DNA of 64,000 nucleotides from an uncultured Methanoregulaceae archaeon (lineage in GTDB: Archaea > Halobacteriota > Methanomicrobia > Methanomicrobiales > Methanospirillaceae), in assembly GCA_963737635.1 (NCBI GenBank), contig CAVTTL010000001.1, forward strand, positions 768,001-832,000, read 5' to 3'. A program made the translations under genes and the position numbers. This document shows positions 1-64,000 of this stretch, piece by piece (positions within the stretch are counted from its first letter, which is position 1; the number at the start of each line of letters is the position of its first letter). The notes below the pieces were generated by a model. The model was given only the letters and a program-made list of their open reading frames with translations, was not told the DNA's origin and ran no database searches.

Positions 1-1329
1 CGGGAAAGAATCGATAAAGACCGGGTTGGCGTTGACGGCTGTGCGGTACTGGGTTGGATCCTCATAATTCACGGTGCTCACGCTGATCCCCAGCTGCGCC
101 CAGTCGTTCTTGAGGACAGCGATGATCTTGTCGTTCACGGCGGCACCTTTGGTACCGAGAGGAATGGTGATGGTGACCGGTTTTCCGTCAGGACCAATAA
201 GAGTCCCATCGGCATTCTTGACAAAACCTGCAGCTGCAAGAAGTTCCTGCGCTTCAGTCAGGTTATAATTGTACATCCCGACATCTGCAGGGTTGACTGC
301 ATCGCCGGCAAGAGCCGGCAACAGGAAGGTGGTCTCCGTGGGCCTGCCGGTGCCAAACAGGGAGCTCGATCTCGTCGCGGTCGACCGCGTGGCTCATCGC
401 ATGCCGGAATGTGGAGATGTTGGCCGGGTACTGGGCCATGTTGAACGCAACTTCACATGCTCCTGTATCGTTGATCGAGTAGACCGAGATATTTGGCTCG
501 CCGGCCAGCTCTGCGCCACTGCGGGGCTGATGCCGGTGACCACATCAATCTCGCCGTTCTTCAAAGCCAGCACCTGGCTGTCGGGATTGGTGATCACCTT
601 GAGGATCACGCCGGAAATGACCGGTACCCTGCCATGATAATTTTCATTGGTTGTTACCTGGTAATAGCCGGGAGCTGCCTGGGTAAAGGTAAACGGGCCG
701 GTCCCGATCATCTGGCTGTCCTGGTAATGCTGGGGGTCGGTGACGTTCTGCCAGATGTGCTCCGGCGAAATGGTAATTCCCGGCGTCCGCGAGATCTGAT
801 CGAGGAAGGCTGAGTACGGGGTCTTGAGGTTGAAAACTGCCGTATAATTATCCGGGCATTCAACAGACTGGACATCTGAGAGAACATAGCTCATAGTGAG
901 ATTGTGAGCTTTCGGATAATCGTTGGTGAACTTAACATCGGCGCAGGTAAAGGGAGCACCGTCACTCCACGTGGCATTCTGTATAAGATGGAATGTCCAG
1001 GTCTTTGCGTCATCTGAAACATTCCAGCTCTGTGCAAGTGCGGGATCAAATGTGCCGTCAATGTCCTTGATGACAAGATCTTCGTAGATGAGCGAGCCGG
1101 AGGGAATGCCCCCCTTCTGCATGTTGCTGGTATAGCTTAGCGCCGAAGGGGAATCGACCGGGATGATGACGTCGGTAGCGGGGACGTTTGTCAGGTTTCC
1201 TGCGCCGGTGGAGGATGAAGAATCATCCACGCACCCGGCTATGAAACAGAATACCAGAATGCCCATGCAACACAGAGCAAAAAATATGCTGATAGAACGA
1301 TTGTGGGGATGTACTGCTGTATAGTTCAT
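1..1329 (-). CDS. ABC transporter substrate-binding lipoprotein, family 5 (peptide/nickel); frameshifted near ~500 and ~390, runs off the window edge
   Basis: Lipobox-like IAGC and SBP_bac_5 motifs (PALAQSWNVSDDAKTWTFHL, WSDGAPFTCADVKFT, GTGPF). A downstream frame reads YNLTEAQELLAAAGF...WAQLGISV to the edge. Confidence 0.85.
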
Positions 1330-1713
1330 AGGATAACCTCAGATATCGGAAATGACGGAATCGTAGTGATCAATCGCATGTGGAGTTATTTAACCATTTT
1401 TCTTTAATTTTTACCAATGTTCAAAGTTATAAATTTACAGATCGACATCTCCGCCTTGCAGGGAATATGGTGGTTAAAATTCAATACGAATAAGTCCAAA
1501 GTTTTCCGAGGACGAAATGTAAAATCGTATATCTCCATTTTGTCCATCCTTTGAATTCGCAAGTGCAGTAGAGGCAAGAGCGGATTGGCAGCCACTACGA
1601 TGCATAATTCACGAGATACTTGATAAATTCAACTTTTTTGATTAACATTACCGAAAATTAAGCACTATTAATAAAAAATATATGGTAGTGCGAACTATCC
1701 TCTATGATCACAT

Positions 1714-2163
1714 ATGGGTTCATCACGTGATGTCATGCAGACTTTTGCTCAAAAGGAGATCCGTGCGCATTTCAAAGAGTGGGATGGCTGGTCGTGCCGT
1801 GAGGTTCCCTCTCCCTATGTACGCGATATGACCTTCGTCCTTTCCCGGGACGTCAGGGGCAGACCGGAGACGGTGGCTCTTGCGGTTTCTTATGATGAAG
1901 AACCATCAACGCTCGCACTTGAGGCGCTGGTGGTATCCCTGAAGGGGAAGACTGTTAAAGGACAGTTCCTGATTGTCCCGAACGCTGCTGTCGTTTCGGG
2001 AATTCCAAAGACCGTTCAGGTTATCTTTATGGAATCATTCGGGTTTGTCGAAGGGAAACTGATCTGGCTCACCAAGAAAAAGAACGCAAAACATTATCCC
2101 CCGCAGGAAGCGCCGGCTGCATCGGAAACTGCTCCCTCAGTTGCTGAACCTCACGCGGCGTGA
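1714..2163 (+). CDS. Hypothetical protein
   Basis: 149-aa ORF with ATG start, an AT-rich upstream promoter region and normal composition. Confidence 0.65.
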   Translation: MGSSRDVMQTFAQKEIRAHFKEWDGWSCREVPSPYVRDMTFVLSRDVRGRPETVALAVSYDEEPSTLALEALVVSLKGKTVKGQFLIVPNAAVVSGIPKTVQVIFMESFGFVEGKLIWLTKKKNAKHYPPQEAPAASETAPSVAEPHAA

Positions 2164-2639
2164 AACAGGAAGCGTCCGGAAAAGGGGGATTCCTGGTAAT
2201 CCGCCTATCCGTCATCTTTTTTTTCCAAACTAAAGTCCATCCTACGAAATTGTTTTTATGTATATTCACTGTCAAACAACCGGTCGTCCTTTTTCCCGGA
2301 ACCATCAGATCGAAACCCGGATTTTTTTTGAATACTCGGGCACTGATCCCGTGGATTTTCCGGAAATTTCAGGATCCGGGCAGGGATCTTTTTTTGATCC
2401 TTTATGATCTGCGCGGGTTGATTTTTTTCTGCGATTCTACTGACGACCCGCAGGGTAACCATTCTTACTTTTCGCGCGGGCATCCCGGCAAAGGAACCGC
2501 CATTGGCGAACATAACATGATGCTGGCAGGGATCTCCCTGACCCAGTCTCTATTGGGAGACGCGGCTCGCTCCTACCTGAAGTACCCGATTACCCTCAAA
2601 AAAATGCAAAGTCAACTCAGTAAAATTAATTCAAACAAA

Positions 2640-2660
2640 TTAACAAATGATCATAGTTAA
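2640..2660. promoter_or_regulatory. Candidate palindromic operator TTAACAA-N7-TAGTTAA overlapping the pilin-array TATA region
   Basis: Same architecture at 9821-9841 and 11804-11824; overlaps TTAAATAA at 2657. Confidence 0.55.
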
Positions 2661-2748
2661 ATAAAGTCTTTTGAAATATCTATGATGGCATGGTGGTTTG
2701 ATCCCAAGAAATTGATCCACCACTGCACACAAACATTTTCAGAGGAAA

Positions 2749-3462
2749 ATGATGCATTATCTGAAGAAGAGGGTATTACGAAAAAACGGCGAAGAGGCCG
2801 TCTCACCGGTTGTTGGGGTGATGCTGATGCTGGTCGTCACCATCATCATCGCGGCCGTGGTATCCGCATTTGCAGGAAGTACTGTAAGCGGGACTCAGAA
2901 AGCCCCATCAGCTTCCATTGATATTCATGTGAAGAACGGGGGATATAGCTCGAATTCATACTTCTCAATGAAGGTTCAGGGAGTCAGCGATCCGATCCCG
3001 ACGAAAAACCTGGAGTTGATCACCTCGTGGGCGAAAACCGATACGAATCAGGCGGATGGTTCACTGTACGGGCAAGCGTTTCAAGGGGGCAACACATCCA
3101 CAGGAGTAGCCGATGCCTATGTTCCGGGTGACCTGACCGGATCCAGTGGACCGTTTTCCGTACCGACAGGATATGGCACCGGTGTCATGAACTGGTCAAA
3201 CGACACCTATCATACCGTCGAAGCCCAGTGGGGAAATTTTGTCCTTACATCCGGAACATCAACCTATGACGCTCCTATCGCATACGGAACATCCGTGCAG
3301 TACCAATACACTTCACCATCAACCGCATCGGATCCCATGGTGGCCATTCTAGGCCCTAACTGGAACATCCTGAGAGCCGGGGATACCGTTGCGGTACGCA
3401 TCGTGGATGCGAAATCTGGTAAAGTTATCGCTGATCAGAATGTCGTCGTGGAGGGTCCGTGA
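2749..3462 (+). CDS. Archaeal type IV pilin 1 (long type A)
   Basis: Class III signal and Pilin_N (DUF1628) N-terminus EEA/VSPVVGVMLMLVVTIIIAAVVSAF. Confidence 0.92.
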   Translation: MMHYLKKRVLRKNGEEAVSPVVGVMLMLVVTIIIAAVVSAFAGSTVSGTQKAPSASIDIHVKNGGYSSNSYFSMKVQGVSDPIPTKNLELITSWAKTDTNQADGSLYGQAFQGGNTSTGVADAYVPGDLTGSSGPFSVPTGYGTGVMNWSNDTYHTVEAQWGNFVLTSGTSTYDAPIAYGTSVQYQYTSPSTASDPMVAILGPNWNILRAGDTVAVRIVDAKSGKVIADQNVVVEGP

Positions 3463-3998
3463 TGCAGAAACAGGAATATGCCGTCTCGCCGGTCGTTGGG
3501 GTGATGCTGATGCTGGTCGTCACCATCATCATTGCGGCCATAGTTTCCGCTTTCGCAGGAGGGGTCGTTAGCGGGACAACCAAACCACCCCAGGCAACCG
3601 TTCAGGCAACGTATAGTCAGTCCACAGGAATGACTATTACCAACAGCGGAGGGGATGCAATCCCTCTGGCATCGACAACGGTCTTGGTAAACCCTACAAA
3701 AGCGTTTGGGTTGAATAACACACGGTTCACGTGGGTAGTAAACAAGTCATATGTCCTCACTGGTTCAGGTCAGACTTGGGCAACTGCCCGGGCATTCCTG
3801 CCGGGCGATACGGCCACGATCACCCAGCAGAACCTGACCTATGTCCAGCAGCGGCCGGATATGGGAGGGGAAAACGATTATACGGACCCGAACATAGGAT
3901 TTGCTAATTCCAACAACCTCGGGCTCACGTTTCAACTCCAGTTCCAAGATTCAAGCGGGAAGACCATAGGGCTGACTACCGTGACGATTGCACGGTAA
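3459..3998 (+). CDS. Archaeal type IV pilin 2 (short type B)
   Basis: EYA/VSPVVGVMLMLVVTIIIAA plus PQAT...GGD motif; overlaps the previous stop by 4 nt. Confidence 0.92.
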   Translation: MMQKQEYAVSPVVGVMLMLVVTIIIAAIVSAFAGGVVSGTTKPPQATVQATYSQSTGMTITNSGGDAIPLASTTVLVNPTKAFGLNNTRFTWVVNKSYVLTGSGQTWATARAFLPGDTATITQQNLTYVQQRPDMGGENDYTDPNIGFANSNNLGLTFQLQFQDSSGKTIGLTTVTIAR

Positions 3999-4008
3999 GG
4001 AGATATAG

Positions 4009-4794
4009 ATGGTCCAGAATTACCGTGCATGCAGAAACGATTGGGGAGTTTCACCGGTAGTCGGGGTGATGCTGATGCTGGTCGCCACCATCATCATCGC
4101 AGCCGTGGTCTCGGGGTTTACCGGCGGGTTGGTCAACTCGAACAACCAGAAGGCCCCGACGCTCCTCATGGATGTGAAAATAATCAATATGGGGAGCTGG
4201 ACGGGAAGCGGCTTCTTTGCCACCGTTACCGGGGTAAGTGAGCCGATTCCGACAAGCAACCTCAAGATCGTAACCTCGTGGACAACGACAAACAAAATCA
4301 CGGGTGCAACCATCACCGGTGGGAACACTACCCTGCCGGGTAACCCGAATATTAATGTCCTCGGCGACCCGACCGTTCCTCTCTCCGGTTTCTATGCTGC
4401 CCCGTTCGGCACCGGGCCGGGCATCAACGGGACGACAACAGTCGGCGGCTTCGATACGAACCTGACTAGTTTCTCAGGACCCAGGCAGCAGTTTGGGAAC
4501 TATTCCCTGATGACAGGAACCACGATGGTTGCTATGCCCTGCGGCGGAGCTTCCGGCTCTATCGGAGGAACGTTTTCAGGGGGTACTGAACCCAGTGCCG
4601 CCGCTGGATACGGGATTGGGGGATTGTTTGCCTACACCAATTTGATTGGCAGTCCCTATCTCGATCCGATAAGTGCGATTCTCGGCCCCTACTGGGAAAA
4701 CCTGCGGACCGGAGATATCGTAACGGTCAAGGTGATCCATATCCCAACCGGGAAGGTCATCTTCCAGAAAGATGTAAAAGTGACGGAAGGATAA
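4009..4794 (+). CDS. Archaeal type IV pilin 3 (type A)
   Basis: DWG/VSPVVGVMLMLVATIIIAA; C-terminal LGPYWENLRTGDIVTVKVIHIPTGKVIF shared with the other type A pilins. Confidence 0.92.
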   Translation: MVQNYRACRNDWGVSPVVGVMLMLVATIIIAAVVSGFTGGLVNSNNQKAPTLLMDVKIINMGSWTGSGFFATVTGVSEPIPTSNLKIVTSWTTTNKITGATITGGNTTLPGNPNINVLGDPTVPLSGFYAAPFGTGPGINGTTTVGGFDTNLTSFSGPRQQFGNYSLMTGTTMVAMPCGGASGSIGGTFSGGTEPSAAAGYGIGGLFAYTNLIGSPYLDPISAILGPYWENLRTGDIVTVKVIHIPTGKVIFQKDVKVTEG

Positions 4795-4797
4795 GCA

Positions 4798-5415
4798 ATG
4801 AAACAATCTAATAATAATGCAGTCTCGCCGGTGATCGGCGTGATGCTGATGCTGGTCGTGACCATCATCATCGCAGCGGTAGTGAGCGCCTTTGCCGGCG
4901 GAACACTGGGGACCCAGACAAAGACTCCCCAGGCAACGATCAGGGGTATATTCAGCCAGTCGGGAGGGATGCAGATCATCGATACCGGCGGAGATACCCT
5001 CTCCACGGCAAACCTCATGTTTACGGTTTCAAACGACCCCAACTTCGGGCAGGGCCTCTCATCAGCAACAACCCAGATATTACCCAAGTCATTCATTACC
5101 GACATCAACGGGAATGCGATTATGAACAATGATGGAACATCGAACGTAACCGCATTTGGGCCGGGGCAGACGCTGTATATCTCGCAAGCCTCCCTTAATT
5201 GCGGTATAATTCAGCCACAGGTTGCGGATGGCCCCAGCCCCACCTTTTATACCTATAAGTCCGGCACAGGGTGGAGTTATAGCGGAACCAAGTATAACCT
5301 GTGGTCACTGTGCTTTATCAATCCTGCCAATGTCGGAAAAACATTCACCCTTACGATGAGCGACAAGAATTCGGGGGCCGTTCTGGCCAAGACTACCGTT
5401 ACTATCGCTCCATAA
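4798..5415 (+). CDS. Archaeal type IV pilin 4 (type B)
   Basis: NNA/VSPVIGVMLMLVVTIIIAA; PQATIRG...TGGD. Confidence 0.92.
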   Translation: MKQSNNNAVSPVIGVMLMLVVTIIIAAVVSAFAGGTLGTQTKTPQATIRGIFSQSGGMQIIDTGGDTLSTANLMFTVSNDPNFGQGLSSATTQILPKSFITDINGNAIMNNDGTSNVTAFGPGQTLYISQASLNCGIIQPQVADGPSPTFYTYKSGTGWSYSGTKYNLWSLCFINPANVGKTFTLTMSDKNSGAVLAKTTVTIAP

Positions 5416-5444
5416 ATTTTTTGGAGGTGTAACGAGGAGGAAAA

Positions 5445-6299
5445 ATGCAGCATCTGAAAAGATTACCGGAAAAAAAGGGCGAAGATGCAGTTTCACCGGT
5501 GGTCGGGGTGATGCTGATGATCGTTATCGTCATAATCATCTCGGCTATTGTGTCGGGTTTTGCCGGAGCATTGGTCTCATCGCAGCAGAAGACCCCAAGC
5601 CTCAGCATGAACGTGAAGATCATCAACATGGGCACCTGGGCCGGAAGCGGTTTCTTTGCCACCGTTACCGGGGTAAGTGAACCGATTCCGACAAGCAAAC
5701 TCAAGATCGTGACATCATGGTCGACGCTCATGTATGGAAGTGGTAATGTTGGACTGCGCCAACTCCCGATAAGCTGCACGACCGCGGTTTTACCTGACGG
5801 TGGAGGCCAGAGTAATATCTTATATCTCGGGAACGCGAGCAATAGTCTCCCTCCCGGCCTCTTTGTTGCGCCGTTTGGTACCGGGCCGGGTGTCAACGGG
5901 ACAGCAGAGACCCTCGGGGGTGTCGATACAAACTTGACGTCATTTTCAGGGGCCGGGCAGCAGTTCGGGAATTATACTCTGGTACAGGGAACTACTCTAA
6001 CGGCTACACCCTGCGGGGCGAATGGTTTTAACGTTATCGGAGGTAGAGGAGGAAACAACGGTAAGGCTGGATATATTGGATCGTCAGTGGGGGAAGATGA
6101 CTGGGCCTACTCAGATGAGATGAGTAGTGGGTGTTATTACAAGACTACATGTGGTTCAAAATATATCGATCCGATCACAGCAGTTCTTGGCTCCAAGTGG
6201 GAAACCCTGAAGTGGGGGGATACGGTAAATGTCAAGGTGATCTACCTCCCGACCGGGGCAGTGATCTTCAACCAGAATGTGCCCGTGACGGAGGGATAA
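5445..6299 (+). CDS. Archaeal type IV pilin 5 (type A)
   Basis: EDA/VSPVVGVMLMIVIVIIISA; conserved type A blocks. Confidence 0.92.
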   Translation: MQHLKRLPEKKGEDAVSPVVGVMLMIVIVIIISAIVSGFAGALVSSQQKTPSLSMNVKIINMGTWAGSGFFATVTGVSEPIPTSKLKIVTSWSTLMYGSGNVGLRQLPISCTTAVLPDGGGQSNILYLGNASNSLPPGLFVAPFGTGPGVNGTAETLGGVDTNLTSFSGAGQQFGNYTLVQGTTLTATPCGANGFNVIGGRGGNNGKAGYIGSSVGEDDWAYSDEMSSGCYYKTTCGSKYIDPITAVLGSKWETLKWGDTVNVKVIYLPTGAVIFNQNVPVTEG

Positions 6300-6302
6300 G
6301 AA

Positions 6303-7139
6303 ATGAAATTATCCAATAACAATGCAGTCTCGCCAGTGATCGGCGTAATGCTGATGCTGATCGTAACTATCATCATCGCAGCCGTGGTTTCGGGATTTGG
6401 CGGGAGTTTGATCGGGACGACCCAGAAGGCCCCTACCCTCACCATGGATGTGAACATAATCAACATGGGCAGCTGGACCGGGAGCGGGTTCTATGCTAAC
6501 GTCAGGACGGTAAGTCAACCAATTCCGACCAGTAACATAAAGATTGTCACATCCTGGACGGCAACGAACGGAGGGAATCCGGTATCTGGTGGAAACACGA
6601 TAGTCCCTAACGTGGTGAATACATTCTATTGGGTTGATCCACAACACTCAAGTTTTGGACAAAAAGCGGAAAGTGATGTATTTGCACCGTTTGGGAACGG
6701 GCCGGGGATTAACGGTAGTACTACGTTTGGGGGTGAGGATACGAACGCGAACATTTTCTCTAAAACTGACCAAATGTTCGGGAATTATACGCTGGTACCA
6801 GGGACTTCCATGAACGCCCCGGCAGCAGGAGCGGCAACCCCAAAAATTATCGGAGGTACATGGCACTGCAGCCCCACGGGCTGCAGCTCCACGCAACAGA
6901 ATGGTGGTGTCGCAGGACAAGGAATCAATGGAGATCCGAGCGGTACGGCTGGTTACGGTGTCTACGGGCTGTATAGTTATACAAGTCAGATGATCGATCC
7001 CGTAACCGCAGTTCTCGGTGCCAACTGGAATCTCCTGAGAGCCGGGGATAAGGTAAACGTCAAGATTATCTATATCCCGACAGGCAGTGTGATCTTCAAC
7101 AAGGATGTAACGGTAACGGAGGGATCCACCTCCACCTAA
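6303..7139 (+). CDS. Archaeal type IV pilin 6 (type A body, pilin-4-like leader)
   Basis: NNA/VSPVIGVMLMLIVTIIIAA; conserved type A blocks. Confidence 0.92.
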   Translation: MKLSNNNAVSPVIGVMLMLIVTIIIAAVVSGFGGSLIGTTQKAPTLTMDVNIINMGSWTGSGFYANVRTVSQPIPTSNIKIVTSWTATNGGNPVSGGNTIVPNVVNTFYWVDPQHSSFGQKAESDVFAPFGNGPGINGSTTFGGEDTNANIFSKTDQMFGNYTLVPGTSMNAPAAGAATPKIIGGTWHCSPTGCSSTQQNGGVAGQGINGDPSGTAGYGVYGLYSYTSQMIDPVTAVLGANWNLLRAGDKVNVKIIYIPTGSVIFNKDVTVTEGSTST

Positions 7140-7345
7140 TCCCCGCCTTTTCCAACGTTTACCGGCCGCGGCAGATCCTATATTTCCGGCCGGTTCATCT
7201 TGACTGCGGAAAGGAAGGGGAATGCGTACGGCGGAGAGATCCCTGCTATTTTTGCCCAAATCCGGATCATTCTATCATCCCCGGGAGCCGCACGCGTATA
7301 CCGGTTGTACTGAAGGCAATTGCACATCGTTGAAGGAAGATTTCT

Positions 7346-9210
7346 TTGTTTGAAAGAAATGGCCGGCTGGTAAAATACTGGTCCGAGATTACCCTTGCGG
7401 GGATCGTTGCTCTTGCTGCGTTTCTCAATCTCTGGAACCTCTGGAACCAGAGTTTCTCGGTTCCCTATTATGCCGCAGCTGTCCGGAGTATGCTCTCCAA
7501 TCCCGGGATTGCATTCTTCAACTCCTTTGACTCCGTTGGTTTTGTGACGGTGGATAAACCCCCTCTGGGGATATGGGCCCAGGCTGCAAGTGCCGCAATG
7601 TTCGGGTTTAACAGCTGGTCGGTGACGCTTCCCCAGGCCCTTGCCAGCGTATGCTCGGTTATTCTGATCTACTTCATCGTCAGGCGACCGTTCGGGAAGG
7701 CCGCAGGCCTCATTGCAGCATTCGTTCTGGCTACCACGCCCATCTTCGTCAACACGGCACGGGATGGCACCATGGACACCCAGATGATTTTTGTCATTCT
7801 TCTTGCCCTCTGGGTGGCCCTCAAAGCGGCACGCAAGCAGTCCCTGTGGATGCTCCTTCTTTCTTTTGCGCTCGTCGGGATCGGATTTAACATAAAGATG
7901 ATCCAGGCGTATGTGGTGCTGCCGGCCCTTATCGTCATCTATCTTTTCGGAACGAACTTCCCCACCCATCAGAAGATGATTCACCTTGCCCTCGCTCTCC
8001 TCGTGCTTGCCGCTGTTTCGCTCTCGTGGGCATTAGCGGTTGATGCCATACCCGCTGATCAGCGCCCCTATATTGGCACGAGCGGGGACAATTCCGTCAT
8101 CGGGTTGATCCTGGGCCACAACAGTGAAGAGGCATTTCTGCTCAAAAACACTGTCGATTCCTCTGGTGGCCCGGGTCTGTTCCTGCTCTTCACACATGCT
8201 GACGTAAGCCTCCAGATCAGACTGGCTGTTGCCGCTGGCCCTCATTGGCCTTTTGGCATGGTGGCGCCGGCCAGAAGCCCTCTCTTTTATGGGTCTCCGG
8301 AAGCTCGGTCTCTTCTCGGAAAAAGGTCTCACCTTTTTGGCGTTCTGTCTGTGGCTGATGCCGGGGCTGATCTATTTCAGTTTCACCTTAGGGTACTGGG
8401 AGAACTACTATTTTGCAACCATTGCGCCACCGCTTGCGGGACTTGTCGGGATTGGTGTAGTATCGATGTACCATGAGTATACGAGCGAGCGGAACACGTG
8501 CTGGGTGCTGGTAGCCTGCAGTTGTTGTGACCGGCCTTATGCAGGCCTGGTTTCTTTCTACTTTTGTATATTTTCTGTGTAGCTTTGTATGCTACAACCC
8601 CATGGGGTACGGTTCCCTTTTTGTCTTCGAGCTGGCAGGGAGTATGGGATGTGCCGCCCTTCTCATCTGGCTGCGGGTAAAAAACCTGCAGGGTACCAAC
8701 CGGTACGCGTTTCCAGTGGCCTGCGTGGCAGTGGCTGCTCTCTTTCTTGCTCCCGTAGCATGGTCATGCCTCCCGTTTGAAACAGGTTCTTCAGCAGATA
8801 TTCCAGGAGGATACAACGCCACTTCATTAACCGCTCCCTTCGCCGGTTTCCTGCTCTCCCATGCGGGAAATACCACCTTCCTTGTTGCGGTTTCTGACAG
8901 TAACATAGCAAGCCCTCTGATTATCGCAACCGGAAAGCCAGTCATGGCTCTGGGGGGCTTTTTTGGGACGGATCAGATCCTTTCAGCAGGGCAAATGCCC
9001 GGCCTAATCCATAACGGAACCGTGCGGTACATTCTTGTCTTTTCCGAAAACCAGTCCGGGGATTACCGGGGAGTCGGGTACGGCGAGAACAATGCGATCT
9101 ATACCTGGGTGGAAGGACATTGTGCGGCAGTCCCTGAACAAGAATGGATTAAAAGCAATGTTTACTTCTGGCGTCAATATGGACTGTACGATTGCGCGGG
9201 AGTCCCGTGA
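7346..9210 (+). CDS. ArnT/PMT-like (GT-C fold) membrane glycosyltransferase, split by frameshifts near ~8220 and ~8520
   Basis: YYAAAVRSM, VDKPPLGIW, GFNIKM, RPYIG and C-terminal PVMALGGFFGTD motifs; three overlapping ORFs join colinearly. Confidence 0.85.
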
Positions 9211-9299
9211 GGATTCGTAAGGCTTTACGGTAACAATACGTGGGTCCCGGTAGCTGATTGTTGCGCTTAATAGTGACGGATCACCAAAAATCCGACAAA

Positions 9300-9761
9300 T
9301 TTGACAAATCTTCCAGCCCGTCCATACCGATAAACAAGGACCAGACTGTACCGTTGCGACAGGGGATCCCCCGAATACCAATTGTTTCCTTCAGTGACCG
9401 CCGATATAGGTCTCACCCACTTCAACGGTTCCGGAGAAAATCTCCAGAATGTCTTTTGTCATCACCATTCGAAGCTTGGTTAATGCTCTGAGAACATGTC
9501 GCTGCTCGAATCCTGTCTGTTCGACGATTGAATTCGAGCTTTGTTCTAGGAGAAATAGGTGGATGATCTCCTTCCATTCATCTCGTGAAAATGTTAATGG
9601 TAATTTGTGTGGGGTGAATTCATACCGGCATCGCGTACAACGTCTTTTCCATTCTGCAGTTTGTGTAATTTTTTTGAATTGCATCCTGGATATGCAATTT
9701 TTGCCATTTCTAACTCCGTAAATCTTTCTTTGATCTAGGGGTTAAAATAGCATATTACCCT
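9300..9761 (-). mobile_element. Degenerate IS1595-family transposase remnant
   Basis: From ATG at 9707: Zn-ribbon (PGCNSKKL...RRCTRCRYEF), an HTH region, then VEVGETYIGG (canonical EVDETY) and a stop. A KQLVFG..CRNGTVW remnant follows. Putative left end GGGTAATATGCTATTTTAACCCCT at 9737-9760. Confidence 0.75.
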
Positions 9762-9820
9762 GAATATAATTCAAGAATCATTCCAAAAGTGTTAACTACT
9801 AGAATGTCGATAAGAAACAA

Positions 9821-9841
9821 TTAACAAAATACAATTGTTAA
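9821..9841. promoter_or_regulatory. Perfect inverted repeat TTAACAA-N7-TTGTTAA, candidate operator
   Basis: Seen directly, ~30 bp upstream of the ATG at 9869. Confidence 0.6.
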
Positions 9842-9868
9842 CTAATTGTTAAATATGGAGATTGACGC

Positions 9869-10333
9869 ATGAGAAAAAGTACTGCGATTATTCTGGCCTT
9901 TCTGGCTTGTATCCTCGTTATGGCAGCAGGCTGTGCAGGCATGTCCAGTACCGCCACCCCGACTGCCATGGCAACAGCGGTAACACCCGCTGCTGCTATA
10001 TCAGACCTCTGGTCCGGGACCTGGAATACCGCGGGGAGTACAACGATTGCCTACCAGACATCGGGAGTTCTCACCCTTACCCAGACCGGCTCATCGGTGA
10101 CCGGGACCTATAGCAACAACGACCAGGGCAACGGTACACTAAGCGGCACCGTTACCGGAAACCAACTTGCCGGCACATGGACCACGAATTACCCTCTCAA
10201 CGCCGATTCCGGGTCGTTTGTATTTGTGCTGTCCGATAACAAAAACTCGTTCACCGGCCGGTGGGTTTCCGTCTCCGATACGGCACATACCCTCAATACT
10301 ACTCCGGAAGTCTGGGATGGGAAGAGGGGGTGA
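9869..10333 (+). CDS. Small beta-rich lipoprotein, paralog 1
   Basis: Lipobox AAGC; WSGTWNT...LTLTQTGSSVTGTY...FTGRW. Confidence 0.8.
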   Translation: MRKSTAIILAFLACILVMAAGCAGMSSTATPTAMATAVTPAAAISDLWSGTWNTAGSTTIAYQTSGVLTLTQTGSSVTGTYSNNDQGNGTLSGTVTGNQLAGTWTTNYPLNADSGSFVFVLSDNKNSFTGRWVSVSDTAHTLNTTPEVWDGKRG

Positions 10334-10350
10334 TCATGACCGCGAACGAA

Positions 10351-10472
10351 AAGAACTGAATACGGCGGGGTGTTTTTCCGCATGAGAAACGATGAGGAGA
10401 GCATCTCGGACAAGAACGGAAAGGATTGAATACGGCGGGGTTTTTCCCTGTCGTTAGAAAAGGTGAGGAGAT
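10351..10472 (+). repeat. Imperfect ~70-bp tandem duplication of intergenic/RBS region
   Basis: TGAATACGGCGGGGT at 10357 and 10427, each followed by TTTTCC...AGAAA.G.TGAGGAGA. Confidence 0.75.
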
Positions 10473-10476
10473 CACT

Positions 10477-10947
10477 ATGAACGAGAACGAAAGAAACACC
10501 AAAGGATCGGGACCCGGTATTCGAATGCTGGGCATTCTTGCGATCCTCGGTTTCTGTTTAATTGCACTGGTTCCCGTTGTTGCGGCAACTGCGGTGACAC
10601 CCACCGCTACTGCATCGGACCCCTGGTCTGGGACCTGGAACACTGCGGGGAGTACAACAAATGCCGACCAGACTCTTGGAGTACTTACCCTTACCCGGAC
10701 CGGCTCATCGGTGACCGGGACCTATAGCAACGGTGACAACGGCAAAGGTACGATCAGCGGCACCATTACCGGAAACCGGCTTACCGGCACATGGACCACG
10801 AATTATGGCACCGCATCTGATACCGGGTCATTTGTATTTGTGCTGTCCAACGATAAAAAATCGTTTACCGGCCGGTGGGTTTCCATCTCCGATACGACGC
10901 ATACCCTCGATACTACTCCGGAACAATGGGACGGAGTGAGGAGATAA
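10477..10947 (+). CDS. Secreted beta-rich protein, paralog 2
   Basis: Mature domain nearly identical to 9869-10333; Sec-type signal without the lipobox; RBS GGTGAGGAG. Confidence 0.8.
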   Translation: MNENERNTKGSGPGIRMLGILAILGFCLIALVPVVAATAVTPTATASDPWSGTWNTAGSTTNADQTLGVLTLTRTGSSVTGTYSNGDNGKGTISGTITGNRLTGTWTTNYGTASDTGSFVFVLSNDKKSFTGRWVSISDTTHTLDTTPEQWDGVRR

Positions 10948-10949
10948 CC

Positions 10950-11570
10950 ATGAACACGAATGAAAGAAACCGTATACTGATGCTAGGTATACTCGTAATC
11001 ATCGGTTTCTGTTGTATTGTAATAGTTTCCCCTGTTGCGGCAGTATATCCCAACGACGAATGGCTCACGAACAACGTGACCGTGTTAGCAAATTGCACTG
11101 AGTATGCCTACATCGGCGAGGATACTATGTATGATGAAACCTTCTTCGCCGTTATAGGAAATGGACAGTATAACGGTACACAACCGGCGTGGAACTGGAC
11201 CATGGACCCCAACTACCCTAGCCCACCGCGTCGGTATTACATGGAGCAAATGGACGTCCTCAACTCCTCGGGGAATGAATCTTGGTATCCCGCTAGTGTG
11301 CTGGACGGCGATTGGGGGTGGGAGTTTGTCAACACTCTCGACATGAATGCAACTATCTACAAGAGAGCTCTTGCCGGCTATGTCAATCACTACCCCGGGT
11401 TTGGGCAGTACTATGCCTGGTACGGTAACAAGACAGCCGCCTATATGGATTACAATGATATGGACAACTGGCTCGTCCCAACCTATCAGAATGCAACGTA
11501 CCTTGTCAACCTGTCGGTCAACTGGACTGACCCGTACAGTGATACTTATTGTGGCCCCATCCAATCATAA
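10950..11570 (+). CDS. Secreted aromatic-rich hypothetical protein
   Basis: Signal peptide ending PVAA; Tyr/Trp/Asn-rich with many N-x-S/T sequons. Confidence 0.7.
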   Translation: MNTNERNRILMLGILVIIGFCCIVIVSPVAAVYPNDEWLTNNVTVLANCTEYAYIGEDTMYDETFFAVIGNGQYNGTQPAWNWTMDPNYPSPPRRYYMEQMDVLNSSGNESWYPASVLDGDWGWEFVNTLDMNATIYKRALAGYVNHYPGFGQYYAWYGNKTAAYMDYNDMDNWLVPTYQNATYLVNLSVNWTDPYSDTYCGPIQS

Positions 11571-11803
11571 CAACCATCAATTTTTTTAAGGTACTGGTAA
11601 AACATCAGGCTGCTCGGTTACCTTGCGCTCACCTCTTCCATTACCTCTACTGTTCCTCTATCTCCCCATGGTAGTCACTATTCTTTCCGGTTTTATCGGG
11701 CAGGGATCCATAATACAGTGAACGAAACTTACGCCATCAGATAGTGGCCGGAAAAAGAAGGGAGCACACGTGTTTTCGGAAGAACATCCTCTATCGCATT
11801 CAA

Positions 11804-11824
11804 TTAACCATATAATATTGTTTA
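11804..11824. promoter_or_regulatory. Candidate operator TTAACCA-N7-TTGTTTA
   Basis: Matches the sites at 2640 and 9821; lies upstream of the methyltransferase. Confidence 0.5.
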
Positions 11825-11897
11825 ACAAACATCGCTAACGAGATTTATAAGGACGGACCGGAGATGGCCCGGATCCACGTGTAGCCGGGAAACCCGG

Positions 11898-12767
11898 ATG
11901 TATGTTTTGAGAGGCCCGATGCAGGACGTCAGCACAATAGACTGGAACGAAGTCTGGAAAGAGCGGGAGCGGGAAAAACGATCCCAGGACGAGTGTACCA
12001 GCTGTGCTGATAGATGGTTGGACCCTGAGCGGTGCAGAAAATTCGACCGGATGGTCAAGGAAGATAACTGGAGAGACGCATGGGAACGGATCAGTACCAT
12101 GAAGATCACCCCGGACTCCATAGTTCTGGATATCGGCGCCGGCCCCGGGACGCTCGCGATCCCGCTTTCCGGCATGGTCCGACATGTCACGGCTGTTGAA
12201 CCCTCCGCCGGGATGCTCGAATGCCTTCATGAAAATATCCGAGAACGGAATATACACAATATTACAACCATCCAGAAAAAATGGGAAGAGGTCAATCCCG
12301 ATACCGATCTCGATCCCCCGTATGACGTGGTGTTCGCATCCTATTCGCTGGGTGTGATGGACCTGCAGGCCGCCCTTGAAAAGATGAATGCAGTCTCCGG
12401 CAAATACGTCTACATTTTCTGGTTTGCCGATCTGGTATCCCCCCGTCACCGGCAGTATCTCGAGATATGGGAGGAGCTCTTCGGGGAACACCCAGCTTTA
12501 AACCGGACGCCCAACATCATCTTTAACCTGCTGTACCAGATGGGAATCTCCGCTAATGTTGAAATTTCCCGGACTAATCGTACCATCAAGTTTTCAAGTC
12601 TCGAAGAAGCAGTGGAGGATCAGCGGGATGTCCTGCATCTTAAAGACGAGGGCCAAATTATCATCCTTAAAAAATACCTCCAGAAAAAGCTGCGGTACGA
12701 AAACGGGCAGTATTTCATGGAAATGCAGGCCTCCCAGGCAAAAATCTGGTGGGAGAAAGAGAGCTGA
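11898..12767 (+). CDS. Class I SAM-dependent methyltransferase
   Basis: VLDIGAGPGTL, VTAVEPSAGM, YDVVFAS. Confidence 0.9.
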   Translation: MYVLRGPMQDVSTIDWNEVWKEREREKRSQDECTSCADRWLDPERCRKFDRMVKEDNWRDAWERISTMKITPDSIVLDIGAGPGTLAIPLSGMVRHVTAVEPSAGMLECLHENIRERNIHNITTIQKKWEEVNPDTDLDPPYDVVFASYSLGVMDLQAALEKMNAVSGKYVYIFWFADLVSPRHRQYLEIWEELFGEHPALNRTPNIIFNLLYQMGISANVEISRTNRTIKFSSLEEAVEDQRDVLHLKDEGQIIILKKYLQKKLRYENGQYFMEMQASQAKIWWEKES

Positions 12768-12957
12768 AATACCCAGGGAAGGGTTCCTCACCCGGCCGGT
12801 TGAATTCCTGAACGTTGACTTTCTCATATCACCACTCGTTCAGTAGGTTTCCCGGCGCAACTGCCCGTTCAGTCATTGTATTTAATAAATGGAAAAGTTA
12901 GTACAATATTATAGATATGGCTTCCAATTTTACGTACCCGGACAAAGGGGGCAAAAA

Positions 12958-14613
12958 ATGAAAACCGGATATTTAATCACTATCGTTATTCTGGTGAGCC
13001 TGCAGGTACTCTTTGGCATCCCGGTGGCTGCGTCCGGGGATTCCTGCACCCTTACCATGCTTTCCATTCCTAACGGAGCCGCAATCAGTATTGACGGGAC
13101 GCTTATCGGCACCACTCCCCAGCAGGCACTTGATCTTTCCTGTGGCAATCATACGGTAGTACTGAGCGCAAACGGCTTTTCAAATTACGTTGACAATGTG
13201 ACCCTGGAACCCGGAAATCCCCAGACAATCGTTGGAAATCTCCTGAATGTCGGGGATCGCGGCAGCGTCTATATCAGATCAGACCCCCCGGGAGGGGACA
13301 TTTATGTTGACGGTGTCCTGCGAGGCACAACACCGCTCCTGCTTGATGCACTCTACCCCGGCCCCCATGCTATCCTGATCCGGAAAACCGGCTATCAGGA
13401 TTATAACGATATCGTAACTGCAGGGCCAGGACTGACACCGGAGTACAACGAGTTCCTAGTCCCACTTCCGCAGACCGGGTTCCTGGGTGTTGTATCCTCT
13501 CCCAGCGGGGCAACGGCCTTCCTCGATGGTACCCTGCTTGGGACAACACCGACTGTGCTCTCCAGAGTTGCCGCAGGCGAACACACTATCCTTGTCCAGG
13601 AACAGGGTTACAGGAACTCCACGCAGACTGTTGAAGTACAGGGAGGTACATCCGGGCTTGCACAGGTGTATCTCGAAAAAATTCCCGATACAGGAACTAT
13701 TATCATCGACTCTTCGCCCGGCGGTGCTGCTTTGTATCTGAACGACACGTACAAAACCGTGACACCGGCAAACTTTGAAGATGTCCCCGCAGGGAATTAC
13801 ACCCTTTCCTTCCAGAAGCCTAATTACACTACCCAGAATCTCTCCTTCACCCTTTCCGGCGGTGAAACCCTTGAAATTTATGCAACACTCAGCACCGATC
13901 CCAACGATACCAGTCAGCCATCTGTCCAGAGTTACAATAGTAATGGGAATGATACTTCAGATGCAGCCGGGACGGGACCGATCATTGAAAAAACCTACAG
14001 CTGGTACTCACTGGGCCATGCACAGACCATTACCCTGCATATACCGCAGAGCCTGTATGATTATTACCAGAACCAGTCGCATGCGACTTCTGCTGCGATG
14101 CTGAGCACGTATGCCCTCAGCGACGAGGACCAATTCTACCTGCATGAATTAGTCGGGCAGCTCAAGGATACCAGCGGGAACCAGAATCTTGCTGCACGTA
14201 ACGATTACCACAATGTCGTCGCGTTTGTACAGTCCGTTCCTTATGCATTGCATACGGACCCTTCGACCGGTCAGGCCACTACTGATGCGAATGACTACTG
14301 GAAATATCCGGTTGAGACTCTTGTTCAGGGAAACGGGGACTGCGTTGACGATGCGATCCTGGCAGCTTCCCTGCTCAAAGAAATGAACTATGATGTTGCG
14401 ATCGTACTGCTCCCCCAGGTGAGCGGCGAACCGGCAGGTCACGCAGTAGTCGGCATTGCCTGCGACAACTGTAACGGATACTATTACCCGATCAATGGCA
14501 AGAAGTATTATTATCTGGACCTGACTGCTCCAGGTCTGGCCCTTGGCAAAATGAGTTACCCGGGACAGCAGGATATGTATGCCAATGTTCCTGCGCAGGT
14601 CGTCGTGCTTTGA
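12958..14613 (+). CDS. Secreted protein with four PEGA repeats and a C-terminal transglutaminase-like cysteine-protease domain
   Basis: Repeats S.P.GA..Y.DG...GTTP; YPVETL..GNGDCVDDAIL, GHAVVG, YYYLDLT (Cys-His-Asp). Confidence 0.85.
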   Translation: MKTGYLITIVILVSLQVLFGIPVAASGDSCTLTMLSIPNGAAISIDGTLIGTTPQQALDLSCGNHTVVLSANGFSNYVDNVTLEPGNPQTIVGNLLNVGDRGSVYIRSDPPGGDIYVDGVLRGTTPLLLDALYPGPHAILIRKTGYQDYNDIVTAGPGLTPEYNEFLVPLPQTGFLGVVSSPSGATAFLDGTLLGTTPTVLSRVAAGEHTILVQEQGYRNSTQTVEVQGGTSGLAQVYLEKIPDTGTIIIDSSPGGAALYLNDTYKTVTPANFEDVPAGNYTLSFQKPNYTTQNLSFTLSGGETLEIYATLSTDPNDTSQPSVQSYNSNGNDTSDAAGTGPIIEKTYSWYSLGHAQTITLHIPQSLYDYYQNQSHATSAAMLSTYALSDEDQFYLHELVGQLKDTSGNQNLAARNDYHNVVAFVQSVPYALHTDPSTGQATTDANDYWKYPVETLVQGNGDCVDDAILAASLLKEMNYDVAIVLLPQVSGEPAGHAVVGIACDNCNGYYYPINGKKYYYLDLTAPGLALGKMSYPGQQDMYANVPAQVVVL

Positions 14614-14677
14614 AGACAGGTGAGAGGTTGAGGAATGTGATCGGTATACAAGAGCGAAATCCCGGGAGGACTCAAGC

Positions 14678-15550
14678 ATGAGTACGAGGAAACAAATGGC
14701 AGTCGAAGGATGCCGCCCACTTGTCCTTATCATTCTTATCTTACTCATGACCGGTTCAGCCGGGTGCATCAAGGCTGCGCAGAACGCCCTCAGCGGAGGA
14801 TCCCCGACCGGGGAATCATCCAGTCAACCGGTCGTGACCACTATGCCGACCGTGTCACAGGCCGATTTTCCGCAGAGTACTCCCACTGCCAGCCCTGTCT
14901 TCAACCTGACACCTGAAAAGTCGGATCTTGTTACTGAAGTGACCCCGGATGTAACCCCGGATCCTTATGTCTTCCCCCAGGCTATTCAGATCAATAAAAC
15001 CCCCCTGCAGTCTTCTTTCCTCTATAGGACGCCAGAGTTCAGGAAGATCTATACCCTCAGAGGCAATGCAATTGGTCTTCTCGTAAACGTGGTGCAGGGC
15101 CCTCTCTACATTGTCTATACAGTCAATCCAATGAACGATTGTCTTGAAGATGCGGAATCATGCCGGGGTTCAAATCCGACATATACGGATGCATCCGGCA
15201 ACTCATACACTACCGTCAACTCGGTCAACAACCCGTACATGACGATCACCGTCCGGGACAACCAGACAAATGAGATTGTAGCCGAGGACGGATACGGCCG
15301 GCAGTACAGCTCCGATACCGGCACATACCAGTTTTCCAACAATGGAAATCTATCCACGTCTGTTAACGGCCAAACGACGGTGACCTCCGTCTCAGTGCCG
15401 GGCCCCCGCTATATTCCGATTTACAGTGCGGGCCAGTTCCAGATCACTATGCAAGGAGATTATCTCTCTGTTGATCTCTCGATCATTACCGGTACATCGC
15501 TCAATCCACTGGACACGACGGAAAATTCCCAGAAAAATGCCCCGACATGA
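14678..15550 (+). CDS. Hypothetical lipoprotein
   Basis: SAGC lipobox followed by a Thr/Pro-rich linker. Confidence 0.7.
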   Translation: MSTRKQMAVEGCRPLVLIILILLMTGSAGCIKAAQNALSGGSPTGESSSQPVVTTMPTVSQADFPQSTPTASPVFNLTPEKSDLVTEVTPDVTPDPYVFPQAIQINKTPLQSSFLYRTPEFRKIYTLRGNAIGLLVNVVQGPLYIVYTVNPMNDCLEDAESCRGSNPTYTDASGNSYTTVNSVNNPYMTITVRDNQTNEIVAEDGYGRQYSSDTGTYQFSNNGNLSTSVNGQTTVTSVSVPGPRYIPIYSAGQFQITMQGDYLSVDLSIITGTSLNPLDTTENSQKNAPT

Positions 15551-15710
15551 GAATCGGGGGATAAACAATTCCGGGCCATTTCAACCTGCCAATTTGATCA
15601 AAGGAACTCCATAACAAAGATTTGTATTCAATAAACAGGGAATACAGCAATGCGAGATCCACCGGATCCCATAAATACCGGAGTGCCTGATGAGAAGGAT
15701 GATGATTGGA

Positions 15711-16271
15711 ATGAGTGATTACGAGACATTATTTAACAAGGCAAAAGAATTTCATGGGCATCTCTGCCCCGGCATCGTGCTCGGGACCCGGCTGACAATC
15801 GCCGGTCTGCGCGAGCTGGGCATGAACCCACATGAACCGATCCGCAACCTGATCGTGTATATGGAGATCGATCGCTGTGGCACCGATGCTGTCCAGGCTA
15901 TTACCGGGTGTTCTCTAGGCCACCGCAGCCTCAAGCATAAAGACTTTGGAAAATTTGCAGCCACTTTTGTGGATACCAATACCGGAAAAGCAGTCCGGGT
16001 ATCGATCCACGAGAAGAACCGGGCTGAGCACGACAAACTTGATCCAAAAGAGGTCATCAAAGTCCTTTCCAATGTCCCGGAAGACGAGATCCTGAAAATT
16101 GAACAGGTCAGGATCACCATACCAAAGGAGGACCTGCCTGGTTTCCCTATAGGAAAAGCGGTATGCAACAAATGCGGGGAGCAAATATCCGATAACCGGC
16201 AAACGGTATCTCACGGCAAAGTGTTCTGCAGAAACTGCGCCGGGGAATTGTACTATTCGATAATCAAATGA
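15711..16271 (+). CDS. fmdE: FmdE family protein with C-terminal Zn finger
   Basis: FHGHLCPG, EIDRCGTDAVQ, CNKCGE...CRNC. Confidence 0.9.
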   Translation: MSDYETLFNKAKEFHGHLCPGIVLGTRLTIAGLRELGMNPHEPIRNLIVYMEIDRCGTDAVQAITGCSLGHRSLKHKDFGKFAATFVDTNTGKAVRVSIHEKNRAEHDKLDPKEVIKVLSNVPEDEILKIEQVRITIPKEDLPGFPIGKAVCNKCGEQISDNRQTVSHGKVFCRNCAGELYYSIIK

Positions 16272-16388
16272 ACGATCCGAATTCCTTTTCTTAAAAAATT
16301 CCTTCTTTTTCGTTTTCTGGAAAAATGCACCAGACCTGAACGTGCTCATAATTGAGTATAGCCGTCACGTTTAAAAAAAGGAGATTTA

Positions 16389-16613
16389 TTAGTCCACGGC
16401 GATCATAACTTCGCTGGACTTAATGACTGCATAGGCCGGTACACCAACGGCAAGCCCGAGGTTTTCGACCGATTTCTTGGTAATGATCGAGGTGATTTCT
16501 TGTCCTCCGGGAAGCTCAATCGTGATCTCTGAGTTAACACTTCCCGGTATGATCCTCTTCACTTTACCTTTCAGCATGTTTCTCGCACTGATCTTCATAT
16601 TTTTTTTCACCAT
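16389..16613 (-). CDS. TOBE/Mop molybdate-binding protein
   Basis: MKISARNMLKGKV...SIITKKSVENLGL...AVIKSSEV. Confidence 0.92.
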   Translation of the reverse strand: MVKKNMKISARNMLKGKVKRIIPGSVNSEITIELPGGQEITSIITKKSVENLGLAVGVPAYAVIKSSEVMIAVD

Positions 16614-16845
16614 CGTTCACTTATGTGAAACCACTATTTGAAGATATGGATGCGGATAAGCCTACGACGAAAACGCTCCAATAAGGTAAACGTATAATTA
16701 TTTACAACATCAAAAAATCAAAAGACATCGCAATCCATTTTTAGTAAATATAGGCTTGAATAGACAAAATTTTCCTAATAAAACTATGTATAGTCCCTAG
16801 ATCAATATACAAAACTATTTAATAGAGAGAGAACGACTGTGGATT

Positions 16846-17236
16846 ATGGCAGCGGTGAAAGTATCCGGAACCGGGAACTTTCTTTTCCCGAAAGACGTCG
16901 GTCCGGGCACAGGCGTATTTGTCTGGATCATCTTTCTCTCGCTGATTCTTGCGGTCCTTTTTCTTCTCGATATCCTGACAACCCAGCTCATTCTTGGCAT
17001 GGGAGGGGTCGAGGCTCAATCCGGTAATGGCAGGAGTGGTCACTATACCACTTCTTCATATTATCCTTAAAATCGGAATTATTCTCCTCGTTGTTCCCGT
17101 TGCCCTTATCGCGGAGGCTCGGATAAAAGGATCGGCGACAGCACTTTATGCAGCACTGATAATCATGTATGCCATCGTGGTGCTCAATAACACCTCCATT
17201 CTTCTCCCTCACATTATAATTTCCTTCGCCGGGTAA
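16846..17236 (+). CDS. DUF5658-like membrane protein, frameshift near 17017
   Basis: LDILTT...GGVEA/NPVMAGVV...HIILK after removing one base. Confidence 0.65.
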
Positions 17237-17529
17237 CCTCTCAAAGTGAGGCGAACCACGAATCTCTCTTATGGACAGACAAAAATCGGGCTCTGTAGAA
17301 AACCTATCTAAAAAGGTTGTATCGATGTCCGAAAGAGCTAAGGTACGATGTCTCCTTACCCTTTTATGCAAACAAACGGTGAGGAGACACAATAGTGCCG
17401 AAAAACCGGTATATCAGGTTTGTTGAATTATCCTCCGGCTTGATCAAGGATTCGATCTTCATCCTGATTTGTCAACTGAGGAATTCCACAGAGTCGAAAT
17501 TTCCACAATACGTGATGGGGTGAAAGGAT

Positions 17530-18826
17530 TCATTTTCCGATAACCCGTACCTTGTTCATTTTTACCGGGGGAAGGATATAGGATCCGACAGCACGACTCT
17601 CTTTACCAAGGGCTGCAACCTGTAATTGGAGATCGAAGAAATTACCGGTGAGCATTGCTCCCCTGACCGGTTCCCCGAGTCCACCGTTCTTTACCCAGAA
17701 GGGGTTGGACATTTCTACTGAGAAGTCCCCGCTGAGGGGGTTTGCTGTATGTGCGCCTACGACACTGTGGACGTAGATTGCCGGCTCGTCGAATACTTCC
17801 TCCCGTTTACCGTCGACAACAAAATTGTGATGCCCAATCGCGGGGAGGCCGGCAAACCCGCCCCGGATGGCACTGCCCGGTGGATTGTTTCCCGGCCCGG
17901 TATGCGGTCTTGAGATCGTAAGCAAAGCCGGTAAGGACCCCGTCACTGAGAAAATCAAGCCGCCCGGTGGGTGTCCCCTCGGCATCAAACCACGTGCTTC
18001 CAGTAGCGCCTTTCCGGTGCGGCTCGTCGAACATTGAAAGCAGCGGTGCGGCGACGGTCTCCCCAATCCTCCCGGCCAACTTCGAACGGCCCTGCAATAC
18101 GTTTCGCCCACTTAGTGCCGGGACAAATATTCCTGAGAGGAGGTCCGCATATGCCATGGGGGAGAGTACAATATCATAGTCCCCTGACGGAATATCTGCC
18201 CCACCTGCAGATCGAAAAGCAAGGAAAGCTGCCTGTTCGCCAACCCGCCGGGGATCGATTTTCACCGGTGAGCAGGCGTGGTCGAATTCGTATCCCGTGG
18301 ACTGCCCGCTGATTGCTTCGAGCGAGATTGATACATCCGACTGCCGGGACGTATACCTGATACCATGACTGTTGGCAAAGGTAATCTCGCCGACAGAAAC
18401 CGCTGCCCCGCCCGAGGTTACCGTGGCATCCGGGTACGCCGTCGCTCCCTCAAGCATCCCGGCCAACAGATCCTGCGCAGTCGCCGGTTCAACTGCAAGA
18501 GACGGATCATACGCCAAATCCGTCTCTGGGAGATTGACCGGATCCGGCAGCCCGTGCCATTCCTGTGGCGTAGCAAGGCGGCCACCGGCAATAGCTGCGT
18601 CCAGGCAGGCCTGCCACTGTCCCGGATCGTTCGTGCTCGATGATCCTATCTTTCCTTTGTCGATAGTGCGGATGCACAGGCCTTTCTCAACCGAAGACGC
18701 GCAGATGCTCACCCGGCGCTGTTTCAAATCGGCAGAGACTGAGGTCCCGGAAAAACAATACACCTCAAGTTCGTCAACCCGCTGATCACCAGTCTTAAAG
18801 AGCTCTTCAATCCACGCCACTGCCAC
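17530..18826 (-). CDS. pmbA: TldE/PmbA family protein, frameshift near ~17870
   Basis: FDAEGTP and GAHTANPLSGDFS motifs; adjacent to tldD. Confidence 0.88.
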
Positions 18827-20146
18827 CCACCACCGCATCACGCAGGAGAACCAACGGGGCTCCATCGCTCACCGGCACAGTCTGCCCGCCTTTCCCACAG
18901 TATCCTGAGTGCATGACCCGTTTTCTGCCGCACAGGGCAATTCCATGGAGTGTTTTAAGGATCTCGCCTGAGAGCGAAACGTCCCGGACCATCTTTGTCC
19001 GCTCACCGTCCTCGATCATGTAGCCGTACTCCGCGTTGAACTGGAAGACTCCCCGGCCGGGTCAACCTGCCCTCCCCGTGAACCGGCAAGGAAGATCCCG
19101 TTTTTGCATTCCGAAAAGATCTCTTCGTCCGTCGCATCCCCGATCTCGATAAAGGTGTTGCTCATCCGGACAAGCGGCGGCTCCCCGGGCATTGCACGGG
19201 CATGTCCGGCCATACCATTTCCGACGGCAGCAAGAGTCTGTCGGTTGTGAATGAAGGCATTTACTTTCCCGGCACGGATGATCTCGGTTCGTCCGGCCGA
19301 GATTCCCTCGGCATCGATCGGCTCGAACCCGAATTCATGAAGGGACGGGTCGTCGACGATGGTAAGTCGGGCATCCCCGATCTTCTCGCCGATCCTGCCC
19401 TTCAGGACGGAATTGCCTTCTTCTATCAGATCTCCTTCACTTGCGTGGCCTACAGCCTCATGAGCAAAGACTCCGGCAAGTTCCGGATCCAGGACGGCAT
19501 GCATCTTCCCGCCTTTTGCAGCATGTGCATCTAACAGGGCAACAGCAGTCTGCGCAGCTTTCCTGCCCATCTCCTCACGGTGCCGGAGGTTGAAACCCCG
19601 GATGGTGTGATCCGGTTCATAACCCATCTGCACCGTGCCGTTCCGGGATGCAACGGCCATCACAGAAAATCCCGACCGGCAGATCTCGTAGCGGTATTCG
19701 CTGCCGGAGCTGTCCATGAACCTGACGTTTTCGATCCGTTCGAGATAATTTGCCCGCCGGCTGGTCACCAGCGGCTGATCCGCCGCCTTCTCGATAGCAA
19801 GGAGTAGATCTGCTTTTTCCTGGATGTCTACATCGCGGCAATCCTCTTTGACCGGGGGAACCGGGCGCACGAGCCGGGGTCCGTCTCCGAGAGTGACCGT
19901 ATCTTCGGTTACGAACGCAAGTTTTTGGGCAGTGGCAAGCAGCTCGTCGAATTTTTTGCCGGGTACATGCGTATAATTATCGAGCTGGAGGATTCCCCAT
20001 CCCCGGGGCCCGAGAACCCGGATCACTGCTTTGTTGAAAAAAACGGTACCGGCAGATTCTATTACACCTTTATCGACGTCGATATGCGTTGACTGGCCGC
20101 CGACCTGGCGCAGGTCATAGTACCGGATACCGTGTGGTTCGGTCAT
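18807..20146 (-). CDS. tldD: TldD family metalloprotease, frameshift near ~19050
   Basis: [35 protein letters not shown]. Confidence 0.9.
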
Positions 20147-22101
20147 GCCGTCGTCGTATTGATGGCCGGGGCATCGGCAAACACCGACGTCGACCGGATC
20201 GCCATCTTCTTGAGTTTGGATAGGAATCCTTCCATATTCTCCGGAACAAGCGCCTGTTTGAGCACCTCATCGATGGTATCGACCGGGATGATCGTTACGA
20301 GAGGCTTGTACTGCTCCTCGATCAGGACATCATTGAGATTCATCCGGGGGATGAGCACGGTCTTTATCCCGGCCTTTACTGCCGCCTCGATCTTGTAGGT
20401 CACACCGCCGACCGGAAGCACGTCACCCCTAACGGAAAGGGAGCCGGTCATCGCTATATCCTGCCGTACAGGTATTCCCTCGATGGCGCTGATCACGGCG
20501 GTCGCAACGCTGATGGATGCGGAATCACCCTCGACACCCATGTACGTACCAATGAACTGGATATGGATATCGATGTTCTTCACATCCTTGCCTGTGAATT
20601 TTTTCAGGATGGCGCTGACGTTCTTGATGGACTCTTGCGCGATCTCCTTAAGCAGCCCGGTCGCAATAACTTCCCCGCCTTCTTTCCCGATGGCCGGTGT
20701 TACTTCTGCCATTATCGGCAGGACCGATCCGGCGTCACTGCCAGTAACGGCAAGACCGTTCACCCGGCCGATCCGGGTTCCCTCGACCACGGTCATCTCG
20801 TATTCACGGAGGTGCCGGGTGACTTCATCGGAGACCTGGTCTTCGATCGATCGTGCTGTTTTCTTAGCCGTGATGACGTGGGCTGCTGTTGTGAGTGTTG
20901 CTCCTTCCTGCCGGGCAATGTCACCGGCGACCCGGATAAGACCACCCATATCACGGAGTTTTAAAGTCAGGTGTCCCTTGCGGTTTGAGCGCCGGCGGGC
21001 CTCGCGGATAATCTCGTCGATGGCACTCTTGTCGAAATGCGGGATCTTCGCGTCATTTTTGACTTCCTGCGCAATGAACCGGATGTACTTCTGTTGGTTC
21101 TCGGGAGTGTCTTCCATGCTTTCGGCCATGTAGACCTCGTACCCATATCCGCGGATACGGGAGCGCAGCGCCGGGTGCATTCCCTGGATTGCATCAAGGT
21201 TTCCTGCGGCGATCATAACAAATCTGCAGGGAACCGGTTCGGTCCTCACCATAGCGCCACTGGATCGTTCGCTCTGGCCGGTAATGGGAAACTCTCCTTC
21301 CTGAAGTGCGGTCAACAGGTTTTGCTGGGAGTGCGGATCCAGAGTATTTATCTCGTCGATAAAGAGCACCCCACCGTTTGACCGGTGAATGGCACCCGCC
21401 TCTACCCGGTCATGCGCCGGGGTTTCGAGGCCGCCGCTCTGGAACGGATCGTGCCTGACATCCCCTAAAAGGGCACCGGCATGGGTACCGGTACCGTCGA
21501 TGAACGGTGCATTACTCTTCACATCATTTGAGACCAGCAGCTTCGGTACCATTGCTTCCTCGCGGGGCATCGTATACCGGAGCGCCATGAAGACAAACGC
21601 TGCTGCAATAATCCCCATAAGCCACTGGTACGTGATAAACGCATAGCCGATGATGCCGATAACGAGGATCAGGAGAAGGGTGTTCCTGAACTGGATCTTT
21701 TTCTTTGCCTCGATCTTATGGGCAGCGACAATCTGCTTGCCCCGTCCGGCGGCTACTGTCCGTATAATAGGATTATTGGGATCATCGGAGTTCGGGTAGA
21801 CAAGGATATCCTGGAGTTCCTCTTTTGGCAGGAGTTCGGCCATCGCTTTTGCAAGCATTGATTTGCCGGTTCCCGGGCTCCCGATCATCATGACATGCCG
21901 GCGCTGGGTTGCGGCTTTCCGGATTACTTCAACCGCACGCTCCTGGCCGATAACCTGATCAATCAGCTTTGGCGGGACCTGAATCAGGGAGGACGCCCCT
22001 TCGATATTTTGTGCTACCGGCTCCGCAGATTCGGGCTCATGCAGCGGAGCTTGAGGGAGTTCGGTTTCCTGCATCGGTTCTTCTGGTTTTGCATTTTCCA
22101 T
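20143..22101 (-). CDS. lonB: Membrane-anchored ATP-dependent protease LonB
   Basis: GSPGTGKS, a TM insertion, FIDEI, VEGDSAS (catalytic Ser), GGVTYK. Confidence 0.97.
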
Positions 22102-22293
22102 TGGAGATTTTACCTCTTTTACCCTTCAGTGTGCATATACTTTGACGCATGATAGTTTAAGTACTTTCAGCAGTATGCAATGATCCTGATTTTGCCTCCG
22201 AAAAGACCCATGCAAAAATAATACTACCGCAGGATGCAATAGTAAGGCAGGGAAAGGGAGTCCCACATTATCCCGGGGAACAGGTTCGTTAAC

Positions 22294-23139
22294 ATGAAAG
22301 TGATTAGCACAGAAAAATCCCAGATTCTTGCCGCCCGTATCGCCACCGCGTTGAACACGGCTCTAGTCGATGTGAAATTTTCGCGGTTTCCTGACGGCGA
22401 ACTGTACCTTGCCGGCGGTAAACTTGACGCCGAGACCGTCATTGTCGGGAGCATCACTGACAGCGACGCGCTCGTCCAGCTGCTCCTCCTGATCGACGCG
22501 TGCGAGGGTTCACAAAACCACCTTGTACTTCCATATATGGGATATGCCCGCCAAGACAAACGATTCCGGGATGGGGAACCGATCAGCGCCCGGGCCATAG
22601 CCGGGATTTTCGGGAAAGGGATAACAGACTGCATTACGGTCAATATCCATGAGCCGGCAGTGCTTGGCTATTTCAACGTACCTGCCACCAATATTTCGCT
22701 TGCCAAAGACATAGGAACATGTATCAGATCCATGGACCTGTCTGATCCCTTGGTGCTCGCACCCGATGACGGGGCACTTGCTTTTGCACAAAGTGTCGCT
22801 TCCGTGGGAGGATGGGACTGCGACCACCTCGAAAAAACCCGGCTCTCGGGTATCGAAGTGAGGATGGCACCAAAGAAACTTTGTGCTGCCTCGCGTCCCG
22901 TGGTTATCGTTGATGATATTATCTCAACCGGGGTGACCATAGCTACGGCGACGAATATGCTTTACCAGCAGGGAGCAACTGATGTCTACGCGGCATGTGT
23001 CCATGGAGTGCTGATCGGTGGTGCCTATGCTCACCTGAAGGCGGGTGGGATCCGGGATGTATTCTGCAGTGATACCATTGAACGCGGATGCAGCCGGCTT
23101 TCTGCGGCAGAGAGTATAGCTGCTGCCTTGAGGGGTTGA
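22294..23139 (+). CDS. prs: Ribose-phosphate diphosphokinase
   Basis: FPDGE, PYMGYARQD, IVDDIISTG. Confidence 0.95.
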   Translation: MKVISTEKSQILAARIATALNTALVDVKFSRFPDGELYLAGGKLDAETVIVGSITDSDALVQLLLLIDACEGSQNHLVLPYMGYARQDKRFRDGEPISARAIAGIFGKGITDCITVNIHEPAVLGYFNVPATNISLAKDIGTCIRSMDLSDPLVLAPDDGALAFAQSVASVGGWDCDHLEKTRLSGIEVRMAPKKLCAASRPVVIVDDIISTGVTIATATNMLYQQGATDVYAACVHGVLIGGAYAHLKAGGIRDVFCSDTIERGCSRLSAAESIAAALRG

Positions 23140-23181
23140 CCCACAAATCCGGGCATTTTCCGGCACAGATGCGTACCGATC

Positions 23182-23637
23182 ATGAAATACATTCTCGATG
23201 CAACCGTTTTTTTTGCAGATTACCCGGTGACCGGGGAATGCTACACGACACCGTCCGTAGTTGCCGAGCTCCTCGATATGAAAAGCAAGGTTCGGTATGA
23301 CCTGCTTACCGATGCCGGGCTCCAGGTGTGTTTGCCGGACGTTAATGAACGTGCCCGGGTCCGGGCTGCCGCAGAGAAATCCGGAGATCTTCCGGTTCTC
23401 TCCGGAACCGATTGTGACATCCTTGCCCTTGCCGGAGAACTGGGGGCGACCATCCTCACAGATGACTTTGCGATCCAGAACGTGGCCCTTGGCATTGGAA
23501 TTCCCGTTCAGTCGCTCCAACAGCGGCCGGCAAAAAAGATCCGCTGGAAATTCCGGTGCAGCGGCTGCGGCCGCTACTTCAAGAGCGACGGAGAATGCCC
23601 GGTCTGCGGCTCAACTATTAAAAGAAAACTTAAATAG
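23182..23637 (+). CDS. nob1: NOB1 family PIN/Zn-ribbon endonuclease
   Basis: [22 protein letters not shown]...CPVCG. Confidence 0.92.
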
Positions 23638-23657
23638 ATTACCACAAATCTTTTTGC

Positions 23658-24263
23658 ATGTCATCCCTTGACGATCTGATAGCCCGGGCAAAACTCCTTT
23701 TATCCGAGGGCCACAGCCCCGGCCAGATTGCAGACGAGCTCTCACTCTCGATGGAAACAGTAACCTGGCTCCTGACCCAGGCAAATGGCGGGGCGGCAGC
23801 GCCAAAGGACGTCCATATCGATTGGACGGCGGTAAGCAGCCAGGCTCCGCTGCTCGACGGGATCGCCCTGATGCTTATGAACCGATATTACGGCGGGCAG
23901 AAGGACCCGGTGCTAGCATCCGCGAATGTTATCGTGGGAATTGCCCTTTCCGGTATCCCTCTTGCCACGGTCATCTCGGTTCAGGAAGCAGCACAGCTTG
24001 CTATCTACCATCCTTCAAAACAGAACACAAGCGATCACCCGGTCGGGTCGATTAGCGGGAACTTCGCTCCTGTTGCAAAGGAGCGCTGTATCATTGTTGA
24101 TGACGTAATCACTTCTGGGAACACCATGCGGGAGGTCGTCAAGTACCTTAAGAAACACGGTGCAGTACCGGTTGCAATCTGGGTCATTTTCGATAAGCGC
24201 GGCATCAGGGATATCGATGGTGTGCCGGTCTATTCACTCTTCAAAATATCCCGCATTGACTGA
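23658..24263 (+). CDS. Orotate phosphoribosyltransferase-like protein with N-terminal HTH (GfcR-like)
   Basis: [33 protein letters not shown]. Confidence 0.88.
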
Positions 24264-24344
24264 CTATTTATTTTCTGGAGAACCCTTTGAGAATAATATA
24301 TATAGAAGTTCAATTCCACCTTTTACAGCATTAGAGGATCACCT

Positions 24345-25940
24345 ATGTTATCTGGTCAACCTATCATCATCCTAAGAGATAATGTGGAACGCAACACCGG
24401 CAAGGAGGCGCAGCGTTCAAATATTATGGCTGCAAAAGCGATCGCCGGTGCGGTCCGGACAACGCTTGGCCCCCGGGGCATGGATAAGATGCTCGTCGGT
24501 TCTACCGGCGACATTGTCATCACCAACGACGGGGCGACAATATTGCAGGAGATCTCAGTTCAGCACCCCGGTGCGAAGATGGTCATCGAAGTAGCAAAGA
24601 CGCAGGATGACGAAGTCGGGGACGGAACTACCACAGCCGTGGTCATTGCCGGCTCGCTGATGGAGCAGGCAGAGACCTTGTTGGAACAGGGTATCCACCC
24701 GACAGTGATCGCGCAGGGTTACCGCCTGGGCATGCAAAAGGCGCTCGAGATCACCGACTCGCTCTCCTTAAAGGTAGATCCCAAGGACAGAAAGACACTG
24801 GTCAAGATTGCTGATACCGCTATTACCGGCAAGTCAATCGAGTCGGTCAAGGGAAAACTTGATGGGATTATCGTAGATGCCGTAATGGGCATCGCAGAGA
24901 AGGTCAACGGCAAGTACCTTGCCGATGAAGACGACGTAATGATCAAGAAACAGAAGGGCAGGGCAATGGATGACGCCGAGCTCGTCCGCGGTGTTATCCT
25001 CGACAAAAAGCGAATAAGCGAAGATATGCCAAAGAAGGTTACGGGAGCCAAGGTGGCACTTATTGCAACGCCCATGGAGATTACGAAGACCCAAGTAAAG
25101 GCGAAGATCAAGATCACGACTGCAGACCAGATTGCCGCCTTCTCTGAGCAGGAACGGGCGACTCTAAAGAGACTCGCCGACGCCATCGTAGATGCCGGCG
25201 CAAACGTCGTATTGTGTCAGAAGGGCATCGCCGACCCGGTCCAGTTCTTCCTTGCCAAGAACGGCATATATGCCGTTGAGGATGTCCCGGAAAAGGACCT
25301 CAAGTACGCCGCCCGGGCGCTGAATGCAAATATCGTCAACAAGCCCGAGGATCTGAACGCAAAGGATCTCGGCCATGCAGAGGTTGTCGAAGAGGACAAC
25401 GATACCGACATCACCCGGATCTCCGGCTGCAAGAATCCCAAGACGATCACTATCCTCCTCCGCGGCACAAGTGACTATCTGCTCGACGAGCTCGAGCGTG
25501 CAGTGGTCGACGGCACCCGCGTGGTCATGGACGCAATTGAGGATGGCACCTACGTCGTCGGTGGCGGCGCAGTCGAGACCGAGCTCCTGATGAAGATCAG
25601 GGATTACGCCGAAAGCGTTGGCGGCCGGGTGCAGCTGGCAATAGAGGGATATGCGAAGGCTTTTGAGACCATCCCCCGTACCCTTGCAGAAAATTCCGGG
25701 TACAACCCTATAGATAAGCTCGTAGCGCTCAAGAATGCCCATGCAAAGGGCAAAAAGAACGCCGGTCTCAATGTCTACAATGGCGAGATCATTGATATGT
25801 TTGAAGAGGGCGTTCTTGAACCACTCAGATCAAAGCGCCAATCGATCGAGAGTGCATCCGAGACTGCCATTATGTTAATCCGTGTCGACGACATGATGAT
25901 CACGCAGTCCAAGGCCCCAACTGCCCCACCCATGGGGTAA
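24345..25940 (+). CDS. ths: Thermosome (group II chaperonin) subunit
   Basis: [25 protein letters not shown]. Confidence 0.97.
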
Positions 25941-26077
25941 TCCCGGTCAACTCCCAGCCTCTTTTTAGTGGTTTATTTTTCTTCCCTTCGGTGTGTTAAA
26001 TTTTCGATGCTGACGCCGGGTGGGACTGGCAGGGATAACTATTAGTGGAATCGCAAAGAAAATGATCTGAACCGGGT

Positions 26078-26162
26078 GCCGAGGTAGTCTAGCCCGGGAA
26101 GGCGGTAGCCTCGAAAGCTACTGGCGCTTCGCGCCTCGGGAGTTCAAATCTCCCCCTCGGCG
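26078..26162 (+). tRNA. tRNA-Ser(CGA)
   Basis: GCCGAGG...CCTCGGC acceptor stem, anticodon arm GTAGC-CTCGAAA-GCTAC, long variable arm, T-loop TTCAAAT; no encoded CCA. Confidence 0.95.
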
Positions 26163-26379
26163 TAGTCAAATCATGTCCGTCATCCAGAGAGATGACAACT
26201 TTTCTCATTCATTTCCGAAAAGTAATGAGTACGAACCGGATGTAAAACCGGAAAAGACCATTTTCATTAAAATACGCTTGCATAATCGTATGGGACTGCA
26301 GCCAAGACGTGGACAGGAGGAGAGAATGTATATATATTATTTAGATAAAGTATATATCAAATAGAAAAACTCTATTCCC

Positions 26380-27096
26380 ATGGTTCACACAGTTGCACAC
26401 TGGACGGAGGCGACGCATGTCGACCTTACCGATATCGCGGCACTCCGTATGGGCTTGTCCCGCTCTCACCGGGAAGTGCTCCGCCGCAGTGTCATGGTTC
26501 CTGACAGCTGGGGAATGTTTGACAAAATACGTCACTATATGCCACTCTGCTCTATGTTTGCAGGTGAACTGACACGGGATGCAATCTCTACAGCGCAATC
26601 TCCCGTCCAGGAAGAGATTGGCCTTGAGAAACTCGGCCATGCGATGCACTTCCTGCAGGACGCGGGAAATCCCTGGCATGCGCGTCCTCTCCTCCCAACA
26701 TGCCAGAAAAACCATACCATTTATGAAGAATACGTCGCGGGCAACATGAGAGCGGGATTGTGCTTTCGCCGCGCCCTTATGGATACACCGGACAAATGGC
26801 TTCTTCACTCCCAGTTTACGCAGCGGATCGGCGATGGTGCCGCCTACCTCGCCCGGCAGGCTGTAAAGAAATTTCCCATGCTTGATGCATGCATCCGCAC
26901 TGACCCGGCATGGCAGGAGAACGAAGAGGTCGCCAGAGTAACCCTTGCTCTCCTGACCGCATGTCTGCAGATGTGCGAGACCCAGATCCATTCATTTTCG
27001 ATCCGGGCGGAATCGCAGGTTGTACGCCCGATCCACCTGCCAATCGCGGTGACCTGGACATTCCTTGGATCCGATGAGCGGAGACTAACAACCTGA
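26380..27096 (+). CDS. Zn-dependent phospholipase C / S1-P1 nuclease fold protein
   Basis: N-terminal W..ATH, PD, LGHAMHFLQDAGNPWH, HTIYE metal-ligand pattern; no obvious signal peptide. Confidence 0.75.
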   Translation: MVHTVAHWTEATHVDLTDIAALRMGLSRSHREVLRRSVMVPDSWGMFDKIRHYMPLCSMFAGELTRDAISTAQSPVQEEIGLEKLGHAMHFLQDAGNPWHARPLLPTCQKNHTIYEEYVAGNMRAGLCFRRALMDTPDKWLLHSQFTQRIGDGAAYLARQAVKKFPMLDACIRTDPAWQENEEVARVTLALLTACLQMCETQIHSFSIRAESQVVRPIHLPIAVTWTFLGSDERRLTT

Positions 27097-27139
27097 TACA
27101 CAAAACAGACCGGGTTATTGCCACGAGGAGTTGAGACAG

Positions 27140-28225
27140 ATGGGATCAGTGTTTGTATCGCCCCTGAACTGGGGGCTGGGCCATGCGTCGCGGGATATGC
27201 CAATCATCCACGAGCTGCACCGTCGCGGGCATGAGGTCACCATCGGCGCGAGCGGAAATGCACTTGCATTCCTGAAAAAAGAATGCCCGCAGTGCAGGTT
27301 TATCGAGTTTGAGGATTATCCTATCCCCCACAACAACGGGCGGATCTTCCTGCCGACGTATACTGCCTATATCCCCATCCTTATTCAAGCCTACCTGTCG
27401 GAGCGTAAAAAAGCAGAAAAAATATTTTCAAAAAACACGTTCGATCTCATCATCAGCGATTCCCGTTCCGGCGTTTTTTCCGAGAGTGTACCTTCGATCC
27501 AGATCACCCACCAGCTGCACCAGAGCCTTCCTTTGATTGCGTGGCCGCTCGAACTACTTGGCGTGTACGTGCAGGCCGATGCCTTTTCTAAGTTTGCCAG
27601 AATCATCGTACCCGATAATCCTCCGGACCGGGGGGCACTTGCAGGAAAACTATCCCGGACTTTTGTCCCGGCACTCGACGAACATATTTACCATTGCGGA
27701 ATCCTTGCAAGTGTCCGCAAGGAACCGGTCAAAAAAGACATCGATTATCTGATCGTTATCTCAGGTATGGAACCCCAGCGTACAGTGCTCGAAAAAATTC
27801 TCATGCGGCAGTTATCACATCTCCCCGGCAGGAAAGTAGTCCTGCTTGGAAAACCGGCCGTGGATCAGATCAGCACGCTGGATGATGGGACAGAGATCTA
27901 TTCATTCATCTCCAGCCGGGAAAAATCGTCGCTCATGTCGCGGGCCCGGTTTATCATATGCCGGTCCGGCTATACCACCATGATGGATATCGCCGAAGCA
28001 GGATTGAAACGCGGGCTCTTTATTCCGACTCCGGGCCAGTGGGAGCAGGAATACCTCTCCCGGTATTATGAGGACGAAGGATGGTTTTTCTCCCGGAGCC
28101 AGTATGGGCTCCGGCTTGCCAGGGACATAAAGAAAGCGAGCGGATTCACCGGATTTCCTGAAATGACCACCACAGATGAGAATGTCCGGCGGCTGTACCG
28201 GAACGTGTTATCAGAATATCTCTGA
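27140..28225 (+). CDS. GT-B glycosyltransferase (GT28 C-terminal / MJ1255-like)
   Basis: WGLGHASR, DLIISD, CRSGYTTMMD, PTPGQWEQEYL. Confidence 0.88.
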   Translation: MGSVFVSPLNWGLGHASRDMPIIHELHRRGHEVTIGASGNALAFLKKECPQCRFIEFEDYPIPHNNGRIFLPTYTAYIPILIQAYLSERKKAEKIFSKNTFDLIISDSRSGVFSESVPSIQITHQLHQSLPLIAWPLELLGVYVQADAFSKFARIIVPDNPPDRGALAGKLSRTFVPALDEHIYHCGILASVRKEPVKKDIDYLIVISGMEPQRTVLEKILMRQLSHLPGRKVVLLGKPAVDQISTLDDGTEIYSFISSREKSSLMSRARFIICRSGYTTMMDIAEAGLKRGLFIPTPGQWEQEYLSRYYEDEGWFFSRSQYGLRLARDIKKASGFTGFPEMTTTDENVRRLYRNVLSEYL

Positions 28226-28246
28226 AACCAGAGAGGAGAGACTACT

Positions 28247-28540
28247 ATGCAAAAAAGCCGAGGCGAAAACAATCATAAGGATCTGTCCGGGGGAGAGCCG
28301 GTGGCACTGGTCTCCCAAACGATCGATAAACTTGCTCTCACTTGGAGCATCGGCATTGGTATCGGTTACGCATTCCTGATCTTCTTCGTCTTCTGGATTG
28401 GGTATCGGTGTTTCCTCATCTACGGTGCCTACCAGGCAGGCGATTACACCTTCATCGCATCAGAACTGAAAACCGATCTTCTGATCAGCGCCGGTTATTT
28501 TGGTATCGCCATCCTCCTCCGGAAAATGGGCTCCATCTGA
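28247..28540 (+). CDS. Small membrane protein
   Basis: Two hydrophobic segments; RBS AGGAGA. Confidence 0.6.
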   Translation: MQKSRGENNHKDLSGGEPVALVSQTIDKLALTWSIGIGIGYAFLIFFVFWIGYRCFLIYGAYQAGDYTFIASELKTDLLISAGYFGIAILLRKMGSI

Positions 28541-28672
28541 GATGCCCGGGGGGGCAATGTTTCAGGCAATCTCGTTTCCTCCTGTTTTTAATATATATTT
28601 TACCATTAGAACTATATAGTTTTGAGCTGATATACTGATAGGAATGGTACAACCCTTCCAGGAGTAATCTTC

Positions 28673-28972
28673 ATGTTCAGTTCGTCGAGGATCCACCAAG
28701 AGCAGATAAGGAACGTTGCTCAGAGCCTGAAAGCACCCTACCTGATGCGCAAGGCAGATTCCTGTGTTTCCGGCACTACCACAACCAGTACACAGAGAAA
28801 ACGACCGGAACCAGGTAGCACTGTCACGATCCAGTGCCAGAGATCCCCGGGGCTGCCGCCATCCCCCGCCATGCGGTGCCCCCGGTGCAGTGCCCGCGTG
28901 CCGGAGATGGATTTTCTGTATACGCAAAAGACGGGCCTCTGCATTCCCTGCTGGGAAAAGCAGGAGGTATAA
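28673..28972 (+). CDS. Small Zn-finger-like protein
   Basis: CPRC...CIPC; start uncertain. Confidence 0.5.
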   Translation: MFSSSRIHQEQIRNVAQSLKAPYLMRKADSCVSGTTTTSTQRKRPEPGSTVTIQCQRSPGLPPSPAMRCPRCSARVPEMDFLYTQKTGLCIPCWEKQEV

Positions 28973-28973
28973 C

Positions 28974-29150
28974 ATGTCAATGAAAAAAAGAAAGACAGAA
29001 AAAATCCTGACTCCAAAATCTGAAAAATCCCCTGTCCCTTCAGCGCGTCAACGATCCCGTTCCCGTCCTGAAAGCCTCGGCAGGTCAGTAGGGGCCCTGC
29101 TGGTGAAGGTAAAAACATATTTTGCACCGGCAAAAACGGCAGAAGCCTAA
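28974..29150 (+). CDS. Small basic hypothetical protein
   Basis: RBS GGAGGT then ATG; Lys/Arg/Ser-rich. Confidence 0.4.
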   Translation: MSMKKRKTEKILTPKSEKSPVPSARQRSRSRPESLGRSVGALLVKVKTYFAPAKTAEA

Positions 29151-29223
29151 AAAAGAGTTCCGGCCCAGAGGATCGGTAAAAATTGAACAAACATTTTTGG
29201 CAGGTCCTTGATCGGGAGGGATC

Positions 29224-30258
29224 TTATTTTCCCGCCGGCCTGCGTCGCAGTGACTGGTCTTCTTCGACGATATAATTGATCACGTTCTCGGCGATATCGG
29301 CGGCGTATTCTCCCGCCCTGCGGATACTCTCGGCAATATAGCTGACCGAGATCGCCGTGACCGTCTCCTGTTTAAAGGCCATATTACTGATATCGCCGCA
29401 GATATGTTCCAAGGCCGCGACCGACTCGATAGTCTTGTGGGCCTCCCGGATATCGGCATTGAAAAACGATATGATACTCTTGTCAAAGATCTGCATGGAT
29501 AGGACACTTGCTTTCTTGAGCGCGTCCACGATCTTTGGGTCGAGATCGGCATCCAGGACCGGCCGGGCATTCTCGGCGATCCGGACGGCATGGTCGCCGA
29601 TTCGTTCGATGATCCTGCCGATCAGGTGATAATACATGGCCATGCCCACCGATACCTCCATCTTCCGGGAGAGAGACGGGTTCTGCATGATCATATTGGT
29701 CTGGCGGGCGATCAGCCAGTTGAGCCGGTCCGAGTCCATATCACGGTTGATCACGTCTGTGGCAAGGGTATGGTTGTGTTTCTCAAGCGCTGCGATCGCA
29801 TCTTCGTGCATGTTCCTCACGATCACAAACATACGCTTGATGGTGTTGTCAAACGGCATCTCGGACGGGTTGAGGAGGTCTTTTATCATGATGAGCGTGT
29901 CGGTCTCTTCGACAACTTCCTGGCCGATAGTCATCTGCGTGAAATCCCGGACGACCGTTCGGACAAACGGCGGAAACCGCTGTTTCGAACTGATCCGGAT
30001 CGTCGTGAAACCCGTGATGTAGGTCCCGATCAGGATCCGGAAGAGAAACGACGGATCGGTGATGTGACCGATGTCGATCTCTTTGACACGCTGGACCGGT
30101 TCCTCCGTGGTTTTCTTCGTGACCAGGAGTGTTCCGTCAGCCTGCGTGATCAGGCCCACCGGATCGTTCTTCTTGATGCGCATCTCCTGGACCCAGTCCT
30201 TGGGTAGCGTTACTACAAATGATGACCCCCCCGTCATCTGTACACGGCGTAATTCCAT
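29224..30258 (-). CDS. phoU: Archaeal phosphate uptake regulator (AbrB-like DNA-binding domain plus PhoU repeats)
   Basis: RRVQMTGGSSFVVTLPKDW; IERIGDHAVRIAE; IRRAGEYAADIAE. Confidence 0.93.
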   Translation of the reverse strand: MELRRVQMTGGSSFVVTLPKDWVQEMRIKKNDPVGLITQADGTLLVTKKTTEEPVQRVKEIDIGHITDPSFLFRILIGTYITGFTTIRISSKQRFPPFVRTVVRDFTQMTIGQEVVEETDTLIMIKDLLNPSEMPFDNTIKRMFVIVRNMHEDAIAALEKHNHTLATDVINRDMDSDRLNWLIARQTNMIMQNPSLSRKMEVSVGMAMYYHLIGRIIERIGDHAVRIAENARPVLDADLDPKIVDALKKASVLSMQIFDKSIISFFNADIREAHKTIESVAALEHICGDISNMAFKQETVTAISVSYIAESIRRAGEYAADIAENVINYIVEEDQSLRRRPAGK

Positions 30259-30422
30259 CTCTGTTTCCCTCCTGATGAATAGAGCAATATGATGAATATG
30301 CTTATCTCTATTTTTTCTCTTCTAGCATATATACCTGTATATTCTATGGCGAAAAACTGTATGTAATCATCGGTTAATATTTGCCTTGAAATCAAAAGCG
30401 GTGAACAGGTGGAGGGGCAGAT

Positions 30423-30927
30423 GTGAAAAACAAAACAGTGATATTTGTCTGCTCGTTTAATTCGGTCAGATCCCCCATCGCAGAAGGGCTTCTCCACCAC
30501 CGGGAAGATGGACCACAGTACACGGTTTGTTCTGCCGGTATAGCACCGATACGGGTACGCCCCTGCGCCGTCACGGTCATGCAGGAGATGAAGATAGATA
30601 TTTCAGGCCATATTCCTGCGTCACTGTACCAGTACCCGGAATACTCATTTTGATTACGTAGTCACGCTCTGCGATAATGTCCGGACAACTGCTCAGGACG
30701 TATTGCAGGGAGGGGACAGGTTTTTTCACCGGAACTTTGTTACCCCCCAGGAGATCGGAAAGACTCACGAAGAAATCCTCCCGGAATACCGGAAACTGCG
30801 GGATGAGATTGGGGTATGGCTCTCCGAGATTTTCCCGATAGAAACCCCGAACCAGGACAATAGTAATGGCGGAAAAATCCCGGATCGCACCATGATCCCG
30901 CTCGCAGTCGGGTTGGGAACATTGTAA
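30423..30927 (+). CDS. arsC: ArsC / low-molecular-weight phosphatase family protein, frameshift in T-run near 30650
   Basis: FVCSFNSVRS P-loop, SAG, then FDYVVTLCD and RDEI in the second frame. Confidence 0.75.
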
Positions 30928-30966
30928 AAGGCGAACAGGAAAAACAAGGATGAAAAGAGCGCGTTT

Positions 30967-31197
30967 ATGACCTATACATCATCATCGAATATGCTCAACC
31001 TCGATGGTCCGCTCATCCAGATATTCCTTGGATTCCTGCTTGCCATCATCGGGTGCGTAGTCATGATCAGCGCACCGGAATACGCAGAGGTATCGTATCT
31101 CCTGTTCCTCATTGCCGGCGTTCTGGTTGCCCTCAGCTATGATCTTTCTTGCCGGGGCCTGAAAAAAATGATGGTAAAAATAGAGGTTTTCAAATAA
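30967..31197 (+). CDS. Small membrane protein
   Basis: Two TM segments. Confidence 0.55.
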   Translation: MTYTSSSNMLNLDGPLIQIFLGFLLAIIGCVVMISAPEYAEVSYLLFLIAGVLVALSYDLSCRGLKKMMVKIEVFK

Positions 31198-31297
31198 ATA
31201 TATACCTTCAAATGATGACTATGTAGATAGTGCCAGAGGTGCAGCTGGCCGACCTGACCGGCGCACATCCTCAAAAAACACTATCCGTGAGGAAAGC

Positions 31298-31816
31298 ATG
31301 TATCGGCTGACGGCAAAATTAACCACAAATCCCATAAACCAGAGCGGACTGATTGCCGGTGCAATCGGTGGGGAATCCATCGTACTTGTCGTTCTGGTCA
31401 ATACCCTTCTTCTCAAGTCCTTTGCACAGAATAATCTCCCTCTGAGCGATCCAAAGGTACTTGCCTGGAACACCATCTATCCGTTTCTCATTATAGCTAT
31501 TTTTGAAGGCTGGGGTGTGTTTGCCGCATGGCTGAGTATATCCCAGATGAAAACCAGGAACGATGCGTTTCTCGCCGGGTTTATTGCCGGTATCGTAATA
31601 GGGATCCTTCTTGAAGTGATGTGGGTAGCACAGCTCATCAGCATGATTTCCCATCAATTAAGCCAGTACACCGGTTTTTCCATGGGATACGGTAACACTA
31701 TCGTTACCATTGCAGTCCTGATGATTTTTGTAGTCCTGGGGGGGATACTCTCAGGATTTGGCTCGTACATCTTCTACCTATTCAGATCGTCACCGGAGAT
31801 TCAGGCGCATGCATGA
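31298..31816 (+). CDS. Four-TM membrane protein
   Basis: Hydrophobic helices, AGFIAGIVIG pattern. Confidence 0.65.
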   Translation: MYRLTAKLTTNPINQSGLIAGAIGGESIVLVVLVNTLLLKSFAQNNLPLSDPKVLAWNTIYPFLIIAIFEGWGVFAAWLSISQMKTRNDAFLAGFIAGIVIGILLEVMWVAQLISMISHQLSQYTGFSMGYGNTIVTIAVLMIFVVLGGILSGFGSYIFYLFRSSPEIQAHA

Positions 31817-32136
31817 GGCGATTTTGTACGATCGAACAGCTGCCGGGGGAAAAGGTGCCGAGGGGCTCCCTCTGTCTGTTTTACTATATAGAAATTATTT
31901 TAAGTATATACCCCAAGTACAAACTATGTGCTTATGCATCCAGCCTTACCGGCACAACACCGCCCGTTGCCTTGACAAAGAGGTTCCCGAAGGTGACGGC
32001 AGACAGGCAGAAGAGGAGCGGCTGCCCAAAGGAACCGACAGTATGACGGATAACCTGGGTCTGACGTATATCGCAGTCAGGAATTGCGACCTCGAACGAT
32101 TCAGTGTCAAGTGATCGTTAAAGAATGTGATGAGCC

Positions 32137-32352
32137 ATGCAATGCCAGATGGAAACGCCGGAACAGGTCCCGGGGCGTAGTGTCCTTGTGGACGTTTTTG
32201 AACGTATTCGTCATAACTACGGTTCTTTAGCGTCCCCTGACCCCGATGATCTGCAGGGACTGCGGGAGTGGGTTGCTGCAAAGCGGATCCACGAGATAAA
32301 AACCAAAGAAAATCACATCCGGATGTATTCCGCCCCGTGGCGGATAGGATAA
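32137..32352 (+). CDS. Small hypothetical protein
   Basis: 71-aa ORF, no recognised motif. Confidence 0.35.
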   Translation: MQCQMETPEQVPGRSVLVDVFERIRHNYGSLASPDPDDLQGLREWVAAKRIHEIKTKENHIRMYSAPWRIG

Positions 32353-32464
32353 CAGAAGGCTTTTGGGTGAATACACTGGCGGGCCGTGTTCTAAAAAAAG
32401 AATCTGTGGGGGATTTGCGTGGTGCAAATCATGAAACATGTCAAGAAGACATCTCTTCTTGATA

Positions 32465-32491
32465 ATCTATAATTTGAATCTAATCTCTATA
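32465..32491 (+). promoter_or_regulatory. Candidate bipartite operator ATCTATAATT-N8-ATCTCTATA upstream of the pilC operon
   Basis: 22/27 identical to the reverse complement of 41644-41670. Confidence 0.55.
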
Positions 32492-32508
32492 AATATCTTT
32501 CGATAACT

Positions 32509-33411
32509 ATGGCTGCGGAAACGGAGAGTTTTGATAAGTTTTTTGAGATGTACAAGCGTTTCTGCTATATTTTCGGACGTTCTTTCGATCGTAACCCGAG
32601 CCGGGATATCATCAAACTCATCTACCAGGCTGACCTCGAAATGACGCCGGGCATGTTCACGTCCCTGTGGATCGTGACCACCATTCTCGTCGGATTTCTT
32701 ATGATTGTCGTGGCCTCGGTCATCTTCCTGCTTCCCCAAAGCCCGTTTTCCGTACCGGATCCCGCACCCTTTATCCTGCTGTTCGCTTTGATCGGGGCCG
32801 CTGCAATCGCTATCGGCTTTCCTTTTTACCTGCAAAACCAGATCGAGAATAAGAAACGGGATATCGATACCCAGATTCCCTATGCCCTTGCCTTCATGTC
32901 TATCCTTGCCAGTTCCGGCGCAACGCCGCTTGATATTATCAGGAGAATTGCGCGGGAAGAGTACGGGCAGATCTCCAACGAATTCCGCAAAGTGCTTTTC
33001 CGCGTGGATGTGCTGGGGGAGGACGTGGTCACCGCGATGAACGGGTTGGTACAGAATACGCCGTCGGATCTGTTCCGGGATATCTGTATCGATATAACCA
33101 ATATCATCTACGGCGGGGGAGGGCTCAAGACCTACCTTGAGACAAAATCAAAAGAACTCATGGCAATCCGGCGCCAGACTTACAAGGAGTTTGTGGAATC
33201 GCTTGCTGTATTCGGGGAAGGATATCTTGGGGGCGTAGTGATGACGATCACCCTTGCCGTGCTTGGTGTCGTGATCTCCGGTGCATTAGGTATCCAGCTG
33301 GGACCGTTTTCTGCGCATGATTTGTTCAACTATCTGATCTACCTGCTGATCCCGCTCATCAACATTGTCTTCCTGCAGATGCTGGCAGTGAAATATTCGA
33401 CAAATCCCTGA
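32509..33411 (+). CDS. Type II/IV secretion system F-family platform protein (PilC/TadC-like) 1
   Basis: IDTQIPYALAFMSILASSG...YGQISNEF...TPS. Confidence 0.9.
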   Translation: MAAETESFDKFFEMYKRFCYIFGRSFDRNPSRDIIKLIYQADLEMTPGMFTSLWIVTTILVGFLMIVVASVIFLLPQSPFSVPDPAPFILLFALIGAAAIAIGFPFYLQNQIENKKRDIDTQIPYALAFMSILASSGATPLDIIRRIAREEYGQISNEFRKVLFRVDVLGEDVVTAMNGLVQNTPSDLFRDICIDITNIIYGGGGLKTYLETKSKELMAIRRQTYKEFVESLAVFGEGYLGGVVMTITLAVLGVVISGALGIQLGPFSAHDLFNYLIYLLIPLINIVFLQMLAVKYSTNP

Positions 33412-33417
33412 TCTGCC

Positions 33418-34785
33418 ATGCCACCACCTGCCAAGGACACCCCGGTTCACAAAAAGCTCGATGACCTCAACGAGGTTATCGAGCGGATCAAGATCAAGTA
33501 CAACCCGCCACGGGAACTTTTCACCATCGCCATACCAGTGGCGATCGCATTGCTTGTCGTATTGACCGCATTCCTGATGGGCTACACTCTTCATACGACA
33601 GAAAAGCAGCAGGCTGTTACTACAAGTGACAAGGACAAAGCGCTTCAGGCATACCTTGCCCAGATGAATGCCGGAAACGGCAATGCAACCGGGAATGCGA
33701 CTGCCGCGACGCCATCCGCACCTGCGGCACCCACTATGGGGCTCGATGAAGTGATGGTCTTTGCCCTGATAATCGCCATCCTCCCGTACTCTATTGACAT
33801 AACGCTCCAGAAAAGGGCGACCCGCAAAAAAGAAGAGCTCTATACCGAGTTCCTCTTCAAGCTCTCGGAACTCATGAGGGGCGGGCTCGATCCGATAAAG
33901 GCGGTAAAGGAGCTCTCCAAGACAGATCTCGGCGTTCTGACCCCGCATATCCGCATCGCGTCGACGTCGATGACGTTTGGCAAGTCCTTTGAAGAATCGA
34001 TGAAGGCGATGGCCCAATCGCTCCATTCTAACCTGATCACCCGGTATACCCAGCTCGTTGTCCAGGCCTCGTACTCCGGGGGATCGGTGGCCGATCTGAT
34101 CCTCAAGGCATCCGAAGACATGAGGAGCATCATCTCCATTGAACGGGAAAAAGAGGGAAACCTGCACCAGTACGTGATGATCTTCTACTTTGCGCAGGCA
34201 ATTATCGTATTCATCGTTTATATCCTGACCACAAGTCTGCTCCCGTTTGTTACGCAGTCTGGTGCTACCCAGATGTTTGGTAAGTCGGATATCGGGGATA
34301 TCGATTTTGCCCGGGGATTCTTCCACATGATCATCCTCAACTCCATATTCGGAGGACTTATTATCGGAAAGATCAGCGAAGGGGAGGCACGATATGGTCT
34401 CAAGCATGTGGTGGTACTCGTTGCCGTAGGGTACATCGCATCCGCTCTCTTCATTCTGCCTCCACCGGTAGCACAAGCGGGACCAAAAGTCAATATTACG
34501 GTGGTATCAGGAGATCAGCAGGACGGAGTTATATCGCTGCCGCTTCCTAATCCAATCGTCTTCCAACTCACAGATACAACCGGTAATCCAGTGAATAGTA
34601 CGTCTGTTACATTCAGCATAGTGCCAAGTGGTTCGGTGAATCCGGCATCGGACACTTCGGATAAGAACGGACAGGTAGAAACGAAGGTCGTCCTCGGGAC
34701 CGATCCAGGAACGTACTTTGTGACTGCAACAGCAAATGGGGTTTCTGCAAAGGCAACAGTTATCGCAAAATCAGGAGGAGGTTAA
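33418..34785 (+). CDS. T2SS F-family platform protein 2 with a C-terminal Big_1-like Ig domain
   Basis: FLFKLSELMRGGL...GLIIGKISEG...GLKH, then VSGDQQ...TDTTGNPV...VTF...SDKNGQ...VTATANG. Confidence 0.88.
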   Translation: MPPPAKDTPVHKKLDDLNEVIERIKIKYNPPRELFTIAIPVAIALLVVLTAFLMGYTLHTTEKQQAVTTSDKDKALQAYLAQMNAGNGNATGNATAATPSAPAAPTMGLDEVMVFALIIAILPYSIDITLQKRATRKKEELYTEFLFKLSELMRGGLDPIKAVKELSKTDLGVLTPHIRIASTSMTFGKSFEESMKAMAQSLHSNLITRYTQLVVQASYSGGSVADLILKASEDMRSIISIEREKEGNLHQYVMIFYFAQAIIVFIVYILTTSLLPFVTQSGATQMFGKSDIGDIDFARGFFHMIILNSIFGGLIIGKISEGEARYGLKHVVVLVAVGYIASALFILPPPVAQAGPKVNITVVSGDQQDGVISLPLPNPIVFQLTDTTGNPVNSTSVTFSIVPSGSVNPASDTSDKNGQVETKVVLGTDPGTYFVTATANGVSAKATVIAKSGGG

Positions 34786-34788
34786 TGC

Positions 34789-35260
34789 ATGCTGAAAAAT
34801 GCCGTTTGTATTACATTCTTGTCCATGTGTATTCTCGCACTCGTAAGTATTTCTGGCTGCACTACATCTATGCACTCCCAGTCTGAATTCATCGGTGGAA
34901 AACGCTACGGTTGCGTTACCTGATCCTGAAACAGGTCTCCAGATGTGGATAGATGCTATCAATGCCAAAGATATTAATCGTCTATATACTCTTTCGCCCA
35001 ATCAGATCCGAGAACAGGTAACTTTGGAACAATTCACGAAGGATAATTCTGACAATTATCTCCTCAAACCGGGATATATTTTTACCAAATATATAATAAT
35101 TAACGAAACAGTCAATCAAACCACGGCAATCATCGTTGCTGATTTACCGTTACAGGTGCCATCTCAGAATTCCACTCAATTGAAGGTCATTCCTATCAAC
35201 TACAAGTTTTTCCTGATCTTTGAAGATGGGGAATGGAAAATTTGGAATGTTCCTTTTTAA
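34789..35260 (+). CDS. Lipoprotein with NTF2-like domain, frameshift near ~34870
   Basis: MLKNAVCITFLSMCILALVSISGC signal in one frame; WIDAIN...FEDGEWKI in the next. Confidence 0.6.
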
Positions 35261-35317
35261 TAATTTTTACGATACAGTATACCGTAAAGAGTCGGTTGGG
35301 AGATCGAAATTATAACG

Positions 35318-35869
35318 TCATGCACTCTGTACGAAATGATGGCAGGTCGGGCAGACCCAACCAACCGGTATCATCTCCCCGTTTTTTGTCGTAGAAAATG
35401 TCTGGATCATCGGAGTATTGCACGAACAGATCGGCCTGTTTGCTGCTGCCTGTCGCTCCATAAACTGGGCGATCCTGCGCTTCTTGTATAGTGCACTTTC
35501 AATGGCGGCAAAGAGCTCCCGGGTATTGATCGGCTTGACCAGGTACCCACTCGACTCAGTCAGGACAACACGACGGATGGTTTCGTCATCGCTGTACGCA
35601 GTGAGGAAAATAATCGGCGTCCCGTACAGTCCTTTAATTTTATGGGCAGCTTCTATCCCGTCCATATCTCCCTGAAGATGGATGTCCATAAGGATCACGT
35701 CCGGGTGCCGTTCTCCGGTAAGGGAAAGCGCTTCCTCGCCGCTCATGGCAATCCCGACTGCTGAGTACCCGATCCGTTTGAGGGTCTCCTCAAGGGTCAT
35801 GGCAACAAGCCCCTCATCTTCCACGATCAGGATTCTTTTTTCCTCAGGGTTTGCAGGACTTTTCATCAT
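35318..35869 (-). CDS. Response regulator receiver with C-terminal Cys cluster
   Basis: ILIVEDE, ILMDIHL, FLTAY, YLVKP; tail CSC...CPTC. Confidence 0.9.
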   Translation of the reverse strand: MMKSPANPEEKRILIVEDEGLVAMTLEETLKRIGYSAVGIAMSGEEALSLTGERHPDVILMDIHLQGDMDGIEAAHKIKGLYGTPIIFLTAYSDDETIRRVVLTESSGYLVKPINTRELFAAIESALYKKRRIAQFMERQAAANRPICSCNTPMIQTFSTTKNGEMIPVGWVCPTCHHFVQSA

Positions 35870-35917
35870 GATTTCGCTGATATTGTTGGGTTAGTGACCT
35901 ATATTTTAGTTGCCTTT

Positions 35918-35944
35918 AATAGAGAGAAAGTTTAAAATATAGTT
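35918..35944 (-). promoter_or_regulatory. Candidate bipartite operator between the divergent RR and HK genes
   Basis: Reverse complement AACTATATTT-N8-CTCTCTATT, same spacing as 32465-32491. Confidence 0.4.
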
Positions 35945-35965
35945 TATCAGAGAGGCAGCCAGTCG

Positions 35966-37378
35966 ATGAGTGATCAGACCCCTCGGTACTCCTTAATAGT
36001 GGGTGCGGGCAATCCATTTGCGCAGATCCCGGAGGACCCTGGGATCATGCGTTTACTGATCGTCATCATTGCTACCGCTACTATTGGCATAGCCGTTTTC
36101 AGCCTGGTACATGGGATAGCAGATCTTTACCAGTACCTCTTTCTTCTGCCGATAGTCATGACGGCCTATTTCTTTCCCCGGTACGGAATTGCCACATCCG
36201 TGATCATGGGACTCTCCCTGGTTTTACTCAACATTTTGTTTGTGGGTGAAAATCTGCCCGCACTCACGCTTGCGTGCTTCACGTTCGCTGTCTTTTTGGG
36301 GATAGGCGGAATCGTCACAATACTATCAGAGAGTATATCCGGATTAAAAGAACGATACCAGGATATATTTGCCATGTCCGGGGCGGGCATGGTCATCTTT
36401 AATCGGGATACCGGCCGGATTTCTGAAGCCAATCCCAGTTTTCTGGCTCCTTTGGGCTATATGTCAATCGGTTTACCTGCCTTACGCGATCTTTTCGAAT
36501 ACCCGGAACAGTACCGTGATCTGGTTGATGAAATTATTGCAGGCGGAAGAATTACCGATCAGAAATGCATGTTAGTTACCTCCGCGGGAGCGTTGCGCCA
36601 GTTCCAGATTTCAGCACGTTCGTTCTTCGGCCCCTTCATCCTGTGTACGTTCATGGATGTCACCGAACGTAAACAGTATGAGGATACTCTGCGCCAGTCT
36701 CTGACAGAAAAAGAGATCCTGATTAAAGAAGTGCATCACCGGGTAAAGAACAATATGCAGATAATTATGAGCCTTCTTGAGCTCAATGCACTCAAGGCCG
36801 AAAACGAACGTGAACGATCCCAGTATGCAGAAATGCAAGGGAGAGTAATGACAATGGCGCTTATCCATGAAAAGCTCTATCAGTCCCCGGTCGCTGGTTC
36901 CATCAATGCGGAAGAATATTTCTCGGATCTCCTCAAAAATATTGTTTCTGCTTCCGCATCGCCCGGCATACGATGTGTTGTACAGGCACCGGGAATTTTC
37001 CTCGATATAGATAAGGCCATTCCCTGCGGTCTCATTATCAACGAGCTTGCCACAAATTCACTGAAATACGCATTTCGTGAAACGGCCGGATCAGAGATTC
37101 ATCTGACCCTGACTGCCGGCAGCGACGGTCTATGCACCCTAGAATTTTTTGACAACGGAAGGGGTCTTCCTCAGTCGTATGATTTTGCTGCGTCGGAAAC
37201 TCTAGGGATCAGGTTGATCCATATGCTTGTACGACAACTTAAAGGCGCTATCACTATAACAAACTATGATGGCACGCATTTCTGCATACAGTTTCCCCTG
37301 AATCTTCGTGAACAGGAACCGAAAACCTCTGTCGCGACCCGGATCCCGGAACAGACTACCATTTCCCGGTGGGCATAA
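35966..37378 (+). CDS. Membrane PAS histidine kinase (HisKA_2 type)
   Basis: EVHHRVKNNMQII, ALIHEKLY, INELATNSLKYAF, DNGRG. Confidence 0.92.
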   Translation: MSDQTPRYSLIVGAGNPFAQIPEDPGIMRLLIVIIATATIGIAVFSLVHGIADLYQYLFLLPIVMTAYFFPRYGIATSVIMGLSLVLLNILFVGENLPALTLACFTFAVFLGIGGIVTILSESISGLKERYQDIFAMSGAGMVIFNRDTGRISEANPSFLAPLGYMSIGLPALRDLFEYPEQYRDLVDEIIAGGRITDQKCMLVTSAGALRQFQISARSFFGPFILCTFMDVTERKQYEDTLRQSLTEKEILIKEVHHRVKNNMQIIMSLLELNALKAENERERSQYAEMQGRVMTMALIHEKLYQSPVAGSINAEEYFSDLLKNIVSASASPGIRCVVQAPGIFLDIDKAIPCGLIINELATNSLKYAFRETAGSEIHLTLTAGSDGLCTLEFFDNGRGLPQSYDFAASETLGIRLIHMLVRQLKGAITITNYDGTHFCIQFPLNLREQEPKTSVATRIPEQTTISRWA

Positions 37379-37487
37379 CCATAATTTTTCTTCCCCGGGA
37401 TATGTAAATCCCAATATGACTATAGAGACTAAAGAAGAAATTATGATATGATCTCAAAAAAGAGTGTATAAACTCTAGGTTTGAGCG

Positions 37488-39269
37488 ATGAAAGTCCGCA
37501 CGCGTACCCGGTTAATTCTTGCTGCCTTGGCTTTTATTTTTTTGATTGTTCTTAGTTTCATCACCCAGTTTATAATCCTCGATTCATTTCGTACGATAGA
37601 AAAACAGCAGATGACGGCAAACGTCCAACGGGTTGTTGCAAATCTCAACGATCAGGAGAACACGGTAGCAGCCAGCTGCAAGGATTGGGCAGACCGCGAC
37701 GACACCTATAATTTTGCAGAAAGAGCCAATTCACCGGGGAATACCGGCACATTCAACCAGCCGCTCCTGCTCGGGACGCTTGATGTCGACTATCTTCTCA
37801 TATACAATACTTCGGGAGATCTGATATTTTCCGAAGGGGCCATAACAGACAACGGGACGTCGGAAGTCGTTCCCGCCCAACTTGAGAATATCATCAGCGA
37901 CAGTATTATTCCACCGGGTGTACCTGGCGGGGTATCGGGACGACACGGGGTCTCGTTCCTCAATGGCGAACCGGTTATTCTTGCCGGTTGTGCCATCCGG
38001 GGGAGTCAGACGGAGCCTTCAGAGGGCACACTGGTCATGGTGCGGGTTCTTAACAGCCAGAGAATGGCAGACATGGAAAGTGTTCTCCAGATTCCGGACT
38101 TTACCTTTGGACCCTCTTCCACGGGTTCCGGTGTCGGCGTATTCAGCACCACAGACATACAAAAAATGAAGAAAGGCGAAATTATCAGCCAGCCAGTCAA
38201 CGACAGCCAGATGGGAGGAACGGCAATGATCACGGGCATCGAGGATAAGCCAACCTTCCTGATGCTGCAGGTGTTCACGGATCGTACAGTCTATGGCGAA
38301 GTACAGTCATCGATCCTGATAGTTGCGGCTTCGATCATCATCCTGAGCGCCTTTTTTATCTTGGCGATCCAATTTTTACTACAACGGTTTGTCCTGGGGC
38401 CGCTCAGCTCCCTTGACAATGATATAAAAATCATCGGTGAATCCGGCGATCTTTCCCGTCGTATCCCGGCCAAAGGGGACGAGGAGATTGTATCTGTTTC
38501 CCAAGCCCTGAACCAGATGCTTTCCGATCTTGAAGAAAAAAGGGCTGAACTTTCCGCTGCCCGCAGTGAAGTTGCCCAGCGTAACCGTGAACTCGAGGAA
38601 CTTAACCGGAAGGCGAACCTGTACCTCGATATTTACCTCGATGTAATCACGTACGAAATACTCAATGCAATCATGGGACTGCGAGGGTACGCCGATTATC
38701 TCAATGAGACTGCCCAGGAAAATGAAAAGCAGTTCCTCAAAAAGATCGTCGATCTTGCCCAGAAGAGCAACAACGTGATCCGCAATATCGAAACAATAAG
38801 CCGCATTTATAAGATGCAGCCCGGTGTCGTTCCCATCAACCTTGAAAGTATCATAAAAAAGGAAATGGATGTCCGCCAGAATATCCATATTACTCTTGAA
38901 GGATGCGACCGTATAGTATGCGCTAATGATATGCTCGGCGTCGTTTTCGATAACCTGTTCTCAAATAGTCTCAAGTTCGGCGGCCCGAAAGTGTCCATCG
39001 ATGTTTCCGCCCGGGACGCCGGCGATGGGATGCTTGAAATATCGGTTGCTGACAATGGTCCGGGAATTTCCGATGAGATAAAACCGGGGATATTTGACCG
39101 GTTCGCCAAAGATACAAAAACCCGAAGCAGTTATGGCCTCGGGCTCCATATCGTCAAGATGCTGGTGGAAGGATATGGCGGCCGGGTATGGGCCGATGAT
39201 CGGGTCCTGAAAGATGCTTCGTCCGGTGTCACGATACGGTTTACGCTCCGCTTGGCCAAAATAACCTAA
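37488..39269 (+). CDS. CHASE4-HAMP sensor histidine kinase-like protein, H-box His replaced by Tyr
   Basis: DWADRDDTY (CHASE4), HAMP (GDEEI...LNQML), ITYEILN, NLFSNSLKF, DNGPGI, GLGL. Confidence 0.85.
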   Translation: MKVRTRTRLILAALAFIFLIVLSFITQFIILDSFRTIEKQQMTANVQRVVANLNDQENTVAASCKDWADRDDTYNFAERANSPGNTGTFNQPLLLGTLDVDYLLIYNTSGDLIFSEGAITDNGTSEVVPAQLENIISDSIIPPGVPGGVSGRHGVSFLNGEPVILAGCAIRGSQTEPSEGTLVMVRVLNSQRMADMESVLQIPDFTFGPSSTGSGVGVFSTTDIQKMKKGEIISQPVNDSQMGGTAMITGIEDKPTFLMLQVFTDRTVYGEVQSSILIVAASIIILSAFFILAIQFLLQRFVLGPLSSLDNDIKIIGESGDLSRRIPAKGDEEIVSVSQALNQMLSDLEEKRAELSAARSEVAQRNRELEELNRKANLYLDIYLDVITYEILNAIMGLRGYADYLNETAQENEKQFLKKIVDLAQKSNNVIRNIETISRIYKMQPGVVPINLESIIKKEMDVRQNIHITLEGCDRIVCANDMLGVVFDNLFSNSLKFGGPKVSIDVSARDAGDGMLEISVADNGPGISDEIKPGIFDRFAKDTKTRSSYGLGLHIVKMLVEGYGGRVWADDRVLKDASSGVTIRFTLRLAKIT

Positions 39270-39309
39270 ACTGCATTTCCTATAGGTAAAAAGAGAGAGA
39301 AAGAGTGCA

Positions 39310-39921
39310 TCATCCGTGCCGTTCACGGGTATCGATCAAGAACCCTTCATTACTGACCGTAAAGGGAAGCATCTTTTCAAGAAGCTGGGCTCCCTGCATC
39401 TTGGGTATATTGAGATAACGTTTGAGTTTGTCCCCTTCAGTAACGGTGGTGATCTGGATGACTCCGTCGACCATCGCCCGGAGAAGAGCTTCGTGCCGTT
39501 CAGGAAGGACGCCACGATCCATAAGCAGCAGAAAAACCCGGCCGGTTTTTGCCGCGGCAATGATACGGGAGATCCCGTCGCGGAGTTCCAAAAGAGATGA
39601 ATCGAGGAAGTAAAAGGAAAACTGATCCACAATCACCAGGTCACAGGTACTTTTGAGCGCGAGCAGGTCAAGAAGCGCCCCCGGGGAAGCCCCAGGCATC
39701 TCCTCAATATGAAATCCTTTCGCTGGTAAAATGTTCAGGCGTTTCATATCTCCCCGGACATCGTCTGGAGATCGAGACGTGATATAACACACATTCTTTC
39801 CGGCAGCTGCAGTCTCAGAGCCAATATACTGGGCATAGGAGGATTTGGTGATACCCGTGTCTTCTTCTAGCAGGATTACACTCTTTTCCGGAAAATCATC
39901 TATACCTTGGACGGGTGCCAT
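39310..39921 (-). CDS. KaiC/RAD55/ArlH-like RecA-fold protein, degenerate Walker A
   Basis: ILLEEDTGITKS, LVIVD, MVDGVIQ, YLNIPKMQG, GFLIDTRER. Confidence 0.78.
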   Translation of the reverse strand: MAPVQGIDDFPEKSVILLEEDTGITKSSYAQYIGSETAAAGKNVCYITSRSPDDVRGDMKRLNILPAKGFHIEEMPGASPGALLDLLALKSTCDLVIVDQFSFYFLDSSLLELRDGISRIIAAAKTGRVFLLLMDRGVLPERHEALLRAMVDGVIQITTVTEGDKLKRYLNIPKMQGAQLLEKMLPFTVSNEGFLIDTRERHG

Positions 39922-40174
39922 TATCTATCGTTTGCATCTCCCTTCTCATAAGTACTTCCAACCCGGCTTCGGGACTTCATCTAATCCGGTTTTGAAGAAA
40001 TACATTAATGCGGGCAAACAACAAAATTTCCGCTGTCCTTCTGTGTGATACTCATTAATCGCCCTTAATATCGTTTGTTTTTTTACAGAAACACTATATA
40101 GTAAAATTTACCAATACCTATTATCCCCCACAGAGATCACTCCGGAAAGGGCGAGTCTCCGAGATACAGTCATC

Positions 40175-40618
40175 ATGCAGACCTTTCCAGCCCTCTTCAG
40201 GCGCATCTATAATACACCGGCGTGCATTGCTGTTATCCCCTCAGTGGCAGTAATTATCGATTATACCCTTACCTTTTTTCTGGCAGCGAATACCGGGATG
40301 ATCCTCCAGTGGGAAGCAAGTCCTCTCGTACGATTTGCCGTTGCACACAACATCATGGCGATCTACCTGCTGGCGATCGTTCTATTCTATTTTGGGGCCG
40401 CATATGCAATCCTCCTCATCCTTCGGCCAACATGCTATTACAAGTATAGTGTTGCCTTGGTTGTACTGCTAAGCATTACGCATGTGATGGGCGGTTTATC
40501 GTGGCAGCTTAAAAACACGTGGTATTCCGACAGCGTTATTGCCCTCTCTCTTATAACGGTAATAATTACCATCTGCTTGTTTGGTTACTCCTTCCTCCGG
40601 AAAGAGTGCTTCGCTTGA
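40175..40618 (+). CDS. DUF5658-like membrane protein
   Basis: IDYTLT...WEASPL plus four TM segments. Confidence 0.6.
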   Translation: MQTFPALFRRIYNTPACIAVIPSVAVIIDYTLTFFLAANTGMILQWEASPLVRFAVAHNIMAIYLLAIVLFYFGAAYAILLILRPTCYYKYSVALVVLLSITHVMGGLSWQLKNTWYSDSVIALSLITVIITICLFGYSFLRKECFA

Positions 40619-40757
40619 ACTACTTTGTAGAATTCGGATGCAGAATTCGAGTCTATAGTCTCTATATCAATCAGAGATAAATATATTTTTAATTCACAAA
40701 GAATATATTCCACTCGTGACAGATCATTCTTTCGGGCAGGTAGTGCGGGCAAAATAA

Positions 40758-41000
40758 GTGGGGAGCGAACCCGCACCCAAAGGAGTGAATCAACCCGTGA
40801 GCATAATACAACCAAACCCAGACAAAATAGATCATACTATCATTCCCGTTGCTGCCTGTCTTACGCTTCTTACAGCAGGAAGTCTCTCGATTTACGGGAA
40901 CTTCGATATAATTCTCCCGTTCATCATGTTGTCTATCTCGATCTTTTGCATCCTTTATCTGATGGTCGTGAGGGTCGTCCGTCAGAAGACGCCCTCCTGA
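40758..41000 (+). CDS. Small two-TM protein
   Basis: Two hydrophobic segments. Confidence 0.45.
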   Translation: MGSEPAPKGVNQPVSIIQPNPDKIDHTIIPVAACLTLLTAGSLSIYGNFDIILPFIMLSISIFCILYLMVVRVVRQKTPS

Positions 41001-41140
41001 CATCAATAAGTCTGTTGTATTTCCTGAAATAGCCGGTTTATTTCTTCGTAGAACGATTTTGCCGGCGGATTCCCAGCTTTGAGTGATTAGAGCAGGTTTC
41101 TACACGGTGCATCTTATATCGATGAAAACGCGACAACCGG

Positions 41141-41611
41141 TCAACCACGGGTGATGACGATCAATTTGACTGAATACATGAGCCAGAAGAGATTGACCGT
41201 AAAAGCAAGCATATAGGGAACGCAGGCGACCTGGATGATCCGCAATCCCAATCCCTTGTAATTGCGTTCCATAATATTAGCGACAATGATAGTAAAAAGA
41301 GCAAACATCAGTTTGATCCCAAGATGGAGAAACGGGTCCTGTACAATATATGCCATGAAGGGGTTTGCCTCGGACGCCGTTCCTGCACCTGCACCTTTCC
41401 ACAAAAGAAGAGTGGTTGAAAATACATCGAATATAACAAGAAATGTCAGGAACAGCATCCACTGGCCGTTTATTGCGATATCATCGGGGAATATCGCGTG
41501 CACTATGGACCAAAGGCGTGGGGACCGGGTCTTAAACTGTATCAATCTTGATACTCCAACAGCTACTCTTAATGTCTCTTCTAGGTCTATTAATAGATCG
41601 TTTTCCCGCAA
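41141..41611 (-). CDS. DUF5658-like membrane protein
   Basis: FDVFSTT...EANPFM...HLGIK; start uncertain. Confidence 0.7.
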   Translation of the reverse strand: MRENDLLIDLEETLRVAVGVSRLIQFKTRSPRLWSIVHAIFPDDIAINGQWMLFLTFLVIFDVFSTTLLLWKGAGAGTASEANPFMAYIVQDPFLHLGIKLMFALFTIIVANIMERNYKGLGLRIIQVACVPYMLAFTVNLFWLMYSVKLIVITRG

Positions 41612-41643
41612 TCTCTAGAGAATTTATTCAATATCTTCTTAAA

Positions 41644-41670
41644 TATAGAGATTTCATATTAATTATAGAT
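41644..41670 (-). promoter_or_regulatory. Candidate bipartite operator between divergent genes
   Basis: Reverse complement ATCTATAATT-AATATGAA-ATCTCTATA. Confidence 0.55.
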
Positions 41671-41717
41671 TTCAGCATGAGCGCTGGATCCGACCTCCCC
41701 ATCAAGGTTGTGCGGCT

Positions 41718-42401
41718 GTGAACCTGATTATCCTGAAATACGGCATCCTAATCGGGGCCCTTCTGACGACCACTGTCTTTGTCTCAGGACCCCTGAGTCA
41801 GCCTTCTGCACAGCAGGGAGTACAGAACAGCAGCGAGATCGACGCGCAGTCGATCTTTGCCTTCGGCTCGCAGGTGTTTTATAAAGAGGCGTCCCAGCCC
41901 GGAAACGAATATGTACAGAATAGCGTGCAGGGATATTCCCAGAACCTGGTCCCTACCAATGCCGAAAACCAAGCCTACAACTCGTCATGGCAGGCCGGCG
42001 TTGCGCAATTTAAGTCCGGGTACGACCGCGTTACTACTGCGCTTTTCGACCTCGCTTCCGTGCCATCAATGCAGACCAGCGAGCAGAAAATGGCGGTATG
42101 CGGAGAATTTGCGACCGGCGAGAATGAAATGACCCAGGCAAGGGATGAATTCCTTTCTGCAAAAAACAGTGCATCGCCGGCAACTGACTCAGGTTTCACC
42201 ATCGCCATGGTGCTGGAACAAGTCGATGCGATCATCCAGAGTTCGGATGATGCTGACACGGCATGCATGAAGGCGGTCGTGGCCGATCATAACCATGACC
42301 ACGCGGGATTTTCAGCAGACCTCAAGGATGCGCAGAGTGCAGTACAGGATATGGAACACGCTTACCCCGAGCTGAAGGTGCTGAGCAGTGATTTTACCTG
42401 A
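41718..42401 (+). CDS. Secreted/anchored helical-bundle protein
   Basis: N-terminal hydrophobic helix; domain homologous to the C-terminus of 44027-45127. Confidence 0.7.
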   Translation: MNLIILKYGILIGALLTTTVFVSGPLSQPSAQQGVQNSSEIDAQSIFAFGSQVFYKEASQPGNEYVQNSVQGYSQNLVPTNAENQAYNSSWQAGVAQFKSGYDRVTTALFDLASVPSMQTSEQKMAVCGEFATGENEMTQARDEFLSAKNSASPATDSGFTIAMVLEQVDAIIQSSDDADTACMKAVVADHNHDHAGFSADLKDAQSAVQDMEHAYPELKVLSSDFT

Positions 42402-42479
42402 ATTATTGAAACCAAAGGAGATGCTATCGATGAGAAAGAAGGAAAATCGAGACAAAATCAACCAGACCCGGAAAAACAG

Positions 42480-42815
42480 GTGATACCTATGAACTTACCC
42501 GATCCAAAAAGAATGCTTATTGATGACAGGCCGATAAGTGATGAAGAATTCAGGAGACAAAACCTGGTATACGTGATCTCAGCGGCAGTACTAATGATTA
42601 TCGGACCGCTTTTCATTTATCACGGATTTAATCTCCTGCCGTGGCCGTATACAGCGAAGTGGGGTGCCCTCTCGATCGCAATCGGGTTCTTCATCCTCAT
42701 CTTCGGGTTCAGCCTCTGGCAGGATCGCCAGGTACAGGTCCTCCAGAGAATGCACGCAAAAGATTCCGCCGAGATCCGGCAGATTCTCCGGGAAATAAAA
42801 GACGAGAGAAAATAA
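42480..42815 (+). CDS. Small two-TM protein
   Basis: Two TM helices with a charged tail. Confidence 0.6.
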   Translation: MIPMNLPDPKRMLIDDRPISDEEFRRQNLVYVISAAVLMIIGPLFIYHGFNLLPWPYTAKWGALSIAIGFFILIFGFSLWQDRQVQVLQRMHAKDSAEIRQILREIKDERK

Positions 42816-42944
42816 AAGGCGAACTGGCATGCGAAAGCGGTCATCCTCAACCCGGGCTGGCTTGGAAGCAGGGATAAAAAGAGAGGAGACAGGTTACGCC
42901 CGGATTCCGCGGGTATTTCCGGTACCCATAAAAAACAGGAGTGT

Positions 42945-43762
42945 ATGATGCTGACCATCCTTTCCTGGAACGTAAACGGCCTTCGCGGGTGCTATGACCG
43001 GAAAAATTTCCTTCCACTCTTCCGGCACAACCCGGAAATTGTCTGCATTCAGGAAACGAAAGCCCCGGAGGAGAAACTCCCGGAGAAGGTACGGAACCTG
43101 TACGGATACCATACGTATTTTTCTGCCGTGCCGGGGGGAGTACCGCCGGGGTCGGGCTCTTTACCCGGCACCAGCCGCTTTCCGTAAACTATGGGTTTGG
43201 GGACCCAGTCTTTGATAACAAAGGGCGGGTCATTGTTGCTGAATATGAAAGATTTGTCCTGCTCAACGTTTATTTCCCGCTCGGGATAAAACCGATGGGA
43301 AATCTCGACAACAAACTGGAATTTTACGATGCATTTCTTCAATATATCCGGTCGCTCTGCGAAAAGGGCAGGCCGGTGGTCATCTGTGGCGACTTCAACG
43401 TAGCCCACACTGACCAAGATCTCTATAACCCGCCTAAGAAACCGGTCCGGCAGATCGGTATTTCCCCGGAAGAACGCTCTAAGATGGATCAGCTGGTCGG
43501 TCTCGGATTTACTGATACGTTCCGGATTTTTCACCAGGGATCTGGCTACTATACCAGATGGCCGTTCCAGAACGATGCCCGGGAGAGAAATTTCGGCTGG
43601 CGCCTCGATTACTGCTTTGTGAACCAAGCGCTCCGGCCGTACGTGTCCAATGCTACAATCATGCCGGAGATCAAAGGATCAGACCACTGCCCGATCATAC
43701 TGGAACTGAATCTGCCGGAAGCGGAGGAGATACACCTTCCCACACTGAAGGTAACGTCCTGA
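42945..43762 (+). CDS. xth: Exodeoxyribonuclease III (AP endonuclease), frameshifted in ~43130-43200
   Basis: SWNVNGLR, IQETK, CGDFNVAH, GWRLDY, GSDHCP. Confidence 0.9.
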
Positions 43763-44026
43763 TAAATGGGGGAACAGTTCTGTCAAGTTTTTAGCTGGGT
43801 GGGCCGTTCTTTATATTCATTCCCTTGTCTATGCCTCATGGAGGCATTAACATATTTTTTCCCTTATACAATTTCCAATCATTCATTGGACTTTTTTTAA
43901 CTCGATTTCCTGAAGGAAAAGTGTCAATAATTGGTAGTTAATGGCAACTTGATAGAACCTTTCAAAAATTAATTAAATATGCGTATATATAATAAAAGAT
44001 AACAAAAAAACAGGGAGCGATAAGCA

Positions 44027-45127
44027 TTGATGTCATATCCGAAGATAGGCATAATTTCCTGTATTATCGTGCTTATCGGATCTTTAGGAATAATTCTGCA
44101 GTCATTCGTTCCCAATCTCGAATTCGTGTTCAGTTCCTTATTTTATCTTGGAATCTTCGGGGTAACAATCACCTTTTATTCCTATGCACTTCACTTGTAT
44201 CAGTTTAATTCCCGAATCATCTCGAACCTGACACTCAGTTCCGTTATTGTTCTGTACCTGATGAGTTTCAACGTTGTCAGCTATTCAGCCGTTGTGCAGC
44301 TGATATTATCTGGTATTCTGGGTTGGTTTATATTCGCATTATATTTAATGCTGATATTTGCAGGATCGTGGACTCTTCTTTACGTCGGCGAATCACTAAG
44401 GATCGCGATTTTTTCTGATAAGGACAATCCGACATTGAAGAAAAAATTGCCGGGTGTTTCCGGCGCATTCGCAATGATGTTTATTGTCATTGCATTTTTA
44501 TCCGTTAACTTCCTAATCGCTTCAGGTGCATTTTCATACTCTGACTTGAACTGGAATAACTTTGCACAGGCAAATAACGATTCCGGGCAATCAAACCTGA
44601 ATAATCCGAATAATCCTCCGCTCGTTAATCTACTCCAAGATTATTTTACAACACAAATCAATCCGACAGTAGCTCAGGAAGAGGACCGTAAAGAACAACA
44701 ACAATGGGATGCAGGGTCGTCACTTCTGAACATCGGATATTCACAATGTTCTGATAATTCAACTCTCGTGACAGAAATGCCATCGTTAAATTCTGATAAA
44801 GATAGAATGGCAATATGTGATGGAATCAGTGAGGGTGTATCCAATATACAAGAATCCAGCATTTATTTGTCTAACATTTCAGGCGCAAGTCCTTTTGCTA
44901 TCTCAAAGAAATACAGCCAAGGTTTGCTGATACCTCAAATTCAACAGTTATCTGAGAGTTGTGAAGTTTCAGTGACCCTCTGCCGACAGGCCGATCATGC
45001 AGTTCAGAATTATGATAATAACCAGTTTACTAATAATCTTGAACAGATCCATAGCAATCTGATGCAAATAACGGTAGATTACAATGAGGTGACAGTGTTG
45101 ATCAATACAAATTCAAGTCAACAATGA
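44027..45127 (+). CDS. Multi-TM membrane protein with extracellular helical domain (AT-rich)
   Basis: About five TM segments, then a domain homologous to 41718-42401. Confidence 0.7.
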   Translation: MMSYPKIGIISCIIVLIGSLGIILQSFVPNLEFVFSSLFYLGIFGVTITFYSYALHLYQFNSRIISNLTLSSVIVLYLMSFNVVSYSAVVQLILSGILGWFIFALYLMLIFAGSWTLLYVGESLRIAIFSDKDNPTLKKKLPGVSGAFAMMFIVIAFLSVNFLIASGAFSYSDLNWNNFAQANNDSGQSNLNNPNNPPLVNLLQDYFTTQINPTVAQEEDRKEQQQWDAGSSLLNIGYSQCSDNSTLVTEMPSLNSDKDRMAICDGISEGVSNIQESSIYLSNISGASPFAISKKYSQGLLIPQIQQLSESCEVSVTLCRQADHAVQNYDNNQFTNNLEQIHSNLMQITVDYNEVTVLINTNSSQQ

Positions 45128-45540
45128 AACACTTGCGTGCATAGAGCTAAATCAAAAAATCAAAAAAAATCGTATTCATGGATTTGAACGGAAAACGCCG
45201 ATCACAGGCTGAAACTTACTATTCTTTGAAAAAGGGAATCGTTCAACAGAATAATCTCTTGAGGTGAGATGTAGACATGGAAAAGGGAACTTTCGCCAGA
45301 CATTTGCTGCTCGCAGAGGTCTCATGAGGCCCCTATACCATATAGGGATCACTATATTGAAAAACCTTAAATATATATCCAAAACGCTAGAAATATATAG
45401 TCTAACGTTGATATTCTGATTGGTGAATTGACATCTGTGGGGGATGAATGAACTTCACCAGCAAGAACTCCGTGGCAAATCCCTTAATCTCTACAAATTT
45501 TTCAAAAATCCCATCCACGAACACCAAAGGTGAAACAGCA

Positions 45541-46672
45541 ATGTACGCAAACATGAAACACATGAACAATGATATGGCAGTCTCACCGATTGTCGCGACG
45601 CTCGTCCTTATCGTCGTCGCTGTCATCGGTGCTGTCGCAGTCGGTACCATTATGGGTACCTTCTCATCCGATGTATCGAAACAGGCATCCGCCTCACAGG
45701 CGTCGTCTGCATCACAGACCGAGATCCTCATCGCCGGTTCGACCACGCTCCTCCCGGCTGCAGCTCAACCTCCAGACCGACTACCAGAAGGCCAACCCCG
45801 GCTACCAGCTCAATGTCCAGGGTGGCGGCTCAGGCGCCGGTGTAGCCTCAGTAGCAGAGGGAATTGCTGATATCGGTGCAGCATCCTCGGCAAGCACAAT
45901 CACAACCGCGCAGACGGCAAACCCGAACGACCCGAACTACCAGAACCTCTACTACACTATGATCGGTGGCCGTGGCGTCGTATTCATCCAAGATGCTAGC
46001 AACAAGGCAGATCCGACCAATATGGTTGCTCCAGCCGACTTGTCAGCAGCATACCTTGACGCCAGCACCAACAGTGGCAAGACCACTGTAGCAGATGGCA
46101 ATATCACCTTCATCGGCACAACCATGGAACAGCGTGAAGCCGGTTCCGGAACCATGTCCACCGCATTCGGCTGGATTGGTGGCAACGCAAAGGGCAACAC
46201 CTCCACCGGTTTCAACAACCTCCAGACTCAGAATGGAAACGCAGCAATGCTCGCAGCAGTTCAGGCAGGAACAGCAACTGCACCACAGTTCGGCTTTGTT
46301 GACGCAGGATATGCGTTCACCGGCGGCGTAACCAGCAACACCACCGCATCAGGTATCACGGTTGTCGGTGTCGAAGACAGCACTGGCGTATACGTCCCGA
46401 CCCACGCCAACATCAAGGCAGCACTCAAGGACTGGGTTAAGGGCAGCGCTCAGGGAACAAACTACCCGCAGAAGCTTACCGGCGGTCTCTACTGGATCAC
46501 CAAAGCAACTGCACCTACCGCTTCATCCAACGGTATTATCACAACCCCGGGCACCAGCTCAGCAAGCTCAGTTGTCGGCAACCTGCTCAACTTCGCCAAG
46601 TCCCCTACTGAGGCAACCGCGTTCAACAACGCCGGTATGTACTCACTCTATGACTTCGCACCGACCAGCTGA
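45541..46672 (+). CDS. pstS: Type IV pilin N-terminus fused to a PstS-type phosphate-binding domain (+1 frameshift at ~45756)
   Basis: NDMA/VSPIVATLVLIVVAVIGAVAVG then IAGSTT. Removing one G joins it to QGGGSGAG, DIGAAS and REAGSGT, giving ~376 aa. Confidence 0.85.
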
Positions 46673-46688
46673 AGTATACAACTTCTAA

Positions 46689-46703
46689 TTTCTTCTTTTT
46701 TTT
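46689..46703 (+). terminator. Archaeal oligo-T terminator/attenuator between pstS and pstC
   Basis: TTTCTTCTTTTTTTT directly after the pstS stop. Confidence 0.5.
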
Positions 46704-46706
46704 ACA

Positions 46707-47627
46707 ATGAACGAAAAACCCGATCTTCACGAAGTACTCTTTCTCTCCTGTTCCATGGTGACGGTCTTAAGTGTCATCGTGATCATCGGGTATATCCTGT
46801 TCGCCGCTGCCCCGGTTCTGGGACGTGAGGGGCTCGGTTTTGTCTTCGGATCGACGTGGGACTACACATCTCATCAGTTCGGCATTTGGCCATTTATCGT
46901 CGCAACCATGATGGTAACTATCGGCACCATTGTACTCGCTGTCCCACTGGGCCTTGCAACCGCGCTTTTCCTCTCGGAGTGGGCACCGCCATGGCTTGAC
47001 CAGGTGCTCAGCACCCTTATCGAACTGCTGGTGGGGATACCTTCGGTCGTGTACGGTATCTTCGGCTTTTTTGTCCTGCGGAGTTATTTCAGTGATTTCA
47101 TCAATCCGTTCATAGGAAATACACTCGGTTTTATTCCCTTATTCAAGTATGATAATAATAACGGGATTGGCTTCCCGCTGGCAGCTACAGTCCTCGCCGT
47201 CATGATCCTCCCAACCATCGTCGCTCTTTCCCGGGAAGCGATGCGGGGGGTACCCGACTGACTGCGGGAAGGTTCGACTGCACTTGGGGCAACACAGTGG
47301 GAGACCATCCGGCATCTTGTTCTCCCGGCATCCCTTTCCGGGATTATCACCGGCCTGATCCTGGGAATCATGCGCGCGATGGGGGAGACAATGGCAGTCG
47401 TGATGCTTGTAGGCAATATGGGCGCCACCCCAACATCTTTTTTCAATCTGGGTGAACCGATGACTGCCAAAATTCTCCTGGATATCGGGTATTACGTGGT
47501 CGATCCCGAAGGCCGGAGCGCGCTCTTTGCCATCGGTGCAGTCCTTATGGTCATGGAGATAGGGTTCGTGATCGCTATCCATCTCATTAGTGATCGGCTG
47601 AAAAAACAAATTGAAGGAACCACATGA
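46707..47627 (+). CDS. pstC: Phosphate ABC permease PstC with an in-frame TGA at 47259-47261
   Basis: ELLVGIPSVVYG, VMILPTI, VPD*LREGSTALGATQWE, RAMGETMAV all in one frame. Confidence 0.9.
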
Positions 47628-50347
47628 ATTTCCGTGCACTCAAAGGGACGATCATGATGGCGGTTTGCGGAGCGGCTGCGCTCTTTGCTGCAGGCATGCT
47701 CCTTTATATTCTCGTGGTGATCTTCCTCAAAGGGGTGGCATCCCTGAAGCCGCATTTTATTCTTTTTTCTGAGATCAACACCGGGATGGGGCTCGGAACT
47801 GGGATCGGGAACGCTATTGCAGGTACTATCCTTCTCGCAGTTACATCCACTATCATTGCAATTCCTTTCGGGGTTGGAACGGCGATCTATCTCCAGAAAT
47901 ACGCGTCCGACAACCAATTTACACGATTTTTGCGTCTGATGATCGAGGTTCTTTCAGGGACTCCATCGATCGTACTGGGGATATTCGGCGTCGCCATCCT
48001 TGTCATCTATCTCAAGCCCATTACCGGGGGAGAGTCACTTATGGCAGGAGCCATTGCACTTGGCATCCTGATCATCCCGGTGATCGAGCGTGCGACAGAA
48101 GACGCGATCACGCGCGTGCCCTGCGAACTGGAAGAAGGCAGCTATGCGCTCGGAGCAACAAAATGGCTAACGATCCGGGATATCGTCATTCCCTATGCTT
48201 TGTCAGGTATCATTGTCGGCGCCATCCTGGGATTTGGGAGGGCAGCAGAAGAGTCTGCGGTCGTTCTCTTGACCGCAGGGTATTCCCAGTACATGCCGCA
48301 ATTCAGGATCGCGCTCAACCCGAACTTCCTTCTCGGGATAAAGATTTATCCGCTCAATGATCTCGTCGGATCATTACCGGTATTTCTGTACACTTCCTAC
48401 GAAAATTCCAATGTCTTTCCCATATCTTCTATCTTCGCCGCCGGGTTTGTCCTTATCGTTATCGTACTGTTCATTAACCTCTCAGCAAAAGCCATCCTTT
48501 TCTATGCCACAGCAAAGACACAGGGGCACCAGAGCGGCATTTTATCACTGTGCGCATCTTTTTCCAGCCGGCTGCGTCGAAAGGATTCAATCGGAATAGA
48601 ACGATGTACTGATCCAGGAATAAAAGGGGAGGAACCGGTGTATGAATCCAAGCCTTTCGATCAACCGGAGCCACCAGCTATGACACAGTCCATGGTCTTC
48701 AGTAATGCTCCAATTGAACCCGTACAGGAAGGTCCCCAAGAACCATCTGCTGCGAAACAGTCTCCGGCCTTCAATCACTCTACAGCAGAACTCCTCCCGG
48801 TAGTCCCCCCCGAACGGAAGCTCCCTTCTCTAAAGAAAATCATCACGTCCATGACAGCGGGCATCAGGAAATGGTTCCAGAGCCTCAGGCAAAAGCCACC
48901 TGCACCAACTCGGCAAACCGATCCAGCCGTAAGTCCCGATAAGAAACCACAGGCCCGGTTTTCTCTCCGGGATTTCGGCCGGACATTTCTCCTGACGATT
49001 GCACCATTTGCCCTGATTTCAGGTACTGCTGCTTATTCTCACACTAGCACTGCCGACACTGAATCCCGTCGGATCAAATGGACTATCGGCTTTTGTCAAA
49101 GCTTTCATTTTTACCATCGTGTTGTGCGCCATCTGCGCGGTCATTTCCTTGTTTCTCATCCGGGGTACCGCCATGTTTCTCCTCAGGCGGAAAAAGAACC
49201 CTCTGCTGGGGAACCGGCCCGGTGTGTTTGTGGCCATCGCTCTTGGCATCTGCATACTACTCATCGGTGCCTTTATTTTTTCTGCCCATCTCTTCGTCCC
49301 TCCTGTATCTACAAATCCGGGGGGGCAAGTCAGCAGTATATCCGAGATCTCTGGTACGGTAAACACCCCGTTCTTCTCATTTAACCTTCAGTCAGGAGAT
49401 CTTCTCCAGCTGGAACAGATGAACAACCCGCTCTTCTCTTTTGGCCTGCAGGAAGGCAGTCTCCAGTTAAAGGTAATGAACCAGACTGTAAACACTATGA
49501 ACCTGAGCACGCCCGGGTACTGGCAGTACCCCAGCTGAGCAGCCCGGCTAGTACCTCCAGTCGTGACGCCCAGCTCGCAGCGCTCCTAGCGTCACAGAAT
49601 GGGGGGGGTGAAGGCAGCTCGCCGACACCTATGCCAACTACTGCCAGTGCGACTGTAACCCCGACACTGGCACCGGCAGCAACTCCCCCCACAAACCCGG
49701 CCGTCCCGGTTAAAAATGCGCTCGATATGGGCGAATCCTACTGGTATGGCGATAACAGCCGTCCGTGTCTCGCCACAGTCTATAACACAACAACCCTCCC
49801 GTTTTATTTCTATTGGGACATGGACTGGAACCGGTTTGTCCAAGTAGCACCTGTACAAACCGGAGATGTGTTCCTCGTTGTCTTCATCCGCATTGAGGAC
49901 ACAGGGACTATGAGAGCCATTGTCCCATCGGCAGACTCGTTCATCGTTAGCTATAACGGTCAGAACTACACTCATAACGTCTACTTCGACACATCCGTTC
50001 TCGATCAGAACGAGATCGATTATTACACGGCGAATTTCAATCTCCTGCCGTACCAGTGGATCCGGGAGATCGGGCAACAGAAGCGGGACTATGCATTCCT
50101 GACCGGCTATAACGTCTTTGGGCAGAACACTACCGTAATCTCCAATGTTAGCGCCGGTACGACCATCCCCCCGACGGGACCCGATACCAACGGTCAGGGC
50201 TATTTCATCACGCCCGGTCGTAGCAACGCCATAGACGGCTACCTGATCTACGAAGTCCCCGCCAGTGCTGCAACGGATCTCAAGGACACGTATGTCCAAG
50301 TCTCTTTCAACAGTTTCAGCCCGACCGCGTGGCGCCTGGGAAAATGA
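47624..50347 (+). CDS. pstA: PstA permease with long C-terminal extension (Pro-rich linker, ~3 TM, extracellular beta domain); frameshifts near ~49020 and ~49515
   Basis: PSIVLG, EEGSYALGATKW, GRAAEESA. The hydrophobic frame continues through 49119-49538 and then 49631-50347, with no intergenic gap. Confidence 0.78.
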
Positions 50348-50564
50348 CTGAAAGAGGCGAAGAACGGGAGCGGTCACATAGAACTCTATATTCTCAATTC
50401 AAAAAATATATTTTAACGGGCTACGTAATGATTTGGTGATTACCGGGTTTTTCAAAAGAACCTCATTATACAAACGGAGTTACCGCATGGCATACGAGGG
50501 ACGGCATAGTGCGCAGGAAACGGGTAGAGTGCCGTGTGCGACGGTCAGCTTTTGAGGATCCATC

Positions 50565-52586
50565 ATGAAAATGAGAATCCCCCGCGTCAGGAAGCAGATT
50601 CGTATCCCACTTGTCATAGGAGCGATCCTCATCCTGCTCGCACTCGGGATGTATTTTCACATTCTGCCAAGTATCGGTAGTCTGGCGCATCTTTTCGAAC
50701 CCAAAATTGCCGTAAATCCGGTCCGATCGCTGTCGGATGAAGATGCCTCACTCAGCCCAGCTCTTGCGAAACCCCTTATCGCTGACATTCTCGCCTCACC
50801 CACATACCAGTCCAATCCGCTTTCCGTACAATTCTTCGATATGAGCCAAGGCAACCCGGATACCTGGCAGTGGGATTTCGGGGATAATACAAGCTCGACC
50901 CTCCAAAACCCGGTTCATACGTACACCAGCGCCGGGATCTATAATGCCACGCTGACCATTTCCCGGGCAGATGGCGCCCAGAGGACGATAAGCGCAAACG
51001 ATGTACTGGATACCCGGCAGGGCGCCGAAATTCCCGTGCTGATCGATACCCTCCGGGACGGAATCATAAAGAAAGGTTCATTTTTATCCCTTGTATCAAC
51101 AGACAATAACTCATCTGTTACCGTGAATGGTAAACAAACTCCGCTGCCTGCAGGATCGCTTGTAAAGATCCGGGCCGACTCGGACACCACCGGGACCCTG
51201 ACCCTTCGCAACAGCAACATCCTGAGCTGCAGTCTTGCTGATGCCACGCTTTTTGTGAACGGAGCCCAGGCAGCTACTGGCAGTTTCGGGAATTGTTTCA
51301 TTCCATCAATCCAGAGTTACCATACAAACCTGAGCTTCGCAATCGAACCAACAATCGGGGAAGTCCGCCAGATCCTTGTCAACGGCAGCAAAATCCTTGC
51401 CGGGCCGGACAACTCGTACATCGTCGTCTCTGATGATTCACAAAATCCCAGAGACGACCTGACCGCTGTTGCGCTTCCCGGATATTATGAAGGAAGTGCA
51501 TCCCGGTACTCCATTTCACCTGCCTTGATTGCCGGTTTCGACGCCACAACCCCCACCGAAGGTGATGCCCCGCTTAACGTATCATTTATAGACCGCTCAG
51601 CCGGCGCTCCGGATTCATGGTCATGGGATTTCGGTGACGGAATCACTTCCCAGAAACAGAATCCTGTTCACCTCTATGGATCCCCAGGCACCTATGATGT
51701 CACCCTGACTGTGAAAACCGCGGACCAGGTTGACACGGCCACCCTCCAGGACCCGATCATCGTCACACCGCCCCGGGTCGTTGCTAACTTTTCAGCACGA
51801 CCAATCACAGGTAGAGCGCCTCTGACCGTCAGGTTTACCGATCAATCCACCGGATTCCCGACATCATGGAACTGGACCTTCCAGGAAACGTCAAACAACC
51901 AGTCCTTCATGAACAATGGCACCACCGTTTATGACACTACAACTGACCAGAATCCTCTAGAAACCTTCACTGATCCTGGCATCTATGATGTCTGGCTTAC
52001 GGTCAACAACATCTATGGCAGCAGCGATTTGATCAAGCCCGGGTACATCGTCGTCACCGAGCCTTACAACATTACCATCAACGATATTCTGATCAGGACC
52101 GGAAAACCCGGGGATCTCGAAGCGAATTCAAGCGTACAATTTATCGTCAGTAATACACCTGCAGCCATAACGATCAATGGCACGTACTATCAGCTGCCCA
52201 AAGGCGCAATCGTCCAGATCGTGGCAAACAGCGACCAGCAGGGCGACATTACTATCGACAGCAACAGGATCCTCAAATTTGATTTCCCGGATATGAATGT
52301 CTACGTGAACGGCGATCTGCTGGATACCGGCAGTATCGATAGCATCTATGTTCCCTATATGGCGCAGTTCCAGACTGGCCTTACTTATTACTTCTCGCCA
52401 AATTCCGCCCAGACATTCGAGACCATTAATGGTCAGCAGTACCTCGCTGATCTGGACAATGCCTGGATCAGGATCTACAACCTCGGCATCAACGAACAGG
52501 GCACGCTCTCCCTGATCTCGGGGGTAAACTCAACCTACCTCGAAGGAGCAGACAACCAGACGGTCCAGGACTGGATCCTCCAGTGA
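50565..52586 (+). CDS. Membrane-anchored protein with three PKD domains and two copies of an unknown beta domain
   Basis: WQWDFGD, WSWDFGDG, WNWTF and NP.H.Y...G.Y motifs; N-terminal TM. Confidence 0.88.
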   Translation: MKMRIPRVRKQIRIPLVIGAILILLALGMYFHILPSIGSLAHLFEPKIAVNPVRSLSDEDASLSPALAKPLIADILASPTYQSNPLSVQFFDMSQGNPDTWQWDFGDNTSSTLQNPVHTYTSAGIYNATLTISRADGAQRTISANDVLDTRQGAEIPVLIDTLRDGIIKKGSFLSLVSTDNNSSVTVNGKQTPLPAGSLVKIRADSDTTGTLTLRNSNILSCSLADATLFVNGAQAATGSFGNCFIPSIQSYHTNLSFAIEPTIGEVRQILVNGSKILAGPDNSYIVVSDDSQNPRDDLTAVALPGYYEGSASRYSISPALIAGFDATTPTEGDAPLNVSFIDRSAGAPDSWSWDFGDGITSQKQNPVHLYGSPGTYDVTLTVKTADQVDTATLQDPIIVTPPRVVANFSARPITGRAPLTVRFTDQSTGFPTSWNWTFQETSNNQSFMNNGTTVYDTTTDQNPLETFTDPGIYDVWLTVNNIYGSSDLIKPGYIVVTEPYNITINDILIRTGKPGDLEANSSVQFIVSNTPAAITINGTYYQLPKGAIVQIVANSDQQGDITIDSNRILKFDFPDMNVYVNGDLLDTGSIDSIYVPYMAQFQTGLTYYFSPNSAQTFETINGQQYLADLDNAWIRIYNLGINEQGTLSLISGVNSTYLEGADNQTVQDWILQ

Positions 52587-52755
52587 TGGAATATTTCCCT
52601 ATTATGTAAAAAGGTTGTAAAAGCATAAATTGAAACGACAGGCCTCGTTGAGAGCCGTACGTGACTGCCGGACCTTCCTGAAATAGCAAAACCAAATGTA
52701 TTGCAGAGAACCCTGATTACATCATCATCGGAAACCGGCTTATGATGTGGCAACC
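52535..52755 (-). pseudogene. hicA: HicA toxin, truncated/degenerate
   Basis: PVS...VIRVLCNTFGFAISGRSGSHVRL; lacks the downstream VP.H and GTL..I region. Confidence 0.65.
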
Positions 52756-52951
52756 GATGACACCTCAAAGGTGGTCAGGATTGCATGTTTCTTTTTTGTC
52801 TGGGGAACTCTTCCAGGTACAGCTCGGTCGCTTCTTGGAGGTTATTGACCGCTTCTTCCACGGTTTTTCCCTGACTGGCCGGACCTACCTCGGGGCATTC
52901 TGCCACATAGATATCATCTTCTTTGTGGAGTACGGCAGTAAAAACCGACAT
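52740..52951 (-). CDS. hicB: HicB family antitoxin (short type), frameshift in A-run near 52795; absent from the ORF track
   Basis: MSVFTAVLHKEDDIYVAECPEVGPASQGKTVEEAVNNLQEATELYLEEF, then ILTTFEV in the shifted frame. Confidence 0.8.
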
Positions 52952-53209
52952 AATTTCACGCCTGTTTCATTGGGTTGTCTTATCCTAAAATCTTTATTGA
53001 GGTAGGAACACTTCAGGAAACCTCCACCAGTGCTGTTGCGTTAACGGGACTTAACGAAAATGATATCGCCGTAATCCATCAATGTTGACTATTTAAAAGT
53101 CCCGACAACGCAACAGAGATGCTAAACATGCTTTTTATACTCTGATGGCTATCCGGCAGACACATTTTCGATCCGGGTTAGTGCTGCATCCAACTGATTT
53201 TTCAGAGCG

Positions 53210-53845
53210 TCACTGTCGCTGTTGCAGGAGGCTCGCCGTTGCCGTGATATTGGAAAGCGCTGCATCGCCGTCATCAAGAGATGACAATGCCTGGGTCTTT
53301 GCGTCCATTGCTGCCGCACGCAGGGAGTCGTCCCGGTAATCGGGATCGGGCTCGGATAGATACTCGCTCAGATCCCGGTTATAATCCACGAAGTGCTGCT
53401 GGGCGTTCCCCATATCTATGGAATAGATTTTCATTTCCTGGGTGAGCAGGCCGATGAGCCCCGGGGTCTCCTGATCCGTCCCGAATGAAAGGGCCGAAGT
53501 ACCCGACGAAAACGAATCCGTCGCGGATCCCAGTGCCGTACCGGCGCTGCCCCACTGGCTGATGGCCTGCCCATCGGCAGCCACATCCCCCTGTAGCGTC
53601 CCGGCATCGGAAGAAGCCCCGGCGGTATCGATATTATAGGCAGAAAGGGTGTTCCCTATCTGGGTAAGTGAAGTGCGTACCTGGCTTGCATAGGTACCCT
53701 GCTGATCGGCCCATGCATTATAATCCTGAATGACGACCGTCGTATTGTGGGTATCACCCATCCGTGGGGTGGTGCAACCGGCAACAAGAAGGAAACACCC
53801 AGCCATAAAGAGGAGAATGAAAAATACCGCGGATCGTTCCATCAT
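53210..53845 (-). CDS. Helical lipoprotein, hypothetical
   Basis: LVAGC lipobox; amphipathic helices. Confidence 0.7.
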   Translation of the reverse strand: MMERSAVFFILLFMAGCFLLVAGCTTPRMGDTHNTTVVIQDYNAWADQQGTYASQVRTSLTQIGNTLSAYNIDTAGASSDAGTLQGDVAADGQAISQWGSAGTALGSATDSFSSGTSALSFGTDQETPGLIGLLTQEMKIYSIDMGNAQQHFVDYNRDLSEYLSEPDPDYRDDSLRAAAMDAKTQALSSLDDGDAALSNITATASLLQQRQ

Positions 53846-53984
53846 TACTAACTATAGGGACGGTTTTTTCTTCAATCTTTCGTCTGCTTTTGGGGCACTG
53901 TCCCGGGATCTTTTAGGGATTGCCCCATAAATACCGGACGTCAATAGTAGAATGATTTAAGACTATAGTGAATGTAATAAAAAT

Positions 53985-55296
53985 ATGTATAAACTGGGCG
54001 CTCTAGCATGTCTCTTCGTCGCGGTACTCGTTGGGGCATGCGGGTGCTCCGGCACAAGTCCCGGAGCAAACCAGACACCCGGATCCACCCCTACGCTCCC
54101 GGCAAACTATGTCGCCGGGGAAAGTACACCCTCTCTGTCAAGTGCTACGATAGCACCTACACCAACGCCTCCGAATGCGACAGCAAATATCTACGGGGCA
54201 CAGGTCAATACGACGCTGACGGAAGTGACGATCGCCTGCACGGGGCAATCATGTACCTATGGCATAGCTTCCAATACGACGCCAACTACCATTATGCCCC
54301 CCCTAACCGCTATTGCAGCAAATATATCCATGATATATACCAGGCAAAATCCGCTGCTGGTTGGCGTCCAGTTCACCGATAGTTCGGTAAACACCCCCCC
54401 ATACTCATGGATGTGGAGCTGGAAGCCAAGCGCGAACCTGAGTTCCGAGAGCGATCCCAGTATCGTCCTTGTGTTCAGCCAGTACGGGACATATCAGGTT
54501 ACCCGTACTGTTTCAAACACACTGGGGACTTCAAGTTCTTCAACAGATATCTCGGTCTGCCCGCTTGTAGCATCGTTTACCACGAACCAAACGAGCGGCC
54601 CAGTACCCCTCACCGTCAGGTTTGCCGATACATCGACCGATCAACCTGTCTCCTGGTCATGGAACTTTGGTGACGGGAGGTACGTCCACGCTCCAGAACC
54701 CGGTGCACACCTACACGACTTCAGGGACGTATACCGTGAGGCTGGATGCAACAAATTCCCTCGGCTCCTGCTGGAACACCACCGGGATCTCGGTCTCCTC
54801 ACTCTCTGCATCGTTTAGCGCAAACCAGACGAGCGGTTTGGCGCCCCTTGCCGTCCAGTTTACTGACTCTTCGACCGACCAGCCTACTAAGTGGTCCTGG
54901 GACTTCGGCGACGGGAGTATATCCAGTCTCCAGAACCCGGCACATACCTACACATCAGCAGGAGTGTATACGGTAAATCTTAAAGCCACCAACGGGTTTG
55001 ATGGGTGGATAAGTGCCACGCCCGATACGATCACGGCCTATTCCCTTCCCACCGTGGACTTTAAGGCAAGCCCATTAACGGGGCCGTCGGGAACATCGGT
55101 ACTCTTTAATGACCAGAGCACCGGATTTCCTGCACCCACGTCATTTTACTGGGACTTTGGAGATGGTTTCACCAGTACCTACCAGAATCCATCGCACCAG
55201 TATGCCAGTTCCGGCGCGTATACAATCAGTCATTCCGCAACAAATTCGCAAGGGACCGTGTGGTTGAACAGAACAGGGTATATCTCCATATCATGA
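53985..55296 (+). CDS. PKD-repeat lipoprotein (four PKD-like domains), frameshift near ~54680
   Basis: ACGC lipobox, Thr/Pro linker, WSWNFGDG, WSWDFGDG, FYWDFGDG; the stop overlaps the ATPase start. Confidence 0.85.
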
Positions 55297-57428
55297 CTTC
55301 CAGACCATTAACCGGCAGGATTTCATCTCTTTTCGGCACTAAAGAGCCTGACGGGACTGATACCGCTACAGAGCAATCTCCATTGGTCCTGACCGAAGAA
55401 GAACCCGTATCCGGGGAGTACGAGGTCAAAAAATCCGCGATATCACACTATCCTGACGGCAGGCACCGGGTTTCGCGCGTCCAGAAATTCATCCTGTACT
55501 TTATTGAGCCGGAACTGGAACCGCAAACCGGCGCCAAACCGCCAGTGCCTGCCACCGAACGTACACAGAAAACTCCTGCACCTCCGATAAAAGACCGGAT
55601 CCGGTTACAGCTGGCGTCCTTGCGATCGTCTCTCCTGAAAATAACCCTGTTTTTTGTCGAACCCGGATATGATAACGTGGAGATCCTCACGTTACCTGCG
55701 CCGCTAAAAGAGACCCTTAAAACTCACCTCCTCAAGCCGGAACCTACAGATAATACAATCCAGGCAGTAGTTGTACCGTCTGCACCCCCTTCTTTTGTGC
55801 AGAAGATCCGATCGGTGTTTGCATCACCGGAACAGAAGGATATCCAGACGCTCGATTTTGATCCCGGTGTTTTAGCTGATCCTTCCCTCGAGGGATCGCT
55901 GCGGGATGTCAATATCACGTACCAGATCGATCCTCCCTACCAGTACGTCCATATCGAGTACAGCAAAAAAGACGGGGCCCTTACCTATGAGGTGGTAGAA
56001 CCACAACTCTCCGAAGATGAGAAAATCGCTCTTGATATTATCGAGCGGGCTTTTGAGAAACTGGTGAGTACCAATCTTGAGGTTATCGAGGGAGAACGGC
56101 GGAGTGAATATCTCCGGGAACGGTTTTACTCCCTGGTCAATATATTCGGGCTCAAACTGACGGAATACCAGAAAGAGCGGATGTTTTTCACGCTCAAACG
56201 ACAGTATCTGGGGTACAGCCGGATCGATACCCTGATGAAGGACAAATATATCGAAGATATCAGCTGCAACGGATCCGACATCCTCCTGTACGTCCAGCAT
56301 CGTATCTACGGGTCGATCCGGACCAATGTGAGGTTCGGTGAAGTCGAACTCAACAACTTTGTCCTGAAACTTGCGCAGGTCGGCGGCAGGCATATCTCAC
56401 TGCTCCAGCCTATCCGCGATGTCTCGCTCCCGGACGGGAGCCGTGGAAACCTTACGCTGGGCGGCGAGGTCACCAGAAAAGGTTCGACGTTTACCATCCG
56501 TAAATTCCGAGCCAACCCAATCTCACCCATCGAGATGATGGATTACCATTCGGTCGATGCAATGGAGCTCGCGTACCTGTGGATCCTGATGGAATACAAG
56601 CGGTCAATCCTTGTCTCCGGGGGAACAGCGACCGGTAAGACTACGTTCCTCAACGTCCTCTGCAGTTTCATCCCTCCGGAGTACAAGATTGTCTCCATCG
56701 AAGACACCGCAGAACTTAACCTGATGCATCCCAACTGGATCCAGTCCATCACCCGGGCAGGATTTGGCAGCTCCAGTGGGGGAGAGAATGTATCCGGGGT
56801 GAGCGGCGTGTCCTCGAAAAGCCCGGGGGATATATCGCTCTACGATCTGCTTGTCGCAGCGCTGCGACAGCGACCTGAGTTCATCATCGTGGGTGAAGTG
56901 CGGGGCAGTGAAGCGTTTACCCTCTTCCAGGCAATTGCCGTCGGGCACGCAGCCCTTGGCACCATCCACGCCGGCTCCATGGACGAACTTCTTGCCCGTG
57001 TAGAGTCAAACCCCATGAACGTTCCCAGAAGCCTCTTTTCCAACCTCGATGTGGTACTCTTCCCTATGCATATCAAGAAAGGCGAGCGCAGCATGCGCCG
57101 GCTGGCAAATATCGTCGAAATGCTGGAGTCTGACCGGGACACGGGGGACCTTATCACCAATACCGTCTTCAAATGGGCCCCTGACATCGATGAGTTCCAG
57201 TTCCAGGGCCGCAGCTTCCTTTTTGACAAGATCCGGGACACCCACGGGGTAAATAAGGATATTCTCAACCAGGAACTCAAGGACCGGACGGCATTCCTTC
57301 TCGGCCTGCAGAGGGCAGGCGTACGGGAATACAACGCGGTGACCGAACAGATCCGGGCGTATTACCGGGACAAACCGGCGGTCATGAAGCAGATCCTTGC
57401 GGTTCAGGCAGAAGGACTAGAAGCGTAA
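55293..57428 (+). CDS. pilB: Type II/IV secretion ATPase (archaeal PilB/ArlI-like) with long N-terminal extension
   Basis: IEDISCNG, FTIRKF, GGTATGKTT, IEDTAEL, RQRPEFIIVGEVRG, GH...TIHA. Confidence 0.92.
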   Translation: MTSRPLTGRISSLFGTKEPDGTDTATEQSPLVLTEEEPVSGEYEVKKSAISHYPDGRHRVSRVQKFILYFIEPELEPQTGAKPPVPATERTQKTPAPPIKDRIRLQLASLRSSLLKITLFFVEPGYDNVEILTLPAPLKETLKTHLLKPEPTDNTIQAVVVPSAPPSFVQKIRSVFASPEQKDIQTLDFDPGVLADPSLEGSLRDVNITYQIDPPYQYVHIEYSKKDGALTYEVVEPQLSEDEKIALDIIERAFEKLVSTNLEVIEGERRSEYLRERFYSLVNIFGLKLTEYQKERMFFTLKRQYLGYSRIDTLMKDKYIEDISCNGSDILLYVQHRIYGSIRTNVRFGEVELNNFVLKLAQVGGRHISLLQPIRDVSLPDGSRGNLTLGGEVTRKGSTFTIRKFRANPISPIEMMDYHSVDAMELAYLWILMEYKRSILVSGGTATGKTTFLNVLCSFIPPEYKIVSIEDTAELNLMHPNWIQSITRAGFGSSSGGENVSGVSGVSSKSPGDISLYDLLVAALRQRPEFIIVGEVRGSEAFTLFQAIAVGHAALGTIHAGSMDELLARVESNPMNVPRSLFSNLDVVLFPMHIKKGERSMRRLANIVEMLESDRDTGDLITNTVFKWAPDIDEFQFQGRSFLFDKIRDTHGVNKDILNQELKDRTAFLLGLQRAGVREYNAVTEQIRAYYRDKPAVMKQILAVQAEGLEA

Positions 57429-57501
57429 CGGGAAGTTCTTTCCAATCGTCTCTGAGATCACCTGTGCCAGCTCAGTCACGATTTCGGGGCAAATCAGGAG
57501 G

Positions 57502-58725
57502 TTATCTGCAGATATTGTTTGCAAAAGACCTGCTTCTCGTGAGTTGCCCGGAACTTATGGTTGCCGTCCCGTTACCACAGATCAGATAGGTAACATTTCC
57601 AAAGGCATCCGTTTGGCCATTGGAATTTGAAGGAACCAGTGTCCATGTGAAAGGTAAGTTATCTGCGTATTGATTGATGCTATAGGATACTGGTTGATCC
57701 GTTAGGGGAGTATTGCTTATGGCAGTTATGGTCACATTTAATTGATTGCCGGTCTGGTTCCAATCCAGATTAATGGACGATGGCGGGACAAACTGTTGAT
57801 CTTTTGGGATGAGTTGATAAGGAGAGGTTGCAACCATCCCATTGCTGTCGGTTACCGTCAAGTTGGCACAGAAGGGCCCACTTATAAATGGGGAGAAATG
57901 AGCTATTTCATTGCTGAAATAGGGAGGAACACTTACCGTACTTAGATCATTGACATCCGAACAGTTCCCGATTGGATCAATCTGACCGTTTGTCATAGTG
58001 TAGGTAGCATTCATGAGTGTCCATTTCCAGCTGACAATGGTCGCATTTCCTGATGAGGACTGTGACCCGTCCAGCACTATATTATCCCGCGGAACTGAGC
58101 CAAGCGTTGTTGTTTCAGTGTTATAGACAATCACAGGGGTCGGTAATTTGTAGGTCTGCTCAAAAATGTTCGTGAGCGAAGTTAAGACCTTGATATCAAT
58201 CTGGTCGCCGGTTCCAATAGGAGGTGCCGCGGGGGTCAGATCGATCGTGATTTTTGTACTTTTCCCTGCCGGAATTGCAAATTGTGACGAATTGACATAA
58301 GAACCAAGTGATGAGGAAGAATTACACCATCCTCCAGGTGATCCCAAGGCACTGCAATTCCCTGAAGAATAGGAGCCCGATAACGAAGAAAATGAAAAAG
58401 GAAGCAGATACTGGTTATTAATGGCGATGCCTACGATATTGGTATCCTGAGTGTTGAGATTCATCAGATCGAACGAGATGGAACTCCAGTTTTGTGGCGG
58501 GACGCCTATCTGGTTCCAGTAACTTTCATTATTGGTCAGACTCACCCCGGAGATCACAATATCCTCGTCATGGACTGCCTGCATCTGTGATTGCCGGGTC
58601 ATCTCGGCTTTCTGCATCTGCGAAACCATGAGCGCAAGAGCGGCTGCGGCGGTCACAGTTATCAGGATGAGAAGAAGGGTTCCGATAATAACAGAAACAC
58701 CCTTATCGTCACGCGGCCGGGTCAT
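57502..58725 (-). CDS. Minor pilin / archaellin-like protein with PKD-like and Ig-like domains
   Basis: DKG/VSVIIGTLLLILITVTAAAAL; LDGSQS...IVSWKW...LTVTDSNG; TDAFGNVT. Confidence 0.85.
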   Translation of the reverse strand: MTRPRDDKGVSVIIGTLLLILITVTAAAALALMVSQMQKAEMTRQSQMQAVHDEDIVISGVSLTNNESYWNQIGVPPQNWSSISFDLMNLNTQDTNIVGIAINNQYLLPFSFSSLSGSYSSGNCSALGSPGGWCNSSSSLGSYVNSSQFAIPAGKSTKITIDLTPAAPPIGTGDQIDIKVLTSLTNIFEQTYKLPTPVIVYNTETTTLGSVPRDNIVLDGSQSSSGNATIVSWKWTLMNATYTMTNGQIDPIGNCSDVNDLSTVSVPPYFSNEIAHFSPFISGPFCANLTVTDSNGMVATSPYQLIPKDQQFVPPSSINLDWNQTGNQLNVTITAISNTPLTDQPVSYSINQYADNLPFTWTLVPSNSNGQTDAFGNVTYLICGNGTATISSGQLTRSRSFANNICR

Positions 58726-58950
58726 AGGAATATCATCACGATATGCGTCATACCGGGATAAATTACTTGCCTATTTATTATATATATATACATATCATCC
58801 ATTACGATCTCTATATTTATTTCATTTTCCTGCTTCCACCACCTCCGTCGGAAAAGTGCAAAAATCGGCAAATATGACCCCCGATTGAGATTAAATCCGA
58901 AATTATTGCTTGTTTTTTTAGTTACGTTAATAAAAAATATTAAATATTAC

Positions 58951-58972
58951 CTGTATATAATATAATATACAG
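58951..58972. promoter_or_regulatory. 8-bp inverted repeat CTGTATAT-N6-ATATACAG in a promoter region
   Basis: Seen directly, upstream of 59011; function unknown. Confidence 0.3.
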
Positions 58973-59010
58973 TTGGACATCCTGTACATGTATCCCGGGG
59001 AAAAACGACC

Positions 59011-59214
59011 ATGGTCCGGATCAAAAAGAACAAGCCGAAGATCTCTGCCGACGTGAAGGCTTTTCGTACGGTACGGCGCTTAAATATAAACCGGACTTAT
59101 ACGCCCCTGAAGATCGGTGTCGTGGCCGGGTACATCCTGCTCGGGATGATTTCGGCATCCTCCTCTATGTTCGGGATCATCGTGGGTACGCTGGCCCGGT
59201 TGGCCGGCTTTTAA
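59011..59214 (+). CDS. Small basic single-TM protein
   Basis: Basic N-terminus with a hydrophobic C-terminus. Confidence 0.5.
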   Translation: MVRIKKNKPKISADVKAFRTVRRLNINRTYTPLKIGVVAGYILLGMISASSSMFGIIVGTLARLAGF

Positions 59215-59312
59215 CGAAAGCCTCTTTTTTGCCAGTATTCTACGTTTTTGGCACAATGCCCGCGACGGATCTACTTGTAGGTACCCACTCTGGGACCCAC
59301 GGAAAAAGGGCG

Positions 59313-59732
59313 CTACCCGGTAACCACGACGGAGCCCTGCATCTCCGGGTAGATACTGCTGGAGTAGTTGTAGACACCGGGATTGGTAAATTTCACGGCG
59401 CAGGACTGGCTGGGTGATAGTATATACGTACTGATCTTCGTGCTTGGGGAAAACATGACCGAATTCGTAACTGTACCCTCGTTGACCCAGCGCACGATCG
59501 AACCGGCGCTCACCGTGATTTGTGCCGGGACAAATGACATCTTCTCGATCAAAATCGTGTTGGCGTTGACTGGTGCCTCGGTGGTTGCCGAGGGTGTGGG
59601 GACGATAGTAACAACGAGCGCCAGTGTCGGGGTTGCCGCCGCAGGCTGCTCCTGCAGCTGCGGGGGTTGGGTGCAGCCTGCCACGAGCAGGAGGGCAATG
59701 ACTGCGGTGCAAAGAAAAAGCAGGTGTTTCAT
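59313..59732 (-). CDS. Cupredoxin (amicyanin/plastocyanin-like) fold lipoprotein lacking Cu ligands
   Basis: VAGC lipobox; FVPAQITVSAGSIVRWVN...FTNPGVYNYSSSIYPEMQGSVVV. Confidence 0.8.
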   Translation of the reverse strand: MKHLLFLCTAVIALLLVAGCTQPPQLQEQPAAATPTLALVVTIVPTPSATTEAPVNANTILIEKMSFVPAQITVSAGSIVRWVNEGTVTNSVMFSPSTKISTYILSPSQSCAVKFTNPGVYNYSSSIYPEMQGSVVVTG

Positions 59733-59829
59733 GAAAGTCTCTTATCGCTTGTAGGTCTCATGATAATTTGCAATTATGAATCCTTAAAGCTGATCCGGGA
59801 TGAGGGTACGCACCGTCAAGGATGAGAGG

Positions 59830-62004
59830 TCACTTTCCGGAATGAGCAGCGGGATCCTGATCCGCATCCGGCAGAACGGTAACCGGTATGTGTGCAAGGG
59901 TCCGGATTACATCCCTGATGGGGTAATAATCGGTAAGCACCATCTCCCGGAATGCCCAATCCGGGAGCATTCCTGCAAATTTCCAGGGATCCGGGGCGGG
60001 AAGAGGAAGGTAATCAGAAATCGTATCCTGATATAGACCCGGGATCGACCGGAAGGCAGCTTCAACCCGTACGGCAGCCCCGGTCTTTCCGGCCCGCAAG
60101 ACCCGGACCCGTTCATCGTCATACCTGACCTGGACCCGGCCGAGCGCCCCCTTGAGAAGAAACGCCAGCACCTGATTGAACCGGGCACCAAAAAAGGAAT
60201 ATACGACTACCTCCCTGCCGCCATTTCCCTTTTCCTCGCGGATAAAGATCCCCTGTTCTTGGATACCGGTCGGCAGGGCGCCGATCGCCTTGTTAAGTGT
60301 GTCCGTATCACCGGGACCAAGAGGGAGGGTTGTCCTCCCTCGGGCGACGATTCGCTGGACGGCACTGCAGATCACCGGGGAAAACGCAGCCTCTCCACCT
60401 GCCGACCAGAAGACCCGGGATGTGCCCGTTGTGTTCCCGCCTGGTACCACCACGACAAGATTATGGCTCTCATCGCATTTGACTACCGACCAGGTTGCCC
60501 CCCCCAGAGTGAATGCCCCCGGTTCCATACGGTTCGCAAACCGGGCATCGACGCTGCCCACGATCTCTCCGTCCGGCGTCACCGCCCGGGTCCTCGCCTC
60601 CCCCCGGAATCACCGAGTACAGGTCCCGGTAATTTGATCGCCCCAGGACCCGTTCGGCCTCTGGCCCAAGCGTCAGCATCTCGCCGTCAGCAGAAAGATA
60701 CCCCGATGAGAGCAGGTGGGTAAGGATCTGGTGCAGATCATCAGCGGAAAAGCAGGCAAATGCAAAGAATGAAAGAAGATCGCGCACGATGGTGCCCCGG
60801 CGCCCGGGATGCGGAAAGGACATAAAGGAAGATCTGCTGGACGAGCACGTTCCAGGGTTTTTCCAGTGGCTGGAGGAGTTCTGTTCTCCGTTCTTTCGCA
60901 CATTCGATCACAGCGCAGCTGGTGAGAAGGTCTCTTGGATCAGAAAGGAGCCACGCAACAAACGCGGCCTGGTCACGCCGGCCGCTCCGGCCCATCCTCT
61001 GCAAAAACGAGGAGACTGAGTGTGGCGGACTCACCTGCACGACAATATCAAGATTCCCGATATCGATGCCGAGCTCGAGGGTGCTTGTGCAGATGATGCA
61101 TGCCCCCTGGCTTTCATGGAACGCCTCCTCTGCCTCTTTTTTTTGGGCAGGCGCAAGCGATGAGTGATGGATGTGCAGGTTTTTTATCCGGCCGGCTGCC
61201 TCCTGGAGGATCTGCTCCGCAGTGCTGCGGCTGTTGACAAAGACAAGCGCCTTTTTACCGGAAACAAGCTTGGCAAGGGCATCGATCCTGCGGGGCGGAT
61301 CGGGTTCAATCACAAACCGGAACTTTTTTTCCGTAGCTGGTACCGGGACAGTAACGAGCCGGTGGCTGCGACGCCCCCCTGAGAACCACGTGAGGATCTC
61401 ATCAGGGTTTCCGACTGTGGCCGAAAGCCCGATACGCTGCACCGGGGCCGCTGCGATCCGGTCGAGCCGGTCAAGCAGGATCCTGAGGTGCACACCCCGC
61501 TCCGATTCCACAAACGCGTGCAGTTCGTCAACGATAACGTACCGCAGGTTTGCAAGAGCGGCGGCAGGTCCCTGTTCGTGCAGGATAACCTCAAGCGATT
61601 CCGGGGTGATCAGCAGGAACTGCGGCGCGTCGTCCGGGTCCCACCCGCGGTCGCCTTTGGGAACATCGCCATGCCATTTGGAAAGGGAAAGACCGGTGGG
61701 CCGGCAGAATGTGGCAATCCGTTCCTCCTGGTCGTTTATGAGCGCCTTTAAAGGCGATAGGTAGAGGCAGGCGACCCCTTTAGTGCCGGATTTCAGGATA
61801 TCATCGATAACCGGTATGAAGGCAGCCTCAGATTTTCCCCCGGCGGTCGGTGCGATGACGAGCACGTCGTTCCCCCCGTGGATTGCCTCGTATGCCTGCT
61901 CCTGAACCTCACGGAGCTCGCACCAGCCCAGTCGATCAGATAGAACGGCTTGGAGGGACTCGTGCAGGGTAGAGAATACTGATGGCCTGTTCGTAGTACT
62001 CCAT
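59830..62004 (-). CDS. lhr: Lhr-like DEAD/DEAH-box helicase, several frameshifts
   Basis: APTAGGKS, SPLKALIND, TPESL, DELH, LSAT, STLELGIDIG, QRMGRSGR; three colinear ORFs; start approximate. Confidence 0.88.
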
Positions 62005-62183
62005 TGTGCAGGACGTATTATGGTCTTTGCGGACAGCCGGCCCGCCGTATGAGGGATACAAGGAAGGAGGCGCACAGGAAACAGGTTCCCGGGAGAATGT
62101 ATTTTCCCGGCGGAAATGCCTCGTATGCCCGGATTTATTTTTGTGAGAGAAACTTTTTTTGGTCGCAGGGCGGACACATATTC

Positions 62184-62516
62184 ATGGAACTCACGGAAAA
62201 AAAATGCTCAACCTATAAGCCCGGCTCGCCGCCTATCACACGAAAGGATACCATTGAACTTTTAAAGGAAGTGCCGGGCTGGTCGCTTGAAAACGGCCAC
62301 CTGATACGCATGTTCACCTTCGATAATGCCGATGATGCCATTGAATTCTTAAACACTGTGCTGACGATGTCCACGGAAGAGGGCCACATCCCCGACCTTG
62401 CCATGAAGGAGGGCAGGTTCATCGAAGTGGGCTTCTATACGTACCCCGCTGGTGGGCTTACTCTTAATAATTTCATCATGGCTGCAAAGATCAACGAGCG
62501 GCAGAATAACGACTAA
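62184..62516 (+). CDS. Pterin-4a-carbinolamine dehydratase-like protein
   Basis: PGW...FTF...EEGHIPD...AGGLTLNNFIMAAKI. Confidence 0.8.
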   Translation: MELTEKKCSTYKPGSPPITRKDTIELLKEVPGWSLENGHLIRMFTFDNADDAIEFLNTVLTMSTEEGHIPDLAMKEGRFIEVGFYTYPAGGLTLNNFIMAAKINERQNND

Positions 62517-62641
62517 AACAATCAAAACGGGCAACCTTTTTTCCCGGGTAGGCACCCGCACCTCGAGGGATTCCCGGCAGGGTAAATATAAATCGGTTTT
62601 TTTGGCGTATTGGATCCCAATCCGGAAAAAAAGTCAGAAAA

Positions 62642-64000
62642 TTATTGGTATTCCGGCGGCTGGACTTTCGCAGGAAGGCCGCCCTTGAAGTGCTGCTGGA
62701 TCTTGCCGTAATAGTCTCGAAGGTTGTCATTCATGGTCGGGTGAACTTTCTTCTTTGCATCTTCAAAATGCTTCAGGGTGACATTTGAGGGAACTTTTCC
62801 TTTTTGGATTAACGATTTTACACTAGTTTCCAAATCGTCTTTGGACATTTTTGCAATGTCATGACCCGTAATTGTTAGATATTCGTTGAGATCTTTAAAT
62901 ACCGCTTCCTCATACGGAGCACCATTCTTTTGCTCGTTGTCGCCTCTTTTCGGCGGATTTGTGATAGTAACAATCTTCTCCAAATCTGACTTTACTAATG
63001 ATTTCGATTCAAAAGATTCTTTTTCTTGCAAATTTTTCAAAAACATTTCTATCGAATTTATTGCCTTATCTCGACTGATTATTTCACGCATTGCTAACAT
63101 TCCAGCTTCCCGACAAAGGGCTTCGAGATCCGCACCTACGAAACCATCGGTATTCTGGCTAAGAGATGTGATTTTCTCGTCTCGAGTCGGGTCCTCGAAC
63201 GTCAAATTCTTCTCGCGCATCAGATCTACCAGTCTTCGCCGCCTCGCACCTTTCGAGATCTTTGCATTCGCGTGCTTTATGGTGGCCTTTACAATTTCCG
63301 AAGTAATTTTTACATCCCTACCCAGTTTGTCGACCAGATCACTCAGTGCATCTTTAGTGTAACCTTCAGTCATGTCGACAATCATTTCGAACGCCTGCTC
63401 CTCGAACGTGAGATTCTTTTCGCGCATTAGATCGGACAGCCTTCGCTGCCTCTCACCCTTCAATTTTTTTGCTTCCTCATCTTTTTCCTTTATCGCGGAT
63501 TTTATGGTCTCTGCAGTAATTTTTGCATCTTTTCCCATTTTCTCGACAATCTCACCCAGTGCGTCCTCAGTGTACCCCTCAGTCAGGCAGACTATCTCTT
63601 CGAGCACCGAGCCTTCGAGCGGCATGAAAGCGGTATGTATCCCGATGATCTTACGCCGGTCTTCAAGTGTCGGCTCGCCGATGTAGACCAGCCGGTCGAA
63701 CCGGCCGGCCCGCAGGAGTGCTGGGTCCACAATATCCGGCCGGTTGGTCGCTCCCATAACAACGACATCCTTGAGTTCCTCGAGGCCGTCCATCTCGGTC
63801 AGGATCTGGTTAAGCACATTATCGATCACGTGGGAATCGCTTGAGGTTCCCCGGGCCGGGGCAAGCGCATCGATCTCGTCAAAAAAGATGATCGATGGTG
63901 ACACCTGCCGGGCCTTCCGGAAGATCTCCCGCACCGCCCGTTCGCTTTCACCCACCCATTTGGAGAGGAGCTGCGGGCCCCGTACTGGGATGAAATTGGC
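62642..64000 (-). CDS. cdc48: CDC48/VCP AAA+ ATPase, C-terminal part
   Basis: LLSKWVGESE, IIFFDEID, ATNRPDIVDPALLRAGRFDR, GADLEALCREAG. Confidence 0.95.
   Translation of the reverse strand, partial: ANFIPVRGPQLLSKWVGESERAVREIFRKARQVSPSIIFFDEIDALAPARGTSSDSHVIDNVLNQILTEMDGLEELKDVVVMGATNRPDIVDPALLRAGRFDRLVYIGEPTLEDRRKIIGIHTAFMPLEGSVLEEIVCLTEGYTEDALGEIVEKMGKDAKITAETIKSAIKEKDEEAKKLKGERQRRLSDLMREKNLTFEEQAFEMIVDMTEGYTKDALSDLVDKLGRDVKITSEIVKATIKHANAKISKGARRRRLVDLMREKNLTFEDPTRDEKITSLSQNTDGFVGADLEALCREAGMLAMREIISRDKAINSIEMFLKNLQEKESFESKSLVKSDLEKIVTITNPPKRGDNEQKNGAPYEEAVFKDLNEYLTITGHDIAKMSKDDLETSVKSLIQKGKVPSNVTLKHFEDAKKKVHPTMNDNLRDYYGKIQQHFKGGLPAKVQPPEYQ

Follow-up and report, generated by a model that had tools for sequence, protein, structure and literature searches.

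The window, meaning the whole 64,000-nt stretch of DNA that was analysed, belongs to contig CAVTTL010000001.1 (GCA_963737635.1), and the cluster studied here extends from 29224 to 58725. In Pfam and NCBIfam searches, every gene named in the original prediction was found at or near its expected position, with the PhoU protein, the platforms, the response regulator and two kinases, the KaiC/ArlH-like protein, the PKD proteins, PilB and the pilin all confirmed. The first gene, on the reverse strand, encodes a regulator that joins an AbrB/MazE (AbrB/SpoVT) domain to PhoU (29224-30258; PhoU 83.9 bits; MazE_antitoxin/AbrB 38.5 bits). A gene resembling LMW phosphatases/ArsC lies nearby at 30423-30653. 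TadC1 (32509-33411; T2SSF 55.8 bits, cut-off 25.2) and TadC2 (33418-34785; T2SSF 51.9 bits; Big_1 31.9 bits, below the cut-off of 34.9) follow on the forward strand, together with orf121 (34895-35260, forward), a small conserved protein without a family match. Then come a response regulator (35318-35869, reverse), two histidine kinases (35966-37378 and 37488-39269), an ArlH/KaiC-like protein of RecA fold (39310-39921, reverse; Pfam KaiC 33.2 bits, cut-off 26.6) and orf147 (40175-40618, forward), a small multi-pass membrane protein without a Pfam match.

The central genes, all forward, are a pstS-like gene with a pilin-like N-terminus (45541-46672; PBP_like_2 31 bits, cut-off 27) and the permease genes pstC (46707-47627; BPD_transp_1) and pstA, the latter with a long C-terminal extension (47624-50347; BPD_transp_1 57.8 bits). 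The claimed gene order, a pilin-PstS heading pstC-pstA, held for 45541-50347, with the frames broken as written in the window. Downstream lie a surface protein with three PKD domains (50565-52586, forward; PKD_4 138 bits), the lipoprotein-like orf211 with an LLVAGC lipobox-like N-terminus and no family match (53210-53845, reverse), a second PKD protein (53985-55296, forward; PKD and PKD_4 matches in two overlapping frames), a PilB-type secretion ATPase (55260-57428, forward; T2SSE 106.5 bits; PilB3_C 24.2 bits) and a large pilin that combines a class III N-terminus with PKD/Ig-like domains (57502-58725, reverse; arch_flag_Nterm 30.4 bits, cut-off 20). No pstB was found within the window's cluster or in any other cluster examined.

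The conserved core consisted of the split TadC platform, the ArlH/KaiC-like protein, the small membrane protein, class III PstS, PstC, PstA, PilB and the large pilin. As originally stated, the region does not form a single operon: the response regulator and kinase genes, xth, a DUF5658 gene and others were lineage-specific inserts missing from compact forms of the cluster. Three further genes were restricted to the Methanoregulaceae form, namely orf121, which is 3′ of TadC2 in G143, G017 and many loci, the three-PKD surface protein, which is 47-76% identical and in place in relatives and missing from compact clusters, and orf211, which relatives also carry between their two PKD genes.

Reading frames of the window copy

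As written, pstS has a 1-nt frameshift near 45761, with the N-terminus (MYANMKHMNNDMAVSPIVATLVLIVVAVIGAVAVG) in the frame 45448-45870 and the PstS domain in the frame 45569-46672. An in-frame TGA interrupts pstC at 47259-47261, and pstA is spread over three frames by shifts at 49022, 49515 and 49537. The window was compared with Logan contigs from the public short-read runs X1, X2, X4 and X5, which come from four different studies. Across these genes the run contigs were letter-identical to the window except for 1-nt indels, the one exception being a divergent X2 contig at pstS. In pstC, all four runs lacked a base at 47256 and had a G inserted after 47261; at each of the three pstA sites they were one base short. 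At the xth break site (43132), an indel was present in three of the four. The base at 45761 in pstS was absent from X1, possibly the sample from which the window was assembled, and from the divergent X2 contig only, X4 and X5 being without coverage there. The indels restore the reading frames. Because otherwise identical contigs carry 1-nt indels at exactly these sites, the breaks in pstS, pstC and pstA are consensus errors of the assembly, and the genes are intact in nature. The two overlapping frames of the second PKD gene, in a stretch outside run-contig coverage, probably reflect another assembly indel; in L134 both parts of the protein matched contiguously in one frame (18110-19438).

Interruptions in pstS, pstC, pstA, xth and one PKD gene could also be expected of a decaying pseudogene cluster, a relic without present function. 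This reading is extremely improbable in view of the frame-restoring indels (four of four runs for pstC and pstA, three of four for xth, two of four for pstS) and of the relatives. An intact 376-aa PstS (P0003) is 99% identical, and the orthologues in G017 and G143 are unbroken, a single 948-aa PstA ORF in G017 spanning the window pieces 47624-49384, 49119-49538 and 49631-50347.

PstS and its permease

The start of the cluster PstS (..MAVSPIVATLVLIVV..) resembles the pilins of the same genome (..AVSPVVGVMLMLVV..). The canonical PstS, encoded in a pstSCAB-phoU locus elsewhere in the genome, has a signal of lipobox type (VAGC), so that only the copy linked to type IV pilus genes has the pilin-like start. 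Every HMM match to this N-terminus was below its curated cut-off (Pilin_N 17.7, cut-off 25.2; arch_flag_Nterm 15.8, cut-off 20), as were all the Pilin_N matches in 15 of the 25 family members; a narrow profile built for this analysis gave an E value of 0.13. The PstS family profile matched the N-terminal helix of the solved archaeal flagellin 8fk7 (E 3.4e-4). When 12,125 genome ORFs were ranked with a pilin-N profile, the PstS ORF was ninth, with eight pilins above it and the cluster pilin just below.

For the globular domain, the top Foldseek matches of the AF2 model (pLDDT 80) were all phosphate-binding proteins. The motifs GSTT, GGGSG, DIGA and REAGSGT were invariant or nearly so across the family and aligned with 1twy; in a G017 paralogue GGGSG was replaced by ATASG. 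The PBP_like_2 score reached 42.4 bits in P0003 (cut-off 27). Scores against the NCBIfam PstS models were far below the cut-off (42.6 against 206.6), and for this reason the ligand could differ. In the model, a low-confidence Ser/Ala/Gln linker of ~20 residues connects the N-terminal helix with the PstS domain, residues 1-57 have a pLDDT below 50, and the helix, unlike that of true pilins, is not packed on the globular domain. This predicted layout would suit a tethered binding protein and a filament subunit equally well. Sequence comparison and modelling together place a pilin-like (class III-type) N-terminus on a protein with the PstS fold and motifs.

The G143 orthologue of PstC (83% identical) scored 279.8 bits on TIGR02138 (cut-off 196.45), and the G143 orthologue of PstA (831 aa) 235 bits on TIGR00974 (cut-off 193.45). 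Both permeases retain EAA-type loops (REGSTALGATQWETIRHLVLP in PstC), the elements that dock ABC nucleotide-binding domains. The C-terminal extension of PstA, ~540-650 residues in Methanoregulaceae, consists of a linker, transmembrane segments and a beta-rich outer domain. Cluster PstC was 36-40% identical to the canonical copy of the same genome, compared with 45-93% to the cluster copies of other genomes and families. PstB was encoded elsewhere in 11 of the 12 PilB-clade genomes, and as a partial copy at a contig edge in the twelfth.

Pilus components and conservation of the cluster

Two PilC/TadC platforms had been proposed. TadC1 matched positions 5-215 of the 555 in the ArlJ model and TadC2 positions 298-542, and the two instead make up the N-terminal and C-terminal halves of a single ArlJ/TadC-type platform that is split over two genes. 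TadC1 is 60-92% identical in the clusters of relatives; TadC2 has a C-terminal Ig-like domain, with the same architecture in L117 and L123. The ArlH-like protein scored 38 bits on the ArlH model (cut-off 215) and matched KaiC chains in the PDB at E ~0.007. Its Walker A motif is degenerate, reading EEDTGITKSS where GxxGxGK[ST] is expected; the protein occurs in the cluster from Methanomicrobiales to Nitrososphaerota. The small membrane protein orf147 is 33-72% identical and occupies the same position, just 5′ of PstS, across Methanomicrobiales and in Methanosarcina sp. T3. For the window's pilin, Pilin_N gave 21 bits (below the cut-off of 25.2) and a K319L-like PKD domain 25 bits, and its L117 orthologue was above the Pilin_N cut-off (27.8 bits). 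The large pilin adjoins PilB in many loci, and a prepilin peptidase gene is present elsewhere in the genome.

PilB scored 377 bits on the FlaI model, below the cut-off of 550, and its closest solved chains were 2oap (355 bits) and FlaI 4ii7. Orthologues 64-100% identical were present in 12 of the 151 genomes of the order, separated by a clean gap from the next ATPases (at most 44%); judged by these identities, PilB belongs to a distinct clade. The N-terminal 170-200 residues are of low complexity and variable, and are not conserved between the window and G143. In all 16 compact loci the PilB start lay between -59 and +408 nt from the pstA stop, and in eight of them the two genes overlap. In terms of gene order, PilB occupies the position that pstB has in ordinary pst operons, with no room for pstB in between.

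The cluster recurred in Methanoregulaceae, Methanoculleus, Methanofollis, Methanolinea, Methanocellaceae, Methanomethylovorans and Methanosarcina sp. T3, with a version without PstCA in Nitrososphaerota. PstC and PstA were 3′ of class III PstS in 63 of 74 loci with at least 2.5 kb downstream available, and clade PilB was within 11 kb of PstS in 40 of 45 loci with at least 9.5 kb; such counts overstate independence because many loci are from related genomes and several are duplicated across collections (L030=L031, L047~L048, L068=L114, L037=L103). The TadC pair was detected in 29 of 42 PstS loci, the misses being mostly window-type inserts that push TadC past the 10-kb flank searched. Viewed from PilB, PstC/PstA was directly upstream in all ten assessable clade genomes, with or without class III PstS (the contigs of the other two were only 2.5 and 3.8 kb), and PstA was upstream in 21 of 22 loci of the contig collection with at least 1.9 kb available. 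Co-occurrence of the pilin-PstS with this PilB/TadC clade, a test proposed beforehand, was thus strongly positive (40/45, 21/22 and 10/10). A wide occurrence of the pilin-PstS apart from this PilB/PilC, which would have counted against the prediction, was not observed; the single exception was G059, with a class III PstS in which clade PilB was not found.

Gene order varied between lineages, being TadC1-TadC2-ArlH-orf147-PstS-C-A-PilB in Methanomicrobiales and PstS-C-A-PilB-TadC1-TadC2-ArlH-pilin in Methanocellaceae, Methanomethylovorans and Methanosarcina sp. T3. In Nitrososphaerota, L123 had AbrB-PhoU and PstS-x-PilB-TadC1-TadC2 without PstCA, and L129 was similar. PstSCA and PilB were ~34 kb apart in one MAG (L103/L150), and L032-L035 held extra class III PstS paralogues without PstCA. 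At the level of gene content and order, the synteny is tight, clade-specific, spans archaeal orders and is kept despite rearrangement, which indicates that the grouping is more than chance.

The AbrB-PhoU regulator scored 57.5 bits on TIGR02135, below the cut-off of 130. At the DNA level, its gene and the ~100 nt preceding it share 97.3% identity with G000:C1:364793-365930, a stretch next to the canonical pst operon; the gene is thus duplicated, with one copy beside each pst locus. Homologues adjoin the cluster in G017, L139/L157, L107/L169, L109, L154, L160, L123 and L170. The regulator probably responds to phosphate, and its recurrence beside the cluster is a cue that the cluster may be phosphate-responsive.

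Possible function and relation to known systems

[quoted passage not shown] The two systems share an ABC binding protein with a pilin-type signal peptide, an implicated pair of PilB/TadC-type ATPase and membrane protein, and the proposed logic that a pilus machine puts the binding protein on the cell surface. They differ in the substrate class, predicted to be phosphate here and sugars there, and in the hosts, here methanogens and Nitrososphaerota. In the present cluster the binding protein and two permease genes lie inside the pilus cluster, often as pstS-pstC-pstA-pilB, whereas distant ABC operons are described for Sulfolobales. PilB is no orthologue of BasE (192.6 bits, cut-off 1000), TadC1 matches BasF weakly (26.8, cut-off 1300), and in place of the three small BasABC pilins there are one large PKD-bearing pilin, the ArlH-like protein and the small membrane protein.

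A recent survey (PMC13705601; PLoS Genet 2026; bioRxiv 10.64898/2026.04.22.720090) reported 4397 archaeal binding proteins that carry class III signals, "also in several methanobacterial members", and hypothesized that type IV filament (T4F) machines insert such proteins into filaments functionalised for substrate scavenging. The general idea has therefore already been proposed and is not wholly new. The main text of that survey has class III binding proteins co-localising with ABC transporters and not with T4F clusters, in contrast to the arrangement here, and describes a tie to a specific T4F locus as still needing validation. The terms phosphate, Pst, PBP, Methanoregula and KaiC do not occur in that main text; in its supplements, PBP_like_2 may figure among the leading Pfam families. 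In Pseudomonas aeruginosa, PstS has been reported on extracellular appendages under phosphate limitation (PMC2242829, PMC3949141). With a bacterial host this may serve as an analogy only, and the available portions of those papers describe neither a pilin-type PstS signal nor any genetic tie to type IV pilus machinery.

With canonical PstSCAB-PhoU the cluster shares PstC and PstA, whose orthologues pass the equivalog models, the PstS fold and motifs, and a nearby PhoU-domain regulator; it differs in having PilB in place of PstB, a class III signal where the canonical PstS has a lipobox and, in Methanoregulaceae, the PstA extension. With archaeal type IV pili and the archaellum motor (FlaI/ArlI, ArlJ, ArlH; afGspE 2oap) it shares a T2SSE ATPase, a T2SSF platform, an ArlH/KaiC-like protein, a class III pilin and a prepilin peptidase encoded elsewhere. 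Its proteins, however, are below the FlaI, ArlJ and ArlH equivalog cut-offs, its platform is split over two genes, ABC-transporter genes are embedded in it, and no archaellin or ArlCDEFG genes were found in the cluster.

The cluster was interpreted, with a probability of roughly 0.6, as a phosphate-specific, bindosome-like type IV filament system. The original prediction, that PilB/PilC polymerise or display the pilin-PstS beyond the S-layer to capture phosphate for PstCA, was partly supported, the element that stood being the linkage of PilB/TadC to the pilin-PstS by synteny. It is possible, although rather unlikely, that the locus is instead a phosphate-starvation island of co-regulated but physically separate modules. 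These would be a second high-affinity Pst permease, its PstS tethered to the membrane by a cleaved or uncleaved helix, and an adhesion pilus (PilB, TadC and PKD pilin) that does not handle PstS and might, for example, attach the cells to particles or minerals. The tether-like linker, the resemblance of the cluster pilin and the Methanoregulaceae PKD proteins to adhesins, the AbrB-PhoU neighbour, which fits a shared regulon, and the sub-threshold HMM support for the class III signal are consistent with such an arrangement. However, the pilin-like start is limited to the pilus-linked copy while the housekeeping PstS has a lipobox, the PilB clade occurs essentially only beside Pst genes, pstA and pilB overlap in half of the compact loci, and Nitrososphaerota keep class III PstS with PilB/TadC although their locus is without PstCA.

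It is quite improbable that the pilus link serves another oxyanion or a phosphorylated compound, such as phosphite, arsenate or an organophosphate. The low equivalog scores of PstS, the ATASG variant and the LMW-phosphatase/ArsC-like gene would agree with this, but the four phosphate-site motifs are kept across the family, PstC and PstA pass phosphate-specific models, and PhoU-type regulators are recurrent neighbours. Bacterial PstSCAB-PhoU has a known signalling role, and PilB, in the pstB position of clusters that all lack pstB and often overlapping pstA, might replace PstB, powering or being gated by PstCA. PstSCA would then not be an importer but would sense phosphate for the pilus motor or be coupled to it, with pilus assembly reporting on, or responding to, external phosphate. 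This reading is very improbable, since the EAA-type loops are retained, PstB is encoded elsewhere in the clade genomes (as a partial copy in the twelfth), a conserved docking domain is not evident in the low-complexity N-terminus of PilB, and the Nitrososphaerota locus is without PstCA.

[quoted passage not shown] A dedicated machine of PilB, split TadC, the ArlH-like protein, the small membrane protein and the PKD-bearing pilin would handle its hydrophobic N-terminal helix and build PstS into a filament or scaffold at the surface or in the pseudo-periplasmic space. There PstS would capture phosphate and hand it on to its own PstC/PstA permease, which may be driven in trans by the single PstB of the canonical pst operon. 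The AbrB-PhoU regulator beside both pst loci would probably turn the cluster on when phosphate is scarce. The presence of the same cluster in many archaea points to a pilus-type machine that may help them to collect scarce phosphate.

Gene content and integrity of the cluster

Based on Pfam and NCBIfam scans of the window, an AbrB/SpoVT-PhoU regulator gene (29224-30258, minus strand) was located beside the N-half of an LMW phosphatase/ArsC-like gene (30423-30653; LMWPc, 39.4 bits). Two T2SSF genes, TadC1 (32509-33411; 55.8 against a cut-off of 25.2) and TadC2 (33418-34785; 51.9, same cut-off), matched the N-half and C-half, respectively, of ArlJ-type platforms and therefore represent one split platform. 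The TadC2 tail showed a sub-threshold match to the Ig-like domain Big_1. These were followed by genes for a response regulator (35318-35869, minus strand), a PAS-HisKA_2 kinase (35966-37378), a CHASE4-HAMP kinase (37488-39269), an ArlH/KaiC-like protein (39310-39921, minus strand), the small membrane protein orf147 (40175-40618), a DUF5658 protein (41141-41611, minus strand) and xth (42945-43762). The PstS-like gene (45541-46672), the true start of which is 45541, preceded pstC (46707-47627), pstA with a long extension (47624-50347), a PKD protein gene (50565-52586), a lipoprotein-like gene (53210-53845, minus strand), a second PKD gene (53985-55296), PilB (55260-57428; T2SSE, 106.5 against 24.9) and a 407-aa pilin with PKD-like domains (57502-58725, minus strand; arch_flag_Nterm, 30.4 against 20). 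The scans revealed no pstB in this stretch. The gene list of the original prediction was confirmed with corrections, its two platforms being halves of one. The hicAB pair it named was not substantiated, as the HicA match at 52535-52768 (minus strand) was weak (17.5 bits against a cut-off of 27) and the adjoining ORF at 52742-53005 matched no family.

The genome of the window (G000; 2.46 Mb, GC 0.516) has close protein relatives that carry the name Methanoregula. Type IV filament genes are abundant on the chromosome in and around the window. A tandem array of six Pilin_N pilin genes, nearly identical in their N-termini, is found at 2749-7139, and further T2SSE/T2SSF loci are located directly upstream of the window (C1:752-762 kb).

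In the window sequence, PstS has its pilin-like start and its PstS domain in different frames, pstC contains an in-frame TGA, pstA passes into nonsense sequence before continuing in other frames, and xth is split. Logan contigs of four public DNA runs (X1, X2, X4 and X5) from four studies, one of which may be the source sample, were compared with the window over 43000-52000. An additional G was found in three runs at 43132 (xth), and one nucleotide fewer in X1 and X2 at 45761 (pstS) and 46671 (the end of pstS). In all four runs, pstC had one nucleotide fewer at 47256 and an additional G at 47261, and pstA one fewer at each of 49022, 49515 and 49537. Across the broken genes, the contigs otherwise agreed with the window letter for letter, the exception being a single divergent X2 contig over pstS. 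With these indels applied, pstA became a single ORF (47624-50347, passing through window frames 2, 0, 1 and 2) that matched the 948-aa and 831-aa PstA proteins of two genomes of the order, G017 and G143, respectively. Since the run indels restore the frames, the PstA orthologues match and an intact PstS of 99% identity (P0003) exists in a protein collection, the genes are intact in nature and the breaks are assembly errors. A pseudogene reading was rejected on the basis of the run contigs, which carry the indels at the breaks. The window sequence was left unmended and intact orthologues were used for scoring and folding; PstC and PstA were scored on the G143 orthologues because the window copies could not be scored whole.

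Further indels are suspected near 54620-54820 and 30650-30700. The LMW phosphotyrosine phosphatase/ArsC-like gene is apparently in two pieces (30423-30653 and 30703-30927), probably through an assembly indel; an intact 183-aa homologue adjoins phoU in the canonical pst operon of G143. The completeness of G000 was estimated at 90% and other ABC ATPase genes show in-frame stops, both of which may be caused by the same indel errors. The divergent X2 contig, covering the PstS signal-peptide region (45415-45810), had 25 differences and a depth of 78 compared to ~10 elsewhere. It may derive from a related strain or from the collapse of many genes that have this N-terminal coding sequence in common.

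Conservation of the cluster across archaea

Loci around relatives of the cluster PstS were taken from metagenome and genome collections, together with G143 and G017, and searched with the window proteins. The Methanoregulaceae gene order was TadC1, TadC2, (orf121, a small protein), ArlH-like (minus strand), orf147, a variable insert, PstS, PstC, PstA with extension, PKD, lipoprotein (minus strand), PKD, PilB and pilin (minus strand). The insert in the window comprises the response regulator and kinase genes, DUF5658, orf227, orf111, xth and a 366-aa membrane protein; G143-type loci are without these genes, in agreement with the earlier view that the region is not a single operon and includes unrelated genes. 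Compact clusters without PKD genes were found in Methanoculleus (L118, and L126 from M. palmolei DSM 4273), Methanofollis (L119), Methanolinea (L107, L109) and Methanomicrobiaceae MAGs (L117, L122). The order PstS-PstC-PstA-PilB-TadC1-TadC2-ArlH-pilin was present in an uncultured Methanocella MAG (L113), Methanomethylovorans (L115) and Methanosarcina sp. T3 (L170). Cultured carriers are the latter strain, with the cluster inside NZ_CP195120.1:4654146-4675096, and M. palmolei DSM 4273, with the cluster inside CP137641.1:843785-869351.

PstC and PstA followed the class-III PstS (that is, PstS with a pilin-type signal peptide) in 63 of the 74 loci with at least 2.5 kb downstream, PilB orthologues of the window gene (clade PilB) lay no more than 11 kb from PstS in 40 of the 45 with at least 9.5 kb downstream, and the TadC pair was present in 29 of the 42 with at least 9.5 kb upstream, these counts not being independent owing to several duplicate or closely related loci. 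Most of the TadC misses arise because a window-type insert displaces the pair past the 10-kb flank.

Among 151 sampled genomes of the order, 12 encoded a clade PilB (64-100% identity, 787-1614 bits), compared to at most 44% identity to the window PilB and 424 bits for the best non-clade ATPases. PstC/PstA were directly upstream of it in 10 of the 12, and in eight of these (G000, G143, G017, G051, G062, G121, G129 and G142) a neighbouring class-III PstS was verified. The PilB contigs of G049 and G031 start within pstC, with the class-III PstS of G031 on a separate contig (L003), and G025 and G061 have PilB contigs of just 2.5 and 3.8 kb. A PilB-based scan with one genome per species gave 28 clade loci. 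PstA was upstream of PilB in 21 of the 22 with at least 1.9 kb upstream, the exception being L150, whose contig has PstSCA at a distance of ~34 kb (L103). The co-occurrence and synteny anticipated for pilin-PstS and this PilB/TadC clade were therefore seen from both the PstS and the PilB side. In 16/16 compact loci, PilB started between -59 and +408 nt from the pstA stop, with the two genes overlapping in eight. This spacing leaves no room for pstB there, and suggests that pstA and PilB of the compact loci are on one transcript.

The locus L123, from a Nitrososphaerales MAG, contained AbrB-PhoU (minus strand), a class-III PstS, a 232-aa protein, PilB, TadC1, TadC2, an ArlH-like gene (minus strand) and a large pilin; PstCA was not found in this locus. 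Its PstS is 448 aa long (..KSKAVSPVVATLVLIVVAIVG..) with the motifs GSTT, DIGAAS and RADNSGT. In a second Nitrososphaerota MAG (L129), pstSCAB, a DUF5658-like gene and a class-III PstS were present, with the same PilB type 6.4 kb further. The constant partners are thus the class-III PstS and this PilB/TadC/ArlH/pilin set.

Five PstS-like matches in the order (L007, L010, L011, L013 and L014) were placed outside the system for want of the A/G-VS-P/Q motif; L007 adjoins a PhoU gene and the others response regulator and kinase genes. Some relatives have an extra class-III PstS paralogue (L026, L032, L033-L035) with a response-regulator gene downstream of it in place of pstC/pstA.

Features of PstS, PstC and PstA

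The N-terminus of the cluster PstS (..NNDMA followed by VSPIVATLVLIVVAVIGAVAVG..) parallels the pilins of G000. The PstS family (25 sequences, alignment A1) starts with ..M-A-V-S-P-I-V-A-T-L-V-L-I-V-V-A-V-I-G-A-V-A-V-G-T-I-M-G-T-F-S, and this pilin-like start is followed by a Ser/Ala/Gln-rich linker and then the PstS domain. The six tandem pilins (Pilin_N, 52-82 bits) start with ..A-V-S-P-V-V-G-V-M-L-M-L-V-V-T-I-I-I-A-A-V-V. Pilin_N matched 15/25 PstS family members, all below threshold (best E 0.0018), and arch_flag_Nterm scored 15.8 on the cluster PstS against a cut-off of 20. The family profile matched the N-terminus of a solved archaeal flagellin (8fk7) with an E-value of 3.4e-4. When a narrow pilin-N profile built from the six window pilins was searched against 12,125 G000 ORFs, the PstS ORF ranked ninth, after eight pilins and before the cluster pilin, its E-value of 0.13 serving as a rank and not as significance. 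At the sequence level only, the cluster PstS is predicted to carry a class III signal like that of bindosome binding proteins. A class III signal peptidase was found outside the cluster (Peptidase_A24 match, G000:C1:362197-362373; 30 bits against 26.5).

An AF2 model of an intact PstS orthologue (mean pLDDT 80; below 50 for residues 1-57) had the PstS fold, and the top Foldseek matches were all phosphate-binding proteins. PstS scored 42.4 on Pfam PBP_like_2 (cut-off 27), and fell below the equivalog/subfamily cut-offs of TIGR02136 (42.6 against 206.6) and TIGR00975 (30.2 against 205). The motifs GSTT, GGGSG, DIGA and R..SGT were invariant or nearly so across the 25 sequences and could be aligned with the phosphate receptor 1twy. 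The phosphate-contacting residues are presumably those that correspond to E. coli PstS.

The G143 orthologues of PstC and PstA (83 and 66% identity to those of the window) exceeded the equivalog cut-offs of TIGR02138 (279.8 against 196.45) and TIGR00974 (235 against 193.45), respectively. The cluster resembles PstSCAB in its permease, and differs from it in the equivalog score of PstS and the lack of an in-operon PstB. Methanoregulaceae PstA has a long C-terminal extension consisting of a Pro-rich linker, extra membrane segments and a beta-rich domain without a Pfam match (47624-50347 in the window; L136:3192-6038; L101:12055-14550). PstA of the compact clusters is plain, at ~300 aa.

PstC and PstA retain EAA-type loops, which are the docking site for ABC ATPase domains. 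PstB was found in none of the clusters examined. It was encoded outside the cluster in 11 of the 12 clade-PilB genomes and as a partial copy at a contig start in the twelfth. The sole PstB above cut-off in G000 (C1:368940-369680) is ~445 kb from the cluster. Based on the retained loops and these PstB genes, PstB would be expected to supply the cluster PstCA in trans. The same two observations, together with the unconserved N-terminus of PilB, make it unlikely that PilB replaces PstB.

The housekeeping PstS of G000 has a lipobox-type signal (..VAGC..) and belongs to a canonical pstSCAB-phoU operon (C1:365963-370344). The AbrB-PhoU gene beside TadC1 (29224-30362) has a second copy (G000:C1:364793-365930) adjoining this operon, with 97.3% DNA identity, ~100 nt of upstream sequence included. 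PhoU-type neighbours of the cluster recur in several lineages and, together with the twin regulator at the canonical operon, suggest phosphate control of the cluster. The sole Peptidase_A24 prepilin peptidase gene of G000 (C1:362161-362814) is likewise near the canonical operon, and another TadC-TadC-PilB locus, with a PilB 42% identical to that of the window, is located within ~15 kb of the operon (C1:350974-355085).

A candidate bindosome-like phosphate system

The original prediction was that pilin-PstS, displayed by PilB/PilC, feeds PstCA. Its genomic link is strong, given the conserved synteny, while the mechanism stands as a proposal. We favour, with a probability of about 0.6, a bindosome-like system in which the machine places PstS in a surface structure and PstS feeds PstCA. 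PstS would be cleaved, and PilB, TadC and the ArlH-like protein would together grip it by the pilin-like helix and install it in the surface structure along with the cluster pilin. Phosphate would then be passed from PstS to PstCA. More tentatively, PstS could itself be a type IV filament subunit (major, lateral or tip) of a 'phosphate-harvesting pilus' with its own PilB clade, split TadC and dedicated PstCA, which would be ancient or widely transferred. In the main rival reading, which we consider rather unlikely, the cluster would be a phosphate-starvation island whose tethered PstS and adhesion pilus share no more than their regulation; the modelled PstS linker is flexible and would be as compatible with such a tether as with a filament subunit.

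The bindosome-like reading can be set against known systems. To our knowledge, bindosomes have been studied only in Sulfolobales, as a sugar system. The Bas bindosome of Saccharolobus is the closest system, being alike in logic, but the cluster is not a member. BasE and BasF orthologues were not found in the cluster (192.6 bits against a cut-off of 1000 and 26.8 against 1300, respectively), its PilB/TadC being homologous machine parts of another clade. Similarly, the ORF list and family scans showed no BasABC small pilins over 29224-58725, where the 407-aa protein was the only pilin. The components of an archaeal type IV filament (T2SSE, T2SSF, a class-III filament protein and a signal peptidase) were all identified. 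The cluster is not an archaellum, with scores of 377 for FlaI and 74.5 for ArlJ (cut-off 550 for both) and 38 for ArlH (cut-off 215), and no archaellin genes in the cluster. PstS-bearing appendages reported for Pseudomonas aeruginosa offer a bacterial analogy.

KaiC-family genes co-transcribed with VirB11/TadC in Methanomicrobia are described by Makarova et al. 2016 (PMC4858521). The terms phosphate, ABC, transport and permease are absent from the main text of that paper; its supplements may list the cluster genes. The main text of a 2026 PLoS Genetics survey (PMC13705601) reports 4397 class-III binding proteins, which co-localise with ABC transporters and not with T4F clusters. It proposes functionalised filaments, states that a specific filament-locus link needs validation, and contains no occurrence of phosphate, Pst, PBP, Methanoregula or KaiC, though its supplements may list the genes. 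No description of the cluster was found in searches of the literature on PstS or phosphate with type IV pili or class III signals; supplementary arCOG neighbourhood tables and S9 Fig of the 2026 paper may list its genes.

The cluster would thus be a phosphate system of the bindosome type, a variant of known bindosome logic with permease and binding protein inside a dedicated pilus-machine cluster. By gene order, it gives the filament-locus link for a binding protein that the 2026 survey calls missing. The binding protein, its permease and the dedicated pilus motor clade stay linked in different archaeal orders and in two phyla, the carriers spanning methanogens (Methanomicrobiales, Methanocellales and Methanosarcinales) and ammonia-oxidising Nitrososphaerota. 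If the mechanism holds, the capture of an inorganic-ion nutrient would join the known jobs of type IV filaments, and the two PstS types kept by some archaea would be accounted for. It would also be relevant to how phosphorus limits methanogens and nitrifiers in P-poor peat and soil; a 'phosphate-harvesting pilus', if true, would set the phosphorus acquisition of its carriers in peat, soil and sediments.

What the first reader, a model, noticed from the sequence alone, without database searches (positions are those of the whole stretch)
45541..46703. PstS phosphate-binding domain carried on a pilin N-terminus
The pilin-type N-terminus and the first PstS motif (IAGSTT) are in the same ORF before the frameshift, so the fusion does not depend on correcting it. 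There is no lipobox, unlike typical PstS. Codon usage looks strongly biased (AAC, ACC, GCA, TTC) and an oligo-T tract follows the stop. Both suggest high expression in excess of the permeases, as expected for a structural subunit, though ordinary PstS is also made in excess.
Basis: partly seen in the sequence, partly recalled or inferred. Interest (0 to 1): 0.85.

Follow-up and report, generated by a model that had tools for sequence, protein, structure and literature searches.

The report
Pilin-headed phosphate binder with pilus machinery
A methanogen gene encodes a phosphate-binding protein that starts like a pilus subunit and lies in a widely conserved cluster with phosphate-transporter permeases and its own pilus-assembly motor, which suggests the cell mounts its phosphate trap on a pilus-like surface structure.

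Summary
Window 45541-46672 encodes a 376-residue protein with a short leader, a prepilin-type junction (A|VSPIV), a hydrophobic helix of about 25 residues, a Ser/Ala-rich linker and a PstS-fold domain that keeps the phosphate-binding motifs. It has no lipobox.

The frameshift is an assembly error. Short-read contigs lack the extra base, and a 99%-identical intact protein exists. The TGA inside pstC is also an artefact.

Codon bias is at the 99.6th percentile, next to Mcr and Mtr genes. An oligo-T tract follows the stop in 50 of 50 related loci.

The N-terminus is nearly invariant and occurs only on PstS-like proteins.

The new point is context. In 43 of 46 informative loci from Methanomicrobiales, Methanosarcinales, Methanocellales and ANME archaea, pilin-PstS, PstC and PstA are followed by a type IV filament ATPase, often in the slot that PstB normally fills. 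Two platform proteins, a KaiC-like ATPase and a large pilin also recur.

The best reading is a phosphate version of the Sulfolobus bindosome. Cleavage, assembly and ligand are untested.

This scan reached the same reading on other genomes. I found no explicit description in the papers searched.

The parts
32491..33399 (+). Type IV filament platform protein 1 (TadC/PilC-like)
   Evidence: PF00482 T2SSF, 55.8 bits. 48.5% identical to the platform gene that follows the ATPase in Methanolobus locus L058. Homologs found in 46 of 70 pilin-PstS loci.
33466..34764 (+). Platform protein 2 with a C-terminal Ig-like domain
   Evidence: PF00482, 52 bits. A Big_1 match of 31.8 bits is below its cut-off of 34.9. 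46.6% identical to the second platform gene of L058. Homologs found in 47 of 70 loci.
39310..39921 (-). KaiC-like ATPase that travels with the cluster
   Evidence: PF06745, 33.2 bits. Homologs found in 44 of 70 loci, usually divergent next to the platform genes.
45541..46672 (+). Pilin-type PstS. Leader 45541-45579, junction A|V at 45579/45580, hydrophobic helix to about 45663, linker, PstS domain from about 45715. The window carries one spurious extra base near 45760-45761.
46673..46706 (+). pstS-pstC spacer with an oligo-T tract (likely partial terminator)
   Evidence: Direct reading. A T-run of 5 or more in 50 of 50 loci and of 6 or more in 45 of 50. Many Methanosarcinales loci have a hairpin before it. 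The bacterial-type terminator scan found none here.
46707..47627 (+). PstC permease. The TGA at 47259-47261 is an assembly artefact.
   Evidence: TIGR02138: 157.9 bits plus 54.6 bits on the two halves. All 4 runs correct the stop.
47624..50347 (+). PstA permease fused to a long C-terminal extension (extra hydrophobic segments plus a domain of about 210 aa). In this assembly it is broken into three ORFs.
   Evidence: TIGR00974, 246 bits, on residues 9-291. The intact 877-aa homolog is in L027 (P0308). Its tail covers the ORF at 49631-50347. Extensions of 498-611 aa occur in Methanoregulaceae loci.
50565..52586 (+). PKD-repeat surface protein inserted between pstA and the ATPase in Methanoregulaceae
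   Evidence: PKD_4, 138 bits. Present in the Methanoregula-type loci only.
53985..55296 (+). Second PKD-repeat protein (two overlapping ORFs, probably another assembly frameshift)
   Evidence: PKD and PKD_4 hits.
55260..57428 (+). Type IV filament assembly ATPase (PilB/ArlI family) specific to this cluster
   Evidence: PF00437, 106.5 bits. PilB3_C scores 24.2, below its cut-off. Downstream of PstA on the same strand in 43 of 46 informative loci. ATPase loci at 52% identity or more: 8 of 8 with flank have PstC/PstA. Loci at 48% or less: 0 of 69.
57502..58725 (-). Large pilin-like protein (407 aa) with a canonical class III signal (DDKG|VSVIIG) and a PKD-like domain
   Evidence: Pilin_N scores 21 bits, below its cut-off. 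Homologs found in 36 of 70 loci. Besides PstS it is the only class-III-type N-terminus found in the cluster.

Best explanation
The gene encodes an intact, highly expressed PstS-type phosphate-binding protein made as a prepilin.

Proposed mechanism:
1. The genome's A24 prepilin peptidase cuts a 13-residue leader after Ala13.
2. This exposes a hydrophobic N-terminal helix that begins VSPIV.
3. The cluster's own type IV filament machine (ATPase, two platform proteins, a KaiC-like ATPase) takes the protein up.
4. The machine mounts it, alone or with the cluster's large pilin, in a pilus-like or pseudopilus-like surface assembly. This would be a phosphate 'bindosome'.
5. The protein captures phosphate outside the cell and passes it to the PstC/PstA permease encoded next to it.
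6. That permease has no PstB of its own and presumably borrows the PstB of the canonical pstSCAB operon.
7. An oligo-T attenuator after pstS keeps the binder in excess over the permeases.

Shown here: domain architecture, intactness, fold, conserved binding motifs, conservation of the N-terminus, gene-cluster conservation, codon bias.

Inferred: cleavage, assembly into a structure, phosphate as the ligand, sharing of PstB.
For: Architecture and intactness.

Fold:
- AlphaFold2 mean pLDDT is 90.1. The model has helix 16-39, a low-confidence helix 43-58 and a globular domain 61-376 with block pLDDT mostly above 92.
- The top listed Foldseek matches, down to rank 36, are phosphate-binding proteins; ModA follows.
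- The family profile hits 31 PstS entries in the PDB. It also hits one archaeal 'Flagellin' chain (8fk7_A) through profile positions 11-60, E 4e-4.

Binding motifs. These are invariant or at least 90% conserved in 98 homologs: S67 T68 T69, G96 S97, D110, R198, S202 G203 T204.

N-terminus:
- In 176 homologs the residue before VSP is Ala in 170 and Gly in 6. Positions +1 to +29 are nearly invariant, while the PBP domains fall to 33-48% identity.
- Across 72 segments, third codon positions are 40% identical against 86% for positions 1 and 2. This indicates purifying selection on the protein, not recent exchange.
- The six true Pilin_N genes of the same window (2749-7139) share the A/G|VSPV junction without Lys/Arg at -2.
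- Searched against 1.84 billion representatives, this N-terminus finds 133 proteins. Of these, 119 are PstS-like, 12 are fragments, 1 is unrelated and 1 is a divergent binding protein.

Cluster:
- 50 of 59 loci have PstC and PstA directly downstream.
- 43 of 46 then have the T2SSE ATPase on the same strand.
- The ATPase ORF starts within -34 to +35 nt of the end of the PstA match in 19 of 45 loci.
- Platform genes, the KaiC-like gene and the large pilin recur.
- The link holds in reverse.

Other:
- The peptidase is present, with both Asp motifs readable.
- Five isolate or complete genomes each have two PstC/PstA pairs, with PstB beside the other pair only.
- Expression signals.
Against: - There is no experimental evidence of cleavage, assembly or ligand.
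- The pilin HMMs are borderline or below cut-off. PF07790 scores 16.9-17.7 against 25.2. TIGR02537 scores 20.4 and 20.7 in two proteins but 15.8 and 15.4 in two others, against a cut-off of 20.
- Position -2 is mostly Met (109 of 176), not Lys/Arg.
- Makarova et al. 2016, Table S4, lists such PstS genes next to the ATPase without a FlaFind or T4P flag.
- NCBIfam PstS models score far below their cut-offs (42.6 against 206.6), so the ligand could differ.
- No small major pilin was found in the cluster. A filament may need subunits encoded elsewhere, or may not form.
- In the window's lineage the cluster is rearranged. The platform genes lie 11-13 kb upstream and the ATPase lies about 5 kb downstream of the end of the pstA fusion.
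- The 70 loci were retrieved with N-terminal peptide patterns, and many are close kin. The counts are conditional and not independent.
- The system is patchy: 28 of 401 sampled genomes of the phylum.
Confidence: 0.6

Rival explanations
1. Plain membrane anchor. The N-terminal helix is an uncleaved signal-anchor that tethers an ordinary PstS to the membrane, as in many archaeal and Gram-positive binding proteins. The neighbouring filament genes are only co-regulated or co-inherited.
For: Pilin HMMs are below or at cut-off. There is no Lys/Arg at -2. The FlaFind column is blank for such PstS genes in Makarova 2016, Table S4. PstC and PstA are adjacent, as for any binding protein.
Against: - A simple anchor does not need an invariant small residue before VSP (Ala 170, Gly 6 of 176), nor about 30 nearly invariant residues while the cargo drifts to 33-48% identity.
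- The same junction occurs in the genome's own pilins.
- The gene order PstS-PstC-PstA-ATPase-platform is kept across four orders, often with abutting genes.
- The ATPase clade is found only with these genes.
Confidence: 0.2
2. Shared peptidase, separate structures. PstS is cut by the prepilin peptidase but stays a monomer held in the membrane by its helix. The filament machine builds a pilus from the large PKD-bearing pilin, for example for adhesion to mineral or particle phosphate sources during starvation.
For: The large pilin has a canonical class III signal and adhesin-like PKD or Ig domains. Extra PKD proteins sit in the Methanoregula version of the cluster. No small major pilin is present.
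Against: The large pilin has low expression-type codon bias (7.5th percentile) against 99.6th for PstS. In some loci PstS is followed directly by the ATPase without PstC/PstA (L091, L052). That ties PstS itself to the machine.
Confidence: 0.15
3. Broken gene or programmed frameshift. The +1 shift near 45760 is biological, either a pseudogene or a recoding site.
For: The window as assembled needs a +1 shift. The genome's own gene call is a 333-aa frame-B product (P0122).
Against: Short-read contigs in both runs that cover the site lack the extra base. One of them is otherwise identical over 757 bases. Intact homologs at 99%, 85% and 84% identity read straight through. Other genes in the window show similar local errors: pstC, pstA, exonuclease III, the PKD gene and the peptidase.
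Confidence: 0.03
4. Another oxyanion. The binding domain of this Methanoregula subfamily captures phosphite, arsenate, a phosphonate or another anion rather than orthophosphate. This is compatible with the assembly model above.
For: The window's domain is only about 37% identical to the same-genus homolog in G003, although the N-terminus is identical. PF12849 gives only 42.4 bits, and TIGR02136 gives 42.6 bits against a cut-off of 206.6. The domain has insertions relative to solved PstS (376 aa against about 320, TM-score normalised to the query 0.52-0.60).
Against: All motif positions that line the phosphate site in the family stay conserved. The partners score as PstC and PstA, not PhnE or PtxC: TIGR02138 and TIGR00974 are the best hits. 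The nearest structures are all phosphate binders.
Confidence: 0.1

Closest known systems
[quoted passage not shown] Source: passages of PMC13705601 read.
   Same: A substrate-binding protein of an ABC importer starts like a type IV pilin. A type IV filament ATPase and platform are implied for its surface placement. The binder is encoded beside its permeases.
   Different: - The ligand class is phosphate, not sugar.
- The hosts are methanogens and ANME archaea, not Sulfolobales.
- Binder, permeases and filament machine form one conserved cluster, with the ATPase often in the PstB slot. In Sulfolobus the binders lie at transporter loci away from basEF.
- No small BasABC-like pilins were found. 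A large pilin of 350-460 aa is present instead.
- The leader lacks Lys/Arg at -2.
Canonical PstSCAB-PhoU phosphate importer (E. coli type). A copy lies in the same genome at C1:365963-369680.
   Same: PstS fold and binding motifs. PstC and PstA partners. An abundant binder separated from the permeases by a terminator-like element.
   Different: It has no lipobox or class I/II signal. No pstB lies in the cluster. A filament ATPase follows pstA. Scores are far below the PstS equivalog cut-offs.
Survey of archaeal binding proteins with class III signals (PLoS Genet 2026, PMC13705601)
   Same: It reports 4397 putative binding proteins with class III signals, also in methanogen lineages. It proposes that filament machines are 'functionalised' for scavenging (section 18 and passages).
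   Different: The main text does not contain 'phosphate' or 'PstS'. It says such binders co-localise with ABC transporters rather than filament clusters, and that the link to a specific filament locus awaits validation. The figure with its top Pfam families is not held here as text. Supplement file 7 was unreadable and file 4 was cut when stored. PBP_like_2 proteins may therefore be in their set without my seeing it.
Haloferax volcanii adhesion pilins PilA1-6 with a shared hydrophobic domain, assembled by PilB3/PilC3. The pilin details are recalled. PilBC3 is mentioned in PMC13705601.
   Same: AVSPV-type mature N-terminus of the Pilin_N kind, strongly conserved across proteins with different C-terminal parts. 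The ATPase has a weak PilB3_C match.
   Different: The cargo here is a full transporter binding protein. This N-terminal type occurs on no other cargo. There are two platform genes instead of one.

Membership tests
PstS / PBP_like_2 phosphate-binding proteins | Match to the Pfam domain model PF12849 above its gathering score | tested here: met
   P0123 scores 42.4 bits against a cut-off of 27. The window's frame-B part scores 31.7 bits.
PstS / PBP_like_2 phosphate-binding proteins | Match to the NCBIfam PstS models (TIGR02136, TIGR00975) above their cut-offs | tested here: not met
   42.6 and 30.2 bits against cut-offs of 206.6 and 205. Relatives reach 75-110 bits. This is a divergent branch.
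PstS / PBP_like_2 phosphate-binding proteins | Two-lobe periplasmic-binding fold closest to solved PstS structures | tested here: met
   The model has pLDDT 90.1. Foldseek E-values are 3e-16 to 2e-11 against phosphate-binding proteins down to rank 36. The profile hits 31 PstS entries.
PstS / PBP_like_2 phosphate-binding proteins | Conserved phosphate-ligating motifs: GSTT, GGGSG, the Asp of xDIG, and R...SGT. Their mapping to E. coli Thr10, Ser38, Asp56, Arg135 and Ser139-Thr141 is recalled, not tested. | tested here: met
   S67 T68 T69, G96 S97, D110, R198 and S202 G203 T204 are invariant or at least 90% conserved in 98 sequences.
PstS / PBP_like_2 phosphate-binding proteins | Binds orthophosphate | not testable with these tools
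   Needs calorimetry or a crystal structure.
Archaeal type IV pilin-like proteins (class III signal peptide) | Match to Pilin_N (PF07790) or arch_flag_Nterm (TIGR02537) above the cut-off | tested here: inconclusive
   PF07790 scores 16.9-17.7 against 25.2. TIGR02537 scores 20.4 (window fragment) and 20.7 (P0177) against 20, but 15.8 and 15.4 for P0123 and P0180.
Archaeal type IV pilin-like proteins (class III signal peptide) | Short charged leader, small residue at -1, then about 20-25 hydrophobic residues at the mature N-terminus | tested here: met
   The leader has 13 residues, including Lys. Position -1 is Ala in 170 and Gly in 6 of 176. The model shows a helix at 16-39. The junction is the same as in six Pilin_N genes of this window.
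Archaeal type IV pilin-like proteins (class III signal peptide) | Lys/Arg at -2 (FlaFind rule, recalled) | tested here: not met
   Position -2 is Met in 109 of 176 and Arg in only 9. The genome's own pilins also lack it. The FlaFind column is blank for PstS in Makarova Table S4.
Archaeal type IV pilin-like proteins (class III signal peptide) | Cleavage by an A24 prepilin peptidase | not testable with these tools
   One Peptidase_A24 locus is present (30 bits against 26.5). It reads as two ORFs in this assembly, with both Asp motifs visible.
Bindosome-type system (binding protein displayed by a type IV filament machine) | Dedicated assembly ATPase and platform genetically linked to the binding protein | tested here: met
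   43 of 46 loci. Pfam annotation of L058 and the window. Reverse test: 8 of 8 against 0 of 69.
Bindosome-type system (binding protein displayed by a type IV filament machine) | Small accessory pilins (BasABC-like) in the locus | tested here: not met
   A motif scan of the window and four loci finds only PstS and one large pilin in each cluster.
Bindosome-type system (binding protein displayed by a type IV filament machine) | Surface localisation and uptake depend on the machine | not testable with these tools
   Needs genetics in a cultured carrier.

The most novel reading that the evidence does not exclude
The filament machine and the phosphate permease form one hybrid apparatus.

- PstS would be the main, very abundant subunit of a short dynamic pilus or pseudopilus.
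- The PilB-like ATPase, encoded in the slot of PstB, would drive its extension and retraction through the cell envelope.
- That cycling would bring phosphate-loaded subunits to PstC/PstA.
- In Methanoregulaceae, PstA itself carries an extra membrane and extracellular module of about 500-600 residues that could dock the filament.

This would be a type IV filament acting as a nutrient-harvesting conveyor rather than a static display.
Probability: 0.12. Interest if true: 0.9.

Novelty: new variant of a known kind. Interest (0 to 1): 0.7.

Why it matters
Binding proteins with pilin-type signals are so far understood only from the sugar bindosome of Sulfolobus. A 2026 survey proposed that such proteins 'functionalise' filament machines across archaea, but it could not tie them to a specific machine.

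Here the tie is written in the gene order. A phosphate binder, its permeases and a complete private filament machine travel together in methanogens and methane-oxidising archaea, including cultured Methanolobus, Methanoculleus and Methanosarcina strains.

This makes the hypothesis directly testable. It also bears on how these environmentally important archaea scavenge phosphate through their protein cell walls.

For annotation, three points follow:
- These 'substrate-binding domain' or 'hypothetical' proteins can be named.
- The missing pstB in these loci is a feature, not a gap.
- The apparent pseudogenes in this window are assembly errors.

Tried and rejected
- **Reading through with a four-letter step.** The step also shifted the frame at two later sites, so the output was discarded. 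The intact homolog P0123 was used instead.
- **RNA evidence.** No RNA holder is listed for this stretch, so nothing can be said on expression from reads.
- **Run coverage.** X2 and X7 do not cover position 45761.
- **Bacterial-type promoter and terminator scan.** It found no terminator-like hairpin in the window's spacer and only chance-level promoter matches. Archaeal signals are not modelled by that tool.
- **Supplements of PMC13705601.** Searches for PF12849, PBP_like_2, Methanoregula and phosphate gave 0 hits. One file was unreadable, one was cut, and the figures are not held as text.
- **Literature.** Three searches found no paper that combines PstS with class III signals or pilins in archaea. 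PMC5198076 mentions a phosphate-binding protein only as a neighbouring gene in a table.
- **Relatives search with the PBP domain alone.** It matched 3 of 40 genomes. Two of these (L003, L004) carry a different N-terminal anchor, so they were not pursued.
- **Pfam on the PstA extension, the ORF at 49631-50347 and the ORF at 41718-42401.** No family was found.
- **Complex prediction.** Not run. Hydrophobic helices would probably pack in any model, so a pass would have moved my odds little.
- **Coordinate error.** One search failed on a wrong frame. It was repeated with correct coordinates.
Full report
**What is in the sequence**

On the + strand, an ORF from ATG 45541 reads a 13-residue leader. 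A GGTGA lies 8 nt upstream of that start. The leader is followed by VSPIVATLVLIVVAVIGAVAVG..., a Ser/Ala-rich linker and IAGSTT. It then runs into nonsense and stops at 45870. The next frame, open from 45569 to 46672, carries the rest of a periplasmic-binding-protein domain. That domain matches PBP_like_2 at 31.7 bits against a cut-off of 27. The N-terminal piece reaches the NCBIfam archaellin/type IV pilin N-terminal model at 20.4 bits against a cut-off of 20. There is no Cys, and so no lipobox, in the first 60 residues. The genome's other PstS (locus L002) has a classical LVAGC lipobox.

**The frameshift is an assembly error**

Contigs of four public runs were laid on 45400-47700.
- Both runs that cover the site leave out one base at 45761. 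X1 has no other difference over 757 bases. X3 is a diverged strain.
- X2 and X7 do not cover the site.
- All four runs also change the in-frame TGA of pstC (47259-47261) through one base left out at 47256 and a G put in behind 47261.

A 376-residue protein that is 99% identical over the binding domain (P0123), and homologs at 84-85%, read straight through. Exonuclease III, pstA, a PKD gene and the prepilin peptidase are likewise split in this assembly. The organism therefore has an intact gene. X1 may be the sample of origin. That is the right comparison for an assembly error, but it is not independent biological support.

**The protein**

An AlphaFold2 model of P0123, built with 98 homologs, has mean pLDDT 90.1. 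It shows a helix at 16-39, a low-confidence helix at 43-58 and a confident globular domain at 61-376.
- The listed Foldseek matches down to rank 36 are phosphate-binding proteins. ModA follows.
- A family profile hits 31 PstS entries in the PDB. Through its N-terminal positions 11-60 it also hits one chain named 'Flagellin' (8fk7_A, E 4e-4).
- The motif residues S67 T68 T69, G96 S97, D110, R198 and S202 G203 T204 are invariant or at least 90% conserved. Their correspondence to the E. coli phosphate ligands is recalled, not tested.
- The NCBIfam PstS models score far below their cut-offs (42.6 against 206.6). This is a divergent PstS branch, and the ligand remains an inference.

**The N-terminus is a conserved, PstS-specific, prepilin-like module**

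- A search with the binding domain alone gave 64 new hits of 300 aa or more. Of these, 58 carry the same N-terminus. The other six are frame-shifted or 5'-truncated gene calls.
- In 176 homologs the residue before VSP is Ala in 170 and Gly in 6. Position -3 is Asp or Glu in 158. Mature positions 1-29 are nearly invariant. The binding domains fall to 33-48% identity.
- A same-genus genome (G003) has an identical N-terminus on a domain only about 37% identical.
- Across 72 genomic segments, all synonymous codons are used at the invariant residues. Third positions are 40% identical against 86% for positions 1 and 2. This shows long-term purifying selection on the peptide.
- Against 1.84 billion representative proteins the 44-residue N-terminus finds 133 proteins. 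Of these, 119 are PstS-like, 12 are fragments of 44-107 aa, one is unrelated and one is a divergent binding protein. The module is not shuffled among cargoes.
- Six tandem Pilin_N genes in the same window (2749-7139) have the same junction, for example EEA|VSPVVG and NNNA|VSPVIG. They also lack Lys/Arg at -2.
- One A24 prepilin peptidase locus exists in the genome.

Against membership:
- PF07790 scores only 16.9-17.7 bits against a cut-off of 25.2.
- TIGR02537 passes in two of four proteins tested.
- Position -2 is Met in 109 of 176.

**Context: a conserved cluster with a private filament machine**

Seventy loci were retrieved from one-genome-per-species contigs with N-terminal peptide patterns. 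The set is therefore conditional on the N-terminus, and many loci are kin. The labels include Methanoregula, Methanolinea, Methanoculleus, Methanofollis, Methanocella, Methanolobus, Methanomethylovorans, Methanohalobium, Methanosarcina, ANME-1 and ANME-2.

- Of 59 loci with at least 2.2 kb downstream, 50 have PstC and PstA directly downstream on the same strand.
- Of the 46 of those with at least 4 kb beyond PstA, 43 then have a homolog of the window's T2SSE ATPase on the same strand.
- The ATPase ORF starts within -34 to +35 nt of the end of the PstA match in 19 of 45 loci, within 450 nt in 11 more, 0.6-1.25 kb away in 6, and 5.6-6.5 kb away in 9. The last group is the Methanoregulaceae arrangement.
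- A PstB-like gene lies somewhere in only 12 of 70 loci, and never in the slot after this PstA.

In the complete Methanolobus genome behind L058 the order is: pilin-PstS, PstC, PstA, T2SSE ATPase, T2SSF, T2SSF, KaiC-like (opposite strand), large Pilin_N protein. Homologs of these last four recur in 46, 47, 44 and 36 of the 70 loci.

The window holds a rearranged version:

| Element | Window coordinates |
|---|---|
| Platform genes | 32491-33399 and 33466-34764 |
| KaiC-like ATPase | 39310-39921 (-) |
| pilin-PstS, PstC, PstA | 45541-50347 |
| PKD proteins | 50565-52586 and 53985-55296 |
| Filament ATPase | 55260-57428 |
| Large pilin with canonical DDKG\|VSVIIG signal | 57502-58725 (-) |

These assignments rest.

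The link also holds in reverse. Among 78 loci retrieved with the ATPase, 9 are at least 52% identical. The 8 of those that have flanking DNA all hold PstC/PstA. None of the 69 at 48% or less does.

Five isolate or complete genomes each have two PstC/PstA pairs, with PstB beside the other, canonical pair only. The window's genome has a single true pstB, in its canonical operon.

The system is patchy. It was found in 28 of 401 sampled genomes of the phylum and in 2 of 12 of the genus besides the window's own.

**Expression signals**

The gene uses AAC 82%, ACC 61%, GCA 57%, TTC 91%, TAC 85% and CTC 74%. It uses no GGG, GTG or ATA. On the codon-usage axis headed by Mtd, MtrA, McrA, MtrH, ribosomal L10, the thermosome and S-layer-like proteins, the percentiles are as follows:

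| Gene | Percentile |
|---|---|
| pilin-PstS | 99.6th of 1548 ORFs |
| PstC | below 1st |
| PstA core | 87th |
| Canonical PstS | 91st |
| Filament ATPase | 36th |
| Large pilin | 7.5th |

A T-run of 5 or more lies in the pstS-pstC spacer in 50 of 50 loci. In Methanosarcinales it often follows a hairpin.

**Interpretation**

The most economical reading is a phosphate counterpart of the Sulfolobus bindosome.
1. The binder is made as a prepilin and cut by the A24 peptidase.
2. The cluster's own ATPase and platform proteins mount it in a pilus-like or envelope-spanning assembly.
3. It feeds the adjacent PstC/PstA, which borrow PstB.

Three points argue that the helix does more than anchor:
- the invariance of the cleavage-site residue and of the helix;
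- the exclusive pairing of this helix with PstS;
- the two-way, cross-order gene linkage, with the ATPase abutting pstA.

Points that keep confidence near 0.6:
- there is no biochemical evidence;
- the pilin HMMs are borderline;
- the -2 residue is non-canonical;
- no small major pilin lies in the cluster;
- the alternative remains that the machine builds an adhesive pilus from the large pilin while PstS stays in the membrane.

**Relation to what is known**

PLoS Genet 2026 (PMC13705601; abstract, section 18 and passages read) reports 4397 archaeal binding proteins with class III signals and proposes functionalised filaments. Its main text never mentions phosphate or PstS. It says that the binders co-localise with transporters rather than filament clusters, and it calls for validation of the link to a specific locus. 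Its Pfam figure and some supplements could not be read here.

Makarova et al. 2016 (PMC4858521) never mention phosphate, PstS or ABC in the main text. Their Table S4 does list PstS, PstC and PstA next to the arCOG01817 ATPase in Methanolobus psychrophilus and Methanoplanus petrolearius. PstS there carries no T4P or FlaFind flag.

Three library searches found no explicit description.

Earlier notes of this scan describe the same arrangement in at least five other genomes, with the same reading. They are AI notes, not independent evidence. I had stated this reading, before I saw them.

**Verdict**

This is a new variant of a known kind: a bindosome-like display of a transporter binding protein. 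It is distinguished by its ligand class, its hosts and its fusion into one conserved cluster with a private filament machine in place of PstB.

Noticed in passing
window 42945-43762; 47259-47261; 49100-49640; 53985-55296; genome C1:362161-363343 (L011): Many genes in this assembly are split by single-base errors: exonuclease III, pstC, the pstA fusion, a PKD gene and the prepilin peptidase. Short-read contigs correct the three sites that were laid. The genome's 90% completeness with only 4 contigs may partly reflect such errors.
   Followed up: partly
window 48497-50347; L027 12961-14718: In Methanoregulaceae loci PstA carries a C-terminal extension of 498-611 residues, and in Methanolinea loci one of about 210-220 residues. 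It has a low-complexity linker, extra hydrophobic segments and a domain of about 210 aa with no Pfam family. Methanosarcinales and Methanoculleus PstA end normally (...WRRRIG).
   Followed up: partly
window 2749-7139: Six tandem Pilin_N (PF07790) genes have nearly identical mature N-termini and variable C-terminal domains. Four of them show high expression-type codon bias (95th-98th percentile). More filament ATPase and platform genes lie just upstream of the window (C1:752392-762734).
   Followed up: partly
window 41718-42401: A 227-aa ORF has a hydrophobic N-terminus, no Pfam family and codon bias at the 99.4th percentile. This is as strong as for the pilin-PstS, which lies 3 kb downstream.
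   Followed up: no
window 45448-45540 and homologs P0010, P0012, P0029, P0051: The roughly 95 nt upstream of the start are conserved enough among relatives that some gene callers extend the ORF through them (MNFTSKNSVANP...). This could be a conserved 5' leader or regulatory region. TATA-like AT-rich boxes lie at about 45365-45400.
   Followed up: no
genome C1:350995-372492 (outside the window): The canonical lipobox pstSCAB operon (365963-369680) lies 4 kb from the genome's only A24 prepilin peptidase (about 362161-363343). It sits between further T2SSE and T2SSF genes (350995-353915 and 372127-372492).
   Followed up: no
L069, L085, L091 (one Methanocellaceae contig); L052: One Methanocellaceae contig carries at least three pilin-type PstS copies within 50 kb. 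In L091 and L052 the binder is followed directly by the ATPase, with no PstC/PstA between them.
   Followed up: no
L049, L051, L053-L056, L074, L076-L084 (pstS-pstC spacers): Methanosarcinales and ANME spacers share a conserved hairpin (GATTTGTGC...GCACAAATC type) directly before the oligo-T run. It looks like an intrinsic-terminator-like element.
   Followed up: no
L054, L112, L052, L068: Contigs that carry the cluster are binned in MAGs labelled Deltaproteobacteria, Anaerolineales and Nitrososphaerales/Nitrososphaerota. The bacterial labels are probably binning errors.
   Followed up: no
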